Source of the DNA: a virus
Length of the DNA: 58,095 bases
Virus record (IMG/VR): IMGVR_UViG_3300037454_000132
Span: 1 to 58,095 of that record
Direction: 5' to 3' (one strand)
In this document: one piece after another, positions 1 to 58,095 of the stretch
Layout of the letters: every line of letters starts with the position of its first letter
How positions within the stretch are numbered: the stretch's first letter is position 1
Program-made: the position numbers and the translations under genes
Notes under the pieces: generated by a model
Databases searched by the model: none
What the model saw: only the letters and a program-made list of their open reading frames with translations
Told to the model about the DNA's origin: nothing

Positions 1-127
1 GCGTCTTGAGGCCGCACATTCCGCGTCCGAGGACGCGACGGTGCAGAGCTGATGGACGCAACGGGAAAACCGAAAATCGACTTTTCCCAGATGGGCGAAG
101 CCGACAAGCGAAATCTCTGTACCACGT
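1..127. repeat. Terminal overlap, identical to 57969-58095
   Basis: Read directly: gcgtcttgaggccgcacattccgcg...ctctgtaccacgt occurs at both ends. This indicates circular closure or terminal redundancy. Confidence 0.95.
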
Positions 128-237
128 GTATTGAAGCTGTGAAACGGTTTTACGATGATCCGACAAACCGTGACCGCTTTGAACGCTGGTTACAGACGCG
201 GCGACAGACCCGCACGGTTGCCGCACAACACATCTGA
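52..237 (+). CDS. Hypothetical small protein (61 aa)
   Basis: Its ATG overlaps the stop of the Cro-like ORF (ATGA, seen at 58018-58023 in the end copy). No family recognised. Confidence 0.6.
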   Translation: MDATGKPKIDFSQMGEADKRNLCTTCIEAVKRFYDDPTNRDRFERWLQTRRQTRTVAAQHI

Positions 238-264
238 TCGAAAAACGAAATGGAGGCAAAAGCA

Positions 265-738
265 ATGACCGAAATCAAGATCACTCACGTTATCGACTTG
301 ACCCCCGCGCTGGCCGACGCGCTCAAGGCGCTCACGAGCGCCCTGACGGGCCGCATGGCGGCTCCTGTGCCGGATGGTAAGATCATCAACCTGCCTACGG
401 AAAAGCCCGTAGAAACGCCTGTGACGGCTCCTGCGCCGGTGGTAAACCCTATTCCCGCTCCGGCCCCGGCTCCTGTGGCGGCTCCTGCCCCTACTGTGGA
501 AGCCCCTACCCCTGCCCCTGCGCCGGTTGAGGCCCCGGCTCCCGCTCCCGCGCCCACCGAAAAGGTTTATTCCTTTGCGGATATTTCCGCCGCTGGCTCC
601 GCGTTGCTGGAACAGAACAAGATGCCGCAGCTTATGGCCCTGCTTGCGCAGTTCGGCGTTCAGGCCGTGACGCAGCTCAAGCCGGAACAGTACGCCGGTG
701 TCGCCGCTGGCCTGAGAGAGCTGGGCGCGAACATCTGA
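265..738 (+). CDS. Hypothetical protein with a Pro/Ala-rich central linker
   Basis: ORF 250..738. GGAGG lies 8 nt before ATG265. A PAPAPVVNPIPAPAPAPVAAPAP tract sits between ordered N- and C-terminal segments. Confidence 0.65.
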   Translation: MTEIKITHVIDLTPALADALKALTSALTGRMAAPVPDGKIINLPTEKPVETPVTAPAPVVNPIPAPAPAPVAAPAPTVEAPTPAPAPVEAPAPAPAPTEKVYSFADISAAGSALLEQNKMPQLMALLAQFGVQAVTQLKPEQYAGVAAGLRELGANI

Positions 739-753
739 CAGGAGGTACAGACG

Positions 754-1971
754 ATGGCAACACCGAATGCACACGCGATAGTTACCGCGTCGGGCTTTGA
801 ACGGTGGTCACACTGTACCGCAGCTCCCCGGTTTGAAGAACAGTTCCCGGACGGATCGTCTGTCTACGCTGACGAGGGGACGCTTGCCCATGCGGTTTGT
901 GAGCTACACGGAAGAAAGAAGTTCACCGTAATGACAAAGCGGAAGTTCAACGCCGACCTGAAAAAGCTCACGGCAAATGAGCTGTGGTCTGAGGAAATGT
1001 TGAAAACCGCAGCGTTCTACGTGGATTTCCTGACCGAGAAAGCGAACGAGTTTCAGTCTATGCCGCAGGTGTTCTTTGAGACGCGCGTAGACCTGACCGA
1101 GTACATCCCGGAGGGTTTCGGGACGTGTGACTGCATCATGGCCGGGGACGACGTTCTGCGGATCACCGACTACAAGCACGGCAAGGGAGTTCCCGTCAGC
1201 TCCGTCAACAACGGGCAGATGCGGCTTTACGCTCTGGGCGCTCTCAAGTACCTCTACCCGATTTACGGGGACACGATCAAGCGGGTTTGCACCGCGATTG
1301 TCCAGCCCCGGATCACGGAGGACGTGACTGAGGAATGGCTCACCGTGGACGAGCTGAAAGCATGGGGCGAAATGGTCAAGCCGAAAGCACAGGCCGCGTT
1401 TTTCGGAATGGGGACGTTTGAGCCGGGTGATTGGTGTCGTTTCTGCAAGGGCAAGGCACAGTGCCGCGCCCGTGCCGAATACAACGCCGGGTTTGAACAG
1501 TTCGCCAACAAAGCCCCGGCCAACGCGCCCACCGTCAAGCCCGGAAAAGACCCCTGCCTGAGCGACGCCGAAGTTGCCGACCTGCTGACCCGCGCCGCTG
1601 GCCTTGTGAGCTGGTATGAGGATTTGCAGTCCTACGCGACTGAGGCGATCCTTGCGGGGCGTGAAGTCCCCGGCTACAAGGTCATTGAGGGGCAGCGCAA
1701 GCGGGTGTTCACCGACAACGACAAAGCCCTTGAGAAGATGCACGAACAGGGTTACGACGATGCGATCCTGTTTGAGCGGACGCAGAAAAGCCTTGCGGAA
1801 ATGGAAAAGCTCACCGGCAAAAAGGTATTTGCTGAGATCATGGGCGACCTGATTACGTGGACTAAGGGCAAGCCGAAGCTGGTTGTTTCCACCGCGAAAG
1901 GCGACCCCTACAAGACCGCAGGGCCGGAAGAATTTGCGGGTGTGACCGATGGAAAAAGCTCTGACAATTAA
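754..1971 (+). CDS. PD-(D/E)XK (Cas4-like) nuclease, DUF2800-type
   Basis: Motifs: ITDYKHGKG (D-x-K) and a C-terminal Cys cluster WCRFCKGKAQC plus an N-terminal Cys. It sits in the classic DUF2800-DUF2815-PolA cluster. GGAGG is upstream. Confidence 0.85.
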   Translation: MATPNAHAIVTASGFERWSHCTAAPRFEEQFPDGSSVYADEGTLAHAVCELHGRKKFTVMTKRKFNADLKKLTANELWSEEMLKTAAFYVDFLTEKANEFQSMPQVFFETRVDLTEYIPEGFGTCDCIMAGDDVLRITDYKHGKGVPVSSVNNGQMRLYALGALKYLYPIYGDTIKRVCTAIVQPRITEDVTEEWLTVDELKAWGEMVKPKAQAAFFGMGTFEPGDWCRFCKGKAQCRARAEYNAGFEQFANKAPANAPTVKPGKDPCLSDAEVADLLTRAAGLVSWYEDLQSYATEAILAGREVPGYKVIEGQRKRVFTDNDKALEKMHEQGYDDAILFERTQKSLAEMEKLTGKKVFAEIMGDLITWTKGKPKLVVSTAKGDPYKTAGPEEFAGVTDGKSSDN

Positions 1972-2374
1972 ATGCTTTGACGCCTGTGTGTACAACCTGA
2001 TTTTCCCGGCATGGTTTCTGCAAGCTACACAGGCGCAGAGCAAAAAGATGTTCAAGTGGCTGTTTCAGTTCGGTTTCCACCGTGAGAATCAGGAGGCAAT
2101 CGCTTTTCTGTCTGACGCGCTCCCGGCGCTGATTGAGGACACAAAAGCGGACTGGGACAAGAGCTTGTCAGATTATGAATCCGGCAAGCTCTCCCTTGAC
2201 AAGAAATCTCTCCCGGCTGAGTGGTCAGGCAAGCGGAAAGTAGCTGAGATCAAGAAACGCCGGGAGGATAACGCGGCTCTTTTACGAGCTACAAAAGTCG
2301 CAGAGACTACACACAAGAGATCACTGAAACTGCTTGAACAGTTCGATGAAACAAAGTCCGAGTGGTTTCGCTGA
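1949..2374 (+). CDS. Hypothetical protein (141 aa; start uncertain)
   Basis: An ORF between the nuclease and the SSB-like gene. An alternative ATG lies further downstream in the same frame (MFKWLF). Confidence 0.5.
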   Translation: MEKALTIKCFDACVYNLIFPAWFLQATQAQSKKMFKWLFQFGFHRENQEAIAFLSDALPALIEDTKADWDKSLSDYESGKLSLDKKSLPAEWSGKRKVAEIKKRREDNAALLRATKVAETTHKRSLKLLEQFDETKSEWFR

Positions 2375-2412
2375 TAAATCGAAACGCGAAAAGCGAAAAG
2401 GAGAATAAGAAA

Positions 2413-3036
2413 ATGTACATGAATCAAGCCAACAAGTCCCTGACCGGCGAAGTTCGCCTGTCCTACGTCCATCTGGCCGCGCCCTACGCTATGCCGGGTC
2501 AGCCCAACGCGGAGCCGAAGTACAGCGTGACGCTGCTGATCCCCAAGAGCGACACGGCGACCAAGGCCGACCTTGACAACGCCGTTGCCGCCGCGACCCT
2601 TGCCGCCGTGGACAAGACGTGGAAAGGCGTTCGCCCTCCGATCATCCCCAACCCCATTCACGACGGCGACGGTGTGCGTCAGGACGGTACGCCCTACGGC
2701 CCGGAGTGCAAGGGAATGTGGGTTATGACCGCCTCCCGCCGCGCGCAGGACGGCAGACCGTGGGTTTGCGAAATCTCCAACCCCAATGTCGAGCTTGCCC
2801 CGCAGGACAGCTACAGCGGTATGTACGCGCGCTGCACCGTTCATTTTTTCGGCTATTCCAACGCCGGGAAAAAGGGTATCGGCTGCTCCATCGACGGCGT
2901 GATGAAAACCCGCGACGGTGAATCTCTGGGCGGCGCGGTCAAGCCCTCCGCCAATGAGTTTGCGCAGTTCGCCGGGGCGGTTGATCCGATCACCGGTCAG
3001 CCGCGTATCAACCCGATCACCGGACAGCCCATGTGA
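2413..3036 (+). CDS. DUF2815-type phage ssDNA-binding-like protein
   Basis: N-terminus MYMNQANKSLTGEVRLSYVHLAAPYA is typical of DUF2815. AAGGAG lies upstream of ATG2413. Confidence 0.8.
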   Translation: MYMNQANKSLTGEVRLSYVHLAAPYAMPGQPNAEPKYSVTLLIPKSDTATKADLDNAVAAATLAAVDKTWKGVRPPIIPNPIHDGDGVRQDGTPYGPECKGMWVMTASRRAQDGRPWVCEISNPNVELAPQDSYSGMYARCTVHFFGYSNAGKKGIGCSIDGVMKTRDGESLGGAVKPSANEFAQFAGAVDPITGQPRINPITGQPM

Positions 3037-3228
3037 AACGAGTAAAGGCCGCTAAGGGGGAGTGTATCAACATGATCCAATATCACGATTCGCCATAAGC
3101 GGCCTTTCTCATAACCGGCAGTTCCTCCCAGACTGCAAGGGGCTACGGCTGAATCTGAAAGGCCGTGGCCGGTGTCAGGGAAAGCCCCTACCGCAGCACC
3201 GGCCTTTCTCTATAAAGGAGGCTACACC

Positions 3229-5244
3229 ATGCACAAGCTGAGTATCGACCTTGAAACGTACTCAAGCATTCCCATAGGCAAGGCCGGAGCTTTCCGGTAC
3301 GTGGACAGCGACGATTTTGAAATCCTGCTGTTCGCCTATTCTCTGGACAATGGCCCGGTTACGGTAATCGACGTGGCAAGCGGTGAGACTGTCCCGGAGT
3401 GGCTTATCAAGGCTCTGCATGATCCTGACTACCTGAAATACGCCTACAACGCAGCGTTTGAATGGGCCTGTCTCTCCAAGGTCTACGGGGCCATGATCCC
3501 GGAACAGTGGCGCGACACGATGTTACACGGGCTTTACGCGGGGTACACCGCAGGTTTGGAAGCGACGGGACGCGCGCTGGGCTTGCCGGAGGACAAGCAA
3601 AAGCTGAATACTGGCAAGGCTCTGATCCGTTATTTCTGCGTCCCCTGCCGCCCCACAAAGGCAAACGGACAGCGGACACGCAACTATCCGAAACATGATC
3701 CCGAAAAGTGGCGGCTGTTCCGAGAGTACAACGCGCAGGACGTGGTTACGGAAATGGAAATCGCGTCAAGGCTGGCGGCGTTCCCTGTTCCTGACTTTGT
3801 GCAGAAACAATGGGAAACCGACCTGAGAATCAATGCGCGGGGCGTTTTCGTGGATATGGAGTTCACGCGCGCGGCGCTCTACGTCGGTGATGTGGTCAAG
3901 AACGAGCTGACCGCTGAGGCAATCCGCATATCCGGCCTTGATAATCCGAACAGCATAAAGCAGCTCACGGAATGGCTGAACGGAGAGGCCGTCATAGAGT
4001 TTGATTCCGAAACGAATACCTATGTTGAGATCAAGAATCTCCGAAAAGAAACCGTGAGTGACCTGCTGGCAAAAGAGCATATCAAAGGTGACACACGCAG
4101 GATGCTTGAAATCCGGCAAGAGCTGGGAAAAACGTCTACGAAGAAATATGAGGCCATTGAGAATTGCGTTTGCGACGATGGCCGGGTACGCGGACTGTTG
4201 CAGTTCTACGGCGCAAACCGCACGGGGCGCTGGGCGGGGCGTCTGGTACAGGTGCAAAACCTCCCCCGGACGTACACGGAGCCGATTGACCTTGCGCGTG
4301 ACTTTGTGCGAGGCCGGAAAAAGGATCATCTGAGAGCGTTCTACGGCAACGTGCCTGATACCCTGTCGCAGCTCATACGGACGGCGTTCATAGCTACACC
4401 GGGCAACGTCCTTATCGACGCGGACTTTTCCGCAATCGAGGCGCGCGTTATCGCGTGGCTGTCCGGGGAACAGTGGGTGCTTGACGCTTTCAAGGCCGGG
4501 AAAGATATTTACTGCGAAACGGCAAGTCAGATGTTCAAAGTCCCGGTTGTCAAGGGCGGTGAAAACGGGCATCTGCGGCAGCGCGGCAAAGTGGCTGTGC
4601 TGGCCTGTGGCTATCAGGGCGGCGTCGGAGCTATGCGCCGGATGGACACCGGACACCTGCTGGACGAAGCGTCAGACGACGAAGTGCAGGGCCTTGTGAA
4701 CGACTGGCGGAACGCAAACCCCCATACCGTGAACCTGTGGCATGACATAGAGGACGCGGCGGTGCAGGTGATCGCCTACGGCGGCTCTGAGCGGGTGCGT
4801 AGTCTGGTTTTGTCCCGTGAGTTTGACCTTATGCAAGGGACGCAGGTGTTCACGATCCAGTTACCGTCCGGGCGCAAGCTCTACTACATCAACCCTACAC
4901 TGACGGAAAACCGCTGGGGCAATCCGTCAATCGCCTACTACGGCGTGGATCAGACAAGCAAGAAGTGGAAACAGATCGAAACCTACGGCGGCAAGCTCAC
5001 GGAAAACTGTGTGCAAGCAATCGCCCGTGACTGTCTGGCGGAGGCCATTGAGCATCTTGAGGCGGCGGGGCTTCCCATCGTGTTCCACGTCCACGACGAA
5101 GTTGTGATAGATACCCCGGCCTTTGACACCGACAAGGCCATGTTGGAAAAGGTCAAGACCATAATGACGACCCCCATTCCGTGGGCGCAGGGCCTACCGC
5201 TGGGCGCTGACGGCTGGGTAGGGACGTTCTTCAAGAAAGACTGA
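3229..5244 (+). CDS. Family A DNA polymerase with 3'-5' exonuclease domain
   Basis: Exo I: SIDLETYS. Pol motif A: DADFSAIEARV. Motif B: RQRGKVAVLACGYQGG. Motif C: VHDEVV. AAGGAGG lies before ATG3229. Confidence 0.9.
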   Translation: MHKLSIDLETYSSIPIGKAGAFRYVDSDDFEILLFAYSLDNGPVTVIDVASGETVPEWLIKALHDPDYLKYAYNAAFEWACLSKVYGAMIPEQWRDTMLHGLYAGYTAGLEATGRALGLPEDKQKLNTGKALIRYFCVPCRPTKANGQRTRNYPKHDPEKWRLFREYNAQDVVTEMEIASRLAAFPVPDFVQKQWETDLRINARGVFVDMEFTRAALYVGDVVKNELTAEAIRISGLDNPNSIKQLTEWLNGEAVIEFDSETNTYVEIKNLRKETVSDLLAKEHIKGDTRRMLEIRQELGKTSTKKYEAIENCVCDDGRVRGLLQFYGANRTGRWAGRLVQVQNLPRTYTEPIDLARDFVRGRKKDHLRAFYGNVPDTLSQLIRTAFIATPGNVLIDADFSAIEARVIAWLSGEQWVLDAFKAGKDIYCETASQMFKVPVVKGGENGHLRQRGKVAVLACGYQGGVGAMRRMDTGHLLDEASDDEVQGLVNDWRNANPHTVNLWHDIEDAAVQVIAYGGSERVRSLVLSREFDLMQGTQVFTIQLPSGRKLYYINPTLTENRWGNPSIAYYGVDQTSKKWKQIETYGGKLTENCVQAIARDCLAEAIEHLEAAGLPIVFHVHDEVVIDTPAFDTDKAMLEKVKTIMTTPIPWAQGLPLGADGWVGTFFKKD

Positions 5245-5255
5245 GGTAAAGCGAA

Positions 5256-5918
5256 ATGCGAAAAGCGATTTGTATTGTGATAGCTCTGCTGGCTGCGTTC
5301 ATGCTGGGCGGAGCTATGGGACACAGCTTGACCGGAGAGGCCGACGCTGCGGTTGCCGTGGCGGAAGTCAGAGCGGAGGCCCCGGCAGAGCTGCGGGTAG
5401 TTGTTCCGGTTGATCCGCCTGTGGTGATCCCGCATGAGCCGGAGCCGGAGCCGGTAGAGCTTGAGCCGGAGGCAGACGCTACACAGGACGAAACCCCGGA
5501 ACCGGAAATCCCCGACCTTGCGTCCGCCTACGATATTGAGCTGATCGCCCGTACCATCTGGGGCGAGGCGGAGATCGTCAAGAGCCGTGCGGAGCAAGCC
5601 GCCGTCGCATGGTGTGTGCTGAATCGGGTAGACCTCTACGAAAAGCCCATTGCGGAAATCGTACTGGCCCCGTATCAGTTTGCGCCGCGTCTGAGGGGCG
5701 ACGTTCCCGACTACTTTATTGAGCTGGCGGAGGACGTTGTTTATCGCTGGGAATGCGAAAAGGCCGGTATTGAGGATGTGGGCCGGACGCTCCCCGCCGA
5801 ATACACGTTCTTTGTGGGCGACGGACGCCGCAATCATTTCTCCATCGTCTGGAAAAGCACCATCTACTGGGATTGGTCATTGCCTGATCCCTACACACAA
5901 GAAGAACAGGAGGCATGA
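5256..5918 (+). CDS. SleB-family cell wall hydrolase with N-terminal signal/TM segment
   Basis: IARTIWGEAE...AAVAWCVLNRV...PYQFA resembles the Hydrolase_2 (SleB) domain. The N-terminus is hydrophobic (AICIVIALLAAFMLGGA). Confidence 0.7.
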   Translation: MRKAICIVIALLAAFMLGGAMGHSLTGEADAAVAVAEVRAEAPAELRVVVPVDPPVVIPHEPEPEPVELEPEADATQDETPEPEIPDLASAYDIELIARTIWGEAEIVKSRAEQAAVAWCVLNRVDLYEKPIAEIVLAPYQFAPRLRGDVPDYFIELAEDVVYRWECEKAGIEDVGRTLPAEYTFFVGDGRRNHFSIVWKSTIYWDWSLPDPYTQEEQEA

Positions 5919-5922
5919 AAAT

Positions 5923-6096
5923 ATGAAAAAGAATCCGGGCAGACGGGAGCGCCGGGATCAGTATTTCAAGAATCGGCGCGCGGACGGCAAGCGCAGAATG
6001 AAGCTGCACAACTACTATATGTCTCATTCGTGGTTGCCGAAGTTTCAGAAGTTCCGTGAGGAAGTGGATGCGCGGGAGGCGGCAAAGAGAGCATGA
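5923..6096 (+). CDS. Hypothetical basic protein (57 aa)
   Basis: An internal ATG of ORF 5719..6096 lying just after the previous stop. Its stop overlaps the thyX ATG (ATGA). Confidence 0.5.
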   Translation: MKKNPGRRERRDQYFKNRRADGKRRMKLHNYYMSHSWLPKFQKFREEVDAREAAKRA

Positions 6097-6728
6097 AGAT
6101 CATCAAACCTGCTGTCGAGTTCATCACGCCGGTTGACGGCGACGTGATCCTCTCCCGGATCGAGGAATGCGGGAGAGTGTGCTACAAGTCCGAGGATAAG
6201 ATCACCGCAGGAAGCGCCGAAAAGTTTTGCCGGGGGATCATCCAGCGCGGACACGAGGCAGTCCTTGAGCATTGTTCCTTTACGCTCAAGTTCATCTGTG
6301 ACCGGGGCGTTACGCATGAGATCGTCCGTCACCGGCTGGCGTCCTACTGTCAGGAAAGCACCCGGTACTGCAACTACTCTAAAGGGCAGTTTGGGGCTGA
6401 AATCACGGTCATAGAGCCGCTTTACCTGACGCCGGGTACTGCGGTATACGACACGTGGAAAAAGGCGTGTGAGGCCGCTGAGAGCGCCTATTTTGAGCTG
6501 TTGAATTGGGGATGCACCCCGCAGGAGGCGCGCGCGGTACTCCCGAACAGTCTGAAAGCCGAAATCTGCATGACCGCGAACATCCGCGAGTGGCGACACT
6601 TTTTCCGGCTGCGCTGCTCACGGGGCGCACACCCGCAGATGAAAGAGGTTGCGCAACAGGCCCTTATCATGTGTTGTGCGGCTGTTCCGGTGCTGTTCGA
6701 GGACGTGTACGCGGAGGTATTCAAATGA
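6093..6728 (+). CDS. thyX: FAD-dependent thymidylate synthase ThyX
   Basis: ThyX signature RHRLASYCQES (RHRxxS) plus REWRHFFRLR. Confidence 0.9.
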   Translation: MKIIKPAVEFITPVDGDVILSRIEECGRVCYKSEDKITAGSAEKFCRGIIQRGHEAVLEHCSFTLKFICDRGVTHEIVRHRLASYCQESTRYCNYSKGQFGAEITVIEPLYLTPGTAVYDTWKKACEAAESAYFELLNWGCTPQEARAVLPNSLKAEICMTANIREWRHFFRLRCSRGAHPQMKEVAQQALIMCCAAVPVLFEDVYAEVFK

Positions 6729-6892
6729 TCCTGAAAACCGTGATCGCCCCCGTTCTGCTTATGGTGCTGGGAACAATCTGCTTTCTGGCCTGTCTGGGCG
6801 AGAGAAAAGAGGAAAACAAGGCCGTTTACATGGTGTTCTCTGTCGCCCTGTTTATCCTGCTGCTGTTCAGCCTGAGCGGTATCGGAAAATGA
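6725..6892 (+). CDS. Small two-TM membrane protein (55 aa)
   Basis: ATGA overlaps at both ends. Sequence: MILKTVIAPVLLMVLGTICFLA...VALFILLLFSL. Confidence 0.55.
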   Translation: MILKTVIAPVLLMVLGTICFLACLGERKEENKAVYMVFSVALFILLLFSLSGIGK

Positions 6893-7563
6893 ACGTACTT
6901 GTCGCCTGTGAGGAAAGTCAGGCAGTCACGATAGAGCTACACAGGCTGGGACACAATGCCTTTAGCTGCGACGTGCTGCCGTGTTCGGGCGGACACCCGG
7001 AATGGCATATTCAAGGCGACGTGCTACCCCTTATCAATGGAAACTGCGACTTTATGACCATGACGGGGGGGGAGTACCAGATCAACAACTCTTGGGATAT
7101 GCTGATCGCTTTTCCACCCTGCACCTATTTATCCAACGCCGGAGCTTGCCGGTTGTACCCGAAAAAAGGTCAGCTTGATATGGAGCGGTATCAAAAAGGC
7201 TTAGAGGGTAAAGCGTTCTTTATGAAGTTCCTGAATGCCGATTGTCCCCGGATCGCCGTTGAAAACCCTGTCTCAAGCAAGGTCTTTCAGATGCCGCCCC
7301 ATACTCAGGAAATCCAACCGTGGATGTTCGGCCACCCGGTCACAAAGAAAACCCGGCTGTGGCTGCGCGGACTACCACCGCTGAACGCTACACAGATTGT
7401 ACAACCGACAGCACCGTATGTTCCCGCTGGTACTGGCCGGAAAGACCCGTCAAAGTACGGCAAGGCCAAACGCGGCGAGGACGCAAAGAACAGAGCGAAA
7501 ACATTTCCCGGTATCGCACGGGCTATGGCCGAACAGTGGGCCGGGATCGCAAAGGAGAATTGA
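6889..7563 (+). CDS. Short C5-cytosine-methyltransferase-like protein (no obvious SAM motif I)
   Basis: FPPCTYLSNAG (PC motif), AVENPVS (ENV-like) and TFPGIARAMAEQW are present. The N-terminus MNVLVACEESQ replaces FxGxG. Confidence 0.55.
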   Translation: MNVLVACEESQAVTIELHRLGHNAFSCDVLPCSGGHPEWHIQGDVLPLINGNCDFMTMTGGEYQINNSWDMLIAFPPCTYLSNAGACRLYPKKGQLDMERYQKGLEGKAFFMKFLNADCPRIAVENPVSSKVFQMPPHTQEIQPWMFGHPVTKKTRLWLRGLPPLNATQIVQPTAPYVPAGTGRKDPSKYGKAKRGEDAKNRAKTFPGIARAMAEQWAGIAKEN

Positions 7564-7564
7564 A

Positions 7565-7942
7565 ATGCTGGAACGTGAAAAACGGCCTACGAGCCTGTTG
7601 AACAGCTCTGACGAGCTGCGCAAGCTCATTCTTGGCAACCCTGACCTGCCGATACTGTGTTTCGTCTCTGAGGACGCGAACAACGGGGACTATACCTATA
7701 TGTCCGCAAGCTGTTCCGCGACAATAGGAGAGTTCCTTGACTGTATGCAGGAAGTCAAAGAAGATCGCTGCTATACAGACCGGGACGATTTCGGTGAGGA
7801 CTTGGCGGATTGCCTGTACGACAACGAATACCACAACTGGGACGGCACGGAAAGCGAGTGGGACGCCTACGTTGAAAAGCGGATCGCTGAGTATGACCCC
7901 TACTGGCGCAAGTGCATAATCCTGTACGTGGACAACGGCTGA
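7565..7942 (+). CDS. Hypothetical acidic protein (125 aa)
   Basis: ATG7565 lies 2 nt after the previous stop. The ORF is clean with good codon periodicity. Confidence 0.6.
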   Translation: MLEREKRPTSLLNSSDELRKLILGNPDLPILCFVSEDANNGDYTYMSASCSATIGEFLDCMQEVKEDRCYTDRDDFGEDLADCLYDNEYHNWDGTESEWDAYVEKRIAEYDPYWRKCIILYVDNG

Positions 7943-7957
7943 GAAAGGACACCGACC

Positions 7958-8323
7958 ATGAACAGACCTGAAATCCTTGACGCCGCGAAGAAATGCGTTT
8001 GCGGCAAACGTGAACAGGACTACGGAAGCCCTGAAAACAATTTCGGCCTTATCGGTATGCTCTGGACGACCTATACCGGCACGATGATAACCGCGACGGA
8101 CGTTGCAATGATGATGGCCCTTTTCAAGATCGCCCGGATCAAGACCGGCACCGCGACAGAGGACAGTTTCGTAGACCTTGCCGGGTACGCGGCTTGCGGC
8201 GGCGAAATCGCTACACAGCGAGTAGCGAAACCTGCGACGGAAAACCGTTGCGTCTGCTGCGGTGAGATCATACCAGAGGGCCGTCACGTCTGCCCCCGCT
8301 GTGAGGCCGGGAAAGGCGGCTGA
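7958..8323 (+). CDS. Phage protein, DUF6378-like, with C-terminal zinc ribbon
   Basis: KREQDYGSPENNFGLIG...ALFKIARIKTG resembles DUF6378 (recalled from memory). The zinc ribbon is CVCCGEIIPEGRHVCPRC. Confidence 0.55.
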   Translation: MNRPEILDAAKKCVCGKREQDYGSPENNFGLIGMLWTTYTGTMITATDVAMMMALFKIARIKTGTATEDSFVDLAGYAACGGEIATQRVAKPATENRCVCCGEIIPEGRHVCPRCEAGKGG

Positions 8324-8418
8324 CATGGGCTATCGGAAAGTGAGCTGCGCGGAACAGCTCTGGTATATTCTGAAATACTATCTGAGCCGGGTATTCCGGC
8401 CTGACCGGAGGTAACGCC

Positions 8419-8646
8419 ATGATCGAGAAACTTTACGGCGATTACTACGTTTCCTGCGACTGCTGCGGACGGGAGCTGGACGGCACGTTTGAGGACTTTG
8501 ACGACGCGCGGGACAGCATGAAAGCCAACGGCTGGAAGATTCGCAAGCGCGGGGACGACTGGCACGATTACTGCCCGAAGTGCGCGCCCGAAATGATGCG
8601 CCCCGGTGCGGATGAATTTGCGGGTTTACGACATGGGAAAAGGTAA
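8419..8646 (+). CDS. Small zinc-ribbon protein (75 aa)
   Basis: CDCCGRE...DYCPKC. GGAGG lies upstream. Confidence 0.6.
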   Translation: MIEKLYGDYYVSCDCCGRELDGTFEDFDDARDSMKANGWKIRKRGDDWHDYCPKCAPEMMRPGADEFAGLRHGKR

Positions 8647-9007
8647 TCGAAACAGGCAGCTACACAAGCAGGAGGCAGAGGCGGCGGCGCTGACCCCGGC
8701 ACAGCGCCGCGCTATGAAAAAGGAGATCAACGCGCAAATCTTGGAGAGCGACACCGCGTATAAGCTGGACATGGACGCCGCCGTTCTCTACGTCCTGCAT
8801 GAGACGTTCGGGTTTGGTAAGAAGCGTCTGAGGCGTTTCTTTGACGCTTTTACCGCCCAGCATCAAGAGCTGCGAGACTACTACCAACTTGACGACGACA
8901 CCAACACGTGGATATGCCGTCGATTGCTGAAAGAGCGTGTGGGTGTGGATATTGAAGCATGGGAAAAGGAGTTTACGGAACATGGAAAAGAAGCCGCTGA
9001 CGCTTAA
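8633..9007 (+). CDS. Hypothetical protein (124 aa)
   Basis: Internal ATG of ORF 8606..9007 (MGKGNRNRQ). It overlaps the neighbouring genes in operon fashion. Confidence 0.55.
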   Translation: MGKGNRNRQLHKQEAEAAALTPAQRRAMKKEINAQILESDTAYKLDMDAAVLYVLHETFGFGKKRLRRFFDAFTAQHQELRDYYQLDDDTNTWICRRLLKERVGVDIEAWEKEFTEHGKEAADA

Positions 9008-9431
9008 CGAGCTTGTCCGGGAAGCCCATCAGAACGCCGTAGAACACGGTTTTTGGGACGATCCCCCGGAGTTTGGTACATCTATAGCCCTGATCCATTC
9101 GGAGCTTTCTGAGGCCCTTGAGGAAGTCAGAAAGGGCAGACCCGCAGTCTACTACCCCTGCAACGCCGGGGGCGTCTGTTGTGAGGACGACGGCAGCGCA
9201 TCTTGTGGTAGCCGCGTATGGAATCCTGAGACGCCGGAAGTTTTCTGCAAGGCCAAAAGCAAGAAAGCGGAGGGGTACGCGGTGGAGCTGGCCGACGCCA
9301 TAATCCGCATTGCCGATTTGTGGGGCTATCTGGAAACTGATATTGAGCTGGGTATCGACCTTGAGGCTGTGATCCGGGAGAAGATGGCCTACAACGCGAC
9401 GCGCCCCTACAAGCACGGAAAGAAGTTCTGA
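8982..9431 (+). CDS. MazG-like nucleoside triphosphate pyrophosphohydrolase
   Basis: AHQNAVEHGFWD...IHSELSEALEE...ELADAIIRIADL is typical of phage MazG/NTP-PPase helices. Confidence 0.7.
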   Translation: MEKKPLTLNELVREAHQNAVEHGFWDDPPEFGTSIALIHSELSEALEEVRKGRPAVYYPCNAGGVCCEDDGSASCGSRVWNPETPEVFCKAKSKKAEGYAVELADAIIRIADLWGYLETDIELGIDLEAVIREKMAYNATRPYKHGKKF

Positions 9432-9433
9432 CT

Positions 9434-9646
9434 ATGGCGGACAATAACGACCTGAGAAAGAACGCTGAGGGCTACGTAGACCCTACCGCATACGCCGCGC
9501 TCAAGTCCATCGTGAACGACGAAAAGGCAGAGAAGAAAGCGGCCTATCTGGTATCGGTCTTGAAGTTCATCATCAAAGAATCCGGCTTTGAGCTGGTCAA
9601 CCGGATCGAGCTGCGGCACAAACAGTCTGGCCGGTTGTTCAGGTGA
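9434..9646 (+). CDS. Hypothetical protein (70 aa)
   Basis: ATG lies 2 nt after the previous stop. No family recognised. Confidence 0.6.
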   Translation: MADNNDLRKNAEGYVDPTAYAALKSIVNDEKAEKKAAYLVSVLKFIIKESGFELVNRIELRHKQSGRLFR

Positions 9647-9685
9647 AAAACTACACACAGGGCAAAATAAAGTTGACTGTGCCGG

Positions 9686-9714
9686 TTGACAGTTCAAATA
9701 ATTTGACTTATATT
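9686..9714 (+). promoter_or_regulatory. Sigma70-type promoter upstream of the primase gene
   Basis: TTGACA-17 nt-TATATT, flanked by TTGAC/AGTCA half-sites (agttgactgtgccggttgaca ... tttgacttatattcaaagtcagtcaaa). Confidence 0.55.
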
Positions 9715-9755
9715 CAAAGTCAGTCAAACAATTCAAGCTGTAGAGAGGGTGCAAC

Positions 9756-12203
9756 ATGATAACCCTACAAAACGATAAGACCATTCACATCACCGTGGGC
9801 GCAAGCCGTAAGTCCACGAAATGGGCGACGCAGGAGATCACGCTTTCCGCGCTCTATACGCGCCTTGAAACGCCCCTGAGAGGCATTGAGAATATCAATG
9901 ACTATCTGGCCTTGAGCAAGGCCGAACAGGACGAGAGAAAGGACGTGGGCGGCTTTGTAGGCGGTGTGCTGAAAGGACAGCGCCGGAAAGCTGACAACGT
10001 GGAGAGCCGGGATATTGTCACGCTGGACATTGACACGATCCCCCCGTTTCAGGCCGAGCTTATACGCACACAGGCCGAGGCGTTAGGGTGCGGGTATCTG
10101 GTATACCCCACGCGGAAAGACCGTCCAGCGGCCCCCAGAAAGCGCCTGATCGTCCCTACCAACCGGAGCATGACCGTAGACGAGTACGACGCTGTGAGCC
10201 GCCGTATCGCCGCTCTGATCGGCATAGAAATGTGCGATCCGACGACCTTTGAGCCGTCCCGTCTCATGTACTGGCCGTCATGCTGCGCGGACAGCGATTA
10301 TCAGGTGTGGTATAAGGACGCCCCGGCACTGGACGTGGACAAGACGCTGGCAAGCTACACGGACTGGAAAGACTGGAACGAGAGGCCGCAAGTCCCCGGC
10401 GCGATCAGCTATCAAAAGCTGGCCGTGCGTCAGGGCGATCCTGAGAGCAAGCCCGGTGTAATCGGTGCGTTCAACCGCGTCTATGACATTTACAGCGCAA
10501 TGGACGAGCTGTTGCCGGGTATCTACGCCCCCTGCGACAATGACCCGCACAGGTTTACCTACCTGAACGGCTCCACGACGGGCGGCGCGATCATCTACGA
10601 CGACGGCAAGTTCCTGTATTCCCATCATGCAACAGACCCTTGCGGCGGGAAGCTGGTCAACGCTGCTGACCTTGTGCGGCTGCACAAATTCGGGCAGTTG
10701 GATATAAACTCCGCGATTGACACCCCGATCAACAAGCTCCCGTCCTACAAGGCGTTCTGCGAGTTCGCCGTTTCGGATCAAAAGGTTGCTACCCTTATGA
10801 TGCAGGAACGGTACAACGCCGGACAGAAAGAGTTTGAGGGCGTGGGCGCGGGGACAGCTACACAGACGGAGAACACAGACCCGGACGCATGGCTGACCGA
10901 GGCCGGTTTACAGCTCAATCCGCAGACCGGCGCAATCTACCCGACGATTGACAACATCCGAATCATTCTTGAATGTGACCCCATGCTGAAAGGCCGCTTT
11001 GCCCTGAACAAGTTTGCCGGACGCGGTGAAGTGCTGGGCGTTCTCCCGTGGGATCAGGACGGCAAGCGCCGCCTGTGGAGCGACACGGACACCAACGGCC
11101 TGTACTGGTACATGGAAAAGCGTTTCAACATCACGAAGCGGCAGAACATCGACGCGGCCCTTGATATTCACGCATCGGTACACGCTTTCAACGACGTGCA
11201 GGACTACATAAAGCGGCTGGTATGGGATATGACCCCCCGGCTTGATACCGTCTTTATAGACTATCTGGGCGCGGCTGACAACGAGTACAACCGGGCCGTG
11301 TGCCGGAAGTCTTTTACGGCGGCAATCGCACGGGCTATGGAGCCGGGATGCAAGTACGACAATATGCTGATCCTGTGCGGACGGCAAGGGCTGGGAAAAA
11401 GTACGCTGCTGGACAAAATGTCCCGTGGCTGGTTTAACGACAGCATACGGACGTTTGAGGGCAAAGAGGCGTCTGAGCTTTTGCAGGGCGTTTGGCTGGT
11501 AGAGGTTGCGGAGCTGGACGCATTCCGGCGCACGGACGTTTCCCGCATCAAACAGTTTCTTTCCCTGAGAGCTGACCGATACCGCGCGGCCTATGGCCGG
11601 AACGTCAAAGAGTTGCCCCGCTGCTGCGCGTTCTTTGGGACGTGTAATCAGATGGACTTTTTGCAGGATATGACCGGCAATCGGCGTTTCTGGCCGGTGG
11701 ACGTAGGCGAAACACTCCCTGTGGGCGAGGAAAAGGAACATCACCCCAACGTCTGGGACGACCTGACCGACGACGTGATTGACCAACTCTGGGCGGAAGC
11801 AAAGGCGCGCTGGCAGATCGGGGAACAGCTCTATTTGTCCGGTGAGATCGAGAAACAGGCACAGGAAATGCAGGAACAGCACCGCGAGGCAAGCCCGAAA
11901 GAGGGCGTGATCCTGAATTTCATCGGGCAGGAAATCCCGGAGGACTGGCAGAAGTGGACGCTTGACCGGAGGCGCGATTGGTGGGCGCAAACTACACACG
12001 GGGAAATCAAAACGGTAAAAAGAACCCGGATCACCGCCGTTGAAATCTGGTGCGAGGCGTTCAACAACAATCTGAAAGACGTGAAGCAAGCCGATTCCCG
12101 CGAGATAAATGCCGTCATTATGAAAATGCCGAACGCCCGGAGGGTAAAAAGCCCGTTCAAATGCGGCCCGTATGGGGTGCAAAGAGGTTTTGAGCTGGTG
12201 TAG
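9756..12203 (+). CDS. Primase/helicase, VirE (virulence-associated protein E) family
   Basis: 815 aa. Walker A: CGRQGLGKSTLLDKM. It has an N-terminal primase-like region and sits in the PolA/SNF2/VRR-NUC replication cluster. Confidence 0.85.
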   Translation: MITLQNDKTIHITVGASRKSTKWATQEITLSALYTRLETPLRGIENINDYLALSKAEQDERKDVGGFVGGVLKGQRRKADNVESRDIVTLDIDTIPPFQAELIRTQAEALGCGYLVYPTRKDRPAAPRKRLIVPTNRSMTVDEYDAVSRRIAALIGIEMCDPTTFEPSRLMYWPSCCADSDYQVWYKDAPALDVDKTLASYTDWKDWNERPQVPGAISYQKLAVRQGDPESKPGVIGAFNRVYDIYSAMDELLPGIYAPCDNDPHRFTYLNGSTTGGAIIYDDGKFLYSHHATDPCGGKLVNAADLVRLHKFGQLDINSAIDTPINKLPSYKAFCEFAVSDQKVATLMMQERYNAGQKEFEGVGAGTATQTENTDPDAWLTEAGLQLNPQTGAIYPTIDNIRIILECDPMLKGRFALNKFAGRGEVLGVLPWDQDGKRRLWSDTDTNGLYWYMEKRFNITKRQNIDAALDIHASVHAFNDVQDYIKRLVWDMTPRLDTVFIDYLGAADNEYNRAVCRKSFTAAIARAMEPGCKYDNMLILCGRQGLGKSTLLDKMSRGWFNDSIRTFEGKEASELLQGVWLVEVAELDAFRRTDVSRIKQFLSLRADRYRAAYGRNVKELPRCCAFFGTCNQMDFLQDMTGNRRFWPVDVGETLPVGEEKEHHPNVWDDLTDDVIDQLWAEAKARWQIGEQLYLSGEIEKQAQEMQEQHREASPKEGVILNFIGQEIPEDWQKWTLDRRRDWWAQTTHGEIKTVKRTRITAVEIWCEAFNNNLKDVKQADSREINAVIMKMPNARRVKSPFKCGPYGVQRGFELV

Positions 12204-12208
12204 AAAAA

Positions 12209-12472
12209 CGGTCTACAAAGTGGTCTACAAAGTGGTCTACAGTTGCAAAAAATTTGTAGACTTTGTAGACCGGAACGGTCTACAAATAAACAATTCGTCT
12301 ACAAATTTACAGGGTATTTGTAGACCGCTCAAAGCCTTATATTTCAAGGGTTTCCGGGACTTTATAAACAGATAAACAAATTATTCTAATAGACTATAAG
12401 AATTAGGCAGATTAGGCGGTAAAATCCCGCCTGAAACGCCTGAACGCACATATAAGTATACGCGCGCGTGTG
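12209..12472. repeat. Composite iteron-rich intergenic element, copy A
   Basis: Eight GTCTACA/TGTAGAC 7-mers (12211, 12223, 12235, 12255, 12264, 12278, 12297, 12319), AAACAGATAAACA, two hairpins, and TATACGCGCGCGTG at 12457-12470. Homologous to 21047-21286 and 46938-47210. Confidence 0.9.
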
Positions 12473-12508
12473 TTTTGTTTATGGCGCGGTTTTGGAGAGG
12501 GAACGGAT

Positions 12509-12808
12509 ATGGTGTTTTACGTGATCCGAAACAAAAAGACCGGACAGCTTGTGGCTGGTACGGATTTTAATTCCACCCCGCCCCGGCAGATATACGCATC
12601 AGCTTTCCGGCCCCCGCTGCTTTTGTCCGTAGAGCCGAAGATGTATTCCCCGGAGCTGCGGAAAAGACAAATCCGGCTGAGGACGTTTGAGCTGGTTTGC
12701 GTGGACGTAATCGAAAACAGAAACGAGTGGAATAGCCCGGAGAGCCGAAAGGGAGAGGGCCGCGCCGCGTGTGGAATTGGACACGCTCACGCGCATAAGG
12801 GCTTTTGA
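12509..12808 (+). CDS. Hypothetical protein (99 aa)
   Basis: GGAGAGGGA precedes ATG12509 (MVFYVIRNKKTG). The longer ORF from 12470 would run into the repeat element. Confidence 0.5.
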   Translation: MVFYVIRNKKTGQLVAGTDFNSTPPRQIYASAFRPPLLLSVEPKMYSPELRKRQIRLRTFELVCVDVIENRNEWNSPESRKGEGRAACGIGHAHAHKGF

Positions 12809-12810
12809 CC

Positions 12811-13113
12811 ATGCTGGAACGGGAGATCGAAAGCAAGTTGCGGGAGCCGATAAAGGCGCTGGGCGGCTTGTGTTTGAAGTTTGAGACACCCGGTTATACC
12901 GGCGTCCCGGATCGGATCATCCTTTTACCCGGTGGCGTGATCCGGTTTGTCGAGACGAAGCAGCCGGGGAAGAAAGAGCGCGCCCGTCAACGTCTTGTGC
13001 ATGGATTGTTGCGGGAGCTGGGCTTTACCGTCTACAGCACGGTTGACAGCGTGGAGAAGATCGGCGCGATCATTGCGGAATGCAGGGAGGCAGTCAATGG
13101 CAAAGGTGTATAA
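12811..13113 (+). CDS. VRR-NUC domain nuclease
   Basis: GVPDRIILLPGGVIRFVETKQPGKK (D...ExK). The ORF track start at 12805 is TTG; ATG is at 12811. Confidence 0.8.
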   Translation: MLEREIESKLREPIKALGGLCLKFETPGYTGVPDRIILLPGGVIRFVETKQPGKKERARQRLVHGLLRELGFTVYSTVDSVEKIGAIIAECREAVNGKGV

Positions 13114-14482
13114 CCCCTATCCGTATCAGCAATACGCGGAGCGGGAGATCATCGAAAAACCGAACATCGGGCTTTTCCTTGACATGGGCTTAGGGAAAAC
13201 CGTTATCACCCTGACCGCCCTACAGGAAATGAAGTTTGACCGCTGGTGCGTCAACAAGACCTTGATTATCGCCCCGAAAAAGGTTGCGGAAGATACGTGG
13301 CAGACGGAGGCGCAGAAGTGGCAGCATCTACAGGGCTTGCGGATCGTCGGTGTGCTGGGGACAGCTACACAGAGAGAACACGCGCTTGACACCCCCGCCG
13401 ATATTTACGTTATCAACCGGGAAAATACGCAATGGCTGGTAGAGCATTACGGGCGGGACTGGCCGTTTGATACCGTGGTACTGGACGAAAGCAGTTCTTT
13501 CAAGAATCATCAGGCAAAGCGTTTCCGGGCCTTGCGTACCGTGCGCCCCCGGATCAACCGTCTTATCGAGCTGACCGGGACGCCCAACCCCCACGGGCTT
13601 ATGGACTTGTGGTCACAGGTCTTTCTACTGGACGGCGGAAAGCGGCTGGGGCGAACAATCAGCGTTTACCGGGATATGTATTTCAACCCGGACAAGCGCA
13701 ACCGGACTACGATATTTTCGTATGCCCCGAAAGAGGGCGCGGAACAGGAAATCCACCGGCTCATATCGGATATTTGTATCAGCATGAAAGCGTCTGACTA
13801 TCTGGATTTGCCGGAGCTGGTCTATGAGGATATTCCGGTTGTGCTGGACGACAAGGCTGCGAAAGCATACCGGCGCATGGAGCGCGACGCGGTTTTGCAG
13901 GTGGACGAAGATACCATAACGGCGACAAATGCCGCCGCGCTGTCTGGAAAGCTCCTACAGCTCTGTAACGGCGCTGTGTACGACGAAAACAGAGAGGTAG
14001 TACAAGTTCACGACTGCAAAATAGAGGCGTTCTTAGAGGCCGTGGAGGGCCTTAACGGGCAACACGCGATTGTGTGCTATTCGTTCATCCACGACAAGGA
14101 CAGGCTGCTACAGGCCCTTGAGAAAACCGGCTTGCGTGTGCGCGTGTACAAGGACACCCGCGACAAGGACGATTGGAACGCGGGAAACATCGACTTGCTT
14201 TTGATTCACCCGGCGTCTTGCGGTTACGGCCTGAATCTGCAAGAGGGAGGGCATCACATCATCTGGTTTGGCCTGACGTGGAATCTTGAAGAATACCAAC
14301 AGGCGAACAAGCGTCTGCACCGGCAGGGGCAGGATCACCCCGTTATCGTGCATCATCTGGTAGTCAAGGGCGGACGCGACGAAGATGTGATAAAGAGCCT
14401 TGAGGGAAAGGACAACGTACAAGAGGCCCTTTTGCAGTCTTTGAAAGTGAGAATCAAAGGGATCAAGGGAGGCGTGGCATGA
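13097..14482 (+). CDS. SNF2/DEAD-like helicase
   Basis: Motif I: DMGLGKT. Motif II: VVLDESSSFKN. Motif VI: QANKRLHRQGQ. AGGGAGG lies before ATG13097. Confidence 0.85.
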   Translation: MAKVYNPYPYQQYAEREIIEKPNIGLFLDMGLGKTVITLTALQEMKFDRWCVNKTLIIAPKKVAEDTWQTEAQKWQHLQGLRIVGVLGTATQREHALDTPADIYVINRENTQWLVEHYGRDWPFDTVVLDESSSFKNHQAKRFRALRTVRPRINRLIELTGTPNPHGLMDLWSQVFLLDGGKRLGRTISVYRDMYFNPDKRNRTTIFSYAPKEGAEQEIHRLISDICISMKASDYLDLPELVYEDIPVVLDDKAAKAYRRMERDAVLQVDEDTITATNAAALSGKLLQLCNGAVYDENREVVQVHDCKIEAFLEAVEGLNGQHAIVCYSFIHDKDRLLQALEKTGLRVRVYKDTRDKDDWNAGNIDLLLIHPASCGYGLNLQEGGHHIIWFGLTWNLEEYQQANKRLHRQGQDHPVIVHHLVVKGGRDEDVIKSLEGKDNVQEALLQSLKVRIKGIKGGVA

Positions 14483-14805
14483 TAGAGGTTAGAGACAATC
14501 CGCGCGCCGTGTTTGTAGACGGGCGCAGGGAGCCGACAACCGCAATGCTGGACTATATGCGGCATATCGAAATATGGTCTGGCGTCCCGGCAGACGAGGC
14601 AACCCGGCACGATTTTTGGAGCTGTCACGATTACATAGCCGCAAACGCAGCCGCCGCAGAACGGGAGTACGGAAAGGCCGTTGCGTCCCGACGCCGTGAG
14701 CAGCGCAGAACAACGGAATTCATCGGCGGCGACTATGGAATCTGTAACAACGATATGGGGATCAGTTGTTTTGACTACGGCATTTATCCGTGGGGCGACA
14801 GTTAA
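14479..14805 (+). CDS. Hypothetical protein (108 aa)
   Basis: ATGA overlap with the helicase stop. Confidence 0.6.
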   Translation: MIEVRDNPRAVFVDGRREPTTAMLDYMRHIEIWSGVPADEATRHDFWSCHDYIAANAAAAEREYGKAVASRRREQRRTTEFIGGDYGICNNDMGISCFDYGIYPWGDS

Positions 14806-14908
14806 AACAATAGCGTAACGCGAAACACGAAAAGCGACACCCGACAATCGAATCACGACAAGCGGTAAAGCGATAATCTCAAACCCCAACAGGGAGAAAG
14901 GACAGGAA

Positions 14909-15388
14909 ATGACCCTGAAAGAATTATCGCAGCTCTATTGGCTGAATCGTGAAATCGAGGCGGATCAGAGGCGGCTTGACGAGCTGGAACGCCTGAGAGG
15001 ATCACCGTCAAGCCCCCAACTAACCGGAATGCCCCACGCGCCCAACCGGAACGACAGCAAGGTTGAACGGCTGGCGGCGGAGATCGTTGACCTACAGGCG
15101 ATCATAGCCGCCCGACAGATACAGTGCATCCACGAGCGCGCGCGGCTGGAAAGGTGGATCAGTGATATTCCCGACAGCTTGACGCGGCAGGTGTTTACGT
15201 TGCGCTTTGTGGACGGCCTACAGTGGCCGCAGGTGGCCGTTTTTATCGGGGAGGGTACTACCCCTGACCGGGCAAAGAAAATCTGCTACAGGTACATAGA
15301 CAGGCAGGACGCGCGGACTGAGAGGCAGCTACGAGAGGCGGAGAAAGCAAGCCGGGAGTATGAACAGGGTTTGAGGTCGAGGCCGTGA
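14909..15388 (+). CDS. Sigma-70 region-4-like phage transcriptional regulator (DUF1492/RinA/ArpU-like late activator)
   Basis: LSQLYWLNREIE...LTGMP...DSLTRQVFTLRFVDGLQWPQVA resembles DUF1492-type regulators. It lies upstream of the packaging genes. Confidence 0.65.
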   Translation: MTLKELSQLYWLNREIEADQRRLDELERLRGSPSSPQLTGMPHAPNRNDSKVERLAAEIVDLQAIIAARQIQCIHERARLERWISDIPDSLTRQVFTLRFVDGLQWPQVAVFIGEGTTPDRAKKICYRYIDRQDARTERQLREAEKASREYEQGLRSRP

Positions 15389-15456
15389 AAAGGGGTATTC
15401 CCCTGTGTAAGCGTAAGTGTCCCCCATGTCCCGCCTGACCGTGCTATAATGGTAGA

Positions 15457-15583
15457 CGCGATAAAGCACCGTGAGGGCGCAAGGGTCTTTGCCTCCGCCC
15501 TTGCAGCCGTAGGGCAAGCCCTACGCGGGAAGCAATCGCAGGGGACACCGTGAGCGCGCGTGACTTGCGGTGTTTCCCCTTTT
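15457..15583 (+). ncRNA. Candidate small structured RNA or transcribed leader
   Basis: Extended -10 (TGCTATAAT, 15442-15450). Internal hairpins at 15479-15504 and 15508-15525. Terminator-like 10-bp GC stem at 15541-15579 followed by TTTT. No ORF. Confidence 0.3.
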
Positions 15584-15715
15584 CATAAACAGGGTACTTC
15601 CGAGAGCCGCCCCACGATCCGGGGACAGGCTGAGAGTTGACGCCCTTATGTGCAAGCGTGAGGACGCGGGACTGAGACACCCGCGCCCCCGCGCTTTTTC
15701 TTTGGAGGCGGGGCA

Positions 15716-16345
15716 ATGTACAAGCAGCAGCGCAACTATGAAAACCTGAATAAATACATCTTTGACGGCGTAGGCAAGTACGGCATCCCGGAGATCAAGC
15801 CGGAACAGTTCACGGTTGATAACTGGATCAGCTTCAACTTTGCGAAAAGCTGTGACGAGCCGGAGAAACACGGCATCCACTTTTTCATTGACGACTATCA
15901 GTTTATCCGGCTGTGGACAAACCCGGACGCCTACCTTGCCATGCTGGGGCGCTTTCAGGCGGTGTGTACGCCTGACTTTTCCACGTATACGGACTTTCCT
16001 ATGGCGATCCAGCTTTACAATCACTACCGCAAGCACTGGCTGGGCGCGTATTGGCAGCAGAACGGCGTCAAGGTCATTCCGACAATCTCATGGAGCGACG
16101 AAAGCTCCTTTGATTGGTGCTTTGATGGGGAGCCGGTAGGCGGTATGGTGGCCGTCAGCAGCGTCGGAACACAGCAGAACAAGAGAGCTACACGGCTTTT
16201 TGAGCTGGGCTATCAGGAAATGATGGACAGGCTCAAGCCGTCCGCTGTTATCATGTACGGCAATATCCCGGAGAGCTGCACCGGAAACGTGATCCCCGTT
16301 CGGGCGTTCACTACGAAATGGCGCGAATCAGACGCCGAAGATTGA
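15716..16345 (+). CDS. DUF4417 domain protein
   Basis: HGIHFFIDDYQFIRLW...TPDFSTYTDFP...NHYRKHWLGAYWQ matches DUF4417 as I recall it. GGAGG lies upstream. Confidence 0.65.
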   Translation: MYKQQRNYENLNKYIFDGVGKYGIPEIKPEQFTVDNWISFNFAKSCDEPEKHGIHFFIDDYQFIRLWTNPDAYLAMLGRFQAVCTPDFSTYTDFPMAIQLYNHYRKHWLGAYWQQNGVKVIPTISWSDESSFDWCFDGEPVGGMVAVSSVGTQQNKRATRLFELGYQEMMDRLKPSAVIMYGNIPESCTGNVIPVRAFTTKWRESDAED

Positions 16346-16388
16346 CAAGTCAAAGTATATTGACTTTATCGAAAGAGAGTGCTATAAT
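16342..16388 (+). promoter_or_regulatory. Operator palindrome plus promoter-like hexamers abutting the ART start codon
   Basis: AGTCAA-N6-TTGACT at 16348-16365. TTGACT-17 nt-TATAAT ends at 16388, and the ATG is at 16389. Confidence 0.45.
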
Positions 16389-17066
16389 ATGGGCGGCAGA
16401 GGTTCAAGCAGCGGCGGCGGATCAAGCCGCTCATTCCATACGATCCATCAAGCAAATGACTTTTTCGGCGTAGGCCGCGCGGACGGTATGTTTCCTGACT
16501 GGGAACGCGCCGTCCCGGACGACGAAAAGCAGTCCGCTATCCTGTACACGAAGCAAGCCTATATTCCGATGAACAAGCTCTTGCGGGAGGGCGAGGACGG
16601 CTATAAGAAATGGCTTGAGACGCATTCCGACAGCTATTTCCACGGTGACGCGGCTTTGATCCGTGAACACGCGGCCCGGATTGAAAGGGCTATGGACAAA
16701 TTCGACCTGAAAGAAAGCATCACCGTCTGGCGCGGCGGCAGCAGCCGTCTTGTGGGCGGCGCAACGACTGTGGAGGAATTGAAATCCTTGGTAGGCTCCA
16801 TCGTGCATGACAACGGCGTTATGAGTACCGCCGTCACCCGTGGCGGAATGTGGGACAAGAGCGGCGGAAAGAACATCGGCTATGAAATCGAAGTCCCGAA
16901 AGGCCGGGGACGCGGCGTGTTCATCGACCCCGTTTCCGCGCATCACGGCGAACAGGAGTTCATGGTACGTCCCGGAACGAAATTCAAGATCACCGGCGCG
17001 TACACGGACACCCACGGCGACGTGATTTGCAAGCTCAAGGCAATCTACCCGAAGAAACGCAAGTGA
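16389..17066 (+). CDS. ADP-ribosyltransferase (C3/Vip2-like R-S-E exotoxin fold)
   Basis: YTKQAYIPMNKLLREG, VWRG (Arg), MSTAV (STS-like), GEQEFMV (ExE). Confidence 0.8.
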   Translation: MGGRGSSSGGGSSRSFHTIHQANDFFGVGRADGMFPDWERAVPDDEKQSAILYTKQAYIPMNKLLREGEDGYKKWLETHSDSYFHGDAALIREHAARIERAMDKFDLKESITVWRGGSSRLVGGATTVEELKSLVGSIVHDNGVMSTAVTRGGMWDKSGGKNIGYEIEVPKGRGRGVFIDPVSAHHGEQEFMVRPGTKFKITGAYTDTHGDVICKLKAIYPKKRK

Positions 17067-17081
17067 TAGGAGGCAAGCACA

Positions 17082-17243
17082 ATGGCAGAGAAGAAGAACA
17101 TCCGCAAAGACCGCTTTACCGCGCAGGAGAGCGATTTTGTCTTTGACAAGCTCGTTGTCAACGGCAAAGAGGTAAAGCAGGGGCAGAAGCCCCCGAAAAA
17201 GCCCACCGCCCCGAAAAAGACCGGGAACGGCGGCAAAAAGTAA
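17082..17243 (+). CDS. Lys-rich microprotein (53 aa)
   Basis: TAGGAGG lies 8 nt before the ATG. C-terminal tail: KPPKKPTAPKKTGNGGKK. Below the ORF-track size cutoff. Confidence 0.5.
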   Translation: MAEKKNIRKDRFTAQESDFVFDKLVVNGKEVKQGQKPPKKPTAPKKTGNGGKK

Positions 17244-17258
17244 GGGAGGCCCTACGCT

Positions 17259-17888
17259 ATGGGCGGACGCGGCTCTATCTCAAAATTCAATAACGGGAAC
17301 AGCGGCAACACGCCCCGCCCACAGACCCTTGACGACTACTTAGGGCAGAAAGGCGATCCGAAAAGCCTTGATACCGCTATGACGACGGCAAATCCCCACT
17401 GGCTGGAATCCGCGCAGAAAAAGGACGGGCTGTATACTCACAACTGTCAACGCTGTATCTGGGCGGTAGAGCTTATGCGGCGCGGCTATGACGTGGAAGC
17501 CCTGCCCCGGACAGCGGATAACACCTATGCCCTGCTTGACCCGGACAAACCGCACAGCTTTGTCAACGTGGGCGATCCCCCGTTGCAGTTCAGCGCGGCA
17601 ATCGGCAACATCTGGTACAAGGCCAAAGCAACCGACGTGAAGAACGAAATCCTGAGACACCCGGAGGGATCACGCGGCGCGCTGGTTATGCACGGCCTGA
17701 AAAAAGGCCATGTGTGCAACTGGGAGATCGTCAAGGGCAAGGTGGTTATCTATGACGGGCAGGTAGGCCAAAAGCATACCTTGACCGACCTGATGAAAAA
17801 GGGCTTTGTGTCGTTCAAGGTGGCCCGTATGGATAACGTCGGCATCACCGACCTTGCGAAAGACTTTGTGAAAAGGAGGCAGTCATAA
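17259..17888 (+). CDS. Papain-fold (Tox-PL1/glutamine-deamidase-like) effector domain protein
   Basis: YTHNCQRCIWAVEL (Cys), KKGHVCNWEIV (His), VIYDGQ (Asp). N-terminus is MGGRGS. GGGAGG lies upstream. Confidence 0.55.
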   Translation: MGGRGSISKFNNGNSGNTPRPQTLDDYLGQKGDPKSLDTAMTTANPHWLESAQKKDGLYTHNCQRCIWAVELMRRGYDVEALPRTADNTYALLDPDKPHSFVNVGDPPLQFSAAIGNIWYKAKATDVKNEILRHPEGSRGALVMHGLKKGHVCNWEIVKGKVVIYDGQVGQKHTLTDLMKKGFVSFKVARMDNVGITDLAKDFVKRRQS

Positions 17889-18043
17889 TGGCACAGGCAA
17901 AGGGCAAGAAGCCGAGCCGGGAGGAAGCGCAGCGGTTGACTGAGGAAGCTATGAAAAAGCAGCTCTATGTTGACCCCATCGACCCGATCCCCGGAAAGAA
18001 AGCCCCGGCAAAGAAGAAAGCCCCCGCAAAGGGCAAGAAGTAA
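17888..18043 (+). CDS. Lys-rich microprotein (51 aa)
   Basis: ATG overlaps the previous stop (TAATG). C-terminal tail: GKKAPAKKKAPAKGKK. Analogous to 17082..17243. Confidence 0.5.
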   Translation: MAQAKGKKPSREEAQRLTEEAMKKQLYVDPIDPIPGKKAPAKKKAPAKGKK

Positions 18044-18060
18044 AACCGCATATCCTGAAA

Positions 18061-18095
18061 CCCCGCAACGGCGAAAAGCTGTTGCGGGGATTTTT
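18061..18095 (+). terminator. Rho-independent terminator
   Basis: CCCCGCAAC-11 nt loop-GTTGCGGGG followed by ATTTTT. Confidence 0.7.
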
Positions 18096-18125
18096 ATACC
18101 ATTCTGACAGAGGGGAGGAAACACA

Positions 18126-18908
18126 ATGCAGATCGAAGCATTCAAAAGAGAGTTTCGGGACGTGGTAGCCGTTCCGTTTGGTGCGGATCATGCGTTATTC
18201 CGTAGCCCCCTGCGCCTTGTCAATCTGGAAACCGGCAAGGAAAAGCGGCTCAAGTCCCTTGAGGACGCGCTTGACCTTGACGTGGAGGGCAAGACCATAG
18301 CTGAGTACATTGAGGAAATGGATCATATCAGCTTTGAGCGCGAGGGCGGCAGAGGCGGCAGCTCCGGCTTGCGCAACGGAGAGAACGAACAGTCTTTCAA
18401 GTTCGGCCACGCGCCCCACGGCAGGGGCAGCGGTCATGACGTGAAAGACCTGCCCGCGAAACTCAATGTGCGCATCCCGATCAACGGCAAGTCCCCGGAG
18501 GCCGCGCTTGCGGAGTTCCGCAAGCTACACGCGCTGAGTAACACCGAGTACGGCGTTACGGTTGACGAACAGGGCTTTATCACTCAGTACGTCAAGGGCG
18601 GTGCTACGAGCGTCGGCATCTGGGGCAAAAAGGGCGAAATGGTTTACCACAATCACCCGTCCGGGGGCGCGTTCTCCGACAGCGACTTGCTCAGTACGTC
18701 CATGAGCGCGGAAAAGGGCATCGTCGCAAGCGGAAAGAACGGCGACTACATCTTTGTGAAGAACGGCGGTCATTTCAAGGCTCAGGCGTTTATGAAAGCC
18801 GTCAGGAATGCAAAGATGAAAGGCACAAGCTACGACGACGCCGTTGACAAGTGGCTGAAAGCGAATCAGAAAAAGTACGGGTACACCTACGTTTTCAAGA
18901 AAGCGTGA
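18126..18908 (+). CDS. JAB/MPN-like metallopeptidase domain protein
   Basis: YHNHPSGGAFSDSD (HxH...S..D, RadC/JAMM-like). An internal EGGRGGSSG linker follows a 75-aa N-terminal domain. Confidence 0.55.
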   Translation: MQIEAFKREFRDVVAVPFGADHALFRSPLRLVNLETGKEKRLKSLEDALDLDVEGKTIAEYIEEMDHISFEREGGRGGSSGLRNGENEQSFKFGHAPHGRGSGHDVKDLPAKLNVRIPINGKSPEAALAEFRKLHALSNTEYGVTVDEQGFITQYVKGGATSVGIWGKKGEMVYHNHPSGGAFSDSDLLSTSMSAEKGIVASGKNGDYIFVKNGGHFKAQAFMKAVRNAKMKGTSYDDAVDKWLKANQKKYGYTYVFKKA

Positions 18909-18943
18909 GCGGCGCGCTTGCGCAGAAAGGTAGGTGACTGACA

Positions 18944-19429
18944 ATGGCAAGACGCGGAGTGCTGACATATAACACCCCCGAAGAAATGCAGGAAAAGATC
19001 GACGCTTATTTTGAAAGCTGTGAGGGGCATATCCTGACCGACGACAATGGAAAGCCGATTCTTGATAAGTTCGGCCATCCGAACATCATAGACGCGAAGC
19101 CCCCCACCATCACCGGCCTTGCCCTTGCCATCGGTTTTAATTCCCGGCAAACCCTTTTGAATTATCAGGCAAAGGCCGCTTTCCGCGACGTGCTTATTCG
19201 TGCGAAGTCCCGCGTTGAAATGTATACGGAGGAACGTCTTTTCGATAAAGACGGCGCGGCTGGCGCGCGTTTCTCCCTACAGTTCAATTTCAAGGGCTGG
19301 CGTGAGGATAAGGACGACGAAAACAAGGCACCGGTTGTCAACATCATCTGTGACATTCCGAAAGCCGCCCCGACTGAGGCGGCAGCGCCGGAAAGCACCG
19401 GCGAGGCGGTGAGCGATAATGCCGACTGA
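18944..19429 (+). CDS. terS: Terminase small subunit
   Basis: TPEEMQEKIDAYFESC...PPTITGLALAIGFNSRQTLLNY is typical of TerS. It lies immediately upstream of and overlaps TerL. Confidence 0.75.
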   Translation: MARRGVLTYNTPEEMQEKIDAYFESCEGHILTDDNGKPILDKFGHPNIIDAKPPTITGLALAIGFNSRQTLLNYQAKAAFRDVLIRAKSRVEMYTEERLFDKDGAAGARFSLQFNFKGWREDKDDENKAPVVNIICDIPKAAPTEAAAPESTGEAVSDNAD

Positions 19430-20666
19430 CGGCGTAAGACTGTCTGACTGTATCGCTCCCGCCTTTTATCCGGTCTACTGGGACATTCAAAACGGGGATC
19501 ACACGTTCTATGACCTGTTCGGCGGACGTGGATCAACAAAATCGTCCTTTATCAGTATCATGCTGATTCTGGGGATCGTGCAGGACAGGGACGCAAACGC
19601 AATCGTTTTCCGCAAGGTAGGAAACACGCTGGGAACGTCCGTCTATGAACAGGTCTTGTGGGCGATCAACGCCCTTGAAATGCAGGATCAGTGGAAATGC
19701 ACGACAAGCCCGTACAAATGTACGTATAAGCGTACAGGGCAGGTCATTCTTTTCCGTGGTTTGGACTACGCGAAAAAGCTGAAATCCATCAAGGTATCAA
19801 AGGGCTATCTCAAGTACCTCTGGTTTGAGGAATTGGACGAGTTCGCCGGGGAAGAAGAAATACGATCCGTGCAACAGTCCGTCCTACGCGGCGGCGAGAA
19901 GCACGTTGTATTCAAGTCCTTTAACCCCCCGATCAGCAAGGCAAACTGGGCGAATCAGTACGTTATGAAGCCGCAGCGCAGGGCGCTACGGCACAAATCC
20001 TGTTATACCGAAGTTCCCCCGGAGTGGTTAGGGCAACAGTTCCTTGACGACGCGGAGGACTTGAAAGAGACAAACCCCCGCGCGTATCAGCATGAATATC
20101 TGGGCGAGGCCGTAGGCACGGGCGGCGAGGTCTTTGAAAACCTTGAAATCCGGGAGATCACCGACGAGGAAATCAGTCATTTCGACAACATCTTTATGGG
20201 GATTGACTGGGGCTGGTATCCTGACCCGTTCCACTGGGGAAAGATGCACTACGACAGCACCCGGAAAACCCTGTACATCTACGACGAGTACCGCGCGAAC
20301 AAGCAATCCAACGCTGAGACGTGGAACAACCTTGTCATGCTCAAAGGCGTCACGGAATCCGACCTTATCACGGCGGACAGCGCGGAGCCGAAAAGCGTGA
20401 GCGACTACCGGGACTATGGCTCCCTTTGCCGGGGCGCGATCAAAGGCCCCGACAGTGTGCGGTACGGCATGAAGTGGCTGCAATCGCTCAAGAAGATCGT
20501 CATTGACCCCGGCAGGTGTCCGGCCACGGCGAAAGAGTTTTCCGAGTATGAGTACGAGCGAACGCCTGACGATGAAATAATCAGCGGTTATCCCGACCTG
20601 AACAATCATTCCATCGACTGTGTGCGGTACGCTATGGAACGCATCTGGAAGCGGAAAGGACAGTAA
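19419..20666 (+). CDS. terL: Terminase large subunit (PBSX-like)
   Basis: Walker A: FGGRGSTKSS. Walker B: YLWFEELDE. C-terminal nuclease region: DWGWYPDP...HSIDCVRY. Confidence 0.9.
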   Translation: MPTDGVRLSDCIAPAFYPVYWDIQNGDHTFYDLFGGRGSTKSSFISIMLILGIVQDRDANAIVFRKVGNTLGTSVYEQVLWAINALEMQDQWKCTTSPYKCTYKRTGQVILFRGLDYAKKLKSIKVSKGYLKYLWFEELDEFAGEEEIRSVQQSVLRGGEKHVVFKSFNPPISKANWANQYVMKPQRRALRHKSCYTEVPPEWLGQQFLDDAEDLKETNPRAYQHEYLGEAVGTGGEVFENLEIREITDEEISHFDNIFMGIDWGWYPDPFHWGKMHYDSTRKTLYIYDEYRANKQSNAETWNNLVMLKGVTESDLITADSAEPKSVSDYRDYGSLCRGAIKGPDSVRYGMKWLQSLKKIVIDPGRCPATAKEFSEYEYERTPDDEIISGYPDLNNHSIDCVRYAMERIWKRKGQ

Positions 20667-21023
20667 ATGACCGTTTCGGTTTTGGGTACAGACTACGAGA
20701 TCGTCAGAAAGAAATACGCGGACGATCCTGATTTCAAAGAACGAAGCATCGACGGCTACTGTGACGGCGTGTATCATAGAATCGTTCTTTGCGATATGAC
20801 AACCTTTCCCGGCATGGAAAAAGAGCCGGAAGAACGCTGCCGGATCATAGAACGCGCAACGCTGCGGCATGAGATCATTCACGCCTTTTTCAACGAGAGC
20901 GGTTTGAAAGACTGCGCGTTTTTGGTGGAACAGGCGTGGTCAAAGAATGAGGAAATGGTAGATTGGTTTGCCCTGCAAGGGCCGAAAATCTACGCGGCGT
21001 GGAAATCGGTTGACGCGGTGTGA
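20667..21023 (+). CDS. Putative HExxH zinc-metallopeptidase-like protein
   Basis: The LRHEIIHAFFNESG motif. ATG follows directly after the TerL stop. Confidence 0.55.
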   Translation: MTVSVLGTDYEIVRKKYADDPDFKERSIDGYCDGVYHRIVLCDMTTFPGMEKEPEERCRIIERATLRHEIIHAFFNESGLKDCAFLVEQAWSKNEEMVDWFALQGPKIYAAWKSVDAV

Positions 21024-21046
21024 GCTGACAGCTACACGGCAGAGGC

Positions 21047-21286
21047 GGTAAACAGATTGGTCTACAAAGTGGTCTACAGTTGCCGAAAATCTGTAGCAAC
21101 TGTAGACCGCAACTGTTTATCTGTAACCTATCTGTTTACCTATTTGTAGACCGCTCAAAGCCTTATGTATCAAGGCTTTCCGGGCTTTTATAAACAGATA
21201 AACAGGTTGTTCTAATAGACCCCTTGAAATAGGGAGTAATCAGGCTGAAAACCGCCTGAGCGCGCATATATGTATACGCGCGCGTG
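21047..21286. repeat. Composite iteron-rich intergenic element, copy B
   Basis: GTCTACA/TGTAGAC at 21060, 21072, 21101 and 21145 (plus a degenerate TGTAGCA). AAACAGAT repeats in both orientations. AAAGCCTT/AAGGCTTT hairpin. TATACGCGCGCGTG at 21273-21286. Confidence 0.9.
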
Positions 21287-21304
21287 GAAACTGTAGCTGA
21301 CGCC

Positions 21305-21333
21305 TTGTAAACATCAACACGGAATGCTATAAT
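21305..21333 (+). promoter_or_regulatory. Sigma70-type promoter ahead of the morphogenesis block
   Basis: TTGTAA-17 nt-TATAAT, with TGC directly upstream of the -10 (extended -10). Confidence 0.5.
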
Positions 21334-21363
21334 GATAACATCCGTAAACAGGAGGCTTTCATC

Positions 21364-21735
21364 ATGGCGGTGTGTCCGAAGTGCGGCGGCAGGAATTTTC
21401 GGTATGAGCTGCGGTCAGCCGGTACGCGATCCCGGACAAACTATTACCGGACAGGTGTTCGGCAGAGCTGGGTAATCCCGGCAGGGCGCAAGACCTACCG
21501 TAGTCAGCGCCTACAAAAATCGGTTGGCATCTGTGCGGACTGCGGCTATACCGCACAGGAACGCAGCGGGTGGTTTTACGTGCTGTGCTTTCTGTTCTTC
21601 CCGGTTTCGCTGTCCGTCTGGTTTTACCGAACACCGGCGATCCGGCTTGACCGGAAATGGCGGCTGTTGATTATCGTCGGTTTCTGGGCGGTACTGATAA
21701 CGATAGGCGCGTTACGGTCTGAACAAATCATCTGA
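21364..21735 (+). CDS. Zinc-ribbon membrane protein (123 aa)
   Basis: CPKCGG...CADCGY, followed by two hydrophobic helices. Confidence 0.65.
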   Translation: MAVCPKCGGRNFRYELRSAGTRSRTNYYRTGVRQSWVIPAGRKTYRSQRLQKSVGICADCGYTAQERSGWFYVLCFLFFPVSLSVWFYRTPAIRLDRKWRLLIIVGFWAVLITIGALRSEQII

Positions 21736-21806
21736 TTTTTTCGCAGAGGGTGTCAGTAATGACGCCCTCTTTTCATATCCGCCAAAAGGTGGTGAGAGAA
21801 AACCCC

Positions 21807-23300
21807 ATGTTCACAAAGCTACTCAATTTTATCCGACAGGTGGTGAGAAAGATTTTACCGTACAAAGATATTGAATCGGTTGAGCGCATAGAAACACCGC
21901 TGTCAAACGAAATGGCACAGGCGCTTGACGATTGGTACAATATGTATCTGAACAAGGCGGAGTGGTTAAAGCCTGATACGGTGAAGTCCCTTAACCTCCC
22001 CGCCTTTATCTGTGCGGAGCTGTCCCGGCAGATCGTTCTTGAAATGAAGTGGAACATCACCGGCAAGAACGTAGACGGCAGCACTCAGAACGAGGACGGC
22101 GAGGCGATTATGAATCCCCGCGCCGAATTTCTCAAGGCTGAGTTTGAGCGGTGCATTACCGTTCTCCGGCAAAAGCTGGAACAGGGCTGCGCGGCTGGCG
22201 GCATGACGATCAAGCCCTATCCCAAAGGCGAACACATCTACTTTGACTGGACAATGGATTGGAGCCTGTACCCGATTGCCTTTGACGACGACGGGAATCT
22301 GAGCGACGTAATTTTCCGGGACAGCTACACGCAGGGCAAGGTATTCTATACCCGCCTTGAGCGTCATACCGTGGACGGCAATAACGTTAAGATCAGTCAG
22401 AGGGCTTTCAAATCCACCATGCGGGACAATATCGGAACGGAAATCAGTCTTTCCGAAGTCCCGGCGTGGGCAGAGCTTGAGCCGGAGGCCACCGTACAGA
22501 ACACGGGCGGTCAGATGTTCGGCTGGTTCAAGGTTGCCGCTGCGAACAGCATTGACGTTGACAGTCCTATGGGCGCGTCCGTCTACTGCAAGGCCCGGAA
22601 CACCATCAAGGAAGCCGACATACAGTATTCCCGCATTCTCTGGGAGTATGAGGCGTCCGAAATGGCGATTGACGTTGATCCTACCGTCCTGCGTCCGAAA
22701 AAGGGCGCTGACGGCAAGATGGAAATGCCGAAGCTGAATGAACGGCTTTTCCGTGGCGTCGATATGGGGAAAGACGACAACTACAACGTCTTTGCCCCCG
22801 CGATCCGGGACAGCTCCCTTATGAATGGCCTGAATCAGCTCCTTATGCGGATCGAAGATCAGTGCGGCCTTGCGCGTGGTACGCTTTCCGACGCCAACAG
22901 TGAGGCGCGGACGGCTACGGAGCTGCGGATCGTCAAACAGCGGTCTTATGCGACGGTTGCGGACAATCAGACGGCCCTTGAAAACTGTCTGAAAGACGTG
23001 ATCCGGGCTATGGACAAGTACGCGACAATGTATCATCTTGCCCCGGAGGGCGAATACGACGTTTCCTTTGAGTGGGACGACAGCATTATTACTGACACCG
23101 AACAGCAGATGAATGAAAGAATGCTCTTGCTGACCAACGGCGTTATCAGTAAAGCTGAGTTCCGCGAGTGGTACTTTGGTGAGACAAAAGCACAGGCGAA
23201 CGCCGCGATTGAAAACATTGCCGCCGAAAAAGCCGCCGACATGGAACAGCTTTTGCCGAAGCTCCCCACGAATCAGACCGGCGAGGACGACGAGGAATAG
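21807..23300 (+). CDS. Portal protein (SPP1 gp6-like)
   Basis: About 497 aa, positioned between terminase and MuF. Start is MFTKLLNFIRQ with an AAGGTGGTGAG RBS. The C-terminus is acidic. Confidence 0.85.
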   Translation: MFTKLLNFIRQVVRKILPYKDIESVERIETPLSNEMAQALDDWYNMYLNKAEWLKPDTVKSLNLPAFICAELSRQIVLEMKWNITGKNVDGSTQNEDGEAIMNPRAEFLKAEFERCITVLRQKLEQGCAAGGMTIKPYPKGEHIYFDWTMDWSLYPIAFDDDGNLSDVIFRDSYTQGKVFYTRLERHTVDGNNVKISQRAFKSTMRDNIGTEISLSEVPAWAELEPEATVQNTGGQMFGWFKVAAANSIDVDSPMGASVYCKARNTIKEADIQYSRILWEYEASEMAIDVDPTVLRPKKGADGKMEMPKLNERLFRGVDMGKDDNYNVFAPAIRDSSLMNGLNQLLMRIEDQCGLARGTLSDANSEARTATELRIVKQRSYATVADNQTALENCLKDVIRAMDKYATMYHLAPEGEYDVSFEWDDSIITDTEQQMNERMLLLTNGVISKAEFREWYFGETKAQANAAIENIAAEKAADMEQLLPKLPTNQTGEDDEE

Positions 23301-23311
23301 GGAGGCCGTAA

Positions 23312-24463
23312 ATGCTGACTGAGAAAGAGCTTGAGGCGGCGATCAAGCGGATCACTGACCGGCTGGACGAGGTAAACCGGCTGTTCGTCAAAAAGATTGC
23401 CGTGCAAATCCTGAAAATCGGAGAGCTGAATCAGTCCAGCATCAACCGTCTTATCGTCATGGCCGATATGGGCGCGGACGTTGCGGACATAAACCGGCAG
23501 CTCCAAGAGGCTACCGCTCTGAATATCCGTGACCTGTTCAAAATCTACCAAGCGGCGCTGACGGAAACCTACACGGACAAACGATTCAAAGTGTTCCTGC
23601 AACAGACCCCGCTTTCCACTGAACAGCGGGACAGGATCACGCAGTTTGCGCAGAATGTCAGCGTACAGACCGCGCAGACCATGTTGAATATCTCAAACAC
23701 CACCGCCGTTCAGGATCAGTACAAAGAGGCCGTTGACAAGGCGATCACCGCCGTTTCCGTGGGGCTGTCCGATTATCAGTCCGCCACCCGGAGCGTGATA
23801 CGGGATATAGGCTACAACGGCTTGCAGGTCTACTATGAAAGCGGCTACCACCGGCGACTTGATACCGCCGTTCGGCAAAACATCATCGACGGCGTGAATC
23901 AGATCAATCAAAACGCCTCCCTTGAAATGGGGGAAGCTCTGGGGTTTGACGCGATTGAGCTTTCCGCACACGCGCACAGTGCCCCGGATCACGAGCCGGT
24001 ACAGGGCCGCGTCTTTCTCAAAGCGGAATTTGAGAAGATGCAGAACGGCGAGGACTTTTCCGACGTGGACGGCCACCGCTACGAGGGATTCCCCCGGCCT
24101 ATCGGTGAATGGAATTGTCAGCATATCGCAATGAGCTTTTCAACAGCTCATTCCGTGCGTCGGTATACGGAGGATCAGCTTTCCCAGTGGGCGCGGGATA
24201 ACGCCAAAGGCTGCACGTTCAACGGAAAGCATATGACGACCTATCAGGCGCAACAGTATATGCGGCGGCTGGAAACCCGTGTCCGGCGCGAAAAGGACAG
24301 CGCAAACGCGGCGCGGGATGTGAACGACGACGAGCTGCGGCGATCCTGTCAGGTCAGGATCAACAAGCTCTCAAAACAGTATTATGCTCTTGCCAAAGCT
24401 GCGGGACTGAAACCGCATGGAAACCGGCTGTCTGTGGAGGGATTCAAGGCAGTCAAGGTTTAA
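23312..24463 (+). CDS. Minor head protein, MuF/SPP1 gp7 family (no C-terminal toxin domain)
   Basis: ELSAHAHSAPDHEPVQGRVF...PIGEWNCQH is typical of the gp7 domain. It follows the portal gene. Confidence 0.85.
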   Translation: MLTEKELEAAIKRITDRLDEVNRLFVKKIAVQILKIGELNQSSINRLIVMADMGADVADINRQLQEATALNIRDLFKIYQAALTETYTDKRFKVFLQQTPLSTEQRDRITQFAQNVSVQTAQTMLNISNTTAVQDQYKEAVDKAITAVSVGLSDYQSATRSVIRDIGYNGLQVYYESGYHRRLDTAVRQNIIDGVNQINQNASLEMGEALGFDAIELSAHAHSAPDHEPVQGRVFLKAEFEKMQNGEDFSDVDGHRYEGFPRPIGEWNCQHIAMSFSTAHSVRRYTEDQLSQWARDNAKGCTFNGKHMTTYQAQQYMRRLETRVRREKDSANAARDVNDDELRRSCQVRINKLSKQYYALAKAAGLKPHGNRLSVEGFKAVKV

Positions 24464-24701
24464 CGGCCCGTCAAAGGCCGTAGACAGGCGCAGGAGCGTT
24501 TCTTTCACGCGGGGCAGGAACGTATACCCCCGCAAATATCGGCGCGTATAGCGCCTCTCAGAGCGTTCTACGGTCATTCCGTAGGGCGTTCTCTTTATCC
24601 GTATCAATGGCACTCAGCCTTTGATATACAAAATCATCCCCTCAGCATGGGAATTAAACCGCTGGCGGCGGACACTCAGTCTTGCCGTAAAAGGAGGAAG
24701 T

Positions 24702-25382
24702 ATGACACTGAAAGACCTGCTTACCCCGGAGCTGTACACACAGGTACAGGCGAGGATTGACGAAGTGAACGCGGGGCAGACCGACAAGACAAAGCACGTC
24801 CGTTTTGCGGACTTGTCCGAGGGCGGTTATGTCAGCGTTGACAAGTACAATTCTCAGGTGAACGCCCTGAATCAGCAGATCACCGATTTGCAGGGGCAGA
24901 TCACCAAGCGCGACAGCGACATTACCGGCCTGAAAGATAAGCTGACCGCTGCGCAGGGCGACGCGACGAAGCTGACCGAGGCCCAGAACGCCCTTACCGC
25001 TTTGCAGTCTCAGTATGACACTGAGCGGCAGGACTGGGAGAAGAAAACCCAGAAACAGCGGTATGAGTTCATGGTGCGTGAAAAGGCAAACGGCCTGAAT
25101 TTCTCGTCCCCGGCTGCGAAGCGTGACTTTATCAGTCAGGCCAACGGCAAGGAGTTCAAGGTAGACGGCGAAACCTTGCTGGGCTACGAGGATTTCCTTA
25201 CCAAGTACAAGGCCGAAAATCCCGGCGCGCTGGTCGATGCTACACCGCCTGACGGCGGTACTCCCCCGGAGGGCGGCAAGGCCCCGACAATCGTACTCCC
25301 GAAAACCGGAAAGCCGGAGCCGGAAAAGAGTGCGTTCGGCTTCCATTTCAACGGGGTACGCCCGAAACCCGCTGACGAGTAA
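24702..25382 (+). CDS. Scaffolding protein (GP20-like)
   Basis: Coiled-coil and Q-rich (NALNQQITDLQGQITKRD). AAAGGAGG lies before ATG24702. It sits directly upstream of the capsid gene. Confidence 0.75.
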   Translation: MTLKDLLTPELYTQVQARIDEVNAGQTDKTKHVRFADLSEGGYVSVDKYNSQVNALNQQITDLQGQITKRDSDITGLKDKLTAAQGDATKLTEAQNALTALQSQYDTERQDWEKKTQKQRYEFMVREKANGLNFSSPAAKRDFISQANGKEFKVDGETLLGYEDFLTKYKAENPGALVDATPPDGGTPPEGGKAPTIVLPKTGKPEPEKSAFGFHFNGVRPKPADE

Positions 25383-25426
25383 AACACCGGGCAACATCAT
25401 CAATCTACGAAAGGAAGAATGTAACA

Positions 25427-26620
25427 ATGGCTGCTATCAACTACGCTGCGCAGTACGCACAGGCGCTTGCTCAGGCGTACCCCTACGCTCTGAATTTCGG
25501 CGCTCTGTACGCCACTCCCAACAATGGCCGTTATCGCATGGGCGAGGACGGCAAGACCATCTACATCCCCAACCTGTCCACCACCGGGCGCGTTGCGGCT
25601 GACCGTGACACCATCGCCACCGCCACCCGCAACTACGACAATGCGTGGGAACCCAAGACCCTCAAGAATCAGCGCAAGTGGTCTACCCTTGTCCATCCCA
25701 AGGACATCGACCAGACCAACGAGGTTGCGTCCATCACGAACATCACTCAGGTGTTCAACGAGGAACAGAAGTTCCCTGAGATGGACGCCTACTGCATTTC
25801 CGAGCTGTACAAGCTCTGGACTGAGCAGGGCCACACCGCCGACCATACTGTGCTGTCCGCCGCGAACGTGCTGACTGTCTTTGACAGCCTCATGCTCAAC
25901 ATGGACAACGCCCGTGTCCCGGCGAATGGCCGCATCCTCTACTGCACCAACGAGGTCAAGACCATGCTCAAGCAGGCGTCCGGCCTCACCCGCAATTTCG
26001 ATGTTCAGGGCGGCGGTAACGCCATCAGCCGCGACGTGTCCCGCATCGAAGAAGTGGAGGTTATCGGCGTCCCGGCTACCCTGATGCGTACCGAGTACGT
26101 TTTCAGCTCCGGCTGGGCTGTCAAGGAGGGCGCGGATCAGATCAATATGTTCCTTGTCCACCCGTCCGCCGTCATTACCCCCGTGTCCTATCAGTTCTCC
26201 CAGCTTGACCCCCCGTCCGCTGTGACCGAGGGCAAGTACATCTACTACGAGGAGAGCTTTGAGGACGTGTTCATCCTGAACAAGAAGTCCGACGCGATCC
26301 AGTTCAACACCACCGTCTATCAGTCCGACGACAACGGCCTGACCGCCCTGAGCGTGGGCAGCATCACCCTGACCCCGACCTTTGCCAAGGGCACCACGTC
26401 CTACACCGGCAGCGGTGACACCGGCTCCGTCAAGGTGACTGCGGTTGCCGCCGATCCTGACGCGGCTCTGGAAATCAAGCTGGGCGGCACCTCCAAGGGC
26501 ACCGGCACCGGCGCGATCCAGAAGAACGTCACCCTTGCGTCCGGCTCCAACGTGATTACCGTTGAAGTCACCACCAACGGCAACACCAAGACCTACACGG
26601 CGACGATCACCGCGTCCTGA
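25427..26620 (+). CDS. Major capsid protein with C-terminal cadherin-like/Ig-like beta-sandwich domain
   Basis: Position after the scaffold gene. The last ~95 aa (LTALSVGSITLTPTFAKGTTSYTG...NVITVEVTTNGNTKTYTATITAS) match the Cadherin-like beta-sandwich pattern. Confidence 0.8.
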   Translation: MAAINYAAQYAQALAQAYPYALNFGALYATPNNGRYRMGEDGKTIYIPNLSTTGRVAADRDTIATATRNYDNAWEPKTLKNQRKWSTLVHPKDIDQTNEVASITNITQVFNEEQKFPEMDAYCISELYKLWTEQGHTADHTVLSAANVLTVFDSLMLNMDNARVPANGRILYCTNEVKTMLKQASGLTRNFDVQGGGNAISRDVSRIEEVEVIGVPATLMRTEYVFSSGWAVKEGADQINMFLVHPSAVITPVSYQFSQLDPPSAVTEGKYIYYEESFEDVFILNKKSDAIQFNTTVYQSDDNGLTALSVGSITLTPTFAKGTTSYTGSGDTGSVKVTAVAADPDAALEIKLGGTSKGTGTGAIQKNVTLASGSNVITVEVTTNGNTKTYTATITAS

Positions 26621-26642
26621 GCCGAAAGCACGGAGGTAGAGT

Positions 26643-27035
26643 ATGGCCCATTCTAAGTATCTGACCTATGCGGAATACGTGGAGCGCGGCGGTACTCTCC
26701 CCGAAACGTCCTTTAACCTTTTGGAGTTCAAGAGCCGCAAGCGGATTGACTACCTGACGGATTCCCGTGTGCAGAGCATGGCCGAAGTCCCGGAGGCGGT
26801 CAAGATGTGCGTCATGTGCCTTATCTCTCTGGAAAGCACTGTAGGCGTTCAGGCACAGGCCGAAAACCCTGTTGTCACGTCTTTCAGTACGGACGGCTAT
26901 TCGGAGAGCTACGGTAAGGCTATGGGCGCAGCGGACGCGGACAAGAGTATGAATGCCGTTGTCGGTGAGTATCTCTATGGGGAGAAAGACGACAACGGCG
27001 TTCCCCTGCTCTACCGGGGGGTGAACGGCTATTGA
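26643..27035 (+). CDS. Head-tail connector protein
   Basis: 130 aa, immediately after the capsid gene. Typical gp6/gp15-like position. Confidence 0.6.
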   Translation: MAHSKYLTYAEYVERGGTLPETSFNLLEFKSRKRIDYLTDSRVQSMAEVPEAVKMCVMCLISLESTVGVQAQAENPVVTSFSTDGYSESYGKAMGAADADKSMNAVVGEYLYGEKDDNGVPLLYRGVNGY

Positions 27036-27451
27036 GACTGTGCAACGATACGATAACCGTTTTCAACGCACGGTACGACAGCGGCAATGACTGTGACGTG
27101 TATCACGCCACGGTCATTGTCGGCGTTTCGTGGTACGACGAAATAGCGTCTACCGTCGATTCATCGGGGTTAAAAGCCGCCGACAAGTACACGATCCGCA
27201 TACCGCAGGACGCGGATTTCGGCGGAAAGACGTATGTTGACCCTATCACCTATGCGCAAGCTGGCAGCGATCCCGCGCAGGTGTTCACGTTGAAAAGCGG
27301 GGACATTATCGTAAAGGGCGCAGTCACCGCAGGGGCTAACGTGCGTCCCGCCGACCTGCAAAAGCAGTATGCAGAGGCCGCAACGGTGCTGGCTGTGACG
27401 GACAACCGCCGCGCGCCGAACGCGCCGCATTGGAAAGTAGTAGGTAAGTAG
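27032..27451 (+). CDS. Head closure/head-tail adaptor protein (TTG start)
   Basis: The TTG start overlaps the previous stop. Assigned by position in the head-tail joining block. Confidence 0.55.
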   Translation: MRLCNDTITVFNARYDSGNDCDVYHATVIVGVSWYDEIASTVDSSGLKAADKYTIRIPQDADFGGKTYVDPITYAQAGSDPAQVFTLKSGDIIVKGAVTAGANVRPADLQKQYAEAATVLAVTDNRRAPNAPHWKVVGK

Positions 27452-27452
27452 C

Positions 27453-27914
27453 ATGAGCAACGGAGTGTTTCGGGTACGTGTCCAGTGGAACGGATCGTCC
27501 GACCTGCTTAAAAAGTTTCACCTTGAAAAAGGCGGTCTGGTACAGCAGGTTATTGACAAGACTGTGATTGACTGGAACCTGCAATACTGCCCGTGGGAAA
27601 CCGGCAGTCTGGCGAAAAGCGCCTATTCTGCTACGACCATCGGCAGCGGCAGGGTTATCTATCCGGGGCCTTATGCCCGATACCTGTACTACGGTGAGGT
27701 CTACGGGCCGAACATTCCGGTCTTTGAGGACGATTCGGGCATACCGACCCGCTTTTTCTCTCCGCCCGGACAGAAGAAGCACCCCACGGGGCGAAAGCTA
27801 CACTACAACATGGACACAAACCCGCTGGCCGGTGCGTTCTGGTTTGAGCGTATGAAAGCCGACCACAAGGACGATATTCTGAGGGAGGCGAAAGCAGTTG
27901 CCGGACTTAAATAA
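27453..27914 (+). CDS. Minor capsid/tail-completion protein
   Basis: PWETGSLAKSAY...GPYARYLYYGEVYGP is reminiscent of phage minor-capsid family proteins. Confidence 0.6.
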   Translation: MSNGVFRVRVQWNGSSDLLKKFHLEKGGLVQQVIDKTVIDWNLQYCPWETGSLAKSAYSATTIGSGRVIYPGPYARYLYYGEVYGPNIPVFEDDSGIPTRFFSPPGQKKHPTGRKLHYNMDTNPLAGAFWFERMKADHKDDILREAKAVAGLK

Positions 27915-28338
27915 CGTCGATCAGCTCAGGAAATGGTTTCGGACGTGTCCGGCACTTTCCGACCAAAACCGCTTTCGTGTGGACTACCTTTCGGAAAGTC
28001 CTACGGAGTACGCGATTTATGCGTCCCCGTCTACGATCACGTATCACGAGAACGTGTTAGGTGAGGAAATCCCGGATGATATTCAAACGCTCAATTTCAT
28101 CTTTGCGTCAAAGGAATCCTACGGCGCAGACGTTCAGACAAACCTTGCCAACTTAGGCTTTTATGACGCGGTTGTGATGTGGGTTATTGAACAGAACGCT
28201 TCAAGGAATTTTCCTGAGATCAACGGTGGGCGCGTCAAGTCCATCGTTCCGACTTTGACCGCGTTTCCGGTAGAGATCGGAAGCGACACGGCGAAGTATC
28301 AAATCCAGTTACGCATGACCTACAAACGGCAAGCGTGA
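27898..28338 (+). CDS. Tail terminator/completion protein (TTG start)
   Basis: GGGAGG lies 10 nt before TTG27898. Assigned by position before the major tail gene. Confidence 0.5.
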   Translation: MPDLNNVDQLRKWFRTCPALSDQNRFRVDYLSESPTEYAIYASPSTITYHENVLGEEIPDDIQTLNFIFASKESYGADVQTNLANLGFYDAVVMWVIEQNASRNFPEINGGRVKSIVPTLTAFPVEIGSDTAKYQIQLRMTYKRQA

Positions 28339-28516
28339 GTTTCCCCAAAAATGTTAAATGGGGGGGGGACGCATGATTCAATTCAGAAGTGGTTGCCTCT
28401 CCGTTCCGGGGACAATCATTCGCAGCGAACTTATCTTGTCCGACCGGGCTACGACACAGGTTGTCGTAACCGAAACGGGCGAAATCTCTTTTACTGACGA
28501 AAGGAGTAACAGCAGT

Positions 28517-29032
28517 ATGAAACTCGACAGAAACAGAGGTATGTTCTTTGCCGGTTTCGCCTCTGGCACCGGCACCGCTCCCGCAAACGTGACGTGGGAA
28601 GTGCTGGGCCGCGACAACGACGATCTGAGCAAGGAGCTTAACCCCGACACCGAAACGTCCAAGAACGTTCTCGGTGAATCCACGTTCAAGCACAAGGGCT
28701 ATGAGCCGTCCGTCAACGTCGATCCCTACTACGCTGACCCGGATAGCGCCCTGTACACCAAGCTCAAGGCCGCTGCGGTGGAGGAAAAGTACGGCGACGC
28801 CGACATTAAAGGCTACTTTGTCGAAGTGGTCTTTGACCAGACCCAGTCCACCGCTGGCCACCTGACCGGCTCCGGTCATATGCGCGAGGCGTACATCGTC
28901 CCGCAGTCCACGGGCGGCAGCACGGAGGGTTACGGCATCCCCTTTACCGTCAACCCTGTCGGCCCCATGACCACCGTGACCGTGGACTATACTCTCTCGA
29001 CCCGCGCGGTCACTATCGCGCTCCCGAACTAA
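28517..29032 (+). CDS. Major tail protein
   Basis: AAGGAG lies 9 nt before ATG28517 (MKLDRNRGMFFAG...). Alternative upstream in-frame starts are at 28373 and 28358. A strong hairpin follows the gene. Confidence 0.6.
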   Translation: MKLDRNRGMFFAGFASGTGTAPANVTWEVLGRDNDDLSKELNPDTETSKNVLGESTFKHKGYEPSVNVDPYYADPDSALYTKLKAAAVEEKYGDADIKGYFVEVVFDQTQSTAGHLTGSGHMREAYIVPQSTGGSTEGYGIPFTVNPVGPMTTVTVDYTLSTRAVTIALPN

Positions 29033-29056
29033 AAACCGGGAAAATTGCTACACACT

Positions 29057-29088
29057 GAGCCGGAAAACGTCAAAGCGTTTTCCGGCTC
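29057..29088 (+). terminator. 13-bp stem hairpin after the major tail gene (attenuator/terminator-like, no T-run)
   Basis: GAGCCGGAAAACG-tcaaag-CGTTTTCCGGCTC. Confidence 0.4.
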
Positions 29089-29125
29089 TCGTAGTATCTG
29101 ACACAAAAAACGGAGGTAAAAATCA

Positions 29126-29647
29126 ATGGCAAACGAGGCAAACGCTCACAAGCCCGTCGTCGTAGTTGACGACGGTACGCGGGAATATCCCCTTGTCAAC
29201 ACATTCGGAAAACTGATCTGCAAGATCCATTTCCGCCCTGCGGATTTCTCCATCATTGACCGCTACAACGCTATGATGACCGACTTTGACAAGCTGGTGG
29301 AGCCGTTGAAAGACCTGTCCCTGCGCAACGACGGCACGGCGGCTTTTGAACAGGACTGGCTTACGCTCAAGCAGGTCGAAAACGAGCTGAAAGACAAGAT
29401 CAACTGGCTGTTCGATATGGACGAGGCCGATGAAATCTTTGCCAACCGCAACCCGTTTTCCTCTGTCGGTGGCAAGTTTTTCTGCCTGAACGTCCTGAAC
29501 GCCTTGCAGAGCGTCGTCAACGCGGCTGTGGAGGAAGAAACCCGCCTGTCTAAGCAGCGCATGGCAAAGTATCTGGAAGATATTGAGCCTGTGAAACCGG
29601 CTACGGAGGAACAGACCGATGCTGGGGCAGCTTCCGACAAGTCTTGA
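29126..29647 (+). CDS. Tail assembly chaperone
   Basis: Acidic 173-aa protein between the major tail gene and the Gp15-like/tape measure genes. Confidence 0.6.
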   Translation: MANEANAHKPVVVVDDGTREYPLVNTFGKLICKIHFRPADFSIIDRYNAMMTDFDKLVEPLKDLSLRNDGTAAFEQDWLTLKQVENELKDKINWLFDMDEADEIFANRNPFSSVGGKFFCLNVLNALQSVVNAAVEEETRLSKQRMAKYLEDIEPVKPATEEQTDAGAASDKS

Positions 29648-30191
29648 GGTAAACGGCAAGTCCTACGCGATCCGCTCAGACTATCGGAACATTTTGCAGA
29701 TTATTACGGCCTACGACGCCGAAGAATTGAAAGACGGCGAAAAAGTCCTCATCTGCCTGAAACGTATGTATGTGGACTTTGACGCGATCCCTACCGACGA
29801 CTATGAGGCGGCGTACAAAGCCGCAACCGTCTTTATCGAATGTCAGATGCGTTCCGACAACCCCGGCCCGAAAGTAGTTGACTGGAACAAGGATTCGCAA
29901 CTGATTTTTTCGGCGGTGAACAAGGTTGCGGGGCGGGAAGTCCGCGCGGTGGAGTATATGCACTGGTGGACGTTCTTAGGCTACTTTCAGTCCGTAGACC
30001 GGGACGACTTGTGGGGATTCATCCTGACGATCCGGCAGAAACAGGCCAAAGGTCGCAAGCTGGAAAAATACGAAACGGAGTTTTACAACGCAAACCGTTC
30101 TATGTGCGACATTGGAAAGCGCGTAGATAGGAAAAAAGAAGCGATTGACTACATGGAAGCTCTCTACGCGGAACTTTACGGAAAGGGGTGA
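29619..30191 (+). CDS. Phage Gp15-family tail assembly protein
   Basis: LPTSLEVNGKSYAIRSDYRNILQIITAY is typical of the Gp15 family. It has its own GGAGG and ATG. Confidence 0.65.
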   Translation: MLGQLPTSLEVNGKSYAIRSDYRNILQIITAYDAEELKDGEKVLICLKRMYVDFDAIPTDDYEAAYKAATVFIECQMRSDNPGPKVVDWNKDSQLIFSAVNKVAGREVRAVEYMHWWTFLGYFQSVDRDDLWGFILTIRQKQAKGRKLEKYETEFYNANRSMCDIGKRVDRKKEAIDYMEALYAELYGKG

Positions 30192-30197
30192 TACCCT

Positions 30198-33100
30198 ATG
30201 GCAGCAGAGAATAGCGACGGCTCCCTTATCATTGATACCGAACTGGATAACAACGGCTTTGAAAAGGGCGTTGACAAGCTCCTGAATGCTGTCAAGGAAC
30301 TCACACAGGCCGTCGATACTCTGGGCGATAACCTGATGCGCTCTTTCGGGCAAATGGCCCCTATGCTGCAAGCTGTGGCGTCTGCTACGTCCGCCATCAA
30401 TGAAAGGATGGGGGCGACAGCTACACAGACGGCAGCGGCAAACGAACGCATTGTAGATACGGAGGAACGGGTTACGGGCGCAGCTCAGGAAGCCGCAAAC
30501 GCTGTCAATCAGCAGAGCGTAGCGGCGAACACTACGCGCACGTCGATTTCCTCCCTTGAAAAAGAGGTAAATTCCCTGTCCAGCGGCCTACAGGCCGTGT
30601 CTCAGAGCGCAGAGGGCGGCTTTGCCAACGGCAAGGCCGTTCTTGCTTTTGACAACAAGATCACCGCACTTGAACAGCGGCTTACAGAAGCCCGTCAGCG
30701 GCTTGCGGATTTCGGGAATACTCAGATACCTACCGAGGCATTCAAAGAGATTTCAGCGCAGGTAGAGAAAGCGGAACAGTCTCTTTTCAAGCTCTATGAG
30801 CGCAGAGATACCTTTGAGGCTTTGGGCGTCAAGGAAAACAGTAAACAGTGGCAACGGCTGACGCTGGATATTAAAAACGCAGAAACGATCCTGTCCCAGT
30901 ACGAGCGGCAGCGTGACAGTCTGGCCGCAAACGGCGGGGCGTTCATTTCCGGCAATGAGACGGCCGAATTTGCCCGGATGCAGGAAGCCTTAAACAACGC
31001 CGGGACAGTGCTTGAGCGCAACAAGTCCCTTGTGGATCAGGAAGCCCTTGCACAAGCCCGCCTGAACGTCCTGACGGCGCAGGAAGCAGTAGCGGCGGCA
31101 ACTACTACGGCGGAGCGCGAAGCGGCCCTACAGAGGCTACAGACGGCTCAGGCGGAGCTTAACGAGCTGGCCGCGTCTATGTCAAACAATCCCGGCGCGC
31201 AGCCTCCGGCCCCGGACGAGGAAAAGATCACCCTCTGGCAGCGGTTAGGCGCGGCCATCAAGACGGCGGGATCAGCCGCAATGAAAGCGACAGCTACACT
31301 TGCGAAAGTCCCGTTTCAGGCAATGGCAAAAGGCGTCAAAGCACTGGGGGCAGGGCTGAAAAACTTTATCGGTCACGCGAAACGGGCGAAAACGCAGTCC
31401 AACGCCCTTGTTAAAACCCTTACGAGCCTGAAACGTATGCTTATCACGCGCATCAAGAGAATGTTCATAAGCAGCATTTTCAACAGCGCGAAAGAGAGCT
31501 TACAGACCCTTGCGAAATTCTCAGATTCGTTCAACAACGCCATGTCGAATATCAAAAATTCGTCTAAGGAGCTGTCCGCGAATCTGGCCGTTTCAATGGG
31601 GAGGCTCATTGAGAAAATTGAGCCGATTATCACGAGGCTCATTGATTCGCTGTCCAAAGCGATCACCTACATCAATGCTTTTTTTGCCCTGTTGAGCGGA
31701 AAGCAGACCATGACCGTTGCGAAAAAACAGACCGATTCTTACCGGGACAGTCTGGACGGCGCGGCGAAGTCTGCGGAAGAACTGAAAAATCAGGTCTACG
31801 GCTTTGACGAGCTGAACAAGCGCAGCGATAACGACAAGGACAGCGGCGGGGCAAACGACGGCTCCGACCTCTTTGAAGAAGTCCCCATAGACAGTGTGTT
31901 GCCCGACAAGCTCAAAGACCTCTTTGAAGAACTCAAAAAGCTCTGGGAGGACGCCGACTTTTTCAACTTTGGAAAGAAGCTGGCCGAGGGCTTGAATATG
32001 CTCATGCAGGAGGCCGACGACTGGATCAACAACAAATTCCGGCCAAAGGGCGTAGAGTGGGCGAAGAACATTGCCGAAATTTTGAACGGCCTTGTTGACG
32101 GTTTCGACTGGGAACTTATGGGGAAAACCCTTGCGGACGGCCTGAACTCAGTCTTTGACATTATCAACACGTTCCTGACGACCTTTGACTTTGAGGCTTT
32201 GGGAAAAGGCATCGGCAAAGCAATCAACGGCTGGTTTGACAATGTTGAATGGGATTTGCTGGGACAGACCTTTGCCAACGGCTGGAACGCCCTTGTAGAT
32301 TTCATTTTCGGCATCGTGAGTGAAGTTGACTGGGCGAACGTCGGAGATTCTATTGCTGAGTTTATCCAGAATTTCTTTGACACCATCGACTGGGACAAGA
32401 CCGCACAGACCATCATCACCGCGATCAACGGCATTGTCGAAGCCTTTGACCACCTGTTCACCGGCGTTGACTGGAACGGCATCGGTCAGAATATCGGCAA
32501 ATTCCTGTCCGATTCTCTGTCCGGCATCGACTGGGGCGCTTTGTTCCAGACGGTCATTGACGGCGTGAATAGCATCTTTGAGCTGATCCTTGGCGTCTTG
32601 GAGGGCTTTGACTGGGGCGAGGTTGCCCGTAGTCTGGCCGAGGGCGTGAACAAGATTGATATTGCCGAAATGCTCACCAACGCGGCCCGGATCGTCAGCG
32701 AGTTTGTCACCGGAGTTTTGGAGTTTGCCGTAAATTTCATCGAAACGGTTGACTGGCACGAGCTGATTTCTAAGCTCTGGGACGGCCTTGTGAGCATCGT
32801 CAATTCTATCGACTTTGAAAAATTGGTGGAGCTGGCCTTTGAATTGCTGGGTGCAGCGATTGGTGCCGCTACACAGATCATCTTTACGCAGTGTGAAAAA
32901 ATCTGGGAGCTGTTCAAGGAAGCGTGGGAGGGCATCAAGTCCTATTTCAGCGAGTACATTGAAGCCTACGGCGGGGATATTATTGCAGGACTTTTCATGG
33001 GGATCGTGAATGCGCTGGTAAACATCGGACAGTGGATTTACGATCACATTTTCAAGCCGTTCATTGACGGTTTCAAGAAAGCCTTTGGCATCAACTCCCC

Positions 33101-34385
33101 GTCAACCGTTATGGCCGAAATGGGAAAATACATCGTCGAGGGCTTGTTGCAGGGCATTAAAAACGTCTGGAACTCCATCACGCAATTTTTCACGACGGCC
33201 CTGAACACCATCAAACAGGCCATTACCACGGCTTGGAACGCGGTCAAACAGGCCACTACTCAGGCTTGGGAGGCCATCAAAAACGGCATTAAGGAGAAAT
33301 TCGACGCCGTAAAGACCACGATCACGAACACGGCAAACGCGATCAAGACCACTCTGACCAACGCTTGGAACGCCATCAAGCAGACGGCTACTCAGGCATG
33401 GGAGAACATCAAGAGCGGGATCAAGCAGAAATTCGACGCGGCGAAACAGGCGATCACGTCTACCGCTGACGCAATCAAAAACGGGCTGACCAACGCTTGG
33501 AACAATATCAAATCTTCCGCTACTACGGTTTGGGAGAATATCAAGTCTACGATTTCTCAGAAATGGGAAGCCCTGAAAAACGGCCTGAACACGGCAACAC
33601 AGAACATGAACACGGCCATTACCAACGGCTGGAACGCGCTCAAGCAGACGGCATCCAGCTCTTGGGACAGCATCACATCTACCGTGTCCAACCTGTGGAA
33701 TAGCCTGAAAAACACGCTGTCTAATACCAACTGGCGTGACGTGGGTACAAACCTTGTGAACGGCATCCAGAGCGGCATTACAAGCGCGTGGACGTGGCTT
33801 TCCTCTACGGTCAGTAGTCTTGCCTCCGGCCTTGTGAGCGGCGTCAAGTCCTTGCTTGGTATTCATTCCCCGTCCAAAGTCTTTGCTGAGATCGGTAAAT
33901 ACATCGACTTGGGTTTGACTGAGGGCATCGAGAAGCACGAACGCGCGGTACTGGAATCCGTGTCCGGTATGGCGCAGGACGTGACAGATCAGTTTGACGC
34001 GGAGAAAGCTACACTACAGATAGACGCGGAGGGAACCGGGCTGGTGGACAAGCTGGCCGGGATCACTACGAAGCTGTCTGACATTGCAAACGTGTTCCGC
34101 GAAATCAACGCTGTTCTGGCGAACATGGGCGGTCTGCAAGTCCCCGCAATCGCAACCGGCACCGAAGTACCCTACAAAACGCGCGTCAGCTCTGACACGC
34201 CGCAGGACACGCCGCAGGGAACGACAAGCGGGATGCTGGATGAAAGACTATCCGACTTTACTTTCCTGCTGCGGCAGATTCTTGACCTGCTTGAGCGTAA
34301 AAATCTGGGCGTCGATAATGACGAGCTGGCAGCGGCTATTGCCTTTGCCCTGACCGGGGCGCAAAGAGGATTTGGAGGGACGTAA
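30198..34385 (+). CDS. Tape measure protein (1395 aa)
   Basis: Assigned by size and position. Coiled-coil N-terminal half. DW-x-G repeats. About 44-aa tandem repeats (AWNAxKQ..W..IK) encoded around 33180-33720. Confidence 0.9.
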   Translation: MAAENSDGSLIIDTELDNNGFEKGVDKLLNAVKELTQAVDTLGDNLMRSFGQMAPMLQAVASATSAINERMGATATQTAAANERIVDTEERVTGAAQEAANAVNQQSVAANTTRTSISSLEKEVNSLSSGLQAVSQSAEGGFANGKAVLAFDNKITALEQRLTEARQRLADFGNTQIPTEAFKEISAQVEKAEQSLFKLYERRDTFEALGVKENSKQWQRLTLDIKNAETILSQYERQRDSLAANGGAFISGNETAEFARMQEALNNAGTVLERNKSLVDQEALAQARLNVLTAQEAVAAATTTAEREAALQRLQTAQAELNELAASMSNNPGAQPPAPDEEKITLWQRLGAAIKTAGSAAMKATATLAKVPFQAMAKGVKALGAGLKNFIGHAKRAKTQSNALVKTLTSLKRMLITRIKRMFISSIFNSAKESLQTLAKFSDSFNNAMSNIKNSSKELSANLAVSMGRLIEKIEPIITRLIDSLSKAITYINAFFALLSGKQTMTVAKKQTDSYRDSLDGAAKSAEELKNQVYGFDELNKRSDNDKDSGGANDGSDLFEEVPIDSVLPDKLKDLFEELKKLWEDADFFNFGKKLAEGLNMLMQEADDWINNKFRPKGVEWAKNIAEILNGLVDGFDWELMGKTLADGLNSVFDIINTFLTTFDFEALGKGIGKAINGWFDNVEWDLLGQTFANGWNALVDFIFGIVSEVDWANVGDSIAEFIQNFFDTIDWDKTAQTIITAINGIVEAFDHLFTGVDWNGIGQNIGKFLSDSLSGIDWGALFQTVIDGVNSIFELILGVLEGFDWGEVARSLAEGVNKIDIAEMLTNAARIVSEFVTGVLEFAVNFIETVDWHELISKLWDGLVSIVNSIDFEKLVELAFELLGAAIGAATQIIFTQCEKIWELFKEAWEGIKSYFSEYIEAYGGDIIAGLFMGIVNALVNIGQWIYDHIFKPFIDGFKKAFGINSPSTVMAEMGKYIVEGLLQGIKNVWNSITQFFTTALNTIKQAITTAWNAVKQATTQAWEAIKNGIKEKFDAVKTTITNTANAIKTTLTNAWNAIKQTATQAWENIKSGIKQKFDAAKQAITSTADAIKNGLTNAWNNIKSSATTVWENIKSTISQKWEALKNGLNTATQNMNTAITNGWNALKQTASSSWDSITSTVSNLWNSLKNTLSNTNWRDVGTNLVNGIQSGITSAWTWLSSTVSSLASGLVSGVKSLLGIHSPSKVFAEIGKYIDLGLTEGIEKHERAVLESVSGMAQDVTDQFDAEKATLQIDAEGTGLVDKLAGITTKLSDIANVFREINAVLANMGGLQVPAIATGTEVPYKTRVSSDTPQDTPQGTTSGMLDERLSDFTFLLRQILDLLERKNLGVDNDELAAAIAFALTGAQRGFGGT

Positions 34386-34387
34386 TT

Positions 34388-34786
34388 ATGTCTGCAATTC
34401 AGGGAGTATTCAAGATCAACGGCCATGATTACACCCGCTATGTCAAGCAGCTCACCGGGCTTGGCTGGTCAAGAGAAAACACCAACGATAAGGACGCTGG
34501 GCGCGACGAGGACGATGTTATGCACACCAACGTCCGATCCCATCAGCGGAAGTTGACAATGAAGCTGGGGCCTATGCCCTTTGACGTGGCTATGCAGCTT
34601 GAGGCCGACCTTGAGGGCGGGGACGACGGCGTGAACGTCCAGTACCCCGACCTTATGAACGGCCTTTGCACCCGCGTTTTCTACAATACGTCTATCACCG
34701 CAGCCGAAGAACAATTCAGAGAGGACGGTATTGTGGTGGATAACATCAACTTTACGCTGATTAGTGTAAAGGAGGCAACGGTATAA
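34388..34786 (+). CDS. Distal tail (Dit-position) protein, short
   Basis: 132-aa ORF directly after the TMP. Assignment is by position only. Confidence 0.45.
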   Translation: MSAIQGVFKINGHDYTRYVKQLTGLGWSRENTNDKDAGRDEDDVMHTNVRSHQRKLTMKLGPMPFDVAMQLEADLEGGDDGVNVQYPDLMNGLCTRVFYNTSITAAEEQFREDGIVVDNINFTLISVKEATV

Positions 34787-37700
34787 ATGCAAAGCGTACC
34801 CGCCAACTGGGGCAGCATTTTTTCGGCCTCTCACAAAACAGAGTATCGCTTTACGGTAAACGGCGTGAACTATGAGGGCGACGACCTGAAAGACACGCCG
34901 GTTATCGTCAAGCCCCTGCTGGATAAACCCGCAATCGGGCGGTGCTGTACCGGGCAAGCGAAATTCAAAATCTACCCGAAAGGCACGATCCCGAAAGCGG
35001 CAACGGTTGACGCCTATTGCCGGTTGCGTTCTGCAACCGGCAATACCGTTACCAACTGGATTCCGCAGGGCAAATTTTACATTTCCAACCGCAAGGGAAA
35101 AGACCTGCTGGAAATCACCTGCCTTGACCGCATGATTAAGGCCGGGGTTACGTACCGCGACAAGTGCAATTTCAATTCGTGGCCGCAGCCTATGACCTCT
35201 GTGGTCAGCGATATTTGCCGGATCATGGGCGTCTCTCTGGACGCCCGGACGGTAATCAAAACCGGCGCGGGTTACACCGTTGACTACCCGAATGACGACG
35301 TTCTTATCTCTGAAATTCTGGGGATGATCGGCGCAGCTCACGGCGGCAACTGGATCATTACGGAGGCCGGAAAGCTCCGGCTGGTAGTGCTGGCTTCCCC
35401 CTCCGGCGACGCCGTACAGATTCTTGGAAAGGCTCACACGGGCTTTGTGGAGCGCGGCAAGACACAGACGATCAGCCGCGTCATTCTGGTAGACGACGCC
35501 GATAACGAGTTTACGGCTGGCGACGATTCCGGCCTGACGATCAGCGCGAAGTGCAACTATGCTACACAGGCGATAGCGTCAGCCCTTTGCAGCGCGGGAG
35601 GCATCCCGATTGACAACGGCTGTCTGACGATCCCGGACGCGGCTTTTTCAAACGGCATGATTTCCGTGGGCGCTGGCACCGTGGCGAACGGCAAAATTGA
35701 CCTGCAAACCGCCTCTGTGCTGTACGGTGTGATCTTTGAGCCGTACACGCTCTCCGGGGCGTATCTCAATCCGGCTGTTGAACTGGGCGACACCATGTCC
35801 GTCACAGACCGGGCGGGGAACGTCCATCGGGTAGTTGTGTTCTCCGTCAACATGAGCTGTACGGTTTCCTGTACGTGTTCTCTGTCCGCCCTGATTGACG
35901 GGGAAACGGAGGACGAATACCCGTACATCACCATGCAGGACTTGACCCTGAAACGGGCAGTACGGACGGATCAGACCTATTTCGGCAACCGGATCAACCG
36001 CTCTGAGGGTTTTGTAAGTGAACTGCTTGTCAATGACGTAGTGACCGCGCGCATGACCGCGAATGCGTCAAAGTTTTCGATGCAGTCCAAAGAGGGTAAT
36101 AGCTGGATTGACCGCATTTACTTTGACAACCTGACGGGAAAGTACGTTATCACCGGCGACGTGACTGTACAGGGCCTTGCGACGTTCAAAAGTGAGCTGG
36201 CCGTAAGCGGCTCCACGGTCATTAACGGCGGCAATATCACAACCGGGCAGATCAAGAGCAACAACGGCAGCGGCTTCACGATTGACCTGACCAACGGCAC
36301 AATCAGCGTCGGCAACAAAGACCTGAATACCGCGCTGAACGCCATTGATAACGAAATTGCTATCAGCGCAACGGCGCAGATGTTCACGAAAGCGGCTGAG
36401 GCGTCGTCCTATTCTCCGGCAAGTATCACGCTCACGGCGGTTTCCACGAACACCCTTGCGTCCTATCAGTGGTACAAAAACAATACGGCCATGAGCGGTA
36501 AGACCGCTCGGACACTGACCATTACGCCCAGTGACATAAGCGGCACGTCCGCGACGTTCAAGGTGGTAGGCACGGATTCTGGCGGACAGACCTACACGGA
36601 CGTTATGACGATTGCAAAGCTGGCGGACGGTGCAGACGGCGACCCCGGCGCAAAAGGTGACAAGGGGGATAAAGGCGATAAGGGCGACAAGGGAGATTCC
36701 GGCGTCGGTATCAGCTCCGTTGTGGAATACTACGCCATCAATAACAGCTCGTCCACGGCTCCGGCTGACAGCGCCTTTTCGACTACGGTACAGTCCCCGA
36801 CAAACGCAAACCGCTACCTGTGGAACTATGAACTTCTCACCTATTCTGACGGCTCCACCACAAAGACGCCGAAGCACGTTGCGGCGGTTTACGGTCAGAA
36901 AGGCGATACGGGCGACCCCGGCAGTCCGGGCGACCCCGGCAAGGGCATTGTGTCCATCACGGAATACTATGCTGTTAATAACTCCACGACGGCCCCGGTT
37001 GACAGCGCCTTTTCGACCTCGGTACAGACGCCGACAGCTTCAAACAAATACCTGTGGAACTATGAGCTGATTTCCTATACGGACGGCACGACGGCGAAAA
37101 CCGACAAGCGGATCATAGGAACATACGGCGACAAGGGCGATACGGGCGATCCCGGCAGTCCGGGCGTCGGCATTTCCTCGATCACTGAATACTACGCAAT
37201 CAACAACTCCACAACCGCCCCTGCGGACAGCGCCTTTTCGACTACCGTAAAGACGCCGACGACTTCAAACCGCTATCTGTGGAACTATGAGCTTGTCACG
37301 TACTCCAACGGAACGACGACAAAGCTGAGTAAGCACATTGCGGCAGTCTACGGTCAGACCGGTACGAAAGGCGACACGGGTAGTCAAGGTGATCCGGGCG
37401 TCGGCATTGCGTCCATCGTCGAATACTACGCTGTCAACAATTCCACAACGGCCCCCGACGACAACACCTTTTCCACCGTCGTTCTTTCGCCTACGTCGTC
37501 GAATAAGTACCTGTGGAACTATGAGCTGATTACCTATACCGACAATACGACGCACAAGACCGACAAGCGGATCATTGGCACCTACGGCGAGAAAGGCAGC
37601 AAGGGCAATAAAGGTGATAAGGGCGACGCTGGCGAGGACAGCTATACGGCGATTCTCAGCAATGAGTACATTGAGATTCCCGTAAACGTAGAAAGAAAAC

Positions 37701-39553
37701 CCCTGACCGCAAAAACCTATACCTGCGTCGTGTCCGTGTATAAGGGCATTACGGCTATGACGGCCACGCTCGACACCCCCGCAGCCGGTCAATTCAAGGT
37801 TGCTACGGGTACGGCTCCTACAGGCGTTACCGTCGCACAGTCCACGGCTGGAACGATCACCCTGACCGTTGCGACGAATAAAGCTATCATCGACGCCTCT
37901 GAGCTGGCCTTGACGATCACGGTTTACGGCGGGATTACGGTCAACGCGAAAATCTCCATCCACGCGAACATGAACGATGTGACGGTCACGCAGCAGTCCA
38001 GCATCGAACAGAACGCGACCAACATCACCCTGAAAGTCAGCAAGAATAGCGTTATCAGTGAGATTAACCAGAGCGCCGAACAGATCACCATTTCCGCCGC
38101 AAAGATCAATCTCTCCGGGCTGATTACCGCCATCAACGCTGACGGTCAGACCTCGACCATCGACGGCAGCAAAATCACTACGGGAACGGTCACAGCTACA
38201 CAGATTGCAGCTTCGACTATTACCGGCTCAAAGATCGCCTCCAACACCATTACGGCGTCCAACATCAAGGCAAGTACGATCACCGGCGCAAAAATCGCCT
38301 CTGAAACCATTACGGCGACCAACATAGCTGCCGGTACGATCACGGCAACGCAAATCGCCTCCGGTACGATCACCGCAACGCAGATCGCGGCCTCTACCAT
38401 TACCGGGGCAAAAATCGCGTCACAAACCATCGAGGCCGAGAACATCAAGTCCGGCACGATCACCGCCACCCAAATTGCGGCAAGCACCATCACCGGTGCG
38501 AAAATTGCGTCACAAACCATCGAGGCCGGGAACATCAAGTCCGGCACGATAACAGCAACACAGATCGCGTCCGGGACGATTACGGCAACTCAAATCGCCT
38601 CCGGGACGATTACCGCAACGCAGATCGCGGCATCGACCATCACCGGCGCGAAAATTGCGGCGAACACCATTGAGGCCGGAAACATCAAGGCAAGCACCAT
38701 TACCGGCGCAAAAATCGCATCGAACACCATTGAGGCCGGGAACATCAAGGCCGGAGCTATTACGGCGGACAAGATCGCATCTGGCGCTATCACCGCGAAC
38801 ATGATTACCTCTGGCACAATGTCAGCGGATCGCATTTCGGGCGGCACGATTGACGCAAACAACGTCACGATCACAAACCTTGACGTTTCCAACGCTCACA
38901 TTCAGACGATTTACGCCTATTCTTCGTCCTACTATGTCGCTCTGAAAACCTCTGGTACTACAACGCTGTACGTAGGTAGTGACGGGGCGTGGGCGGGTAT
39001 GTCGTATGTGTATGTATACGCGACGACCTCTTTTGAGGTTGGGAAATACGGAGCGTCGGATTGGTCGTACCGTTTGTGTTTTGATACCGTAAACCGTGAA
39101 CTCAAGCCAAACGGAACGAGCGTTTATGCGTGGGCGCTTGGAACAAGCGTTCGTCCATTCAAAGCAGGTTATTTCACGGAACTCTACGTGAATGGGACGG
39201 CAGTTACCGGAGGTACACCTACAATCTCTGTGCTGACTGGGAGCGGTACATATAACACGCTCACGTTGAACAGCTCAAGGCAGCTCGTACCCGGCTATAG
39301 CGGGACAAGCAGCACCTATGGTATTTCACTGGGAACCAGCAGCTACCCGTTTTATGCTCTGTACACGCACATTGCCAGTCTTGGTACGACAAGCACTTTG
39401 TCAAAGATCAGTTTCTTTGGCGCGACACTTTACGCAAAACAGACGGTCAATAAGATTTCATCCCCATCGTCCGCGACAGCGGCCACGATTGCGACAAAAG
39501 TAAATGACCTGTTGACCGCCCTGAAAAACTACGGTCTTATCGCAAGCAGCTAA
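34787..39553 (+). CDS. Tail-associated/tail fibre protein (1588 aa), modular
   Basis: Tal-like N-terminus, collagen-like GDKGDKGDKG tracts, four ~75-80-aa repeats, a long xITAxxIAxG decapeptide array, and a C-terminal tip ending KVNDLLTALKNYGLIASS. Confidence 0.85.
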   Translation: MQSVPANWGSIFSASHKTEYRFTVNGVNYEGDDLKDTPVIVKPLLDKPAIGRCCTGQAKFKIYPKGTIPKAATVDAYCRLRSATGNTVTNWIPQGKFYISNRKGKDLLEITCLDRMIKAGVTYRDKCNFNSWPQPMTSVVSDICRIMGVSLDARTVIKTGAGYTVDYPNDDVLISEILGMIGAAHGGNWIITEAGKLRLVVLASPSGDAVQILGKAHTGFVERGKTQTISRVILVDDADNEFTAGDDSGLTISAKCNYATQAIASALCSAGGIPIDNGCLTIPDAAFSNGMISVGAGTVANGKIDLQTASVLYGVIFEPYTLSGAYLNPAVELGDTMSVTDRAGNVHRVVVFSVNMSCTVSCTCSLSALIDGETEDEYPYITMQDLTLKRAVRTDQTYFGNRINRSEGFVSELLVNDVVTARMTANASKFSMQSKEGNSWIDRIYFDNLTGKYVITGDVTVQGLATFKSELAVSGSTVINGGNITTGQIKSNNGSGFTIDLTNGTISVGNKDLNTALNAIDNEIAISATAQMFTKAAEASSYSPASITLTAVSTNTLASYQWYKNNTAMSGKTARTLTITPSDISGTSATFKVVGTDSGGQTYTDVMTIAKLADGADGDPGAKGDKGDKGDKGDKGDSGVGISSVVEYYAINNSSSTAPADSAFSTTVQSPTNANRYLWNYELLTYSDGSTTKTPKHVAAVYGQKGDTGDPGSPGDPGKGIVSITEYYAVNNSTTAPVDSAFSTSVQTPTASNKYLWNYELISYTDGTTAKTDKRIIGTYGDKGDTGDPGSPGVGISSITEYYAINNSTTAPADSAFSTTVKTPTTSNRYLWNYELVTYSNGTTTKLSKHIAAVYGQTGTKGDTGSQGDPGVGIASIVEYYAVNNSTTAPDDNTFSTVVLSPTSSNKYLWNYELITYTDNTTHKTDKRIIGTYGEKGSKGNKGDKGDAGEDSYTAILSNEYIEIPVNVERKPLTAKTYTCVVSVYKGITAMTATLDTPAAGQFKVATGTAPTGVTVAQSTAGTITLTVATNKAIIDASELALTITVYGGITVNAKISIHANMNDVTVTQQSSIEQNATNITLKVSKNSVISEINQSAEQITISAAKINLSGLITAINADGQTSTIDGSKITTGTVTATQIAASTITGSKIASNTITASNIKASTITGAKIASETITATNIAAGTITATQIASGTITATQIAASTITGAKIASQTIEAENIKSGTITATQIAASTITGAKIASQTIEAGNIKSGTITATQIASGTITATQIASGTITATQIAASTITGAKIAANTIEAGNIKASTITGAKIASNTIEAGNIKAGAITADKIASGAITANMITSGTMSADRISGGTIDANNVTITNLDVSNAHIQTIYAYSSSYYVALKTSGTTTLYVGSDGAWAGMSYVYVYATTSFEVGKYGASDWSYRLCFDTVNRELKPNGTSVYAWALGTSVRPFKAGYFTELYVNGTAVTGGTPTISVLTGSGTYNTLTLNSSRQLVPGYSGTSSTYGISLGTSSYPFYALYTHIASLGTTSTLSKISFFGATLYAKQTVNKISSPSSATAATIATKVNDLLTALKNYGLIASS
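36636..37640 (+). repeat. Four tandem 224-237-bp coding repeats separated by collagen-like G-X-Y tracts (inside the fibre gene)
   Basis: Units start near 36701, 36938, 37162 and 37397. Each encodes G(V/K)GI.S..EYYA.NNS.TAP.D..FST.V..PT..N.YLWNYEL..Y..G...K. Confidence 0.85.
38170..38880 (+). repeat. Decapeptide (30-bp) repeat array inside the fibre gene
   Basis: Motifs such as ITATQIASGT, ITGAKIASQT and IEAGNIKSGT are iterated more than 20 times. Near-identical ~90-bp DNA blocks occur around 38380-38640. Confidence 0.85.
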
Positions 39554-39583
39554 ACCCAAAATCAAAATAGGAGGCTACACAAA

Positions 39584-39955
39584 ATGAAGATGGGAAAACT
39601 CGTGGAGGCGCTTCCCGCGCTTCAAAAACTGGCGGCTGCGGAGCTGACACCGAAAACGCTCTACTGGGTAAGCAAGCTCATGTCGAAGATCGACAAAGAG
39701 CTTGATTTTTTCAATGAGCAACGGCTGAAAGCTCTCTCAGAGCTGGGGACGGAGGTAGAGCCGGACAAGTGGAAGATCGACCCGGATAAACGCCCCGTCT
39801 TTGAGGAACGCATGACGGAGCTTGCCAACATCGACGTTGACGAGACGTTCAAGGTTGTCAAGCTCCCCATGTCCGAAAATGTCAGCCTGTCCTACAATGA
39901 CCTGCGGTCTTTGGAGGGACTTGTTGAACTCGACTTTGTTGAGGAAACTGAATGA
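39584..39955 (+). CDS. Hypothetical protein (123 aa)
   Basis: AGGAGG lies upstream. A GCTACAC motif sits between the SD and the ATG. Confidence 0.6.
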   Translation: MKMGKLVEALPALQKLAAAELTPKTLYWVSKLMSKIDKELDFFNEQRLKALSELGTEVEPDKWKIDPDKRPVFEERMTELANIDVDETFKVVKLPMSENVSLSYNDLRSLEGLVELDFVEETE

Positions 39956-39970
39956 AAGGACGGTACTCAA

Positions 39971-40201
39971 ATGAAAGCTGTGTCTGTCAAGCCGGTAAGC
40001 GTTGACGGGAACGGGCGTCAGGTTGTGGATGCTTTTCTTGTGTCCGACACGACCCCTAACCCGCTGCCGACTACCGGCGCGGGGATCGTAGGCTTGGGCG
40101 AAAACTACGTCTTTGCCCCGCTCTCCATCCTCTACGTCGTCGGAGCGGTGACGACAAAAATCTACATTGCCAACGAATCCGGGCAATTCGTTGCGCAGTA
40201 A
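39971..40201 (+). CDS. Hypothetical protein (76 aa)
   Basis: Clean ORF in the tail-accessory block. Confidence 0.55.
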   Translation: MKAVSVKPVSVDGNGRQVVDAFLVSDTTPNPLPTTGAGIVGLGENYVFAPLSILYVVGAVTTKIYIANESGQFVAQ

Positions 40202-40214
40202 GGAGGCCCAAAGC

Positions 40215-40730
40215 ATGGATAGTAACGCGGTAAAACTCGCCATTGTCTTTGCGCAGAACGCTTTGAGGGACGCGAACGCCTACACCGACACGGCTATTGC
40301 CGCCATCATCAACGGCTTGCAGTACCGGGGCGCTGTGGACTACTACGCCGACCTTGCGAACGTGGCGCGGAAGATCGGCTACGTGTACACAGTCAAGTAC
40401 AAGGGCGACAGCGGCGAAGTGCCTGACGGTACGGAATACGTCTGGGGCGAATATCAGGACGTGGCTCAGTGGATTCCGCTTGGCCCTGATATTACCAGCA
40501 AGGCGGACAAGGTAGCAAATCCGACCAGCGGCCACTTTGCCGGACTGGATTCAAACGGCAATCTCACGGACAGCGGTAAAGGCCCGAACGACTTTTACAC
40601 GTCCGAAGATCGGGGCGCGATCAACGGTATCGCCGCGCTGGATCAGTCCGGGTGCGTCCCGCCCTCTCAGCTTCCCGTTTCGTGCGGTATCTCCAACATG
40701 GAGCTGCGCATCAACACTGAACTCATTTAA
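40215..40730 (+). CDS. Putative tail fibre accessory protein (171 aa)
   Basis: AAGGAGG lies before ATG40215. The C-terminal segment GAINGIAALDQSGCVPPSQLP resembles fibre-like proteins. Confidence 0.5.
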   Translation: MDSNAVKLAIVFAQNALRDANAYTDTAIAAIINGLQYRGAVDYYADLANVARKIGYVYTVKYKGDSGEVPDGTEYVWGEYQDVAQWIPLGPDITSKADKVANPTSGHFAGLDSNGNLTDSGKGPNDFYTSEDRGAINGIAALDQSGCVPPSQLPVSCGISNMELRINTELI

Positions 40731-40745
40731 GGAGGACAAAAAGCA

Positions 40746-41843
40746 ATGTCTATGAATCCCTTTGTTGACCGGTTTTCGGTCAACGGCGGCGCAAGCAACG
40801 CCGTTATCGGCGCAAGCGGCGATAGGTACTACGAGGGCGTAGACCTGACGCTGAAATTCGCAACAGAAATTGCCGCCTCTCCCTACAGCGGCAACCCGTG
40901 GGCGTGGATCAAGGCCCGTATTCAGGCTGCGGATTTCACCGGCATCCACGTGAACGACTACATCCCGTTCGTGACCACGGACAACAAGACCCTGAAAGCC
41001 TGTGTGGGCGGCATCAACACCTACAAGGGCTACGGCGACACGGCGGTAGGCAATCACATTGATTTCATCTGCCGTGAGCTGTGGCCTACCAGAAAGCCCG
41101 TCAACCCCGTCAACTACAACAACGGCCTGATCCCCGTCGAAACCCTGACCGGCGACGGTACGACCACTACCTTTGTTCTGGCAAAGGAAATGGACGGTAT
41201 CGCCTCCGTCACGCAGGGCGGCGAGGGCTTGACTGGCTACACCTACGACGCCTCCACGTTCACGCTGACCTTTGCGGAGGCTCCCGCCGCTGGCACGATC
41301 ACCGTCACCGGCACCGGCACGGAACATCCGTGGCTGGCCTCTGACCTCTATCACTGGCTGAACAGCCTTGCCGGTCAGGTGCCGAACGGTACGGGCCTCA
41401 ATCCCGCCGTGAAGCACGTGGATTACACGCAGGGCGGCGTGTACTACTACCTCCCGGCCAACCTGAAAAACGTGATCGTGGAAAAGAGGGCGTACCTGCC
41501 GAAGCGGTACAGCGCGTCCGGTCTGCTTTCCGACGACAACGCCGGAGCGTGGGCCGATATTGGCAAGCTGTGGCTCCCGTCCGAATACGAGGTCTACGGT
41601 GGCCCCGTCTGGGGCGGCAAGAACGGCTATGCGCTGGCCGGTAACTGCGTGCAGTACCCGATTTTCGCCCACAACATGAACCGCGTCAAGAACAGGAGCG
41701 GTAGCCGGGAGCGGTGGTGGGTACTCTCTGTCTATTCAGGCAATACCACGGATTGGTGCCATGTCAACAACAGCGGCGGTGCCGGCAACACCGGCGCGTC
41801 CTACACCAGCCGTGCCGCGCCCGTCTGCTTCCGTATCTCATAA
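40746..41843 (+). CDS. DGR target protein 1 (C-type-lectin-like/DUF1566-like variable C-terminus)
   Basis: Its 3' end carries VR1. The C-terminus is WWVLSVYSGNTTDWCHVNNSGGAGNTGASYTSRAAPVCFRIS. Confidence 0.85.
   Translation: MSMNPFVDRFSVNGGASNAVIGASGDRYYEGVDLTLKFATEIAASPYSGNPWAWIKARIQAADFTGIHVNDYIPFVTTDNKTLKACVGGINTYKGYGDTAVGNHIDFICRELWPTRKPVNPVNYNNGLIPVETLTGDGTTTTFVLAKEMDGIASVTQGGEGLTGYTYDASTFTLTFAEAPAAGTITVTGTGTEHPWLASDLYHWLNSLAGQVPNGTGLNPAVKHVDYTQGGVYYYLPANLKNVIVEKRAYLPKRYSASGLLSDDNAGAWADIGKLWLPSEYEVYGGPVWGGKNGYALAGNCVQYPIFAHNMNRVKNRSGSRERWWVLSVYSGNTTDWCHVNNSGGAGNTGASYTSRAAPVCFRIS
41715..41835 (+). repeat. DGR variable region VR1
   Basis: 121 nt aligned to TR 42414-42534 with 15 mismatches. 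Fourteen are at TR adenines and one is at TR T42511. Confidence 0.9.
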
Positions 41844-41858
41844 TCTGTTTTGGCAATC

Positions 41859-41877
41859 CGCGCCCCTTGTGGGCGCG
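41859..41877 (+). promoter_or_regulatory. GC hairpin downstream of VR1 (DGR target-recognition hairpin candidate)
   Basis: CGCGCCC-cttgt-GGGCGCG, about 24 nt after the VR end. The same sequence follows VR2. Confidence 0.7.
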
Positions 41878-41894
41878 CACAGGAGAAATGGATT

Positions 41895-42362
41895 ATGAGT
41901 AACGTGCTGAAACGATTTCAGGGGATCAGCGAAATGGAGTTTTACCATACCGCTGACGACCTGCGCACGGAGCTTTCCAGTTTGTTGTACAGGGATAAGG
42001 TTGTCCCGAAAAAGTATCGGTACAACGTCACGTATGCGGCGGTAGACGCCGTAAACCGCATGATGCGGCTGATGCACCGGGCCAACCGAAAATCCCTGTA
42101 CGACCCGGAGGAAGTAAAAGAACGCCGTGACCTACAGCAAGAGTGTATCGAATGCCTTGACGAGATTTGCGAGATCATCCAGTACGCGATTCGCAATGTG
42201 TGGTGGCAAAAGCTACACGCGGTAAACAAGGAAACGGGAGAGCCGACACAGGAACGGTTGCTTTTGGAAAAGCACCTGACCGATATAGGCGATCTGATTG
42301 ACCGCGAAGATCGTTTACTCAAAGGCTGGAAACGCTCTACAAGACTTCTCAAAAACAAATAA
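41895..42362 (+). CDS. avd: DGR accessory variability determinant (Avd-like)
   Basis: 155-aa helical, basic protein located between target and TR. AGGAG lies before ATG41895. Confidence 0.75.
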   Translation: MSNVLKRFQGISEMEFYHTADDLRTELSSLLYRDKVVPKKYRYNVTYAAVDAVNRMMRLMHRANRKSLYDPEEVKERRDLQQECIECLDEICEIIQYAIRNVWWQKLHAVNKETGEPTQERLLLEKHLTDIGDLIDREDRLLKGWKRSTRLLKNK

Positions 42363-42413
42363 GCAAATCGGTTATTTTCTGCTGCATAAAATCCTGAGAG
42401 TAGCCGGGATAAT

Positions 42414-42534
42414 TGGTGGGTACTCTCTGTCTATTCAGGCAATACCACGAATTGGTGCAATGTCAACAACAACGGCAATGCCAACAACAACAACGCGTCC
42501 AACACCAACATTGCCGCGCCCGTCTGATTCCGTA
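42414..42534 (+). repeat. DGR template repeat (TR)
   Basis: Non-coding copy of the VRs, rich in AAC triplets (caacaacaacggcaatgccaacaacaacaac). No downstream GC hairpin. Confidence 0.9.
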
Positions 42535-42758
42535 AAACACCGCTGATTCCGAAACAGCATATCCCCTATGGCCCGTATAGAGTAAGCGCCCCGCGCGCTG
42601 AAATTAGTGCCTACCCCAAAGCAAATGTTTACGGAAGGAGAAAATAACCGTCCCGAATCGAAAAGGGTAAATACGCACCGTGACGCGGCTGGCCGGACGC
42701 TTCTTGCATGGCCGGGGATGGCGACTGAGCTGACGGAATCCAGCAAGTACCCGGTTAC

Positions 42759-44087
42759 ATGACCATTGCCGCTATGGAGATCACAACGCGCCCCTACAAT
42801 AACACTCTGCGCGGTGCTTTCCCCCAGTTGAAAGAGGCAAACGAATTGAATAGTCAGGAACGACACGAAGCGCGCTACCAGCGCCGGAAAGCAGCACGGG
42901 CCGCGAAACGTCGGGAGAAGATCGGAAAGTATGACGACTTTGACCGGCTATCCTCCGTCCCCGCGATCCTCCATGCGAACTGGGAAACGCGGCAGGGCGT
43001 GATGTTCAAGGCAAACGTAGCGCGATACAACATGAATTATTACAAGAACGCTACACGGCAGTCAAAGGATTTGCGCGAGGGAAAAGACGTGCGGCGGTCA
43101 TTCTACGTTTTCGATATTCGGGAGCGTGGGAAGCTGCGGCACATTCACAGTCTGCATTACTCCGAACGTGTGATCCGGCGCTCCGCCTGTACCAACGCCT
43201 TTGTTCCTGTTCTCTCAAACGGTCTGATTTACGACAACGGGGCAAGCCTGAAAGGAAAAGGCGTGTCTTTCGCTGCGAATCGGTGTGAGGCACACTTGCA
43301 TAAGTATTTCCGGGAAACCGGGAGCAATGAGGGTTATATCCTGATAATCGACTTCAAAGGCTACTTTGACCATATTCTGCATGAGCCTTTGAAAGAACTC
43401 ATTGACCGGGCGTTTGAGGACAAGCGGATTGTCAACTTGAGCTACAGCTTTATCGACGCGACCAACCGGGACAAGCCGCCCGAACAACACGGGCAGGGCT
43501 TGTACATCGGGCCGGAGGACAGTCAGATTTACGCCGTCGCCTACCCAAATCGGATTGACCACAAGATCAAAGACGAGCTGCGGCAAAAGTATTACAACCG
43601 CTACATGGACGATTCCTACATCATTCACCGCGATAAGGACGTTCTACAGGCTATTCTTGACGTTCTGCTGAAAGAGTACGCGAAATACGGTATTATCCCT
43701 AACCCGAAGAAAACGCAGATCGTGAAGCTCTCAAAGGGCTTTACGTACCTTAAAACCCGCTATTACCTGACCGAAACCGGACGGGTAATCAAAAAGGCGG
43801 ATCATAGCTGCATCGTGCGCGAAAGGCGGAAGCTGAAAAGGCTACACGGGCTGTACGTGGCAGGTGAGGTTACACTTGACCAAATCGTACAGTCCTATAT
43901 GTCGTGGCGCGGCTCAATCCTGAAACGGGATGCCTACCGCTCTGTGCAAAGCATGGACGCCCTGTTCTTTGGACTTTACGGCGTCAAGCCGTGGAGAAAT
44001 CTTAAAAAGAAACGAGGTAAGTACAATGGACGAAACCCGCGATCAGATCATCGGGGAGATTACCGCCCTGAAATCCCTGCTGCGTGA
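42759..44087 (+). CDS. DGR reverse transcriptase
   Basis: LYIGPEDSQIYA (DGR-type IGxxxSQ) and NRYMDDSYI (YxDD). Confidence 0.9.
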   Translation: MTIAAMEITTRPYNNTLRGAFPQLKEANELNSQERHEARYQRRKAARAAKRREKIGKYDDFDRLSSVPAILHANWETRQGVMFKANVARYNMNYYKNATRQSKDLREGKDVRRSFYVFDIRERGKLRHIHSLHYSERVIRRSACTNAFVPVLSNGLIYDNGASLKGKGVSFAANRCEAHLHKYFRETGSNEGYILIIDFKGYFDHILHEPLKELIDRAFEDKRIVNLSYSFIDATNRDKPPEQHGQGLYIGPEDSQIYAVAYPNRIDHKIKDELRQKYYNRYMDDSYIIHRDKDVLQAILDVLLKEYAKYGIIPNPKKTQIVKLSKGFTYLKTRYYLTETGRVIKKADHSCIVRERRKLKRLHGLYVAGEVTLDQIVQSYMSWRGSILKRDAYRSVQSMDALFFGLYGVKPWRNLKKKRGKYNGRNPRSDHRGDYRPEIPAA

Positions 44088-44427
44088 TACCGATTATGAG
44101 GTCACGAAGTATGCCGAGGGCCTGACGGCCTGTACCACTCAGGCCGAGATCGAAGCCTACCGGGAGGCTTTCATGGCCCAGTACGGGGAGGTTATCGCCA
44201 ACCGGCAGACGTGGAGAAACAAGATCAGAGAGCTTGAGGAAGCCCTTGACGCTCTGGACGACGAAGCTGCTGAGGACGAGCCGGAGCCGGAGGGCGAGGA
44301 CGACGAATGGCCTGTGACCCCCGAAGTGAACGACGGTGAGCCTGAACCGGAGAGCGAGGACGAGCCGGAGGGTGAGGATGCCCCCGGCGAGGATGCCCCC
44401 GCCGCCGAGGACGATTCCGAGGACTGA
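44026..44427 (+). CDS. Hypothetical protein with highly acidic C-terminus (133 aa)
   Basis: Internal ATG of ORF 43930..44427, overlapping the RT 3' end. The tail is rich in DDEAAEDEPEPEGEDDE. Confidence 0.55.
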   Translation: MDETRDQIIGEITALKSLLRDTDYEVTKYAEGLTACTTQAEIEAYREAFMAQYGEVIANRQTWRNKIRELEEALDALDDEAAEDEPEPEGEDDEWPVTPEVNDGEPEPESEDEPEGEDAPGEDAPAAEDDSED

Positions 44428-44457
44428 GAGACTACACACGGGGGAGGATAACAGCCA

Positions 44458-44754
44458 ATGAATGAACTGGAAACTGAGCGCCGCTTAACCGCTGTGGAGG
44501 AACGGTCAAAATCGAACACACACCGGATCGACGAGGTTGAAAGACGGCAGGACAACTTTGACAAGCTGGTTTCTTCCGTTGAAGTCCTTGCCACACGGCA
44601 AGAGACTGTCGAAACCGACGTGAAAGAGATCAAAGCAGACGTGAAAGCCCTGACCGAAAAACCCGGCAAACGCTGGGAAAATCTTGTCTGGGAGGTTATC
44701 AAGTTGATTGTCGCTGCGGCAATCGGCTTTGGACTGGCCCACATCGGTTTCTGA
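44458..44754 (+). CDS. xhlA: XhlA-like lysis-associated membrane protein
   Basis: Coiled-coil N-terminus (RLTAVEERSKSNTHRIDEVE) plus a C-terminal TM helix (VIKLIVAAAIGFGLAHIGF). Confidence 0.65.
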   Translation: MNELETERRLTAVEERSKSNTHRIDEVERRQDNFDKLVSSVEVLATRQETVETDVKEIKADVKALTEKPGKRWENLVWEVIKLIVAAAIGFGLAHIGF

Positions 44755-44764
44755 GGGAACGGGC

Positions 44765-45046
44765 ATGGAGTTTTCAAAGAAAATGCTTGTTCTGCAATAC
44801 GCAATATCCTTTGTGCTGGTCGTCGTCACGATCATAGGTACTTTCAAGGGCTATGACGTGACGGCGATTGCCGCACTTGCCGGAGGCTCAATACTGGCGG
44901 ATGGATCATCCACCGCCTTTTATTTCTGGAAAGCCCGTACCGAAAATCGCGCGAAATATGCACAGCGGTTTGTGTCCCGCTTTGCACAAGAGTACGGGAT
45001 CGAGGCTGCTATCAGTCTTTCCGAAACGGTATTCCGCGACAACTGA
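44765..45046 (+). CDS. Holin (two-TM, phi-LC3/SPP1-like)
   Basis: Two hydrophobic helices followed by FYFWKARTENRAKY. Located upstream of the endolysin. Confidence 0.7.
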   Translation: MEFSKKMLVLQYAISFVLVVVTIIGTFKGYDVTAIAALAGGSILADGSSTAFYFWKARTENRAKYAQRFVSRFAQEYGIEAAISLSETVFRDN

Positions 45047-45078
45047 ATAACAGGATCACAAACGAAAGGAGGAACGCT

Positions 45079-46383
45079 ATGTCCTTGAGAGGAAACAGCA
45101 ATGAGGAAAGGATATGGAACTTTCTCAGCGATAAGGGCCTGTCCCCCTGCGGCGTCGGGGGCCTGATGGGAAACCTCTACTGGGAAAGCGCCCTGATCCC
45201 TACCAACTTGCAGAACACGTTTGAAAAGAAGCTGGGCTACACGGACAAGGAATACACCGCCGCCGTGGATAACGGCGTGTACACCAACTTTGCCCGTGAC
45301 GGAGCGGGTTACGGTCTGGCCCAGTGGACGTACCATACCCGCAAGGCGGCTCTGCTGGCCTTTTCTCAGGCCACAGGACGCAGCGTGGGCGACCTTGAGT
45401 GTCAGCTTGACTTTCTGTACAAAGAGCTGTCTGAGAGCTTTAAGAGCCTCCTGACGGCCCTCAAAACCGCTACCACTGTTCGGGCCGCGTCTGACCTTGT
45501 TCTGACGCAGTTTGAGCGCCCCGCCAACATGGGCGAGAGCGTGAAAAAGCAGCGCGCAGAGGCCGGACAGAAGTACGTTGACAAGTACGGCCCGAAACAG
45601 GCCGCAGAAGCCCCCACAGCGCCCGTAGAGCCGCTTAAACCGGAGTTTGGTATCTCTACCCCTATCACGACTGCGGCGCAGCTTGCGGCCAAAGCAAGCC
45701 TTGTAGCGAAGAACTACAAGACGCTGTATGTGATGGGTTGTTTCGGCGCGCCCATGACCGCCGCGAACAAGCCCCGGTACTGCACGAATCACGCCTACAA
45801 CAGACAGGCGGCACGTACCGCCATGATTAAGGCCGCGTCCGCTGACACGTTCGGCTTTGACTGCGTGTGCCTTATCAAAGGTCTGCTGTGGGGCTGGTGC
45901 GGGGACAAGAGCAAGGTTTACGGCGGCGCGCAGTATGCGTCCCGGAACGTCCCTGACATTGGAGCCGATCAGATGATCCGCGTCTGTAAGGACGTGTCTA
46001 CCGATTTCCGCAGCGTGGAGGTCGGGGAAGCGGTCTGGACAGACGGTCATATCGGCGTCTACATCGGGAACGGCCTTGCCGTGGAGTGTACGCCCCGCTG
46101 GGGAAACTGCGTCCAGATCACCGCCTGTAACCGGAGCGTGGCCGGGTATAACCGGCGCGACTGGAAGAAGCACGGCAAACTGCCCTACGTCACCTACGAC
46201 GGCATGACGGGCGGAAACGGCAGCGCCGGGAACGCTACACCGACAAAAACCGTGGACGAGCTGGCGCGGGAAGTGCTGGCCGGGAAGTGGGGCAACGGTG
46301 CTGTCCGCAAGCAGCGGTTGACGGCGGCTGGTTACGACTACGCAGCCGTCCAGAAGCGCGTCAATGAGCTGTTGAAGAAGTGA
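45079..46383 (+). CDS. Multidomain endolysin (lysozyme-like N-terminus, NlpC/P60- or CHAP-like middle, CW_7 C-terminus)
   Basis: GGLMGNLYWES...GYGLAQWT; FDCVCLIKG...GHIGVYIG; VDELAREVLAGKWGNGAVRKQRL..GYDYAAVQKRVNELL. Confidence 0.8.
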   Translation: MSLRGNSNEERIWNFLSDKGLSPCGVGGLMGNLYWESALIPTNLQNTFEKKLGYTDKEYTAAVDNGVYTNFARDGAGYGLAQWTYHTRKAALLAFSQATGRSVGDLECQLDFLYKELSESFKSLLTALKTATTVRAASDLVLTQFERPANMGESVKKQRAEAGQKYVDKYGPKQAAEAPTAPVEPLKPEFGISTPITTAAQLAAKASLVAKNYKTLYVMGCFGAPMTAANKPRYCTNHAYNRQAARTAMIKAASADTFGFDCVCLIKGLLWGWCGDKSKVYGGAQYASRNVPDIGADQMIRVCKDVSTDFRSVEVGEAVWTDGHIGVYIGNGLAVECTPRWGNCVQITACNRSVAGYNRRDWKKHGKLPYVTYDGMTGGNGSAGNATPTKTVDELAREVLAGKWGNGAVRKQRLTAAGYDYAAVQKRVNELLKK

Positions 46384-46389
46384 GCCGGA

Positions 46390-46554
46390 ATGATATTCGG
46401 TAAAATCGTCGTCATAACGGCTCTGGTGTTCTTTACCGTTCTGGCCGTCGCTGCAAACCTGATTTACGATCCGAGGCGGGACGGACGGTGTGACACCACG
46501 AAATGCCGGGACTGCCCGTTCCCTTGTGAACGGCACAACAAAGAAAGGAAGTAA
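46390..46554 (+). CDS. Small membrane protein with Cys-rich tail (54 aa)
   Basis: MIFGKIVVITALVFFTVLAVAANLIY...CDTTKCRDCPFPCE. Below the ORF-track cutoff and the RBS is weak. Confidence 0.4.
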   Translation: MIFGKIVVITALVFFTVLAVAANLIYDPRRDGRCDTTKCRDCPFPCERHNKERK

Positions 46555-46560
46555 AAGCCT

Positions 46561-46866
46561 ATGGACATTACCCCCATTGTTCGGGCGGTTATCGCCCTGC
46601 TTATGGCGGTGTTGACCTGCGTGATTATTCCCCTGATCCGGGAGAAAGTCAGCGCAGATCAGCTTGCCATTATCAAAATGTGGGTCGGGATCGCCGTCAA
46701 AGCCGCTGAACAGATTTTCGTCGGCAGCGGCAAAGGCAAGGAAAAGAAAGCCTACGTTATTGACTTTCTGGAAAGCAAAGGTTTCAAGCTGGACGAAGAT
46801 AGCCTTGATAATTTGATCGAATCGGCTGTCTTGGAGCTGAAACAGGCCACCGAAACAAGCGAATAA
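46561..46866 (+). CDS. Holin, LL-H-like
   Basis: N-terminal TM helix (IVRAVIALLMAVLTCVIIPLI), then VGIAVKAAEQIF...KGKEKKAYV. Confidence 0.65.
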   Translation: MDITPIVRAVIALLMAVLTCVIIPLIREKVSADQLAIIKMWVGIAVKAAEQIFVGSGKGKEKKAYVIDFLESKGFKLDEDSLDNLIESAVLELKQATETSE

Positions 46867-46876
46867 ACTACACACA

Positions 46877-46924
46877 AGAGAGCCGCACGAGGTCGGATTG
46901 TCCGTCCCGTGCGGCTCTTTTTTG
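46877..46924 (+). terminator. Rho-independent terminator closing the late operon
   Basis: AGAGCCGCACG-loop-CGTGCGGCTCT followed by TTTTTTG. Confidence 0.8.
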
Positions 46925-46937
46925 TTGCCTATAAGCC

Positions 46938-47210
46938 GGTAAACAGATTGGTCTACAAAGTGGGCTACAGTTTCGGAAAGTTTGTAGACTTTGTAGACCG
47001 GCGCGGTCTACAAATAAACAGATTTTTTGCAACTGTAGACCGATTTGTAGACCGTTCAAAGCCTTGTGTATCAAGGGTTTTCAGCTATTCGTAAACAGAT
47101 AAACAGATATTTCTAATAGACTTATGAAAACAGAGGAATTAGGCGGTAAAACCCCGCCTGACACGCCTATACGCATATGTCATATACGCGCGCGTGTATT
47201 TGTAGACCGA
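46938..47210. repeat. Composite iteron-rich intergenic element, copy C
   Basis: GTCTACA/TGTAGAC at 46951, 46983, 46992, 47006, 47034, 47046 and 47201. AAACAGATAAACAGAT. Hairpins. TATACGCGCGCGTG at 47183-47196. Confidence 0.9.
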
Positions 47211-47269
47211 GGGCAAAAACGCGGTGTGTATGCGTCTTTTGGCTGGTCGAAAAATTTTCCAAAAAATTT

Positions 47270-47334
47270 AGTCAAAAGTTATTGACAAGTCTATGAACGT
47301 GTGCTATAATTCAGACAGTCAAAAAACTTTGACT
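47270..47334 (+). promoter_or_regulatory. Early promoter with two flanking operators
   Basis: AGTCAA-N6-TTGACA (47270-47287; TTGACA is the -35), 17 nt, TATAAT at 47305-47310, then AGTCAA-N6-TTGACT at 47317-47334. Confidence 0.75.
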
Positions 47335-47376
47335 AAAACGACAACCGAAACGCGACACGCGAAAGGAGATAACACG

Positions 47377-47550
47377 ATGAAATACTTTGTGATCGCCACC
47401 AAATGGGACAGTGAAAAGGAAGCAGCAGTCAAGTACATTGCCGGTGAGTTCGACAGCTACATGAACGCCTCCCTTTTCCGGGATGCCTACAACAAGCACT
47501 ACAGCGCACACGCGAAAGTCGTTGAGGCTTTCAATCTGGTAAACGCTTGA
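47377..47550 (+). CDS. Hypothetical protein (57 aa)
   Basis: AAAGGAG lies before ATG47377 (MKYFVIATKW). The longer ORF from 47293 would start inside the promoter. Confidence 0.55.
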   Translation: MKYFVIATKWDSEKEAAVKYIAGEFDSYMNASLFRDAYNKHYSAHAKVVEAFNLVNA

Positions 47551-47571
47551 GACGGTAAGGAGGTAGAGACA

Positions 47572-47829
47572 ATGATTAAGTTCTACAAGGTCAAAGATAC
47601 GGAGATCAGAAAGGCCGCGAAAGTGGACGAGGATGGAAAGGTTGTGGCGGTGGTCGCAATCATCGGACGGATCGGTGAGCTGGTTGAACGCGAGATCATC
47701 AGCGACGTAGAGAATTTCAACCGTGTCCGGGATCGCTGGTTGGTTATGCCGAAAGAGGCAATCGACACGGAACGCTGCGACGTAACCTATGAGACGCTTG
47801 CAGAGGCGAAAGCGAGTATCGCAGAGTGA
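47572..47829 (+). CDS. Hypothetical protein (85 aa)
   Basis: AAGGAGG lies upstream. A GC hairpin follows at 47830-47845. Confidence 0.6.
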   Translation: MIKFYKVKDTEIRKAAKVDEDGKVVAVVAIIGRIGELVEREIISDVENFNRVRDRWLVMPKEAIDTERCDVTYETLAEAKASIAE

Positions 47830-47897
47830 CGCCCCTCCGGGGGCGGTAATGCGGGAGGCCGGTCACAACCCCGGCCACAGAAAGAGAGGCAAGAGCA

Positions 47898-48140
47898 ATG
47901 ACCAGAGCTGAGTATATGAAACGGGCGTTTGACGCATGGAGCGCCGGGAAGATCGACGAAGAAACCTACGACGCTATGATGCTCAATGCGGACGTGTTCT
48001 GCGACGACGAGGACGACGACACTGACGAGCGGTTGCCGGACACCTACGCTGAGATCGAGTACGAGGACTTTGACGACCCCGAAGCGATTGAGGGCGCGAA
48101 GTGGGACGACCTGAATTACCTGCACTACATGGAGCGGTAA
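47898..48140 (+). CDS. Hypothetical acidic protein (80 aa)
   Basis: Clean ORF with an acidic DDEDDDTDE tract. Confidence 0.6.
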   Translation: MTRAEYMKRAFDAWSAGKIDEETYDAMMLNADVFCDDEDDDTDERLPDTYAEIEYEDFDDPEAIEGAKWDDLNYLHYMER

Positions 48141-48145
48141 GGCAC

Positions 48146-48355
48146 ATGACGGCATGGGAAAAGGAAAAAGCCTACTGCGCCCGACGCGCTGAAAAGCTGG
48201 GCGCGGAAATGGACGCCGCGATAGAGGCGGGAGATCGGGAGCGGTTTATTGCTGCCTACCAGACGGCCATGAGGTATATGACCGTAAAGCGGAGATCACA
48301 GTATTTCAGAAAGTGGCTGGAAAGTCCGAACAGAGAAAGGAGCTACACGAAATGA
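48146..48355 (+). CDS. Hypothetical protein (69 aa)
   Basis: Internal ATG (MTAWEKEKAY) of ORF 48101..48355. Confidence 0.5.
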   Translation: MTAWEKEKAYCARRAEKLGAEMDAAIEAGDRERFIAAYQTAMRYMTVKRRSQYFRKWLESPNRERSYTK

Positions 48356-48717
48356 CGAGGATGAACAATGGAACGTACAACATGGCGACGGCAAAGGACG
48401 TGGCCGTGTTCGTGGACGAGGCGAACGCTATGATCGAAAAGTACGGCTGGCAGGATCGAACGGTCATGCCGTACAGCTACCCCGAAAAGGTCACGAAGAT
48501 CGTGAACGAGCTGCGCGACTACAGCAGATGCACCACCGGCAGCAAGCACTACCTGATCGCCCTTGCAAACGGGCTGGCTGACATTCTGGAAGCGTGGGAG
48601 CGCCACGAGCTGGAACCGAAACGTACCATCCGTTCCAAAAAGACCGGCAAGATCGTAGAGGTCAGCTTTGACATTGCGCAGGAGTTGATCGAGGACGGTT
48701 ACGCCGAGGCAGTTTGA
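48352..48717 (+). CDS. Hypothetical protein (121 aa)
   Basis: AAAGGAG-ctacacgaa-ATG48352. A 10-bp GC hairpin follows at 48726-48749. Confidence 0.6.
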   Translation: MTRMNNGTYNMATAKDVAVFVDEANAMIEKYGWQDRTVMPYSYPEKVTKIVNELRDYSRCTTGSKHYLIALANGLADILEAWERHELEPKRTIRSKKTGKIVEVSFDIAQELIEDGYAEAV

Positions 48718-48771
48718 AACCGGCAGTCCCGCCCCTCCGGGGGCGGGACGTTATACGAAAGGGAGGGAAAC

Positions 48772-48984
48772 ATGAGGGTTTACATCGTCGAGTACCGGCA
48801 CTACGACAAGCTGTTTGACCGCTGGATCAGCGCCGTATCTCAGGAGGGGTACACTACCCTACAGGCGGCACAGGCGTTCATCGAATCCCGTGCAAACGAG
48901 CCGTCGAAGCAGACCGAATACTATTATCAGACCCCGCTACTGGAAGAATACTACATCACCGAGGTTGCAATCCGGGAGGCGTAG
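48772..48984 (+). CDS. Hypothetical protein (70 aa)
   Basis: GGGAGGG lies upstream. A terminator follows the gene. Confidence 0.6.
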   Translation: MRVYIVEYRHYDKLFDRWISAVSQEGYTTLQAAQAFIESRANEPSKQTEYYYQTPLLEEYYITEVAIREA

Positions 48985-49004
48985 AACTACACACAGTAAA
49001 GATA

Positions 49005-49038
49005 TTTTGACCGGTCAATCGTGGCCGGTCAAAAATTT
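49005..49038. terminator. Bidirectional-looking terminator hairpin
   Basis: TTTTGACCGG-10 nt-CCGGTCAAAA followed by ATTT. Confidence 0.55.
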
Positions 49039-49050
49039 CTTACAAAATAT

Positions 49051-49115
49051 AGTCAAAAGGTGTTGACAAGTCTATGTTCGTTTGCTATACTGTGCATAGT
49101 CAAAAATCATTGACT
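49051..49115 (+). promoter_or_regulatory. Early promoter with two flanking operators (paralog of 47270-47334)
   Basis: AGTCAA-N6-TTGACA (49051-49068), 17 nt, TATACT at 49086-49091, then AGTCAA-N6-TTGACT at 49098-49115. Confidence 0.75.
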
Positions 49116-49155
49116 GAACACGATAAGCGACAAGCGAAAAACGGAGGTACGCGAA

Positions 49156-49488
49156 ATGACAGACCTGAGAACTTTCAACGACACCATCAAGGCGGCTGTG
49201 GCCCGTGAGCGTGAGGCTGACGCAAATTGGAGCTGGAATATCAAGGCCGTCAATAAGAGCTGCGTCAAGATCGGCTGGGGCTATCTGGACTACATCGGAG
49301 AAAAGGACTGCTTCAAGGTCGAGGTTACTGAGGACGAAGCCTTTACCGTGGTTGTCGGCACGATGCCGAACGGCTGCAAGCATCACGCTTTCATCGGCCC
49401 TGACCGCTGGGACGACGCAAAGACCATTGAGGGCGGTATCTCCCAGATCATTCACAGCATGGCGCGCAGCGCCCACAACACGTACTGA
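49156..49488 (+). CDS. Hypothetical protein (110 aa)
   Basis: ACGGAGG lies upstream. No family recognised. Confidence 0.6.
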   Translation: MTDLRTFNDTIKAAVAREREADANWSWNIKAVNKSCVKIGWGYLDYIGEKDCFKVEVTEDEAFTVVVGTMPNGCKHHAFIGPDRWDDAKTIEGGISQIIHSMARSAHNTY

Positions 49489-49503
49489 GGGGAGGCGTGA
49501 ACG

Positions 49504-49698
49504 ATGTACAAGAGCTTTTCCGTAGGAGATAAGGTTACGTTGACCGAAAGCGCGCGTCGTCAGAACGTCGCCCCTGAGAAATATCAGATCGGCGTCATTA
49601 CGGCTGTGGGATCGTGGAACATCTATGACGTGAAGTGGAACGGCATTGACCGCCCTATCGGTATGCGGGGCGACGAGATTCAGGGGGTGCAGGAATGA
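49504..49698 (+). CDS. Hypothetical protein (64 aa)
   Basis: Clean ORF whose stop overlaps the next gene's ATG (ATGA). Confidence 0.55.
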   Translation: MYKSFSVGDKVTLTESARRQNVAPEKYQIGVITAVGSWNIYDVKWNGIDRPIGMRGDEIQGVQE

Positions 49699-49973
49699 GC
49701 GTGTTCACTGAGTACGATTTCCGGCAGATGCACGTCAACGCGGCGCGGATGCCGCTGTGCGTCGGGAAGCTCCGCAAGATCGCCCACGCGGATAGCAACT
49801 GGGAATACTACTACGATCCGCAGGGCGGCTTTTGCAGGGCCATAGCGAAACCGGAAAGCGGCGCGGGATCGTCCGTGTTCGGTAAGGTCAGCTACGTTCG
49901 ACAGCTTGTGCGGGAGGGCAGGATCAAGCCCTCCACGCTCACGAAATACGGTAGGAGGTTATTGAGAACATGA
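49695..49973 (+). CDS. Hypothetical protein (92 aa)
   Basis: Operon-style overlaps at both ends. Confidence 0.55.
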   Translation: MSVFTEYDFRQMHVNAARMPLCVGKLRKIAHADSNWEYYYDPQGGFCRAIAKPESGAGSSVFGKVSYVRQLVREGRIKPSTLTKYGRRLLRT

Positions 49974-50167
49974 AACGCTGTAAGCTCTGCGGTGTTGAGA
50001 TCGTCCCCGGCGAAAACGGCTGTACGATGTACGACACCTGCTTTACCTGCAAGCCGATTCACTATCCGAAACAGCAAAAACGAAACTGGATGCCGCTGAA
50101 CGTAACCCCGATGGTGGATTTTGAAAATCTGATCCTTGAGCGGCAGGAAATGGAGGAATTGGCATGA
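49970..50167 (+). CDS. Small zinc-ribbon protein (65 aa)
   Basis: CKLCG...CTMYDTCFTCK. Confidence 0.55.
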   Translation: MKRCKLCGVEIVPGENGCTMYDTCFTCKPIHYPKQQKRNWMPLNVTPMVDFENLILERQEMEELA

Positions 50168-50331
50168 GAGCGAGACGACAGAAAAGAAAGACCGTTTGGG
50201 CCTATCTGGACGGAAAGCGGCTGGTAGACGTGGTACAGGCCGCGCTTGACAATAACATGACGGTGGACGACCTGAAAGCTGTCCTGATCCGGGAGAATCC
50301 CGGCCATACCGTGACATTCAAAGTGGAATAA
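50164..50331 (+). CDS. Hypothetical protein (55 aa)
   Basis: GGAGG lies 7 nt before ATG50164. Below the ORF-track cutoff. Confidence 0.5.
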   Translation: MRARRQKRKTVWAYLDGKRLVDVVQAALDNNMTVDDLKAVLIRENPGHTVTFKVE

Positions 50332-50351
50332 GAGAAAGGGAGGCAACTGAA

Positions 50352-51263
50352 ATGACGTATTACGAGATCAATGAGAACGCCGCGCGCAGGGCAAAGGAAA
50401 TGAACAGCTTTTCCGATTACCGGGAGGGCGAAGCTACACAGGAATACAGGCGGATGGTGGACAAGGCTGTGCAGATCGCAGAACGGCAGAAGTCCCGCGT
50501 CGATTCCATGTACCATGAGAAGATTGACCGGCTGCTGGACACCTACGCCCGGAAGCTGGCCGACAACCTGAATCACCGCTACGAGATTGACGCTCGTGTT
50601 CCGTCCGTGATGATCGCTGGCCCCGCAAACTTTCCCGTCCGCAAGAAAGAAAAGCAGAATGCAGCGCGGGACACCAATGATGCGGAGTACCGGGAGATTC
50701 AGGAGATTCTTTCCCGGATTCAGAGTTGCGGCATGGGCGGCATTATGAGCGACGACGAGAACGCCCTTGCGAAGCTCCGGGCGAAGCTCAAGGCCCTTGA
50801 GGGCTTGCAGGAACACATGAAAGCGGCGAACGCCTACTACCGGAAGCACGGGACGCTTGACGGATGCCCGGAGGCGTCTGACGAGGTAAGGCGTCAGATG
50901 GAAGCGGATCACCTGACCGCTCCGAAAAATCAGCCGTACCCCGGCTGGGCGCTGTCGAACAACAACGCGAACATTCACCGCGTCCGGGATCGGATCGCCG
51001 CGCTTGAGAAAGAGGCGGCGAGAGCTGCGGAACAGGCCGACGCTGCCCCGGAACAGGGCGACGGCTACATTCTCAAGGAAAACTTTGAGCTGTGCCGGAT
51101 TCAGTTCATCTTTGACGGCAAGCCGGACGACGATACCCGCGCCCTGCTCAAGTCCTACGGTTTTCGCTGGTCGCCGTCTCAGGGCGCATGGCAGAGGATG
51201 TTGAATGACAACGGGCGGTATGCGGCTGAGAGGATCAAGGAAAGGCTGGCCGCGAATGGCTGA
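50352..51263 (+). CDS. DUF3560-like protein
   Basis: The C-terminal CRIQFIFDGKPDDDTRALLKSYGFRWSPSQGAWQR resembles DUF3560 proteins of conjugative elements and phages (recalled from memory). Confidence 0.55.
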   Translation: MTYYEINENAARRAKEMNSFSDYREGEATQEYRRMVDKAVQIAERQKSRVDSMYHEKIDRLLDTYARKLADNLNHRYEIDARVPSVMIAGPANFPVRKKEKQNAARDTNDAEYREIQEILSRIQSCGMGGIMSDDENALAKLRAKLKALEGLQEHMKAANAYYRKHGTLDGCPEASDEVRRQMEADHLTAPKNQPYPGWALSNNNANIHRVRDRIAALEKEAARAAEQADAAPEQGDGYILKENFELCRIQFIFDGKPDDDTRALLKSYGFRWSPSQGAWQRMLNDNGRYAAERIKERLAANG

Positions 51264-51432
51264 GTACAGATGCCGCTTTTGCGGCGAGGAATTTTCCAAA
51301 GAGGACTTGCGGGAGCTGCGGGAAATGGGAGAGGCGTACAGTCTGGACGGGGCGGATTTCATCTGCCCGGACTGCTACGACACCTTTTCCCGGCTCACGC
51401 CGGAGGATCAGATCAAAGAACTGCTGCGGTAA
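51256..51432 (+). CDS. Small zinc-ribbon protein (58 aa)
   Basis: MAEYRCRFCG...FICPDCY. Overlaps the previous gene's end. Confidence 0.5.
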   Translation: MAEYRCRFCGEEFSKEDLRELREMGEAYSLDGADFICPDCYDTFSRLTPEDQIKELLR

Positions 51433-51459
51433 CGCTACACAAGAAGAAAGGAAAAAACC

Positions 51460-51882
51460 ATGATTCAGATTACAGATTTCAAACCCGGACAGATAGTTTT
51501 CGTTTCTTGTTGGAGAGGTCAGTTTTGCTATACAGGCGGCAAGCACTTTTGCAAGAAAGAGGTAATTGAGACGGTTGATTATGACCGGGACTGTGTTACA
51601 TTGGCCGAATTACCCGGTATGCGGCCTCTTTTCATTAGTCTCGCGGAGGGTTGTTTAATCGAAGAACCCGATCGTTCTGCTTATTTCCCAGACCTGTTTA
51701 CCACAAAAGCCTATTTGACAGAGGAAGATTGTCGGAAAGGCGCAGATCGGCCAAAGCTGATAAAGAAAATCCGAACACGTTTTCATGGAGAGAAAGCGTT
51801 TGAGTTGAGCCATGACCAACTCAAAGCGATTGATGAAGCGATCACCACAATTATTGAGGGCGAAGCCGCTAAAGAAGATTGA
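51460..51882 (+). CDS. Hypothetical protein (140 aa), visibly AT-richer than its neighbours
   Basis: Clean ORF bracketed by identical AACGCTACAC 10-mers at 51431-51440 and 51887-51896. Confidence 0.6.
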   Translation: MIQITDFKPGQIVFVSCWRGQFCYTGGKHFCKKEVIETVDYDRDCVTLAELPGMRPLFISLAEGCLIEEPDRSAYFPDLFTTKAYLTEEDCRKGADRPKLIKKIRTRFHGEKAFELSHDQLKAIDEAITTIIEGEAAKED

Positions 51883-51918
51883 CTGGAACGCTACACCAAA
51901 GGACGGAGGTAAAAGGGG

Positions 51919-52098
51919 ATGGAAAACGTATTCGGGGGCGCGGCTGTGCTGTGCATCTATCTTGGGCCGCTGCTGTTGGCACTGGCCGTAGGCGGGTTTA
52001 TTTCGGACGTACTTTTGCCGCGCTGCCCGTTCCTGCTCCGTCTGCTGGAACGGCTGACCGGCGTAGATTTAGGAGGTAATGACTATGAGGACGATTGA
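51919..52098 (+). CDS. Small membrane protein (59 aa)
   Basis: GGAGG lies 9 nt before ATG51919 (MENVFGGAAVLCIYLGPLLLALAVGGFI). Preferred over the Arg-rich ORF 51879..52079. Confidence 0.45.
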   Translation: MENVFGGAAVLCIYLGPLLLALAVGGFISDVLLPRCPFLLRLLERLTGVDLGGNDYEDD

Positions 52099-53134
52099 TA
52101 GGTTTCTGGGCTGTCTGGTGGGTGGCGCGCTGGGGGACGCTCTGGGCTACCCCGTCGAGTTTATGAGCATGAATGACATATGCCGCATCTACGGCCACCG
52201 GGGGATCAGGGAGCCGCTTGTAAACCGGCTGGACAAGACCGCGCATATCTCCGACGACACGCAAATGACCTTGTTCACGGCGAATGGGCTTTTGCTGGCG
52301 CACAACGATGGGCTTGATCTTACTGACGCCCTATGGATCGCGTATCAGCGGTGGTATTACACTCAGACGATGCGGTGTGAGAACATCGAGTATACGATCC
52401 GCCGCGCCGGTGATCCACTTCCGTACATTCTGGATCAACACGCACTTCACGCTTGCCGCGCTCCCGGTACTACCTGTCTGACGGAGCTTGGCAACGGACA
52501 CCGGGGCGCTCCCGGCAAGAATCTGAATGACCGTAAGGGCTGTGGCGGCGTCATGCGTGTTGCGCCCTGTGGTCTGTTCTTTGCGGAGGAACCGGACGTT
52601 GCGTGTCTGGCAGCGGTCAAGGCCGCAGCTCTGACGCACGGCCACCCGACAGGCTACACGGCGGCGGGGGCGTTTGCGTACATGATCGCCCGGATTGTGA
52701 AAGACGGGATTTCCATTCGGGCGGCGGCGGAGGCGGCTATGCAGCTTGTCCCGGCTATCTCCGACAACACGGAAACGGCTGAGGCAATCGAAATGGCCCT
52801 GTTCTATGCGGAACAGGACACCTACCCGCAGAAAGCTATAAACGTGCTGGGCGAGGGCTGGACGGCTGAGGAAGCCCTTGCAATCGGCCTGTACTGCGCT
52901 CTGAGAGGTAAGACCACAAAGGAAGCCCTGATACTTGCCGTCAATCACAAGGGCGACAGCGACAGCACAGGCGCGATTTGCGGCAATATCGTAGGCGCGT
53001 ACTACGGCTATGACGCGCTTCCGGCTGACTGGATCAAGGCGCTTGAGCTTGAGGGTTTTATCCGCGTGACGGCCTTTGAGCTTTACAACAACAGCGACAG
53101 CAAAAGAAAGGAGTACAAGGATGCTGAAAAGTGA
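52085..53134 (+). CDS. ADP-ribosylglycohydrolase (ARH/DraG family)
   Basis: GGALGDALGYPVEF, HISDDTQMT, GCGGVMRVAP, HGHPTGY, GDSDSTGAICGNIVGAYYG. An alternative ATG is at 52079. Confidence 0.85.
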   Translation: MRTIDRFLGCLVGGALGDALGYPVEFMSMNDICRIYGHRGIREPLVNRLDKTAHISDDTQMTLFTANGLLLAHNDGLDLTDALWIAYQRWYYTQTMRCENIEYTIRRAGDPLPYILDQHALHACRAPGTTCLTELGNGHRGAPGKNLNDRKGCGGVMRVAPCGLFFAEEPDVACLAAVKAAALTHGHPTGYTAAGAFAYMIARIVKDGISIRAAAEAAMQLVPAISDNTETAEAIEMALFYAEQDTYPQKAINVLGEGWTAEEALAIGLYCALRGKTTKEALILAVNHKGDSDSTGAICGNIVGAYYGYDALPADWIKALELEGFIRVTAFELYNNSDSKRKEYKDAEK

Positions 53135-53450
53135 AAACCCCTATAGCTGTGACTACGATTTTGTCCAGCAGGGCGGGGCTATGAACGAGCTGACCGTTAC
53201 GATCACGCTTGCGGAGTACCGGGACTTGATCGAGGACGTTACCCGCCTGAACATCGAGCTTGACCAACTGAAAGCAGAGAAGAAAGAGCTTGAGGACAAG
53301 GCGAAGTCCCTGAGTGAAGCCCTTGCCGCGTGTGAGCTGCCGAGGTGGATCAAGGCTTTCGCAAACAGTCTGGCCCACTGGGGCGAGGATCAGGACGACG
53401 ATTCCGACGACGAGGCGGAGGAATCTGAAGATCAGGAGGACACCGACTGA
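53121..53450 (+). CDS. Hypothetical coiled-coil protein with acidic tail (109 aa)
   Basis: AAAGGAG lies before ATG53121. The tail is rich in DQDDDSDDEAEESEDQ. Confidence 0.55.
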   Translation: MLKSENPYSCDYDFVQQGGAMNELTVTITLAEYRDLIEDVTRLNIELDQLKAEKKELEDKAKSLSEALAACELPRWIKAFANSLAHWGEDQDDDSDDEAEESEDQEDTD

Positions 53451-53704
53451 TGGACGTTGAGGACAAGCAGGAGCTTTTCGCGTGGCTGGAACAAAGCCTA
53501 AAGGCGCTGGTGGACGGGAACCCGGTCAGCGCGGCGGTTGTCGGGATCAACGACAAAGGCGAAACCCTGACCGGCTATTTCCACGCGGACGCTCAGGCAA
53601 AGGCGATATTTGCCCACAACATCAATGCTGATGCCATGCTTGACGTTGTTCTGAACAACATCGACATGGTGCGGGACGCTCTGGACGAGCTGGACGAGGA
53701 CTGA
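53450..53704 (+). CDS. Hypothetical protein (84 aa)
   Basis: ATGA-type overlap with the previous stop. Confidence 0.55.
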   Translation: MDVEDKQELFAWLEQSLKALVDGNPVSAAVVGINDKGETLTGYFHADAQAKAIFAHNINADAMLDVVLNNIDMVRDALDELDED

Positions 53705-53738
53705 AAAACTACACACAAAGAAAACGGAGGTAAGAAAA

Positions 53739-54527
53739 ATGTTCGACGCGATTAGAAAACCCACAGGCGAAGTGATACACGTTTATGCTGTGGAGGGCCA
53801 CAAATTTCTGATAACCGATGGCGGAATGTTCCTTTGGGACGATAAGGTGAACTACGCTCCGGTCAGCGGACAGGCCCCGGAAGTCAAAGCTGCACCGAAG
53901 AAAGACAACGCCAAGAATACCGCAACACTGTTCAAGGCTCTTGAGCTGGACTTTTCACTTGCGGATTTGCTTTCGCAGATGTGTTCTGGGGAGCTGGAAA
54001 TGTTTGTCGGAGATTACTTCACGACCCGTCTGAAAAACGGCAAGGAGGTTGATTTTGTTTGCACCGACAAAGACGGGCAGTCCTACCGGTTTGAGAGCCG
54101 GGATTGTCTGGGCCGGTATGATCCCATGACGAAGATTGACCGCTTTTTCAATGCGGTCTGGGCGGAGCTTCCTGATCCTTTGACGGACAGGATTATGGAG
54201 ATCATCAGGCAGTACAAGTCCGCTGACGGTGAGCTGATGGAACGTAAGTGCAAGCTGTTCCTCCCGTCCGCCTCTGAAATCTTCCCGGCTGACGAGTGCT
54301 ACGGGGATCAGGGTGTGTATGAACAGCTTGAGTGGTATAAGGACGTACACAACCGCATCCGGGCTTACGAGAAAGGCGGGGCCGCTGACTGGTACTGGAC
54401 GCAATCTCCCCGCTCAGGCAATACCACGCATTGGTGCACTGTCTACAACTACGGCGGTGCCGACTACGACCTCGCGTCCTCCACCACCATTGCCGCGCCC
54501 GTCTGCTTCCGTATTCCCCGAATCTAA
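53739..54527 (+). CDS. DGR target protein 2 (remote), C-type-lectin-like variable C-terminus
   Basis: The 3' end carries VR2. The C-terminus WYWTQSPRSGNTTHWCTVYNYGGADYDLASSTTIAAPVCFRI parallels target 1. Confidence 0.85.
   Translation: MFDAIRKPTGEVIHVYAVEGHKFLITDGGMFLWDDKVNYAPVSGQAPEVKAAPKKDNAKNTATLFKALELDFSLADLLSQMCSGELEMFVGDYFTTRLKNGKEVDFVCTDKDGQSYRFESRDCLGRYDPMTKIDRFFNAVWAELPDPLTDRIMEIIRQYKSADGELMERKCKLFLPSASEIFPADECYGDQGVYEQLEWYKDVHNRIRAYEKGGAADWYWTQSPRSGNTTHWCTVYNYGGADYDLASSTTIAAPVCFRIPRI
54404..54503 (+). repeat. DGR variable region VR2
   Basis: 100 nt aligned to TR 42435-42534 with 15 mismatches, all at TR adenines. Confidence 0.9.
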
Positions 54528-54541
54528 AATCCGCGCCCCTT
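54521..54541 (+). promoter_or_regulatory. GC hairpin downstream of VR2
   Basis: CCGCGCCC-cttgt-GGGCGCGG. The core sequence is the same as at 41859-41877. Confidence 0.7.
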
Positions 54542-54580
54542 GTGGGCGCGGCTACACAGCGAGAAAGGAGAATGCGAAAG

Positions 54581-54721
54581 ATGGCTTGTGATCCATGCCT
54601 CTTTTGTGAGTGGTACGCCATTGGTCAAGGTTGTACAAACCCAGATGTTCACCGGATCACGGATTGCCCAGAAATGAGAAAGGAGAAGCCGCATGAAACG
54701 CCTGACGATGAAAAACGGTGA
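54581..54721 (+). CDS. Small Cys-rich protein (46 aa)
   Basis: GAAAGGAG lies before ATG54581 (MACDPCLFCEW...). An alternative ATG is at 54572. The longer ORF from 54431 would run through VR2. Confidence 0.4.
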   Translation: MACDPCLFCEWYAIGQGCTNPDVHRITDCPEMRKEKPHETPDDEKR

Positions 54722-55112
54722 CGGGTATTCCCTCTGTCACGACAACTGCCCGAAGAAAGGCGACTGCTACGACGGCGCTGATTGCGCGGAGGTATTGACC
54801 GCGCGTCTGGGCGGATATGAGGACGCTGAGGAAGCCGGACGCCTTTTGCTCCTGCCCTGCAAGGTAGGTGATACCGTTATGGCCTACCTTGAGGACGCTC
54901 CGAAGAAAGGCCGCAACGTCTATCACCTGAGCGAATGCAGGATTACGGAGATTACTATTTCCGCCGACTACCCGGAGCCGTACTTTACGGCTGTCAGCAA
55001 GATCAAGGCGCTGTTTGACCGGTTTTGGCTGAGTGACTTCAACAAGGAAATCTTCACGCTGGATCAATACTGGGCGCGGGTGGACGCTACACGGGAGAAA
55101 AGCAATGCCTAA
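54693..55112 (+). CDS. Hypothetical protein (139 aa)
   Basis: AGGAG lies upstream. Clean ORF. Confidence 0.6.
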   Translation: MKRLTMKNGDGYSLCHDNCPKKGDCYDGADCAEVLTARLGGYEDAEEAGRLLLLPCKVGDTVMAYLEDAPKKGRNVYHLSECRITEITISADYPEPYFTAVSKIKALFDRFWLSDFNKEIFTLDQYWARVDATREKSNA

Positions 55113-55359
55113 GTACCCGAAGAATTACCACGATGTAGATTACTACGCCCCGAAACGTAAGCGCCCGGTTGCCGGATCGACAAAGGCCACGAGTGACTTT
55201 CTGGCCGTCGTCCATGAACAGCACCCCACCTGTACGATCCGGCAGCTCCGCGACCTGCTGACCGACAGGACACAGTACATTTTCCAGCCGGAGGCCGTAG
55301 CAGTCTGCGACGCCCATATCAAAGCCGGTTACGGCGACGTTATCCCGCACTGGCGGTAA
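55105..55359 (+). CDS. Hypothetical protein (84 aa)
   Basis: Internal ATG (MPKYPKNYHD) of ORF 55033..55359. It is the last + strand gene before the integrase. Confidence 0.5.
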   Translation: MPKYPKNYHDVDYYAPKRKRPVAGSTKATSDFLAVVHEQHPTCTIRQLRDLLTDRTQYIFQPEAVAVCDAHIKAGYGDVIPHWR

Positions 55360-55365
55360 GTTTCT

Positions 55366-55398
55366 GCAAGTTACCGGCAAGTTACAAGCAAGTTAAAA
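55366..55398. repeat. Three tandem 11-bp repeats (GCAAGTTAnnn)
   Basis: gcaagttaccg, gcaagttacaa and gcaagttaaaa starting at 55366, 55377 and 55388, between convergent gene ends next to the integrase. Confidence 0.85.
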
Positions 55399-55429
55399 TG
55401 CCCCGGAGGATTTACCTCCGAGGCATTTT
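55395..55429. terminator. Bidirectional terminator hairpin between convergent genes
   Basis: AAAATGCC-CCGGAGG-attta-CCTCCG-AGGCATTTT. It overlaps the last integrase codons. Confidence 0.65.
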
Positions 55430-57019
55430 CAGTATGAGCGCAAATACGTTCCCGTAAAAAACGAGTTCGTATGCGCGCGTTATGGTGGAGCATTGCGCGC
55501 GGCATCCGAACACCCCGGCCTTGCGTAACCGATCAAAGTCTGTGAATCGTACTTGTGCTTTGTCCCCGCCGAAATTGAAATTGATGGTCATTTCATCGTC
55601 GGTGATGTAGATGGAGTTCACAAACACGTCTACGAGCCGTTTTTGCCATGCTCTGTCCTTAAAGTCAGCTTCCCGGAATTGCAGTAGGAAAAACTCAATA
55701 TGCTCCCGCGTCAGATGAAAGCCGCCGTCGAGCTGCGTTTCAGCGATAGCCTTTGAAAGAGCTGTCCGCTGGGCGTCCAGCTCCGATAGGCGGCTTTTTG
55801 TTATATCCGTAAAGGGCAGACCGTTTTCTACGGCGCGGATCAGGTTGTTCATTGCCGTTTCCGTTTCGTGTAGCTGTGCTTCCAGCCCCTTGACCTTTTC
55901 CCGCCGCTGATCCTCCGCGAGATAGAACGCCCACACGCTGTCCGTTATAAACTGGATCGCTTCATCGTCCATGACCAGACCTTGCACCTGATCCATAACG
56001 TAGTCCTCAATCCAGTCCTGCCGGATCGCTTTTCGGGCGCAGCTTTTCCCGCGCTTATGGTTTGCGCAAAGGTAGTAGTTGTACTTTGCCCCGGTCTTGC
56101 TTGTACCGCTCTCTCCGACCATCTGAGCGCCGCAGGAGCCGCAGAACAGCTTGTCGGTAAGAAGATAGTCCGCCTTGCTCCAACGGGCCGCAGGAGCGCG
56201 TTGATTGACCTGTAGGAGCTTTTGCACTTTGTAGAACGTGTCTTTATCCACGATTGCCGGTACAAGCCCCTCCGTTCGGATTTCCCCGCCCTTGAAGCTG
56301 TAAATCCCGATGTACTTTTCATTCGACAAGACGGTACGCAGACTGTTCTTTGTGAACGGTTTGCCTTGGCTTGTGTGTAGTCCCTCCGCGTTGAGCTGAT
56401 TGATTATTTCGGTGATCGTCCACCCCTCCGCGTACATGGAATAGATGCGGCTGACGAGCGGGGCGCTGTCAGGGTCTATCACAAATTTGTGTTCCGGGGA
56501 GAGTTTGTAACCGAGCGGAACGCGCCCACCCGTGAATTGTCCTTTTTTGGCTGCTTCCCGGTTGCCGCGCTTGATGTTTTGGGAAAGCTGCAAGGAGTAG
56601 TATTCGGCCATACCCTCAAGGACACTCTCAAGGATCACACCCTCCGGGCCGTCCGGCATCGTCTCAGCGACATACTCTACCCGGACGCCGTGTTTTCGGC
56701 ACCGGTATTTGTTGAACGTGATTTCCTCCCGGTTGCGCCCGAAGCGGTCAACTTTCCAGACGATAATGACCTGAAATTGCTTTTTAGCACAGTCCGAAAG
56801 CATCTGCTGAAAATCGTCCCGGTTGTCGTTCCTCCCGGTCATAGCCCTGTCAATGTATTCGTGTATGATCGTGTAGCCTCTGGCCTCTGCATACTTTCGC
56901 GCTGCTGCAAGCTGCCCCTCTATAGACTGTTCGCCCTGACTGTGCGAGGAATACCGGGCATAAACGACGGCGTTCTTTCCGCCTTTGTCGAGGCCGTTAT
57001 AGTTTATCTGGACGCTCAT
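55412..57019 (-). CDS. Large serine recombinase (integrase)
   Basis: N-terminal resolvase motif VVYARYSSHSQ. Recombinase domain. Zinc ribbon CGSCGAQM...YYLCANHKRGKSC. GAGGGGG lies before ATG57019. Confidence 0.9.
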   Translation of the reverse strand: MSVQINYNGLDKGGKNAVVYARYSSHSQGEQSIEGQLAAARKYAEARGYTIIHEYIDRAMTGRNDNRDDFQQMLSDCAKKQFQVIIVWKVDRFGRNREEITFNKYRCRKHGVRVEYVAETMPDGPEGVILESVLEGMAEYYSLQLSQNIKRGNREAAKKGQFTGGRVPLGYKLSPEHKFVIDPDSAPLVSRIYSMYAEGWTITEIINQLNAEGLHTSQGKPFTKNSLRTVLSNEKYIGIYSFKGGEIRTEGLVPAIVDKDTFYKVQKLLQVNQRAPAARWSKADYLLTDKLFCGSCGAQMVGESGTSKTGAKYNYYLCANHKRGKSCARKAIRQDWIEDYVMDQVQGLVMDDEAIQFITDSVWAFYLAEDQRREKVKGLEAQLHETETAMNNLIRAVENGLPFTDITKSRLSELDAQRTALSKAIAETQLDGGFHLTREHIEFFLLQFREADFKDRAWQKRLVDVFVNSIYITDDEMTINFNFGGDKAQVRFTDFDRLRKAGVFGCRAQCSTITRAYELVFYGNVFALILKMPRR

Positions 57020-57070
57020 TGTTCGCCCCCTCAAAGAATAGGTAGATCACTTTGCCGCGTCGGATCGCTC

Positions 57071-57541
57071 TCACGCCTGTTTTTTCCTATCGGCCTGTTC
57101 TGCGTATTTTTCCTGCGACAAAAGCCCTTGCGCGAAGCCCTCCAACTTGCCCTTGTCTGTGTCGTCCAGCCGGTTATAAAGGGAGAGTATCAGCGGTGTA
57201 GCGTTGCGCTCCCGCCGCACGTCGTTTTCAACTGCGCGCTGGAACGCGACGGCCTTTTTCACGTCCCCGTCAAAGGCGTCGAGCTGTGGCCCCGCGAGTT
57301 CGGCCAAAAGGTCAGGGTTTGTGTAATCGGTAGGATCGTCCGTGCGCCCCAAAAGGTAGTCCGTCGAGACGCCGTACACGTCTGCAATCGCAGCGAGATA
57401 TTCCCCTTTAGGCGCTCTGTCGTTCGCTTTCCATGAGGAAATAGTACCCCGGTTTGTACCGAGGGCTTGCGCGGCTTGCTCTGACACCGGCTTGTAGCCG
57501 CGCGCAAGACACAATTTTTCGTACCGGTCAAAAAAGGTCAT
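57071..57541 (-). CDS. XRE/CI-type repressor
   Basis: HTH region SEQAAQALGTNRGTISSWKANDRAPKGEYLAAIADVYGVSTDYLLG. Divergent from the Cro-like gene. The longer ORF to 57610 would overlap the promoter. Confidence 0.85.
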   Translation of the reverse strand: MTFFDRYEKLCLARGYKPVSEQAAQALGTNRGTISSWKANDRAPKGEYLAAIADVYGVSTDYLLGRTDDPTDYTNPDLLAELAGPQLDAFDGDVKKAVAFQRAVENDVRRERNATPLILSLYNRLDDTDKGKLEGFAQGLLSQEKYAEQADRKKQA

Positions 57542-57581
57542 CTTGTTTTGTCCTTTCTGCCAGTACGAAAATTTTTTCTGA

Positions 57582-57656
57582 AAAATAGTCAAAGTGTATT
57601 GACAAGTCAAAATTCATAGACTATAATTACTGCGTAGCAGTCAAGAAACGTGGACT
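57582..57656. promoter_or_regulatory. Genetic switch: rightward early promoter with operators, and a divergent repressor promoter
   Basis: AGTCAA-N6-TTGACA (57587-57604), 17 nt, TATAAT at 57622-57627, then AGTCAA-N6-TGGACT at 57639-57656. On the - strand, TTGACT-17 nt-TATTTT reads toward the repressor. Confidence 0.7.
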
Positions 57657-57795
57657 TGCAAGGAAACCCCGCCGAGTTGTGGAAGATGGAGCGGCGTTCC
57701 GAAAGAGCGTACTGACACAGACAGTATAGCGCATTAGTCAAAGATTTTCAACTGCTATTTGTAAATTTTCATCATTGGAGAAAGGGAGTGAGAAA

Positions 57796-58020
57796 GTGCC
57801 GGAGAATTGGACTGCCGAGGTCGTAGGGCGTATGCACGTCGCCCGGATCACGCAAAGGGCGCTGGCTAAGGAATGCGGGTATTCCGAAGCATACGTTTCC
57901 GAAGTCCTGAACAGCAGACGTGACAAGGGCAGCGAACAGACGAAAGTGAACATCTACGCCGCTCTTGAGCGTCTTGAGGCCGCACATTCCGCGTCCGAGG
58001 ACGCGACGGTGCAGAGCTGA
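57796..58020 (+). CDS. Cro-like/XRE HTH protein
   Basis: ITQRALAKECGYSEAYVSEVLN. GGGAG lies 7 nt before GTG57796. The ORF track start at 57775 is TTG. Confidence 0.65.
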   Translation: MPENWTAEVVGRMHVARITQRALAKECGYSEAYVSEVLNSRRDKGSEQTKVNIYAALERLEAAHSASEDATVQS

Positions 58021-58095
58021 TGGACGCAACGGGAAAACCGAAAATCGACTTTTCCCAGATGGGCGAAGCCGACAAGCGAAATCTCTGTACCACGT
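57969..58095. repeat. Terminal overlap, identical to 1-127
   Basis: Read directly. See the feature at 1-127. Confidence 0.95.

Follow-up and report, generated by a model that had tools for sequence, protein, structure and literature searches.

The window, i.e., the whole 58,095-nt stretch of phage DNA that was analysed, is a circular assembly (the first 127 nt recur at 57969-58095) with a GC content of 55.0%, in place of the approximately 58% given in an earlier note on this DNA. Genes on the plus strand include an AEP primase (residues 1 to about 380) fused to a VapE/SF3 helicase (9756-12203), a small sigma-like regulator (phrog_36; 14909-15388) with weak matches to sigma-factor models, a DUF4417 protein (15716-16345) and a small terminase (GP3_package; 18944-19429). 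The integrase and repressor genes form a minus-strand block. Ori-like iteron clusters are present at 12.2 kb and 47.0 kb.

Abundance and spacing of CTACAC in the window

The hexamer CTACAC occurred 54 times on the plus strand of the window, from 904 to 55087. The base at -1 was G for copies at 904-909, 2025-2030, 3222-3227 (with RBS-like AGGAGG on one side and ATG on the other), 4394-4399, 5479-5484, 6937-6942, 7388-7393, 8211-8216, 8660-8665, 10355-10360, 10858-10863, 13365-13370, 16188-16193, 18525-18530, 21032-21037, 22325-22330, 25240-25245, 27798-27803, 29048-29053, 30421-30426, 31294-31299, 32869-32874, 34009-34014, 35562-35567, 38196-38201, 39575-39580 (in the RBS-to-ATG gap of gene 39584), 41237-41242, 42213-42218, 43051-43056, 43842-43847, 45237-45242, 46235-46240, 48343-48348 (GGAG on one side, ATG on the other), 50434-50439, 51435-51440, 51891-51896, 52654-52659, 54552-54557 (adjoining the 3' end of a GC-rich hairpin at 54531-54551) and 55087-55092, the final member of the series. 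It was C for copies at 4895-4900, 5891-5896, 23569-23574, 26401-26406, 26593-26598, 36592-36597, 40280-40285 and 41801-41806, and A for those at 2307-2312, 9651-9656, 11992-11997, 44432-44437, 46868-46873 (a few nt 5' of a terminator-like hairpin at about 46880-46915), 48987-48992 and 53709-53714. The copies at 8660 (by our own gene calls), 21032, 29048, 46868, 51435 and 53709 are intergenic. CTACAC was found in intergenic spacers, including RBS-to-ATG gaps, as well as within genes, and its placement tracks distance rather than gene boundaries.

The recount agreed with the earlier note on the 54 plus-strand copies, on every position listed there and on the 39 copies of GCTACAC, as compared with three of GTGTAGC. 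The positions given there for repeated contexts were also right but incomplete, ACAGCTACAC being additionally found at 21032, 22325 and 31294. The favoured context was A-n-R-G-CTACAC-R-G, with G before and R-G after an exact hexamer, no single-mismatch variant of which was enriched.

None of the null models accounted for this abundance. Markov models of orders 0-2 predicted 9-14 copies of CTACAC (sd about 3) and 3-5 of GCTACAC, and CTACAC was the highest-ranked hexamer of the window (z = 10.8 against the order-2 expectation). Within genes, 52 copies of CTACAC were observed as opposed to 18.9 ± 3.4 after synonymous-codon shuffling and 13.9 ± 3.5 after codon permutation; the corresponding values for GCTACAC were 38 observed and 8.1 and 3.6 expected. 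Together with the use of all three codon phases (12/24/16), these results support the earlier note in rejecting a codon or dipeptide artefact as the origin of the motif. Copies were also spaced far more evenly than random, with gaps of 192 to 2823 nt and a gap coefficient of variation of 0.52, compared with 0.98 ± 0.13 for the null, an evenness that was matched in 0 of 20,000 simulations.

Reversed copies and domain boundaries

The complementary word GTGTAG appeared on the plus strand of the window five times compared with 3-7 expected, and is therefore not depleted there. Four of these minus-strand copies, three in the integrase gene (55868-55873, 56375-56380 and 56871-56876) and one in the repressor gene (57196-57201), lie in the minus-strand block, where all are in the sense orientation and where no CTACAC was found on the plus strand. 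Those at 56375-56380 and 57196-57201, about +660 and -200 nt from the integrase start, respectively, occupy positions common to several close relatives in the former case and to close relatives in the latter. The fifth, at 12198-12203, is the sole reversed copy of the plus-strand domain and, as noted earlier, shares bases with the TAG stop codon of the primase-helicase gene. Relatives L041 and L042 did not retain it. This copy lies 6 nt before iteron cluster 1; motif polarity was unchanged at either iteron cluster. Thus, 58 of 59 copies in the window are sense with transcription, and both the polarity and the strand-flipped lysogeny block described in the earlier note were borne out.

The two motif domains diverge at 57599-57751, between a perfect TTGACA-17-TATAAT early promoter on the plus strand (57599-57627) and a minus-strand promoter-like site (57751-57723), and no copy was present between 57202 and 903 across the circular junction. 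The strong promoters had no nearby downstream copy, the first being 0.6-2.1 kb away. The domains converge at 55360-55425, between the last plus-strand gene and the integrase stop, where three copies of GCAAGTTA at 11-nt spacing are followed by a hairpin (55399-55425) with A- and T-runs on its flanks. Read by eye from the sequence, this hairpin resembles a two-way terminator, which was absent from the terminator-scan output, and the region is likely the attP neighbourhood.

The stoperator-like repressor sites that had been proposed as one explanation are not supported. The repressor/cro promoter region (57197-58095 and 1-903) is empty of copies, 51 of 58 copies are intragenic by our own gene calls and occur in all codon phases, and even the repressor and integrase genes contain sense copies. 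In addition, the CTACAC core is 6-7 nt as opposed to 13 nt for stoperators. Stoperator sequences co-vary with repressor specificity, whereas CTACAC was invariant across clades with repressors that were only 30-73% identical.

Distribution and strand bias in related phages

When related phages were compared, as had been proposed, one monophyletic clade of Candidatus Heliusvirales phages from gut and rumen showed an identical word at matching density and with matching polarity. The word was invariant across this clade, which ranges in GC content from 41 to 59% and infects several Clostridia host families. Among aligned relatives, individual positions were retained in 6 of 8 (11992), 11 of 33 (22325) and 7 of 10 (23569). 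The signal was absent from sister clades, in which no substitute word was found, and from phages that shared only the terminase or only DUF4417, and no enrichment of CTACAC was noted in host flanks. Invariance within the clade, combined with absence from hosts and sister clades, is evidence for a reader peculiar to the clade and not for a general signal of the host. A host Chi sequence is unlikely for the same lack of enrichment in host flanks.

The motif-positive clade was best marked by the DUF4417 protein, present in 25 of 25 motif-positive and 0 of 29 negative loci, although its more distant homologues also occurred in phages without the motif. Only loci that were motif-positive or borderline had the window-type small terminase (13 positive, 0 negative), and the sigma-like regulator, a candidate for reading during transcription, was present in 25 of 25 motif-positive loci tested and also in 8 of 29 negative loci. 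All backbone genes recover the motif-positive clade as monophyletic, so such correlations of gene content cannot single out a transcription factor.

Outside the lysogeny genes, relatives carried 273 sense and 10 antisense copies, as counted in genes with strand known from protein matches. Relative to synonymous-codon shuffles of genes from relatives (449.5 kb in total), sense copies were in excess (224 observed, 87.6 ± 8.2 expected) and reversed copies were 4-fold depleted (8 observed, 34.1 ± 5.4 expected). This purging of reversed copies marks a direction-reading signal. Evasion of Type III restriction, also suggested earlier, could explain the purging but leaves the 3-4-fold enrichment and even spacing unexplained, and is contradicted by genomes with a flipped block, such as that of the window.

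In about half of the clades, motif orientation in the lysogeny block is flipped to match transcription of the block; in the remaining half, it stays on the strand used genome-wide. The antiparallel repressor and integrase operon of the window genome and about 15 related clades carries only sense copies (25 compared with 9.2 expected, 0 reversed) at many independent positions. In contrast, lysogeny genes of a further 14 or so clades (type A) have antisense copies in excess (8 compared with 2.0 expected) and too few sense copies (1 compared with 8.0 expected), conforming to the strand used genome-wide even though it opposes their own transcription. The block is tagged in either direction among clades, never in both. 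The observation in the earlier note is real and stronger than first reported.

Candidate readers and interpretation

Of the four explanations offered in the earlier note, an RNA- or transcription-level signal is the best fit, short of proof. We tentatively regard CTACAC as a transcription-coupled "sense tag" on the non-template strand or nascent RNA, for which we infer a transcriptional reader, with candidates for its identity, and an effect on processivity or protection. Both the sense excess and the depletion of reversed copies in relatives are predicted if the tag benefits any transcript that has it, and a motif flip exactly at operon boundaries is likewise predicted by reading during transcription. 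Also in favour of this reading are the sense orientation of nearly all copies, their presence in every codon phase and in spacers, and the unchanged polarity at both ori-like iteron clusters.

We view CTACAC as a short signal with polarity, maintained by "coverage" selection, whereby the clade keeps about one sense copy per kilobase in each transcription domain and removes reversed ones. Reading would most likely occur during transcription, from single-stranded non-template DNA in the bubble or from CUACAC in nascent RNA, by a phage-clade-specific factor that either accompanies or acts upon the transcribing polymerase or its transcript. Every copy might then renew a state that decays with distance, e.g., termination resistance or transcript protection, which would favour long sense transcripts across the 55-kb array of lytic genes but not antisense transcripts, which are untagged.

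Several observations stand against the sense tag. Type A lysogeny genes carry the word opposite to their own transcription, and the T-run hairpins that follow the late operon of certain type A clades mean that read-through into the lysogeny block would need antitermination. The proteins scanned contained no NusG/KOW-like domain and no known antiterminator domain, and the sigma-like regulator also occurs in motif-negative loci. Copies are missing close behind strong promoters, and a search for RNA-structure context near copies found none. Exact six-base specificity is also more typical of DNA-reading enzymes. The main rival, a serious though less probable one, is that GTGTAG(C) on the template strand is a recognition word for the phage-encoded AEP primase-SF3 helicase; of the Chi-like or primase-start idea raised earlier, this is the more credible part. 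That lysogeny genes can be tagged in either direction fits alternative regulatory strategies more readily than it fits one DNA-tracking process.

No description of the CTACAC motif was found in the literature. A one-way tag present about once per kilobase is a previously undescribed feature of a whole clade of common gut bacteriophages.

Abundance, strand bias and spacing of CTACAC

An exact scan of the whole window located 54 copies of CTACAC on the + strand, the first at 904 and the last at 55087, and five copies of the reversed word GTGTAG, at 12198, 55868, 56375, 56871 and 57196. The first of the reversed copies overlapped the TAG stop codon of the primase-helicase gene and the other four lay within the minus-strand integrase and repressor genes, a block in which the same scan found no + strand CTACAC. 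Counts of the preferred 7-mer were 39 for GCTACAC versus 3 for GTGTAGC. The GC content of the window was 55.0%, and its first 127 nt (1-127) recurred identically at 57969-58095, indicating that the assembly is closed into a circle of 57,968 bp.

Markov models of order 0 to 2 predicted 9-14 copies of CTACAC and 3-5 copies of GCTACAC. Within genes, 52 copies of CTACAC were observed as opposed to 18.9 ± 3.4 after synonymous-codon shuffling of each gene and 13.9 ± 3.5 after codon permutation, a 3-4-fold enrichment over codon-preserving nulls, and the corresponding values for GCTACAC were 38 observed versus 8.1 and 3.6. Copies within genes occupied all three codon phases (12/24/16). The polar over-representation of CTACAC described in the earlier note from reading by eye was thus confirmed by exact counts that neither the Markov nor the codon-shuffled nulls reached, and a codon or dipeptide artefact, which that note had also argued against, was ruled out by both kinds of shuffle and by the use of three phases. 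Compared with order-2 expectation, CTACAC was the most over-represented hexamer of the window (z = 10.8). Strong strand skew was common to many other words of the purine-rich coding strand, so that skew by itself is unremarkable and its combination with enrichment is what sets this word apart.

The spacing of copies was far more even than that of randomly placed sites. Gaps averaged 1022 nt with a coefficient of variation (CV) of 0.52, compared with 0.98 ± 0.13 for random placement, an evenness not reached in any of 20,000 simulations. The smallest gap was 192 nt (about 19 nt for random placement) and the largest 2823 nt. Gene calls placed 51 of the 58 copies within genes and 7 between genes, three of the latter between a ribosome-binding site and a start codon. 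Copies within genes were uniformly spread, placement being set by distance rather than by gene boundaries, and tail genes of 4.2 kb and 4.8 kb carried four and three copies, respectively.

The word itself was exact. None of its 18 single-substitution variants was enriched, which indicates that all six bases are required. A flank logo compiled from 386 non-redundant copies of the window and its relatives showed G in 74% and T in just 2% at position -1, a preference for A at -4 and -2, a purine at +1 in 72% and G at +2 in 52%, with no conserved bases beyond these flanks out to ±40 nt. The information content of these 386 sites therefore comprised six invariant bases and weak flanks at -4, -2, -1, +1 and +2. 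A degenerate longer motif or a second element was rejected from the same two results, namely the lack of an enriched single-mismatch variant and of conservation to ±40 nt. Predicted RNA structure around the copies differed only trivially from that around controls.

Other repeats were noted in the tail region. A diversity-generating retroelement extended from 40746 to 44087 and included a reverse transcriptase gene (RVT_1, 42759-44087), a template repeat (42400-42534) and, at the 3' end of a DUF6273 tail gene, a 135-nt variable repeat (41701-41835) with 86% identity to the template. Within 36600-38900, the gene for a 1588-aa tail protein contained collagen-like Gly-X-Y coding repeats with a 9-nt period as well as repeats with a 30-nt period.

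Orientation of the word in the main body and lysogeny block

Relatives were fetched as 40 viral contigs through the large terminase, 54 viral and metagenome-assembled genome (MAG) loci through the integrase and 80 further loci through the primase domain. Many carried CTACAC at 0.5-1 per kb, on a single strand and evenly spaced, in genomes that ranged from 41% to 59% GC, and positive MAGs were assigned to Oscillospiraceae, Lachnospiraceae, Anaerovoracaceae, Coprococcus, Agathobacter and Eubacterium. In locus L094, for example, GTGTAGC occurred 19 times and its reverse not at all, with 0.8 expected and a CV of 0.34. The analysis of related phages proposed in the earlier note thus returned the same word, density and polarity, in one clade.

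Strands of genes in relatives were called from protein matches, since longest-ORF calling was unreliable at this GC content. With protein-match strands only, copies in genes outside the lysogeny block (i.e., the integrase and repressor genes, on the minus strand in the window) were sense in 273 cases and antisense in 10. Expected numbers were obtained from synonymous-codon shuffles of de-duplicated in-frame segments. In 449.5 kb of non-lysogeny genes, 224 sense copies were observed versus 87.6 ± 8.2 expected and 8 reversed copies versus 34.1 ± 5.4 expected, and this 4-fold depletion indicates that the reversed orientation is actively avoided in the main body.

Two mutually exclusive patterns were seen in the antiparallel repressor and integrase block of 33 clades. 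In type S clades, which include the window and its closer relatives, the block contained sense copies only, whereas in type A clades it contained antisense copies only, in register with the genome-wide series. Observed and expected numbers for type S lysogeny genes were 25 versus 9.2 for sense copies and 0 versus 1.0 for reversed copies; those for type A lysogeny genes were 1 versus 8.0 and 8 versus 2.0, respectively. The word therefore lies on one strand throughout type A genomes and is flipped in a 2.3-kb block of type S genomes, and orientation with transcription, which holds for the window and type S, is broken in type A lysogeny genes. Polarity switched at operon boundaries of the lysogeny block in type S alone. 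In general, each domain has a single orientation: that of the main body is always sense, and the lysogeny block is either a flipped domain of its own or part of the main domain. CTACAC is, in short, a word present about once per kb, evenly spaced, in one orientation per domain and with reversed copies purged.

Type A loci L064, L091-L094 and L097 (block at about 8900-11600) carried an extra gene for an ImmA/IrrE-type metallopeptidase with the HEXXH motif AEELGHY, situated between an Xre-type repressor and the integrase; the type S block of the window was without such a gene. In a 543-kb contig of an Oscillospiraceae MAG, the remnant of a decayed prophage (L062/L089, 3600-12600) retained integrase, nuclease, single-strand binding protein and an intact polymerase, with three motif copies reversed, over and past the polymerase gene.

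Two explanations that would involve another RNA were rejected. The flanks of the motif were not complementary beyond 7 nt to 16S rRNA, in which GUGUAGC is part of helix 23, and type A blocks violate any RNA rule. The GUGUAG copy at 12198, considered as part of a phage small RNA, was missing in two relatives (L041 and L042).

The point of divergence of the two domains in the window is the early promoter region, with a perfect TTGACA-17-TATAAT promoter at 57599-57627. No copies were present from 57202 through the circular junction to 903, and the first copy sits 0.6-2.1 kb downstream of each strong promoter. The domains converge at 55.1-55.9 kb, near the integrase. There, an element at 55360-55425 that adjoins the integrase stop codon consists of three GCAAGTTA repeats with 11-nt spacing followed by a hairpin with A- and T-run flanks. 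The hairpin, which a terminator scan did not return, was read by eye as a two-way terminator, and the element could be the neighbourhood of an attachment site or a protein-binding array. Hairpins of relatives were surveyed to see whether type A genomes are without a terminator between the late operon and integrase; terminator-like hairpins followed the late operon in both types and did not separate one from the other. Promoter-like sequences were also seen in an 88-nt cassette that occurs twice, at 47250-47337 and 49031-49118 (78% identical), each time upstream of small accessory genes and with a near-perfect TTGACA-17-TATAAT promoter, an extended -10 and AGTCAAAAG-like flanking words. Similar TTTTGACT...TTGACTTGTCAA cassettes were found in relatives L070-L072.

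The inverted junctions of the window, head-to-head and tail-to-tail (55087/55868 and 57196/904), bear on the suggestion of the earlier note that orientation bias defeats Type III restriction. An asymmetric six-base sequence is the typical format of Type III and Type ISP sites, and escape from enzymes that need two inversely oriented sites would fit the 4-fold depletion of reversed copies. Such escape leaves both the enrichment over codon-preserving nulls and the even spacing unexplained, and type S genomes, including the window, carry head-to-head pairs at the block boundaries; the suggestion was therefore considered very unlikely. EcoP15I sites of phage T7 all have one orientation along the genome, a bias attributable to evasion or composition that is accompanied by neither even spacing, clade-wide conservation across a range of GC contents nor a flipped block.

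The leading idea of the earlier note, that copies are stoperator-like repressor sites, fared even worse and is now hardly credible. Under it, the immunity repressor (57071-57610) would block elongation in the lysogen. Stoperators of cluster A mycobacteriophages, bound by a monomeric repressor (gp71 in L5), resemble the present word in that many asymmetric copies occur genome-wide in an orientation that tracks transcription and flips between opposite arms (PMC9283540). They are, however, 13 nt in length, number about 20-30 per genome and lie mainly in short intergenic spaces and at the early promoter, whereas the word of the window has a core of just 6-7 nt, occurs once per kb, is mostly intragenic and is absent from the repressor/cro promoter region. 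Sense copies occur within the repressor and integrase genes themselves, and the word is invariant among phages with repressors that are 30-73% identical to that of the window or of another type, including those of ImmA/Xre-type blocks. The sequence of stoperators, in contrast, changes along with the specificity of their repressor.

Phylogenetic distribution and candidate readers

The core gene set of the window phage places it, as judged from sequence, in Candidatus Heliusviridae/Heliusvirales, which are temperate gut phages of Clostridia (PMC9226167; PMC11283538). Core genes of Heliusvirales include those for DUF2800, DUF2815, DNA polymerase I, SNF2 helicase, large terminase, portal, VRR-NUC, Clp protease and capsid, among others, and phages of this candidate order were present in more than 90% of people in a cohort (PMC9226167). 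No description of the motif was found in literature on the word, DUF4417 or Heliusvirales, and the two papers cited are silent on it. The early region of the window encodes a DUF2800 PD-(D/E)XK nuclease (754-1971), an Enc34-type single-strand binding protein (2362-3036), a family A DNA polymerase (PolA, 3172-5244), ThyX (6093-6728), a DNA methyltransferase (6649-7563), an 815-aa primase-helicase (9756-12203), an SNF2 ATPase (12947-14482), a small sigma-like regulator (14909-15388) and a DUF4417 protein (15716-16345). A small terminase gene (18944-19429) came next to that of the large terminase (19419-20666), and the large terminase and a portal gene (21750-23300) were identified through annotated homologues. 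Genes for an ADP-ribosyltransferase of the exoenzyme family (16389-17066), seen in only 1 of 19 related loci, a papain-fold glutamine deamidase (17259-17888) and an ADP-ribosylglycohydrolase (52079-53134) were also noted; these may encode host-modifying or counter-defence enzymes.

The motif was absent from distant phages that share the polymerase module (Oscillospiraceae phage NatCom_27610, Fusobacterium phiPaco and Paenibacillus Pd_22F), from two that share only the terminase and also lack the PolA module (Dulem virus 35 and locus L027) and from two that share only DUF4417 (Roseburia phage Jekyll and Christensenellales phage NatCom_6392). It was also absent from sister clades with 62-64% polymerase identity and 58-59% primase identity to the window, proteins as near to those of the window as are some from positive clades (primases 55-57%). 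When 5-7-mers that are enriched, confined to one strand and evenly spaced were sought de novo, (G)CTACAC emerged from positive controls and no comparable word from 28 negative loci, which indicates that the motif was gained in one clade rather than being one state of a specificity that varies. Neighbour-joining trees were built for the primase and helicase domains, SNF2 and polymerase, and in these the positive loci formed essentially one clade (2-3 parsimony changes). Since this was so for each of primase, helicase, SNF2 and PolA, the gene trees do not tell which module carries the reader. Within the clade, the word was constant across a GC range of 18 points and hosts of several families, and individual positions were only partly conserved: the copy at 22325 was retained in 11 of 33 aligned relatives and that at 27798 in 1 of 21. 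Density is thus maintained while individual copies turn over.

The host flanks of six prophages (56.7 kb) contained 6 copies of CTACAC and 3 of GTGTAG compared with 3.9 and 4.1 expected. A host-wide signal was rejected on this lack of enrichment, at the power of a sample of about 57 kb, and the host Chi or KOPS motif suggested earlier, which several bacterial families would also have to share, was not supported. These results bear as well on a broader proposal, which we regard as unlikely, that a DNA motor of the host or of the phage reads the word as a polar signal of the Chi or KOPS kind, with the DUF2800 nuclease or SNF2 ATPase as candidates on the phage side. A helicase-nuclease or double-strand translocase would take the word as a mark of self on phage DNA or be steered by it. 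In the window, copies would point on the circle to the attachment region beside the integrase and, after integration, to both ends of the prophage. Chi (read by RecBCD or AddAB) and KOPS/SRS (read by FtsK or SpoIIIE) are likewise short exact words with extreme skew, over-representation and coverage-type spacing, for which density is apparently more important than exact position, and reversed copies are avoided for KOPS as they are here. Convergence of type S domains at 55.1-55.9 kb beside the integrase, as well as the presence of both a nuclease and an SNF2 ATPase, would suit such a motor. Chi and KOPS, however, are properties of host chromosomes that switch at ori and ter, whereas the present word belongs to one phage clade, is absent as a signal from host flanks, is common to phages of several host families, is 5-10 times denser and evenly spaced, and switches at an operon boundary in half the clades. 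Type A genomes, moreover, have no point of convergence, and the nuclease and SNF2 genes are also carried by motif-free sister clades.

The replication proteins suggest another reader. Residues 1-400 of the primase-helicase were predicted to fold as an AEP primase (AF2 model, pLDDT 87), for which the top Foldseek match was the AEP domain of cyanophage S-2L PrimPol (E = 1.4e-6), followed by RepB', ASFV PrimPol and the LigD polymerase domain, and the C-terminal half matched a VapE-type helicase structure (7pds, E = 5e-71; VapE/SF3). It is possible, although rather improbable in our estimation despite real support, that 5'-GTGTAG(C)-3' in the template is the recognition word of this enzyme. Primer synthesis would then begin at the template purine that directly adjoins the word on its 5' side, the counterpart of the R and G that follow CTACAC at +1 and +2, and priming sites about 1 kb apart would set fragment size in discontinuous synthesis or fork re-priming along the lytic genes. 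The AEP-SF3 enzymes pRN1 ORF904 and NrS-1, of which the modelled protein shares the architecture, depend on a 5'-GTG-3' in the template and initiate just upstream of it (PMC8718748). Read as its reverse complement, the motif starts with GTG and has a purine at the would-be primer start in 72% of the 386 sites. Exactness, strict strand specificity and even spacing also fit priming, as do the association of the motif with the replication-module lineage rather than with terminase alone (compare Dulem virus 35 and L027) and the constancy of strand across antiparallel lysogeny genes of type A clades. Like the word described here, known primase words (GTC for T7 gp4, GTG for the two AEP PrimPols) are short and strand-specific on single-stranded template. 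They are, however, 3-4 nt in length, although one of 8 nt is reportedly used by NrS-1, and show no visible selection for genome-wide density or spacing. To our knowledge, no primase word flips with an operon.

The flipped block of the window and about 15 clades is a difficulty for a primase word since it would need replication in the opposite direction, and no origin-like repeats were found at the flip points of the block. Skew at four-fold sites, taken as a proxy of fork direction in the block, was confounded by differences in GC and codon usage. Purging of reversed copies is no obvious prediction of priming, and sister clades with primases as close to that of the window (58-59%) as those of some positive clades (55-57%) have neither the motif nor a substitute.

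Iteron clusters also counted against a primase word. A non-coding element of about 260 nt occurs in two homologous versions, at 12205-12470 and 46945-47210, each with GGTCTACAAAGT iterons in direct and inverted orientation and, after these, conserved hairpins, GGCGGTAAAAyCCCGCC and TCAAAGCC..GGGTTT. Because the first follows directly after the primase-helicase stop codon, these elements probably serve as origins of replication or as an array that binds a regulator. Motif polarity did not change at either cluster (12.2 and 47.0 kb). The iteron words varied among relatives (GTCTACA, TGTAACA, TGTAATA, TTGTGAT and GTCAACA) while CTACAC was constant, and iteron-binding specificity of the helicase was rejected on these grounds as a cause of the word.

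Among loci covering the interval from SNF2 to terminase, all 25 that were positive and none of the 29 that were negative had DUF4417 of the window type, and small terminase of the window type was seen in 13 positive and no negative loci. One or other of these proteins may accordingly be imagined to use the word as a one-strand target for nicking or modification or as a dispersed packaging signal, a proposal that we rank a little below that of a DNA motor. Sister clades are without both genes and without a comparable word, and sites confined to one strand with reversed copies avoided are what selection against opposite-strand nicks would produce. Virion DNA of T5-like phages has one-strand interruptions at a consensus word, and the one-strand rule and reversed-copy avoidance are compatible with nick sites of this type. 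Positive loci share descent, however, forming one clade in every backbone gene tree, so that the association with DUF4417 and small terminase does not name the reader, and packaging in one direction leaves the flipped block unexplained.

DUF4417 alone was also unsupported as reader by its own distribution. The gene was found at 50-58% identity in the motif-free phages Jekyll and NatCom_6392, and the AlphaFold model of the protein (pLDDT 86) had no confident neighbour in the PDB, so that the fold search was uninformative and offered no nuclease or modifying fold. More distant homologues (35-39% identity) came from some 385 records of mycobacteriophages, among them gene 1 of L5 and D29, cluster A phages thus having this gene in common with the window phage, as well as from Gordonia and Streptococcus phages, those of the latter being annotated as ParB-like nuclease or methylase. 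The DNA methyltransferase of the window was rejected as reader on finding no homologue of it in related loci.

A proposed transcription-coupled reading and its significance

The reading that we rank first, followed by the primase word, the Chi/KOPS-type motor and the packaging-module site in that order, is that CTACAC is a transcription-coupled sense tag, although we hold it tentatively. A clade-specific reader would recognize CUACAC in nascent RNA, or CTACAC on the non-template strand, about once per kb, and transcription so tagged would be kept going or the tagged RNA kept intact. The further proposition that the tag belongs to a previously unknown phage system for separating its own correctly oriented transcripts or polymerases from everything else is more doubtful. 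In such a system, host and antisense transcripts without the tag would be terminated or degraded, and the direction in which the lysogeny operon is tagged would be a regulatory choice that varies between clades.

A sense tag accounts for the sense orientation of the main body, for the flip at operon boundaries of type S genomes and for indifference to codon phase, and purging of antisense copies follows since a tag that favours its carrier must not mark antisense transcripts. Type A can be accommodated if, as we infer, late transcription runs antisense through the lysogeny genes and these genes are denied the tag during lytic growth.

Signals of the ops/RfaH-LoaP kind and sigma-dependent pause elements are, like the proposed tag, polar and transcription-coupled and act through single-stranded non-template DNA to provide processivity or antitermination over long operons. 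An ops site is, however, about 12 nt in length and present once or a few times in operon leaders, a position not matched by a first copy 0.6-2.1 kb downstream of each strong promoter. No KOW/NusG protein or member of a known antiterminator family was detected among 50 proteins of the window scanned with Pfam, PHROGs and NCBIfam, and we know of no ops-type system with periodic copies spaced by about a kilobase through coding sequence.

The word fitted the defining features of none of the named families tested. The kind of feature is known, a polar, over-represented short word read by a directional machine, and this combination of properties is undescribed in the literature searched. There is a substantial chance that both reader and mechanism are new. 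A grammar this strict occurs only if some machine reads DNA or RNA in a directional manner, which implies an undiscovered reader and provides a precise handle with which to find it.

On a practical level, counts of GCTACAC versus GTGTAGC provide a marker of clade membership, orientation and prophage boundaries in metagenomes. With respect to the phages themselves, a clade of gut phages maintains a strict grammar, one hexamer per kb in one orientation per domain, that has remained stable through shifts in GC content and host. The 55-kb one-way genome may be organized by a tag on transcripts or polymerases, by a six-base primase word that determines the size of fragments or by a mark of self for a motor; whichever of these is true, it would represent a new way for a phage to organize such a genome.

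Follow-up and report, generated by a model that had tools for sequence, protein, structure and literature searches.

Three intergenic copies of an iteron-rich element recur in the genome of a temperate siphophage, and we consider it fairly probable that each represents the module from which this phage starts replication, an origin of the SaPI/PICI Rep type bound by the phage's own primase-helicase. We are more confident that copy A, which directly follows the primase-helicase gene, is the origin; that copies B and C also fire as origins is a suggestion we make with some reservation. Rep/iteron origins are already known as a kind. What is undescribed, as far as our searches show, is that such an origin occurs in several copies, has a conserved core that includes an alternating purine-pyrimidine (Pu/Py) run, and is widespread among Firmicutes phages.

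Anatomy and distribution of the triplicated element

The window, i.e., the whole 58,095-nucleotide stretch analyzed here (IMG/VR record IMGVR_UViG_3300037454_000132), represents one complete circular genome; this is 57,968 bp long, the ends of the assembly overlapping by 127 bp. Minus-strand genes encode a serine integrase and a CI-like repressor; next, on the plus strand, come a cro-like gene and genes for an exonuclease, a Gp2.5-type SSB, PolA, and ThyX. The VapE-family primase-helicase gene precedes copy A, behind which lie a 99-aa open reading frame (ORF), VRR-NUC, and an SNF2 helicase. The 159-aa sigma70_r4-like regulator is followed by DUF4417, toxin-type morons, terS, terL, a 118-aa gene, and then copy B; after copy B come a small moron that has a sigma-A promoter and a terminator of its own, the genes from portal to lysin and holin, and then copy C, followed by an 8-kb accessory block. 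Positions are collected in Table 1. GC skew is uninformative in the window because nearly all genes are co-oriented. A CI-type operator, the palindrome TTGACAAGTCAA, is found at four sigma-A promoters and is unlike the iterons. The most diverged early protein relative to the related phage L133 is that of the 141-aa ORF. Two intrinsic terminators (Table 1) have no space for a promoter behind them. The terS gene is P22 gp3-like; the idea that the elements are connected with terS or a pac site was dropped, as nothing connects terS with the three sites.

Table 1. Window coordinates of the elements, their parts, and the genes and signals discussed in the text
Feature	Position	Strand	Remark
141-aa ORF	1949-2374		
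Primase-helicase gene, VapE family, 815 aa	9756..12203	+	Pfam VapE-like domain, 1e-75
Copy A	12204..12485	+	Directly after the rep-like gene
Copy A, distal iterons	12210-12326		Three forward, 12-nt A/T spacer, two reverse, two forward, one reverse
Copy A, hairpin H1	12331-12353		
Copy A, two tandem proximal iterons	12364-12382		TAAACAGAT/TAAACAAAT
Copy A, TAATAGAC	12387-12394		
Copy A, nested inverted repeat	12403-12446		
Copy A, alternating Pu/Py run	12456-12473		
Copy A, inverted iteron-like sequence	12472-12483		GTTTTGTTTAT
108-aa ORF	14479-14805		
sigma70_r4-like regulator gene, 159 aa	14909-15388		phrog_36
TGTCCC direct repeats past the regulator gene	15417-15435		GTGTCCCCCATGTCCCGCC
Extended -10	15442-15450		TGCTATAAT
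Intrinsic terminator	18061-18089		
Copy B	21047..21300	+	Between terL plus the 118-aa gene and the portal module
Copy B, iterons	21048-21151		
Copy B, hairpin H1	21157-21179		
Copy B, proximal iterons	21190-21207		
Copy B, TAATAGAC	21213-21220		
Copy B, TCAGGC/GCCTGA	21240-21259		
Copy B, alternating run	21260-21286		
Copy B, CTGTAGC	21291-21298		
Sigma-A promoter of the moron behind copy B	21305-21333		
Intrinsic terminator	21745-21770		
Copy C	46938..47210	+	After the holin terminator, before the accessory (moron) block
Copy C, iterons	46941-47052		
Copy C, hairpin H1	47058-47080		
Copy C, proximal iterons	47091-47108		
Copy C, TAATAGAC	47114-47121		
Copy C, inverted repeat	47138-47168		
Copy C, alternating run	47181-47199		
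Copy C, inverted iteron	47199-47208		TTTGTAGACC
Sigma-A promoter of the moron-type gene behind copy C	~47283		
Serine integrase gene	55412-57034	-	
CI-like repressor gene	57071-57610	-	

All three copies are co-oriented and have the same internal order, a claim first made in a sequence-only reading of this DNA and borne out by a three-way MAFFT alignment, in which mean column identity is 77% across ~300 columns. The heptamer GTCTACA occurs 23 times in the window, compared with 3.5 expected and a maximum of 9 in 100 shuffles, and 19 of the 23 sites lie inside the copies (8 in A, 4 in B, and 7 in C); AAACAGAT occurs 10 times against 1.6 expected from shuffles, with 8 of the 10 inside the copies. 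Exact matches to the CG-run string TATACGCGCGCGTG number three in the window (at 12457, 21273, and 47183) and are enclosed by alternating Pu/Py runs of 18 nt (A), 27 nt (B), and 19 nt (C). Past the CG run, each element continues for ~10-15 nt and ends in one more inverted iteron. The six features that the earlier reading had listed are present where it placed them, except that TCAGGC/GCCTGA replaces the GGCGG/CCGCC hairpin in copy B.

The lowest-GC 40 nt of the genome lie in copy A (12360-12400, with 17.5% GC; the 0.1 percentile is 25%). The 40-nt minimum is 25% in copy C, within the lowest 0.1% of the genome, and 33% in copy B, the most degenerate of the three. To the right of the core, copy A has one clear inverted site; relatives have two. 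In copy B of both the window (TTGTAAACA, 21305) and L133 (GTGTTGACA), the right-hand iteron and the -35 of a moron promoter overlap, so a regulatory side function of copy B is possible in these two phages.

Hairpin H1 was dropped as a terminator because its stem is weak and often mismatched and its T run is short. The stretch that separates TAATAGAC from the CG run is more stably folded than shuffled sequences (mean z of ~ -2); of 30 members, 18 fold better as the reverse complement, with no plus-strand preference for G.U pairs. Checking the hairpins for covariation brought no support: RNAalifold on a MAFFT alignment of the elements gave no consensus structure. We therefore rejected a plus-strand RNA leader, for lack of both a consensus and a G.U strand asymmetry; since the minus strand folds as well or better, the hairpin behaves as an inverted repeat at the DNA level.

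The sequence-only reading had not recognized the element as a described family, and this holds within Rfam, INPHARED, PLSDB, and the literature searched. blastn found no DNA match to the element among INPHARED phages or PLSDB plasmids, and Rfam yielded no relevant match, with just two miRNA-family hits far below gathering scores (E values of 0.02-0.9, the best being 0.02). A literature search with the CG-run string returned unrelated papers only, a 14-mer scan of IMG/VR with TATACGCGCGCGTG gave mostly chance matches, and the sole match to TGTAGACCGNTCAAAGCC was an unrelated coding sequence. Relatives were found by pattern: scanning IMG/VR, GTDB genomes, and metagenomes for TCTAATAG or TAATAGAC, followed after 40-72 nt by TA(TA)CGCGCGCG, recovered ~37 distinct elements. 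Their hosts are Clostridia whose prophages carry the element, including Oscillospiraceae, Lachnospiraceae, Ruminococcus albus KH2T6, and metagenome-assembled genomes from rabbit, rumen, and human gut.

These elements have a common anatomy. Distal iterons in both orientations are followed by a short hairpin (AAAGCC..GGCTTT), two tandem iterons, and, after 5-8 nt, (T)TC TAATAGAC; then come an AATAG-type repeat, an inverted repeat built on TAGG(G/C)..(G/C)CCTA, (C/T)ATATACGCGCGCG within the alternating run, one or two inverted iterons, and the ribosome-binding site (RBS) of the next gene, which in many members lies 25-40 nt past the CG run. The core is kept across phages, and the iterons vary (GTCAACA, GTAAACA, TGTAACA, TGTTACA, GGAACAT, GGTAACA, CTTACA, GTAATA, and GTTTCT), with the same iterons in all copies of any one genome. 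Contig 3300045988_099300 has three copies in the same three syntenic positions as the window, its copy B following a terminator and directly preceding portal. A common human-gut member has two copies with ten identically arranged iterons. In relatives, copy A always lies before VRR-NUC and usually right behind the primase gene; copy B is absent from L001, L135, and the common gut phage, in which terL abuts portal; and the copy C position is occupied in L131, L136, L143, L166, L184, and L196.

Cultured phages extend the family. Enterococcus phiFL4A, Clostridioides difficile phiCDKH02, and Clostridium tetani phiCT453A, whose primases are homologous to that of the window at 40-42%, have one copy each between the VapE/Rep gene and VRR-NUC, laid out as two forward iterons, core, and two reverse iterons. 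In phiFL4A, the iterons are GGATAC, in a single cluster at 14718-15026; in phiCDKH02, two forward TGTCAACA iterons precede a core with ATTAGGCATA..TATGCCTAAT and alternating TA/CA runs, and two reverse iterons follow it; phiCT453A has GGGTAC/GGGAAC iterons and the same core inverted repeat as phiCDKH02. The single copy in these three phages suggests that the element is an old, conserved part of the replication module and that its multiplication is peculiar to the clade of the window phage.

The adjacent primase-helicase and the origin model

Residues 384-740 of the primase-helicase align with residues 20-374 of SaPI1 Rep1 (PDB 7PDS) at an E value of 4.7e-71 (phmmer), and a profile built from 12 C-terminal domains matches Rep1 over residues 278-465 of 477 (E value of 3.5e-21). 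SaPI Reps are self-loading initiator-helicases in which a winged helix in the C-terminal domain (after residue 346) reads penta- or hexanucleotide iterons, and in SaPI5 the primase and Rep are fused (PMC9371898). By sequence, the C-terminal domain of the phage protein (residues ~700-815) corresponds to the domain that carries this winged helix in Rep1, and it is the presumed iteron reader.

The SaPI origin comprises 6-12 iterons of 5-6 nt immediately downstream of rep and an AT-rich region near the center, on each side of which two or more iterons lie, oppositely directed (PMC9371898). Copy A likewise adjoins a Rep-family (VapE/D5-like) gene, and its first iteron lies 6 nt past the stop codon of the primase-helicase gene. 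It holds eight GTCTACA and two or three AAACAGAT-class sites in both orientations, with iterons of 7-8 nt, and its AT-rich center is flanked by opposed iterons, two in tandem on the left and one inverted on the right. An iteron-type origin had been mentioned in the sequence-only reading as an alternative, and it is this alternative that the SaPI Rep homology of the flanking primase-helicase and the SaPI-type anatomy (PMC9371898) now favor. The window departs from one origin per replicon in having three copies; being single is, however, a habit of SaPI-type origins and not their definition, and multiple copies mark a variant.

Where helicase-core identity is equal, C-terminal-domain identity tracks iteron similarity, in a comparison with few independent pairs. 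L133 and L151, which have the same iterons, are 0.92 identical in the helicase core and 0.82 in the C-terminal domain; the window phage, with different iterons, has a core identity of 0.91 to each and C-terminal identities of 0.73 to L133 and 0.65 to L151. Likewise, L175 and L140, whose TGTAACA and TGTTACA form one palindrome-like motif, have identities of 0.87 (core) and 0.74 (C-terminal domain), and the window phage, again with different iterons, is 0.87 identical in the core to both L175 and L138, with C-terminal identities of 0.54 and 0.47, respectively. L135 and L140 are an exception, with the same iterons and a C-terminal identity of just 0.52. Neither the equally adjacent VRR-NUC nor SNF2 has identities that follow the iterons. 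Physical linkage of rep with copy A could contribute to the covariation, which lends indirect support to a Rep that would bind cognate iterons, melt the origin, and support replication.

We infer the identity of the binder, the melting, the priming, and the firing of B and C as follows. Iterons of the GTCTACA and AAACAGAT classes would be bound by the winged-helix C-terminal domain of the VapE-family primase-helicase (9756-12203). The arrays that flank the AT-rich center face each other, which would allow helicase hexamers to self-load on either flank; the loaded hexamers would melt the AT-rich core, that is, the proximal iterons and TAATAGAC (17-25% GC), and the fused primase would then begin synthesis for the PolA/Gp2.5-type replisome of the phage. 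Copy A would be the ancestral origin, starting just after the rep-like stop codon, and B and C would be duplicates held in register with A by concerted evolution and binding the same protein; they would function as additional origins or else in cis, as partners that bind Rep (crr-like or for copy control). As to the core motifs (TAATAGAC, the TAGG..CCTA inverted repeat, and the alternating Pu/Py run), our guess is that they may mark where conserved replisome components recognize the DNA for melting or priming. These motifs fall outside what the SaPI model explains, and that model accounts neither for the two iteron classes nor for the existence of B and C.

Several observations count against parts of this model. 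Copy B is dispensable in relatives, and SaPIs and the cultured relatives manage with one origin. The two iteron classes of the window would have to be read by one winged helix. All copies are co-oriented with transcription and lie at operon boundaries, and the overlap of the right-hand iteron with a moron -35 in copy B of the window and of L133 would suit a regulatory role too. In L140 and L147, one or more ORFs part rep from the element, and L128 has its primase gene downstream of SNF2; thus, VRR-NUC and not rep is the constant neighbor of the element.

A bolder version of the origin model, which we regard as unlikely, would have the whole Rep-type origin multiplied to two or three copies that share one orientation, evolve in concert, and are placed where modules meet. 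Each copy would fire or load helicase and would double as a Rep-controlled switch of moron promoters, coupling replication to expression. The alternating Pu/Py run, prone to Z-DNA or cruciform formation, and the TAGG..CCTA inverted repeat would then be unrecognized origin parts, e.g., a supercoil-sensing or priming site, in a class common to phages of Clostridia, C. difficile, C. tetani, and Enterococcus. A transcript through the origin might conceivably activate it.

Alternative readings of the three copies

The alternative that survives best, though still an unlikely one in our estimate, keeps copy A as the only origin and makes B and C Rep-binding arrays: looping enhancers like the crr of P4, sites of handcuffing or titration for copy control, a means of excluding related phages, or Rep-dependent repressors or insulators of moron promoters. 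P4, with its ori and a distant iteron-bearing crr, is a precedent. Relatives with the same replication module need one copy, and copy B, missing from several of them, is the most degenerate here, with its four GTCTACA sites and weaker AT minimum (0.33); the overlap of its right-hand iteron with the -35 of the sigma-A moron promoter, in the window as in L133, would fit as well. However, B and C keep the entire core, including TAATAGAC, the inverted repeat, the alternating run, and the flanking iterons, which plain binding sites would not need, and the AT minimum of copy C is within the lowest 0.1% of the genome. Retention of the whole core argues for full origin competence of B and C.

The sequence-only reading had preferred activator-dependent middle or late promoters, with the sigma-like protein at 14909..15388 as a candidate activator and TCTAAT as a good -10. 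An iteron-bound phage protein would recruit RNA polymerase to the TAATAGAC region, and the downstream part would be a leader, possibly an antiterminating one. We judge this improbable, although parts of the layout fit. The copies are co-oriented with genes, the next RBS comes soon after the CG run in many members (25-40 nt), and the first proximal iteron (xxxACA) is -35-like and lies 16-17 nt upstream of TAATAG. Copy B of contig 099300 sits behind a terminator and directly before portal, the lack of promoter room behind the terminators at 18061-18089 and 21745-21770 means that some read-through mechanism is needed, and RinA-type late regions also combine variable upstream repeats with a conserved region of ~120 bp (PMC3152322).

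The -10 does not stand up. TCTAAT has C in place of the key A at -11, TAATAG lacks the T at -7, and a sigma-70 scan found no promoter within any copy, its hits lying downstream at 21305-21333. Nor does each copy head a block of genes as had been proposed: copy A does so cleanly, but B and C precede moron-type genes that have their own sigma-A promoters. In L143, copy C faces a convergent HTH gene, and in L166 nothing follows it but a moron that has its own promoter and, beyond that, a convergent integrase. Single-copy homologues sit within the replication module, and the hairpin region has neither a plus-strand preference nor an RNAalifold consensus, contrary to what a leader would lead one to expect.

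The proposed activator, too, acts elsewhere. The 159-aa protein belongs to the Ltr (RinA/ArpU/sigma70_r4-like) kind of late activator, members of which recognize direct repeats lying "immediately distal" to the gene that encodes them and owe their specificity to the C-terminal part (Quiles-Puchalt et al., PMC3753634). Just past the ltr stop codon lie TGTCCC direct repeats and then an extended -10 (Table 1), and in each of the relatives TGnTAnAAT comes after two or three repeats of this kind; none of the copies A, B, and C follows ltr. The Ltr repeats track the recognition helix: VKK, AKK, or ARK goes with TGTCCC, VKM (L151 and L134) with TGTT[AGT]C (TGTTNC), and ARRA (L001) with TGTCAC. The iterons do not, as L133 and L151 share GTCAACA iterons and differ in both Ltr helix and Ltr site. 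Thus, Ltr was rejected as the iteron binder because it has a repeat site of its own, behind its own gene and covarying with its own helix.

Less probable still is that the iterons are read by another small phage DNA-binding protein, e.g., a ribbon-helix-helix protein, as with pSM19035 omega or mycobacteriophage stoperators, and that the elements are silencing, partition, or architectural sites. Heptamer arrays in both orientations at three loci equal the omega sites in number, iteron types diversify quickly between close relatives, in the manner of immunity specificities, and the genome has many small uncharacterized ORFs. Against this, we found neither ParA/ParB nor a family-wide candidate binder, the phage integrates by means of a serine integrase, the CI-type operator TTGACAAGTCAA is a different palindrome, and the position and architecture beside a Rep homologue need no new factor. 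Other candidates were dropped as either not family-wide or lacking a DNA-binding signature (the 141-aa, 108-aa, and 99-aa ORFs). Finally, a MITE, an IS remnant, or a chance repeat, which the multi-copy nature by itself might suggest, is practically ruled out by syntenic positions in diverged phages, iterons that change in concert across all copies of a genome, the lack of terminal inverted repeats, target duplications, or a transposase, and the lack of matches in the INPHARED phage and PLSDB plasmid collections.

Significance and comparison with known systems

If the origin model is right, it supplies a recognizable origin signature: two forward iterons, an AT-rich core with TAGG..CCTA and an alternating Pu/Py run, and two reverse iterons, beside a VapE/Rep gene and VRR-NUC. 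We found no origin annotated or mapped in this large group of temperate Firmicutes phages, to which those of C. difficile, C. tetani, and Enterococcus belong, as do abundant Clostridia prophages of the human gut. The model would tie these phages mechanistically to the SaPI/PICI replicon, with a bearing on helper-satellite cross-talk and on origin-based ("Per"-type) phage resistance. Genomes with two or three concertedly evolving copies amount to a natural experiment on the reasons for keeping several origins in a small replicon, and the pairing of phage-specific iterons with a near-homologous reader domain makes a compact system in which to study winged-helix/iteron specificity. Placing the action of the sigma-like protein away from the triplicated elements corrects a plausible error.

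Among known systems, P4 has an ori and a crr, both needed in cis, so that iterons occur at more than one locus, and an alpha primase-helicase with a C-terminal iteron-binding domain. Unlike here, where the copies are full duplicates, ori and crr of P4 differ in structure, and its host is a proteobacterium. In pSM19035, heptad arrays at three promoter regions serve omega as both operators and centromeres. The origins of Streptococcus thermophilus Sfi21-type phages and of lactococcal phages are noncoding repeats beside the primase gene that give a "Per" phenotype. As in the window phage, noncoding DNA rich in repeats directly follows the VirE/P4-like primase gene of a temperate siphophage of Firmicutes; those origins, however, are single copies.

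More than one initiation site per genome, as we propose for the window phage, is familiar from T4 (oriA to oriG), T7 (primary and secondary origins), and SPP1 (oriL and oriR), the last of which has two copies of initiator-binding repeats far apart. The initiators and mechanisms differ there (R-loops from phage promoters; G38P), and we know of no multi-origin case for a Rep/VapE-type initiator. Ltr (RinA/ArpU/LtrA-C) regions resemble the element in that direct repeats differing from phage to phage precede a conserved region, and the C-terminal part of a small sigma70_r4-like protein determines specificity (PMC3753634, PMC3152322); in the window, by contrast, the Ltr system is separate (15417-15450) and uses TGTCCC repeats, not the iterons.

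The closest counterpart is the SaPI/PICI origin. Both have an adjacent Rep1 homologue, including its C-terminal domain (here fused to a primase, as in PriRep5), 8-12 iterons of 6-7 nt that begin just after the stop codon, an AT-rich center with opposed iterons on both sides, and iteron sequences that vary among elements with related Reps. Unlike SaPIs and PICIs, the replicon here is not a satellite but a complete temperate phage that itself encodes PolA, SSB, and exonuclease; it carries two iteron classes in the window genome and, where a SaPI has a single origin, two or three complete copies, and its element has a long core conserved across phages, where the description of the SaPI origin has no such core (PMC9371898).

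Late promoter, leader and terminators

Judged from its sequence, the site immediately 3' of the sigma-like gene, which encodes an Ltr-type regulator, is a predicted canonical Ltr-type late promoter, with direct repeats GTGTCCCCCATGTCCCGCC and an extended -10 TGCTATAAT. Comparison of relatives (loci of a Clostridia prophage family) showed that the site is kept in all of them and co-varies with the regulator's recognition helix. Between this promoter and the DUF4417 gene lies a GC-rich leader whose sequence is conserved across the window and the relatives L191, L133, L171, L151, and L134. No Rfam match to the leader was found, even with E values up to 1, and it may be an undescribed cis-acting RNA. 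Further downstream, two intrinsic terminators stand immediately 5' of ribosome-binding sites, leaving no space for a promoter at either site; expression of the packaging and structural genes thus seems to depend on reading through these terminators (antitermination). The hairpin of the portal-side terminator is retained in L133.

Positions of the features in the window
Feature	Position	Details
Ltr-type late promoter	15417-15450	
Leader	15450-15715	~260 nt
Intrinsic terminator	18061-18089	abuts RBS of gene (18126) heading terS-terL group
Intrinsic terminator	21745-21770	abuts RBS of portal gene
Strong sigma-A promoters (four)	16341-16368, 47281-47308, 49062-49089, 57598-57625	palindrome over each -35
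Moron sigma-A promoter beside copy B	21305-21333	
ADP-ribosyltransferase exotoxin-like gene	16389-17066	
Glutamine-deamidase-like papain-fold toxin gene	17259-17888	
ADP-ribosylglycohydrolase gene	52079-53134	
Diversity-generating retroelement	41701-41835, 42400-42534, 42568-42837, 42759-44087, 54379-54513	RT-2 RNA, 442-aa ORF and 135-nt repeat
RT-2 RNA	42568-42837	RF03077, 116 bits; overlaps start of 442-aa ORF
442-aa ORF	42759-44087	putative reverse transcriptase
135-nt repeat	41701-41835, 42400-42534, 54379-54513	copies at 86% and 73% identity
Type-P5 twister ribozyme	47820-47874 (+)	RF02684, 62.9 bits (gathering score, 37.6)
CTACAC(A/G) motif	2299, 9644, 10850, 13357, 21030, 22317, 27786, 30413, 33997, 44424, 46860, 53702	
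Terminal duplication	1-127 = 57969-58095	127 bp, exact

Promoters of the accessory genes

The palindrome shared by the four strong sigma-A promoters, TTGACAAGTCAA, is probably the CI/Cro operator; in its place, the relative L166 has TTGACCAGTCAA. Three of the four promoters drive moron/accessory genes, namely, that for the ADP-ribosyltransferase and the blocks starting near 47293 and 49156. At copy B of the triplicated iteron element, the right-flank iteron overlaps the -35 of the next moron's promoter (TTGTAAACA), so an iteron-binding protein could shut this promoter off. The counterpart of this overlap in L133 lies at positions 21040 to 21075 of that locus (GTGTTGACA).

Accessory elements and genome ends

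The exact terminal duplication shows the window to be an assembly, closed into a circle, of a genome of 57,968 bp. The sequence CTACAC(A/G) lies within a short motif, e.g., ACTACACACAAGAGA or GGGGACAGCTACACAGACGG, that occurs a dozen times, partly at gene junctions and partly within genes. The two toxin-like genes and the ADP-ribosylglycohydrolase gene, which is distant from both, may form a toxin/antidote or host-takeover set. The twister ribozyme is found ∼600 nt 3' of copy C of the iteron element, flanked by small accessory ORFs. The window also carries a diversity-generating retroelement, with the 442-aa ORF presumed to encode its reverse transcriptase. The copies of the 135-nt repeat are likely the template region and two variable regions, and one presumed variable region is 12 kb distant, inside the accessory block gene at 53739-54527.

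Follow-up and report, generated by a model that had tools for sequence, protein, structure and literature searches.

A short GGRG tag on unrelated effector-type enzymes beside phage packaging genes suggests a possible route into the head

In phage T4, the internal proteins and Alt bear an N-terminal capsid-targeting sequence, which is removed by the phage prohead protease. In encapsulins, which are non-viral shells of the HK97 fold, the cargo-loading peptides are usually C-terminal. Head packaging has been described for T4 Alt (PMC9503650), and the Dar system of P1 includes a ParB-like protein, DdrB (PMC5512222). There are published precedents both for head-packaged ADP-ribosyltransferases (ARTs) encoded near terminase genes (PMC9503650) and for MuF-delivered toxins (PMC3482391, PMC5576092), ART and Tox-PL1 being listed MuF partners (PMC5576092, PMC3482391). 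As to N-terminal processing, the motif published for L27 reads MLxx(D/N)LQ(F/L)F'A (PMC9405229), and the protease Prp has so far been found to process ribosome, capsid, scaffold and tail proteins (PMC5744158).

The window, i.e. the whole stretch of 58,095 nucleotides analyzed here (IMG/VR record IMGVR_UViG_3300037454_000132), belongs to a gut prophage and contains three plus-strand genes, ORF A (16389-17066), ORF B (17259-17888) and ORF C (18126-18908), whose coordinates in the initial annotation were verified. Directly 3' of ORF C lie the plus-strand terminase genes (18944..20666), encoding the small subunit (TerS, 18944-19429; Pfam GP3_package, E 3.8e-16) and the large subunit (TerL, 19419-20666; Pfam Terminase_3, E 7.5e-38, plus Terminase_3C), followed on the same strand by an SPP1-type portal gene (21750-23300; Pfam SPP1_portal, E 1e-10) and by the gene for a MuF2/minor capsid protein 2 (23312-24463). 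A DUF4417 gene (15716-16345, plus strand; Pfam DUF4417, E 3.1e-59) precedes ORF A. A minus-strand ORF with a GGRG near 190-774 is antisense to a plus-strand ORF and was regarded as noise. A nucleotide search of phage records gave weak terminase and DUF4417 matches only, and no close relative was found.

ORFs A and B both start MGGRGS (MGGRGSSSG, nt 16389-16415, and MGGRGSISK, nt 17259-17285), and ORF C has GGRGGSSG internally (residues 74-81, nt 18345-18368). The suggestion that these residues form a shared Gly/Arg/Ser element was borne out: the same motif, GGRG(A/S)SSG, is found at the N-terminus of proteins from at least 14 unrelated families beside packaging genes (about 160 related loci), which is not a matter of chance; the form common to these families is GGRG(A/S)xSG. 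The families include two ART families, Gln_amidase, CdiA_C and DUF6883, as well as the 130-aa family phrog_9479 (at least 535 IMG/VR loci), tagged in 76 of the 80 loci kept for the count. In the tagged effectors, the tag is followed by a flexible Gly/Ser linker. In related loci the tagged genes always lie in the packaging/head module, either in the order DUF4417, tagged genes, TerS or, as in L141, L157 and L111, with the tagged gene between the portal and MuF2 genes. Over 76 distinct sites, the tag is spelled with every one of the four Gly codons, with Arg codons of both the AGR and the CGN kind, and with AGY as well as TCN codons for Ser. Since synonymous codon positions vary freely, the tag is a real element under selection at the protein level; for the same reason, a DNA-level cause (a Shine-Dalgarno-like GGAGG after the start codon) was ruled out. 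A link to the TerL Walker A motif FGGRGSTKSS was judged a coincidence, as some tagged genes (in L004-L007 and others) accompany terminases without it. Note that in A25 gp23 and Javan318 a mis-called start codon cuts the tag off the annotated protein.

How the tag comes to be N-terminal differs between proteins. In some relatives, belonging to several families (relatives of ORF C, the 130-aa family and others), a Prp (L27-type) leader ending in NLQ(F/L)F directly precedes GGRG: examples are MKINIQLF (L043), MKYILDSQLF (L059), MEKLNLQLF (L070), VVVNLQFF (Jekyll) and VVENLQFF (about 20 loci). The homologue and representative searches together gave 10 proteins of the ORF C family with such a leader. 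The conserved element is thus the mature N-terminal GGRG, which in these relatives would be exposed when the host L27 protease Prp cuts the leader immediately before GGRG. ORFs A, B and C themselves have no Prp leader: C has a 73-aa N-terminal domain, and in A and B, which start MGGRG, the tag would be exposed by loss of the initiator Met, since Gly follows Met.

The proteins that carry the tag in the window are enzymes by prediction. ORF A (225 aa) had been read as an R-S-E ART, and its residues 36-206 match Pfam ADPrib_exo_Tox (E 3.8e-17, 62.7 bits) well above the curated cut-off of 23.4 bits, with R115 (VWRGG), S146 (MSTAV) and E188/E190 (GEQEF) invariant, and S146-T147 and E188-x-E190 as motifs invariant or nearly so, in 17 sequences. 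The catalytic Arg, Ser and ExE motifs being kept, ORF A is a putative free-standing R-S-E ADP-ribosyltransferase of the VIP2/C2/C3/Alt-like class with intact catalytic residues, and its predicted activity is NAD-dependent ADP-ribosylation of the Arg type. All 16 homologues found are likewise free-standing, at 207-252 aa, and the C-terminus of ORF A is basic (...YPKKRK). An ADP-ribosylglycohydrolase (ARH) gene (52079-53134, plus strand; Pfam ADP_ribosyl_GH, E 2.9e-72) lies in the accessory region, near a serine recombinase gene (55412-57034, minus strand), and in L045 and L074 (Bifidobacterium prophage) a tagged ART is followed directly by an ADP-ribosylglycohydrolase. The ARH protein is therefore a candidate antidote to ORF A, one that would reverse its modification in producing or lysogenic cells; for the ADP-ribosyl transfer itself, the linked ARH genes are an indirect pointer.

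ORF B (209 aa) matches Pfam Gln_amidase/Tox-PL1 over residues 62-170 (E 4.5e-8, 34.6 bits; cut-off 24.1 bits). Among 21 homologues, N62-C63 and H151 never vary and at least 90% keep D166, which agrees with the Cys/His/Asp papain fold initially proposed and with the conserved NC, H and D of the Tox-PL1 catalytic signature (Zhang et al. 2012, PMC3482391). PF15644 is found on 37 of 38 homologues, 31 of which start MGGRG; the C-terminus of ORF B is ...DFVKRRQS. ORF B is thus a predicted Tox-PL1/Gln_amidase papain-fold enzyme, whose activity would be glutamine deamidation or papain-type cleavage, the sequence fitting either.

ORF C (260 aa; phrog_5057 family, PHROG 5057, E 1.8e-32; 351 homologues and 800 cluster representatives) consists of an N-terminal domain (residues 1-73, optional in the family), the internal tag, a Gly-rich linker and a RadC-like JAB/MPN module that ends WLKANQKKYGYTY. 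Its assignment to the JAB/MPN proteins was upheld by motif and predicted fold and found no backing in sequence profiles. Indeed, E141, H175, H177, S184 and D187 (HNHPSGGAFSDSD) show no variation across 47 homologues and stand in the metal-binding order E...HxH...S..D of JAB/MPN metalloenzymes. In the canonical JAMM motif the HxH-to-Ser spacing is 7; in ORF C it is 6, and it varies across homologues. The AlphaFold (AF2) model has a pLDDT of 91.9, falling to 67-71 around the tag, which forms a lower-confidence loop between two domains. With this model, the top five Foldseek matches in the PDB were all RadC 2qlc, though weak (E 0.06-0.23, probability 0.57-0.89, TM 0.45), and BFVD gave an MPN-domain protein (E 4.7e-3) and RadC or RadC-like JAB proteins (E 7e-3 to 1e-2; probability 0.92-1.0), as well as 'minor capsid protein' entries of 450-630 aa (E 3e-6 to 6e-3). 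On the profile side, a Pfam search of ORF C matched no family, including RadC, Prok-JAB and Tox-JAB, the RadC profile matched one of 47 family members (E 0.13), and a profile search of PDB sequences found no JAB protein. Weak VanY matches in 17 of the 47 members (best E 0.0057) are probably due to a short WL..N..KYGY motif, because this motif alone yields weak PDB matches to ABC-transporter binding proteins. A VanY/LAS-type peptidase was rejected, as the fold search gave none. Motif and predicted fold together suggest that ORF C is a divergent RadC-like JAB/MPN protein, possibly a RadC-like metal hydrolase.

Domains of this kind are also found fused to MuF, as had been supposed. In L026, a tagged CdiA_C-like protein is similar to the C-terminus of the L047 MuF2 (E 1e-20), L037 carries a MuF2-JAB fusion whose extension is matched by ORF C, the BFVD minor capsid proteins mentioned above are of the same type, and hits in PHROG include 'head maturation protease/minor head protein' families, which align through their C-terminal parts. 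The MuF2 of the window, by contrast, is short and lacks an effector extension, in keeping with the claim that it bears no toxin: Pfam Phage_min_cap2 spans it in full (E 2.7e-50 over residues 2-358 of 383), and A, B and C are separate genes. Tag and MuF fusion look like alternatives. They are not mutually exclusive formats, because 13 of 56 MuF2 homologues in tagged phages retain an effector extension of their own. The idea that the fusions carry the same linker had to be abandoned, since GGRG is absent from the MuF-effector junction in all 13 long MuF2 proteins and in the MuF-ART fusion of phiFL4A (gp35).

The most regular neighbor of the tagged genes is DUF4417. Counting a DUF4417 gene if it ends at most 2.5 kb 5' of the first tagged gene, we found it upstream in 111 of 126 loci (42/45, 57/68 and 12/13 in three locus sets, with median gaps of 120, 3 and 47 nt). 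In relatives it is often fused to ParB_N. A DUF4417 profile search against the PDB gave no match, and a single-sequence structure model was uninformative (pLDDT 33). The DUF4417 protein is a possible partner of the tag.

We propose, with moderate confidence, that A, B and C belong to an interchangeable set of effector enzymes that are packaged in the head and injected, a mature N-terminal GGRG(A/S)SSG taking the place of covalent fusion to MuF or a minor capsid protein; we infer packaging from genomic context. The tag would send these proteins to the procapsid, their synthesis going along with that of packaging and head proteins; they would then leave the head with the DNA and act early in the next cell. 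Speaking against this proposal are the long forms of the ORF C family, which keep the tag internal without sign of cleavage and of which 54 of 173 lack an exact GGRG, the effector extensions retained by some MuF2 proteins, and the layout and small ORFs described below. More tentatively, the GGRG(A/S)SSG peptide, once uncovered by host Prp or by loss of the initiator Met, could be a general head cargo-loading signal of Firmicutes and Bifidobacterium siphophages that acts with the adjacent DUF4417. In that case DUF4417, often joined to a ParB-type NTP-/DNA-binding domain, might load or tether the cargo, possibly to DNA or to the portal.

The gene organization around A and B raises another explanation, namely that these proteins are morons, or intracellular host-takeover, anti-defence or toxin-antitoxin-like enzymes, which act unpackaged in the expressing cell (lysogen or late infection), the tag serving some other purpose, e.g. 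stability, N-terminal modification or regulated turnover. PHROG places the ORF A family in the category 'moron, auxiliary metabolic gene and host takeover', and the location of the ARH gene in the accessory region also fits. A strong promoter-like site (16360-16388; 11/12 matches plus TG) lies just 5' of the ART gene, as it does in L001 (3282-3310) and L064 (4357-4385), i.e. in three diverged relatives in all. At the other end, between b' and ORF C, is a terminator-like hairpin (18061-18089, plus strand; 12-bp stem with 9 G-C pairs, then ATTTTTAT); L064 has a long hairpin at the matching place, and none was detected there in L001. Each of A and B is trailed by a small plus-strand ORF: a' (17082-17243, 53 aa, Lys/Pro-rich tail), conserved in position in L001-L003 (a called 47-aa gene) and L064 (43 aa), and b' (17888-18043, 51 aa, Lys/Ala/Pro-rich tail), similar in layout, conserved in the same loci (48 and 54 aa, respectively) and overlapping the ORF B stop with its start. 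The ORFs in these positions (43-54 aa) are Lys/Pro/Ala-rich and of low complexity, and family searches gave no match. They do not look like typical immunity proteins; a' may encode an immunity protein, a chaperone or a DNA-binding internal peptide. Bracketed by the promoter-like site and the hairpin, the A-a'-B-b' block is moron-like, and this layout could allow expression outside the late operon. The promoter-like site itself, however, could not express the tagged protein, because its -10 box runs directly up to the ATG, both in L064 and in the window. Moreover, unrelated proteins inside head modules, between portal and MuF2, also carry the tag, Prp-type leaders are otherwise known from virion or ribosome assembly proteins, and the effector domains alternate with MuF fusion. 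We therefore consider action in the expressing cell unlikely.

JAB enzymes cut at Gly-Gly in other systems. The tag might accordingly be a processing or recognition site for ORF C or ORF B, acting as a maturation or releasing peptidase on the tagged proteins and on itself; a releasing-peptidase role has been suggested for Tox-PL1 in certain polymorphic toxins, and it also occurs fused to MuF (PMC3482391), ORF C is the most constant tagged gene beside variable ones, and its own tag lies in the interdomain loop. Yet a C-like gene occurs within 4 kb in only 7 of 76 loci with a tagged 130-aa protein, B-like genes being rarer still, so that ORF C as a tag-specific peptidase is weakened. In addition, an initiator Met or a Prp leader leaves nothing substantial to remove before the motif, and it has been argued that the ubiquitin-tail groove is missing from RadC-type JAB domains (PMC5512222). 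In the long forms of the ORF C family, no common cleavage motif stands ahead of GGRG. This explanation is doubtful at best.

Pathogen ART and glutamine-deamidase toxins have eukaryotic targets, and MGGRGS conforms to the loose GxxxS/T N-myristoylation pattern. Nevertheless, that A, B and C are toxins against eukaryotic cells or, after lysis, neighboring bacteria, with the N-terminal Gly (GxxxS) as an N-myristoylation-type or other uptake signal, is most improbable, even with enterotoxin relatives among phage ARTs near terminase genes (PMC9503650): a signal peptide and export system are absent, the cargo behind the tag is in many cases an antibacterial or nucleic-acid enzyme (CdiA_C, JAB/RadC) or a small unknown domain, the presence of an ARH antidote points to the bacterial cytoplasm as the site of action, and the hosts of phages with tagged genes are diverse commensals.

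If tagged effectors are indeed loaded into heads and injected, phages would deliver interchangeable enzymes to the next host in two ways, by MuF fusion or by a short portable tag, and a very common 'hypothetical' gene block, from DUF4417 to terminase, in gut, streptococcal and bifidobacterial phages would be accounted for. Host Prp processing would be tied to phage effector maturation, and DUF4417 indicated as a functional partner. Should the tag be a cargo-loading signal, an entire class of small phage genes that lack annotation would turn out to encode injected effectors, and the 9-residue tag could direct any protein into these capsids, with a practical use in loading cargo into therapeutic phages. 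Cultured phages are on hand for tests (S. pyogenes A25, Roseburia phage Jekyll, Dorea DO134P1 and S. pneumoniae MM1); we found no virion proteomics in the literature for Jekyll, A1/A25 or MM1. Earlier papers have described MuF toxins as well as terminase-linked ARTs. A literature search found no description of the tag, of its Prp leaders or of the DUF4417 linkage.

Among known systems, the T4 internal proteins and Alt and P1 Dar share with the GGRG-tagged proteins a short N-terminal signal common to unrelated cargo, ART included. T4 and P1 Dar cargo is produced along with the head proteins and reaches the cell together with the injected DNA, as the gene arrangement suggests for the tagged proteins, and the ParB-like DdrB recalls the ParB-DUF4417 genes adjacent to them. 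However, the T4 signal is cut off by the prohead protease, whereas GGRG is apparently the mature N-terminus (through Met removal or host Prp), and the tagged proteins differ from those of T4 and P1 in their Gram-positive hosts, siphovirus-type gene layout and lack of sequence similarity. Encapsulin cargo-loading peptides are, like the tag, short, conserved, Gly/Ser-containing and joined by a flexible linker to unrelated enzymes, but they are usually C-terminal and their shells are not viruses, whereas GGRG is N-terminal and its part in head loading a proposal. The Prp substrates L27 and the 80alpha capsid and scaffold proteins (PMC9405229, PMC5744158) have the same NLQ(F/L)F leader as relatives of the tagged proteins of all three kinds; the residue after the cut is Ala in the former and Gly in the latter, the tagged proteins are enzymes or small effectors rather than shell proteins, and ORFs A and B have a Met before GGRG in place of a leader. 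RadC-like/Tox-JAB domains of polyvalent proteins and polymorphic toxins (PMC5512222, PMC3482391) have in common with ORF C the E...HxH...S..D signature, deaminase-like JAB fold matches and phage effector contexts, including MuF fusions, while ORF C differs in its lack of Pfam RadC, Prok-JAB and Tox-JAB matches, its shorter HxH-to-Ser loop, a specific C-terminal WL..N.KKYGY helix/strand and the optional 73-aa N-terminal domain. Finally, the MuF polymorphic toxins of temperate Firmicutes phages (Jamet et al. 2017, PMC5576092; Zhang et al. 2012, PMC3482391) draw on the same repertoire (ART, Tox-PL1, nucleases and JAB-like domains), in temperate gut/Firmicutes phages, within the DNA-packaging/head module and with small downstream ORFs, and capsid delivery is a prediction for them as it is for the tagged effectors. 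By contrast, the effectors described here are free-standing and encoded 5' of TerS, the accompanying MuF2 is short, and an N-terminal GGRG tag, which the examined MuF fusions lack, stands in place of the MuF moiety.

Three enzyme genes, ORF A (16389-17066), ORF B (17259-17888) and ORF C (18126-18908), lie just upstream of the terminase genes in the window, which represents a temperate prophage of the siphovirus type from a Clostridia host of the gut. As judged from its sequence, ORF A is an R-S-E ADP-ribosyltransferase (ART), as the initial annotation had proposed: it matches Pfam with an E-value of 3.8e-17, and R115, S146 and E188xE190 are invariant in the homologue alignment. The papain-fold assignment of ORF B, predicted to be a Tox-PL1/Gln_amidase protein, was likewise upheld (Pfam E 4.5e-8, exceeding the curated threshold), N62-C63 and H151 being invariant among its homologues and D166 present in at least 90% of them. 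ORF C, whose closest genomic relative comes from an Oscillospiraceae MAG (63% identity), belongs to phrog_5057, a large uncharacterised family (351 clusters when grouped at 90% identity, and 800 representatives of clusters formed at 50%), and gave no sequence match in Pfam, NCBIfam or PDB. Its proposed JAB/MPN nature is supported by invariant residues (E141, H175, H177, S184 and D187) and by the predicted fold, and not by profiles, which place it in no curated JAB family. The AlphaFold model is confident (pLDDT 91.9, pTM 0.89), and its five best PDB matches, all weak, are to RadC 2qlc (E 0.06-0.23). Against BFVD it matched MPN proteins and JAB proteins of the RadC-like type (E 5e-3 to 1e-2), as well as 'minor capsid proteins' of 450-630 aa in their C-terminal part (E 3e-6 to 6e-3). 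ORF C probably adopts a divergent JAB fold of the RadC-like type.

ORF A and ORF B both start with MGGRGS, and in ORF C the sequence GGRGGSSG follows a 73-residue N-domain; the architecture of the ORF C family is an optional N-domain, this GGRG(A/S)SSG peptide (hereafter the tag) and the JAB module. Among homologues, the N-terminal MGGRG is conserved above the rest of the protein, and in the ORF B family it is kept down to ~30% overall identity. In the loci fetched via ORF C (59 from IMG/VR and 20 from genomes; L numbers designate fetched loci), many other small proteins adjoining ORF C homologues begin with MGGRG(A/S)SSG. With genes called by a simple longest-ORF procedure, and in locus sets biased by the patterns used in fetching, the tagged proteins cluster into at least 14 unrelated families, which include two ART families, Gln_amidase, a CdiA_C-type toxin domain, DUF6883, a very common 130-aa family (phrog_9479) and several without any match. 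The synonymous sites of the tag codons are free to vary (76 distinct occurrences), which indicates that selection acts on the peptide; the suspected shared Gly/Arg/Ser element is therefore real and far broader than the three proteins. The 130-aa family occurs in at least 535 IMG/VR loci and carries the tag in 76 of the 80 loci kept. Since an ORF C-like gene lies within 4 kb in merely 7 of these 76 (an approximate count, by regex detection), the tag does not require ORF C. Note that the Walker A region of TerL (19419-20666) reads FGGRGSTKSS, which contains the tag pentapeptide; we judge this likeness coincidental because tagged genes are also found with other terminase types.

Tagged genes are present in Roseburia phage Jekyll, Dorea phage DO134P1 and Streptococcus prophage Javan318, and ORF29 of S. 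pneumoniae phage MM1 is an ORF C homologue with an internal GGRG. Public annotations of phage A25 and Javan318 miss the tag: the ORF of S. pyogenes phage A25 gp23 (L085, 3453-3863) begins with MGGRGASSG and is annotated from an internal Met, and the Javan318 homologue (L167, 2459-2869) is annotated merely as a 48-aa fragment.

Tagged genes are invariably found inside the packaging or head module, usually in the interval between a DUF4417 gene and TerS, and between portal and MuF2 (Phage_min_cap2 minor capsid protein 2) in L141, L157 and L111. In the window, an SNF2 helicase gene (12947-14482), a late-regulator-like gene (phrog_36, 14909-15388) and a DUF4417 gene (15716-16345) precede ORF A, and ORF C is followed in order by TerS and TerL, a phrog_1233 gene, an SPP1-type portal gene, a short MuF2 gene, and scaffold and capsid genes. 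The five-gene block from DUF4417 to TerS, including the small ORFs a' (17082-17243) and b' (17888-18043) that follow ORF A and ORF B, is kept in L001-L003 (contigs ~55% identical) and L064. In three locus sets, the first tagged gene is preceded by a DUF4417 gene that ends no more than 2.5 kb upstream (42/45, 57/68 and 12/13 loci, ~88% overall; median gaps of 120, 3 and 47 nt) and whose stop codon often overlaps the next start codon (loci L004-L166). DUF4417, often fused to ParB_N, has no assigned function (bioRxiv 10.1101/2025.10.10.680097). The conserved a' and b' have tails rich in Lys, Pro and Ala; L001, L064 and L066 have comparable ORFs, and several ORF A and ORF C homologues likewise finish in a Lys-rich tail. 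Instead of classical immunity proteins, a' and b' may encode internal peptides that bind DNA.

A promoter-like site with a near-consensus extended -10 (TTGACT-17-TG-TATAAT, 16360-16388; 11/12 matches plus TG) abuts the ATG of ORF A, and a strong terminator-like hairpin (18061-18089) follows b'. With such signals on either side, and with equivalent promoter-like sites in L001 (3282-3310) and L064 (4357-4385), it is conceivable that A-a'-B-b' is expressed in a moron-like mode; L064 also has a long hairpin (5920-5966). Elsewhere in the window, an 88-nt direct repeat after the lysin gene (47250-47337 and 49031-49118, 78% identity) holds promoter-like boxes (TTGACA ... TGCTATAAT).

The feature under selection appears, from sequence comparison, to be a free N-terminal GGRG. 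Methionine aminopeptidase removes a Met that precedes Gly. Several families have, in place of this Met, a short leader before GGRG: MKINIQLF'GGRGASSG (L043), MKYILDSQLF'GGRGASY (L059/L060, an ORF C homologue without the N-domain), MEKLNLQLF'GGRGAS (L070), MTKINIQLF' (L087) and VVENLQFF' (~20 loci), the apostrophe marking the cut site. Homologue and representative searches added ten ORF C-family proteins with such leaders (e.g. MIKLNIQLF' and MVKIDLQFF') and another ten (~185 aa) that start straight at MGGRG. These leaders match the published motif MLxx(D/N)LQ(F/L)F'A, at which the host protease Prp cleaves ribosomal protein L27 as well as the capsid and scaffold proteins of 80alpha (PMC9405229; PMC5744158). 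Cleavage of the leader and Met removal would thus yield the same N-terminus, which argues that free GGRG is what is selected. In long ORF C forms the internal motif is relaxed, exact GGRG being absent in 54/173, which suggests that the N-domain may stand in for the tag. Separately, Jekyll encodes a 90-aa protein (L086, 3172-3444) with a Prp-type leader (VVVNLQFF'GGRGGSSG); its end, ...AKKNGYKYLSL, resembles the C-terminal motif of the ORF C family, but the protein has no JAB core. L148 and L153 contain ORFs of this kind, 82-110 aa long.

The same cargo domains are also found fused to the C-terminus of MuF-type proteins, in these cases without GGRG. Residues 13-144 of a tagged CdiA_C-like protein (L026) align with residues 417-547 of an MuF2 (L047; E 1e-20), an MuF2 extension in L037 aligns with the ORF C JAB module (hhalign E 2.7e-5, probability 74%), and the 130-aa family matches an MuF2 extension in L147 more weakly. 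Of the 56 complete MuF2 homologues of the fetched loci, 43 are short and 13 are long, and GGRG occurs at the junction in none of them; phiFL4A gp35, an MuF-ART fusion, also lacks it. The idea that MuF-toxin fusions carry the linker therefore finds no support in these proteins. The window's own MuF2 is short and, as first described, bears no toxin extension. The strongest case for the tag as a possible functional substitute for covalent linkage to a head protein is that the same domains are fused to MuF without GGRG. That the tagged proteins are packaged, ejected and toxic is inferred from context, as are their targets.

An ADP-ribosylglycohydrolase gene (52079-53134, Pfam E 2.9e-72) lies in the accessory region, not far from the gene for the serine recombinase (55412-57034, minus strand), and one directly follows a tagged ART gene in L045 and L074, which represent a Bifidobacterium prophage. 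The window's enzyme is likely an antidote to the ORF A ART, and this pairing supports an ART that acts in the bacterial cytoplasm and must be reversed. The window further contains a diversity-generating retroelement with two targets (40746-44087 and 53739-54527). A reverse transcriptase gene (Pfam RVT_1, 42759-44087) lies downstream of its 135-nt template repeat (42400-42534), which differs, mostly at template adenines, from the variable copies (41701-41835 and 54379-54513) with which two DUF6273 genes terminate at their 3' ends.

Our literature search found no description of the GGRG tag, of Prp-type leaders on it, of its breadth across families, of its alternation with MuF fusion or of its linkage to DUF4417. 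Earlier work has described free-standing ARTs encoded near terminase genes, as well as Tox-PL1, ART and nuclease toxins fused to MuF. MuF-linked toxins and terminase-linked ARTs have been proposed to be packaged in the head (PMC3482391; PMC5576092; PMC9503650), and a tag that would replace MuF fusion agrees with these proposals.

Follow-up and report, generated by a model that had tools for sequence, protein, structure and literature searches.

The 58,095-nt DNA sequence analysed here (the window; positions 1 to 58,095 of IMG/VR virus record IMGVR_UViG_3300037454_000132) is the complete, circular genome, about 58 kb in size, of a gut-type temperate phage, for which no nucleotide-level match was found among catalogued phages. 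Sequence comparisons indicate that it very probably carries a complete and recently active diversity-generating retroelement (DGR), in a siphovirus-like phage of Bacillota with Clostridia-type hosts, operating in the manner proposed below to diversify the tips of two proteins of putative receptor-binding type. DGRs are a well-known kind of system, and this architecture has already been described in gut phages (PMC11792537, PMC10743442). The anatomy of the element, the adenine-specific divergence of its repeats and the covariation of both of its RNA duplexes are directly observed. An earlier sequence-only reading of this region as a DGR is supported by the adenine-biased pairs of template repeat (TR) and VR, a DGR-type reverse transcriptase (RT), an IMH/IMH* distinction and GC hairpins. 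The genes follow the order target-avd-TR-RT, all on the plus strand, and the resemblance to Bordetella phage BPP-1 drawn in that reading agrees with the annotated order mtd-bbp7-TR-brt.

The template repeat and its two VRs

The TR (42400-42534) is a 135-nt intergenic sequence between the avd stop codon (42362) and the RT gene, and its counterpart, VR1 (41701-41835), lies in the first target gene. The sequence-only reading had recognised 121 nt of this repeat, and alignment of TR 42414-42534 with VR1 41715-41835 reproduces the details that it gave: 106 of 121 positions are identical, and 14 of the 15 mismatches are at TR adenines, the remaining one being T42511→G. The adenine bias, on which that reading depended, is pronounced (hypergeometric P = 3.8e-8). 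The extent of the repeat does need revision, as homology covers the full 135 nt, with 16 of 19 mismatches at TR adenines. Within it is a 4-nt block, TAAT in the TR and GCGG in VR1, whose two T→G changes, together with T42511→G, make up the three non-adenine differences of VR1. The hypervariable core of VR1 (41751-41812) encodes residues 336-356 approximately, a predicted β-hairpin.

Read in the VR frame, the TR contains five AAT and nine AAC codons, consistent with the AAC-richness noted earlier, and 36 of its 39 adenines occupy codon positions 1-2. In this frame it has no start codon and is interrupted by TGA at 42525-42527, which, with its intergenic position, upholds the earlier view that it is non-coding; the short ORFs overlapping it are by-products of TR sequence conservation.

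VR2 (54414-54513), 12 kb downstream of the cassette, pairs with TR 42435-42534. All 15 mismatches over these 100 nt are at TR adenines; over the 121-nt span the proportion is 17 of 27, and the associated P value of 2.7e-5 refers to that span and not to the 100-nt core. Both VRs are at the 3′ ends of their ORFs, 8-14 nt short of the stop codons. When the sequence-only reading spoke of both VRs it was VR2 that was meant as the second, although this repeat is outside the region described there.

Candidate recognition elements at the VRs

In the window, the base immediately 3′ of a GC block, GCCGCGCCCGTCTG, is C in the VRs and A in the TR. At VR1 this block, C41828 and then TTCCGTA belong to the IMH (41814-41835), a 22-nt element that is identical at VR2 (GCCGCGCCCGTCTGCTTCCGTA). 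The discriminator adenine of IMH*, A42527, borders the predicted template:primer duplex and is a candidate for the first template nucleotide. Alignment confirms the earlier observation that it is C in VR1 and in VR2, and the accompanying guess that this block holds the IMH/IMH* distinction is upheld by conservation: in the close family A occupies the position in every one of 7 TRs and C in every one of 10 VRs, and the same difference, often a synonymous GGA/GGC change, is kept in 60 of 65 loci among wider relatives. The TR-A/VR-C difference is class-wide, and its role in directionality putative.

A GC hairpin with a 7-bp stem and a 5-nt loop (CGCGCCC-CTTGT-GGGCGCG; 41859-41877) folds 3′ of VR1, and one of the same sequence, with an 8-bp stem (54531-54551), folds 3′ of VR2; none folds 3′ of the TR in the window. 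The sequence-only reading, which had placed a hairpin after VR1 but not after the TR, was therefore correct, and VR2 can be added. The stems show compensatory changes between related loci, and GC-rich stems of at least 7 bp follow 63 of 82 VRs compared with 3 of 82 TRs. The hairpin after VR1 is a candidate target-recognition element in the form of a DNA hairpin or cruciform.

The RT-2 RNA and its predicted duplexes

The gap between TR and RT is filled by an RT-2 RNA (Rfam RF03077; 42568-42837), which is found in all relatives and in the window is a full-length, high-scoring member of its family (116.5 bits; gathering score 40). The segment UUCCGUA at the 3′ end of the TR (42528-42534) is predicted to pair with the spacer primer strand UACGGAA (42630-42636), in which A42636 is the candidate priming adenosine. 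After GG (42637-42638) comes the spacer Stop strand, AGAAAAUAACCG (42639-42650), to which an upstream Stop strand, CGGTTATTTTCT (42369-42380), is perfectly complementary; a stem-loop (about 42652-42667) and an invariant GUAAAUA follow. Covariation was assessed across about 60 related elements. The template:primer duplex has a mean contiguous run of 5.7 bp compared with 2.5±0.16 in permutations, and the Stop duplex, which begins 2 nt past the primer strand, a mean of 9.0 bp compared with 6.5±0.16. This supports a cis-priming layout like that described for BPP-1 (bioRxiv 10.1101/2023.10.23.563531), in which the TR 3′ end would pair with the primer strand and be followed by 2 nt and the Stop duplex. 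In the window's clade the exact pairing is ambiguous, because CTGATTCCG and its loop complement are duplicated; the second copy of CTGATTCCG, at 42543-42551, is clade-specific and complementary to the loop at 42734-42743.

The original description of RT-2 did not assign it to DGRs (Weinberg et al. 2017, PMC5737381); only RT-10 was linked there to BPP-1, the other motifs being a matter of speculation. Here, in contrast, RT-2 is always located between a DGR TR and its RT. The conserved single-stranded AAAGGAG of RT-2 is explained as primer strand, GG and Stop strand, a segment that would pair with sequences beyond the Rfam model.

The reverse transcriptase and the Avd-like protein

The RT gene (42846-44087) encodes 413 residues from TTG 42846 (MNSQERHEARYQRRKAAR...). 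The sequence-only reading had taken the listed ORF, which opens at ATG 42759, but the extra stretch overlaps the structured RT-2 RNA, and the conserved TTG is most likely the start. The YMDD motif and the IGxxxSQ-type motif LYIGPEDSQ are present as reported, and align with the YMDD and IGSLTSQ of bRT. Among solved structures the best match is bRT from the BPP-1 DGR RNP (8ub7_A, E=9e-14), group II intron RTs giving E values of 6e-5 or weaker and retron RTs 2e-3 or weaker. Direct comparison with bRT gives 25% identity over 291 residues (E=1e-18), PHROG 1423 is matched at E=9e-63, and the nearest annotated RTs are those of the published DGR phages Shimadzu, nd12, nd4, Pioen, Roos and Taranis. By these sequence criteria the RT is of the DGR type, closest to bRT.

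Three other RT classes were considered and rejected. The group II intron model TIGR04416 reaches 56.5 bits where its cut-off is 300; the corresponding figures are 26 and 235 bits for the retron St85 RT model, and 18-32 and 200-550 bits for the Drt2-5 models of DRT defence RTs. Rfam finds neither a group II RNA nor a retron RNA family in the window.

The gene between VR1 and the TR (41895-42362; ATG 41895, with GGAG 8 nt upstream) encodes a 155-residue protein of pI 8.7, and its position is kept in all relatives. The AlphaFold2 model is a four-helix bundle of four long helices (pLDDT 89), for which the top Foldseek matches include 2gsc, 2rld and the bAvd chains 8ub7_C and 8ub8_C, with target-normalised TM scores of 0.65-0.79 and probabilities of at least 0.96, but E values of only 0.1-1.3; four-helix bundles are a common fold, which tempers these values. 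Sequence searches of Pfam (bAvd PF22296/PF05635) and NCBIfam and a profile search of the PDB gave no match, and hhalign against bAvd gave a probability of 0.1%, whereas the Pfam bAvd model does find BPP-1 Avd, at 7e-36. The protein is, on the other hand, homologous to the annotated Avd of Roseburia phage Shimadzu (hhalign 98.7%). The earlier description of it as Avd-like therefore stands by modelled fold, position and homology to this phage Avd, which together support the assignment, but not by sequence comparison with bAvd.

The target proteins

Target gene 1 (40746-41843; 365 residues) is the last gene of the tail module. Its product comprises an N-terminal region, an Ig-like β-sandwich and a C-terminal DUF6273 domain (Pfam, E=2.4e-6) that carries VR1. 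The AlphaFold2 model (pLDDT 88.7) matches DUF6273, tail-collar-fibre and receptor-binding proteins in BFVD by Foldseek, with E values down to 8.5e-12, and from its context the protein is probably a tail receptor-binding protein. The best Foldseek match in the PDB is 9qa6, an IgA peptidase whose N-terminal domain is DUF6273 (PMC12402451). A comparison of the target C-terminus with the C-type-lectin folds of Mtd and TvpA had been suggested; Foldseek against the PDB gave no Mtd, TvpA or FGE match for this DUF6273 domain, and hhalign against Mtd recovered no such likeness.

Target gene 2 (53739-54527; 262 residues) is remote from the cassette, between an ADP-ribosylglycohydrolase gene and a serine integrase gene. 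It also ends in a DUF6273 domain (Pfam, E=1.6e-7), is 35% identical to the C-terminus of target 1, and has 81 homologues.

Variation among relatives

Signs of recent activity come from an independent contig, L011. Its TR shows 0/135 differences from that of the window, with avd and the RT diverging by 0.6% and 1.3% and the target gene body by 7%. VR1, by comparison, has 22 differences; 20 coincide with TR adenines (P=3e-11), and 18 of these are consecutive within 41751-41809. Such a run of adenine-only differences between near-identical cassettes implies at least one homing event after the two split. Among homologues of target 1 and of target 2 alike, hypervariability falls precisely on the residues that correspond to TR Asn codons, and there is almost no change at residues whose codons contain no adenine (W, C, V, G, A, AS, T, AAPVCFRI). 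Adenine-biased TR/VR pairs are present in 7/7 relatives with RT identities of 48-77%; mismatches are adenine-only in 5/7, whereas the VR1 pair of L007 has 13 of 16 at adenines and the window's own 135-nt VR1 pair 16 of 19. A remote VR2 is also seen in L001 and L007. Variation between populations thus appears to be confined essentially to TR-adenine positions.

Alternative explanations

We consider it unlikely that the cassette is a decayed relic, intact in sequence but no longer diversifying, so that its TR/VR differences are historical. Each component (RT, avd, TR, RT-2 RNA, IMH, hairpins) is intact and strongly conserved, and both the preservation of TR and avd relative to the target gene body and the 18 consecutive adenine-only changes in VR1 speak for recent activity. 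In favour of a relic, the sole other assembly of the window's exact sequence (L005/L010) shows no difference from it, some two-VR DGRs of Faecalibacterium prophages are without read-level variation (PMC11792537), and the non-adenine changes of VR1 are common to L011, suggesting that this part has perhaps not been overwritten recently.

There is still less reason to regard VR1 as the sole true target and 54414-54513 as a paralogous domain related to the TR only by descent, a reading we judge very improbable. The distance of VR2 from the cassette, its setting in a lysogeny/accessory region and its shorter TR homology (100 nt) would fit, but every mismatch is at a TR adenine, IMH and hairpin are those of VR1, the remote repeat recurs in two relatives, homologues of target 2 are hypervariable at precisely the TR Asn codons, and published relatives vary at both VRs (PMC11792537). 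Virtually no weight attaches to the idea of an RT from another class (that of group II introns, retrons or Abi/DRT defence RTs) together with a repeat that arose by ordinary partial duplication of a gene. Weak partial NCBIfam matches to group II intron RT/maturase (56 bits), Drt2-5 and retron RT models point that way, as does the speculation of Weinberg et al. 2017 that many RT-n RNA motifs are retron-associated (PMC5737381); these scores, however, are far under the family cut-offs (56 against 300, 32 against 450 and 26 against 235), the best structural relative is bRT, and adenine specificity of the mismatches extends from the two VRs to all relatives. Moreover, 84 of 120 RT-2-core loci have an adenine-biased TR immediately upstream, and 1304 of the 1362 mismatches in their TR/VR pairs are at adenines.

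Proposed mechanism and comparison with known systems

We propose that the active DGR works as follows. A transcript running from just past avd through the TR into the RT-2 spacer would fold so that UUCCGUA at the TR 3′ end pairs with UACGGAA and, 2 nt on, spacer AGAAAAUAACCG pairs with CGGUUAUUUUCU (42369-42380) upstream of the TR. By analogy with BPP-1, an RT-Avd complex would prime cDNA at the spacer adenosine that ends the first duplex; the priming nucleotide and cDNA end points are suggested by covariation and this analogy, and the role of Avd by analogy. Copying would run leftwards through the TR, with misincorporation opposite adenines, and halt at the second duplex. The mutagenised cDNA would then replace the homologous VR in either target gene; a target would be recognised by its GC-rich IMH, by having C and not A next, and by the GC hairpin further downstream. 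The outcome would be the randomisation of about 12-14 Asn-templated codons on a surface β-hairpin of the DUF6273 ligand-binding domain.

Besides gene order (mtd-avd-TR-brt), a homologous RT and adenine-specific TR-to-VR differences, the window shares with BPP-1 a GC-rich IMH whose differences from IMH* all lie in the spacer-pairing segment at the TR 3′ end, a GC hairpin 3′ of the VR, and a structured spacer RNA between TR and RT (RF03022 in BPP-1) with primer strand, 2 nt, Stop strand, then stem-loop and adenosines. The spacers belong to different Rfam families, however, RT-2 being about 270 nt and Phage_DGR about 130 nt; the window RT is longer (413 residues compared with 328), with an extra basic N-terminal extension, and the 155-residue Avd is without sequence similarity to bAvd. 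The upstream Stop strand is in the avd-TR gap, whereas in BPP-1 it is within the avd coding sequence. In the window, too, the targets are DUF6273 proteins and not Mtd, one TR serves two VRs, and a single conserved A/C beside the duplex separates IMH from IMH*.

Faecalibacterium prophages Lelie and CP11 have published two-VR DGRs with a large and a small DUF6273 target (PMC11792537). These and nd4 and nd12 (PMC10743442) are, like the window, temperate gut Bacillota phages in which one TR serves two VRs at the C-terminus of DUF6273 ends in a large and a small target. Phages nd12, nd4, Pioen, Roos and Taranis are among the RT matches, but RT identity to these phages is only about 30-32%, and in nd4/nd12 the VR of target 1 is located close to the 5′ end ('tentaclins'), unlike the two 3′ VRs of the window. 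The closest annotated relative is Roseburia phage Shimadzu (LR596903.1; RT 50% identical), which has the same order of DUF6273 tail fibre, homologous Avd, RT-2 RNA and RT, and whose annotated RT starts 3 nt past the RT-2 end. It differs in its 45-kb myovirus-type genome (baseplate J and P2_I tail genes) and in its Avd, which has 136 residues and is without the insertion present in the window Avd.

A wider suggestion, which we put forward tentatively and at rather less than even likelihood, is that RT-2 serves a large class of Bacillota phage DGRs as their DGR RNA. It would keep the BPP-1 cis-priming layout of template:primer duplex, 2 nt, Stop duplex, stem-loop and adenosines; donor and recipient would be told apart by a single TR A/VR C at the predicted first template position; and the window's clade would have duplicated the primer-binding motif and its complement (42543-42551/42734-42743). 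If this is so, the duplicated motif could form an alternative, regulatory conformer.

Template and variable repeats

A repeat search of the window identifies a direct repeat of 135 nt (86% identity) between 41701-41835, the variable repeat VR1, and 42400-42534, the template repeat TR. Over the 121-nt span from which the sequence-only reading had recognised the repeat, the two copies share 106 identities and differ at 15 positions, 14 of them TR adenines (P = 3.8e-8, hypergeometric) and the other T42511→G. The span and all of these counts were reproduced on recomputation, and only the length of the repeat is revised, to 135 nt; a TAAT/GCGG block at its 5' end is a further TR/VR1 difference. With the TR adenines masked, a scan of the whole window finds a third copy at 54393-54513, whose true homology relates TR 42435-42534 to 54414-54513, with all 15 of its 15 mismatches at TR adenines. 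This is the second variable repeat, VR2, previously alluded to without coordinates.

Read in the VR frame, the TR gives SRDNWWVLSVYSGNTTNWCNVNNNGNANNNNASNTNIAAPV*FR and contains 14 AAY codons, with 36 of its 39 adenines at codon positions 1-2. The non-adenine difference T42511→G replaces Ile by Arg; at 41811-41812 (TR 42510-42511) T→G together with A→C converts ATT to CGT. The same Ile to Arg change is found in VR1 of L011, a related contig described below, though the two VR1 sequences differ at 18 adenine sites, and also in P0157, a homologue of target 2. We considered whether the TR might be part of a translated gene and reject this, as the overlapping ORFs (42298..42546, 42413..42535 and 42435..42866 on the minus strand) are without support; the TR is non-coding, as had been proposed.

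The 3' ends of the repeats differ in a consistent way. A terminal ...CCCGTCTGATTCC is common to the 7 TRs of the family and ...CCCGTCTGCTTCCGTAT to its 10 VRs, so that A versus C at 42527 is a fixed difference rather than mutagenic noise. Among 65 non-redundant loci of a wider set, 60 have A in the TR and C in the VR at the first position that differs past the conserved terminal block. Here the difference is often synonymous (GGA/GGC), so that selection at the protein level offers no explanation. The suggestion that this base distinguishes IMH* from IMH, the 3'-end segments of TR and VR, is thus borne out. A GC hairpin had also been noted after VR1 but not after the TR. Folding confirms this, and places hairpins of 7-8 bp after both VR1 and VR2. 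Their stems vary among relatives through compensatory changes, and stems of at least 7 bp and at least 88% GC follow 63/82 VRs compared with only 3/82 TRs.

Reverse transcriptase and accessory protein

The reverse transcriptase (RT) matches Pfam RVT_1 and PHROG 1423 (E = 9e-63). Its closest solved structure is 8ub7_A (E = 9e-14), which is bRT from the ribonucleoprotein of the diversity-generating retroelement (DGR) of Bordetella phage BPP-1, whereas group II intron and retron RTs give 6e-5 or weaker in the same search; NCBIfam matches to group II, retron and Drt families are all far under their cut-offs. The RT and bRT share 25% identity across 291 residues, with IGPEDSQ aligned on IGSLTSQ and YMDD on YMDD, in agreement with the DGR-type assignment originally made from these motifs.

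The accessory ORF, Avd (41895..42362, plus strand, ATG at 41895, 155 aa), is less easily placed. No match to known families was found in Pfam, NCBIfam, PHROGs, single-protein PDB or PDB profile searches, or by hhalign against bAvd, the BPP-1 protein. It is nevertheless predicted to be a four-helix bundle (pLDDT 89), among the structures most similar to it are 2gsc, 2rld and, from 8ub7 and 8ub8, the bAvd chains (target-normalised TM 0.65-0.79, E 0.1-1.3), and it is homologous to a Roseburia phage Shimadzu protein annotated 'Avd' (hhalign 98.7%). The description of this ORF as Avd-like is thus supported by its predicted fold and by the Shimadzu homologue, but not by sequence matches to bAvd or the Pfam Avd family.

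Spacer RNA and predicted priming duplex

Among relatives, the ∼310 nt from the TR to the conserved N-terminus of the RT are conserved as nucleotides. Positions 42568-42837 (plus strand) match the RT-2 RNA, Rfam RF03077, over its full length (116.5 bits; gathering score 40). The RT had been started at ATG 42759, which lies within this RNA; in three related loci (L002, L006 and L008) the same frame contains stop codons despite the nucleotide conservation. For these reasons we reject ATG 42759 and conclude that translation most likely begins at TTG 42846, with AGAGG ∼10 nt upstream, giving the N-terminus MNS-ERHEARYQRRKAAR that is conserved among relatives.

When the RT motifs were described, only RT-10 was tied to a DGR and the others were left open (Weinberg et al. 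2017, PMC5737381). A set of 120 IMG/VR loci with the RT-2 core GGACGCTTCTTGCATGG was assembled; in 84 of them an adenine-biased TR ends less than 450 nt upstream, with 1304/1362 mismatches at adenines. In BPP-1 the same slot is filled by a different RNA family, RF03022. There, TR 117-129 pairs with spacer (Sp) 47-56, Sp A56 being the primer and TR G117 the first template base, and 2 nt further on the spacer pairs with the 3' end of avd ('cPRT Stop'), followed by a stem-loop and then adenosines (bioRxiv 10.1101/2023.10.23.563531).

The RT-2 loci present a comparable arrangement of pairings. In 60 non-redundant loci, an unbroken pairing joins the TR bases that directly follow the discriminator A to the spacer bases that directly precede a conserved GGAG. 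This template:primer pairing averages 5.7 bp, compared with 2.5±0.16 bp (maximum 3.0) in 1000 permutations; 73% of loci have a run of 5 bp or more, versus 16% in permutations, and 27 distinct sequences are represented. After a gap of 2 nt, the next spacer strand forms the Stop duplex with a stretch that in most loci lies 2-25 nt upstream of the TR and in some is more distant. The longest helix of this duplex averages 9.0 bp against 6.5±0.16 bp permuted; it is represented by 35 distinct sequences, and compensatory changes are abundant. Both pairings are perfect in the window: UUCCGUA (42528-42534) with UACGGAA (42630-42636), and CGGUUAUUUUCU (42369-42380) with AGAAAAUAACCG (42639-42650), all on the plus strand. 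Beyond the duplexes lie a covarying stem-loop and an invariant GUAAAUA. By analogy with BPP-1, A42636 would be the priming nucleotide and A42527 the first template base. In BPP-1 every 3' TR/VR difference (TR 120-128) falls within the spacer-pairing segment, with which a position of A42527 at the edge of the copied region would be consistent.

The TR 3' motif CTGATTCCG recurs at 42543-42551, 19 nt downstream of its first copy, and this second copy is complementary to CGGAATCCAG (42734-42743) in an RT-2 hairpin loop (10 bp, one bulge). This pairing is restricted to the window's clade, where it covaries (CCG/CGG versus CCA/TGG). Because the favoured partner of each CTGATTCCG copy among the spacer sites differs from locus to locus, the duplicated pairing may represent an alternative conformer.

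Target proteins and genome context

Target 1 (40746..41843, plus strand, 365 aa) carries VR1. Upstream of it are a tape-measure-like gene (1395 aa), a tail fibre with collagen repeats (1588 aa) and a small ORF that is tail-fibre-like, and holin/endolysin genes come after it. The 1588-aa gene (34787-39553, plus strand) contains collagen-like GDX repeats and four copies of a ∼230-nt module; its array at 38156-38875 has a 30/60/90-nt period and encodes ...TITATQIASG... repeats. Target 2 (53739..54527, plus strand, 262 aa), 12 kb downstream, carries VR2 and lies between an ADP-ribosylglycohydrolase gene and a serine integrase (55412-57034, minus strand), next to which is the accessory/lysogeny region. 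The former gene (52079-53134, plus strand; Pfam PF03747, with TIGR02662 DraG-like at 97 bits, under cut-off) is in this region, two genes upstream of target 2.

Both targets match Pfam DUF6273, and their C-terminal 147 residues are 35% identical. The closest structure to the predicted model of target 1 (pLDDT 88.7) is the N-terminal DUF6273 domain of the Thomasclavelia IgA peptidase (9qa6, E = 3e-5; PMC12402451), and matching BFVD models include many phage DUF6273, tail-fibre and receptor-binding proteins. As to the comparison with Mtd and C-lectin folds envisaged earlier, neither sequence nor fold searches link target 1 to these structures. A single 90%-identity cluster of one target 1 homologue, P0132, holds 1058 member sequences on only 3 contigs, which is likely to be the signature of DGR hypervariants assembled separately.

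The genome is complete, circular or terminally redundant, because its first and last 127 nt (1-127 and 57969-58095) are identical; it comprises ∼57,968 bp with 55% GC. Past the lysis genes, an intergenic type-P5 twister ribozyme occupies 47820-47874 (plus strand; RF02684, E = 9e-11, scoring 62.9 bits where the Rfam gathering score is 37.6). Twisters also occur in related phages (L009 4641-4695, L006 6909-6967), and a type II hammerhead is found in L002 at 14136-14203.

Activity of the retroelement

RT-guided searches gathered relatives from Clostridia-type MAGs and IMG/VR contigs, with 48-77% RT identity. Scanning these for TR/VR pairs, we find an adenine bias in every relative long enough, and a remote second VR also in L001 and L007. 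The most direct comparison is with L011, an ENA contig from a separate assembly that encodes an Avd identical to the window's. The TR shows 0/135 differences, avd 0.6%, the spacer and RT 1.3% and the body of the target gene 7.0%. VR1 differs at 22 sites; TR adenines account for 20 of these (P = 3e-11), and 18 of the adenine-site differences follow one another without interruption in 41751-41809. When ten homologues are compared for each target, hypervariability coincides with the TR Asn codons, and residues coded without adenines are essentially invariant. An unchanged TR beside a VR1 altered at adenine sites, with hypervariability at Asn codons, argues strongly that the DGR has been active since the two lineages split.

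Exact-protein look-ups with the RT and an 84-aa neighbour of target 2 returned only a Logan contig (SRR12681651; L005/L010) that is 100% identical to window 42420-57704. It is the sole other assembly of the same sequence and, being identical, is uninformative on activity within the source sample. Its start at 42420, inside the TR, suggests the TR/VR repeat as a point at which assembly breaks off.

Relationship to known systems

DGRs with two VRs, whose targets are 'large and small' DUF6273 proteins, have been described in the Faecalibacterium prophages Lelie and CP11, with variation at both VRs shown in related cases (PMC11792537), and two-target DGRs with DUF6273/C-lectin β-hairpin VRs in phages nd4 and nd12 (PMC10743442). 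The window has the two-target DUF6273 arrangement in common with these, and its DGR thus belongs to an already known type. Megablast finds no nucleotide-level match to the cassette in catalogued phages, and the nearest annotated RT, from Roseburia phage Shimadzu, is only 50% identical.

The main by-product of the analysis is mechanistic. Rfam RT-2 is tied to DGR function, and covariation-backed base-pair predictions (a priming duplex, a stop duplex and a one-nucleotide IMH/IMH* discriminator) are provided for a DGR class distant from that of BPP-1. They can be tested directly, and bear on the engineering of DGR mutagenesis tools that use new templates. As phage biology, the window offers an ordinary but very clean example of a gut-phage DGR, in which a temperate Clostridia-type phage would hedge its receptor specificity via two DUF6273 proteins, one probably at the tail tip and the other encoded in the lysogeny/accessory region.
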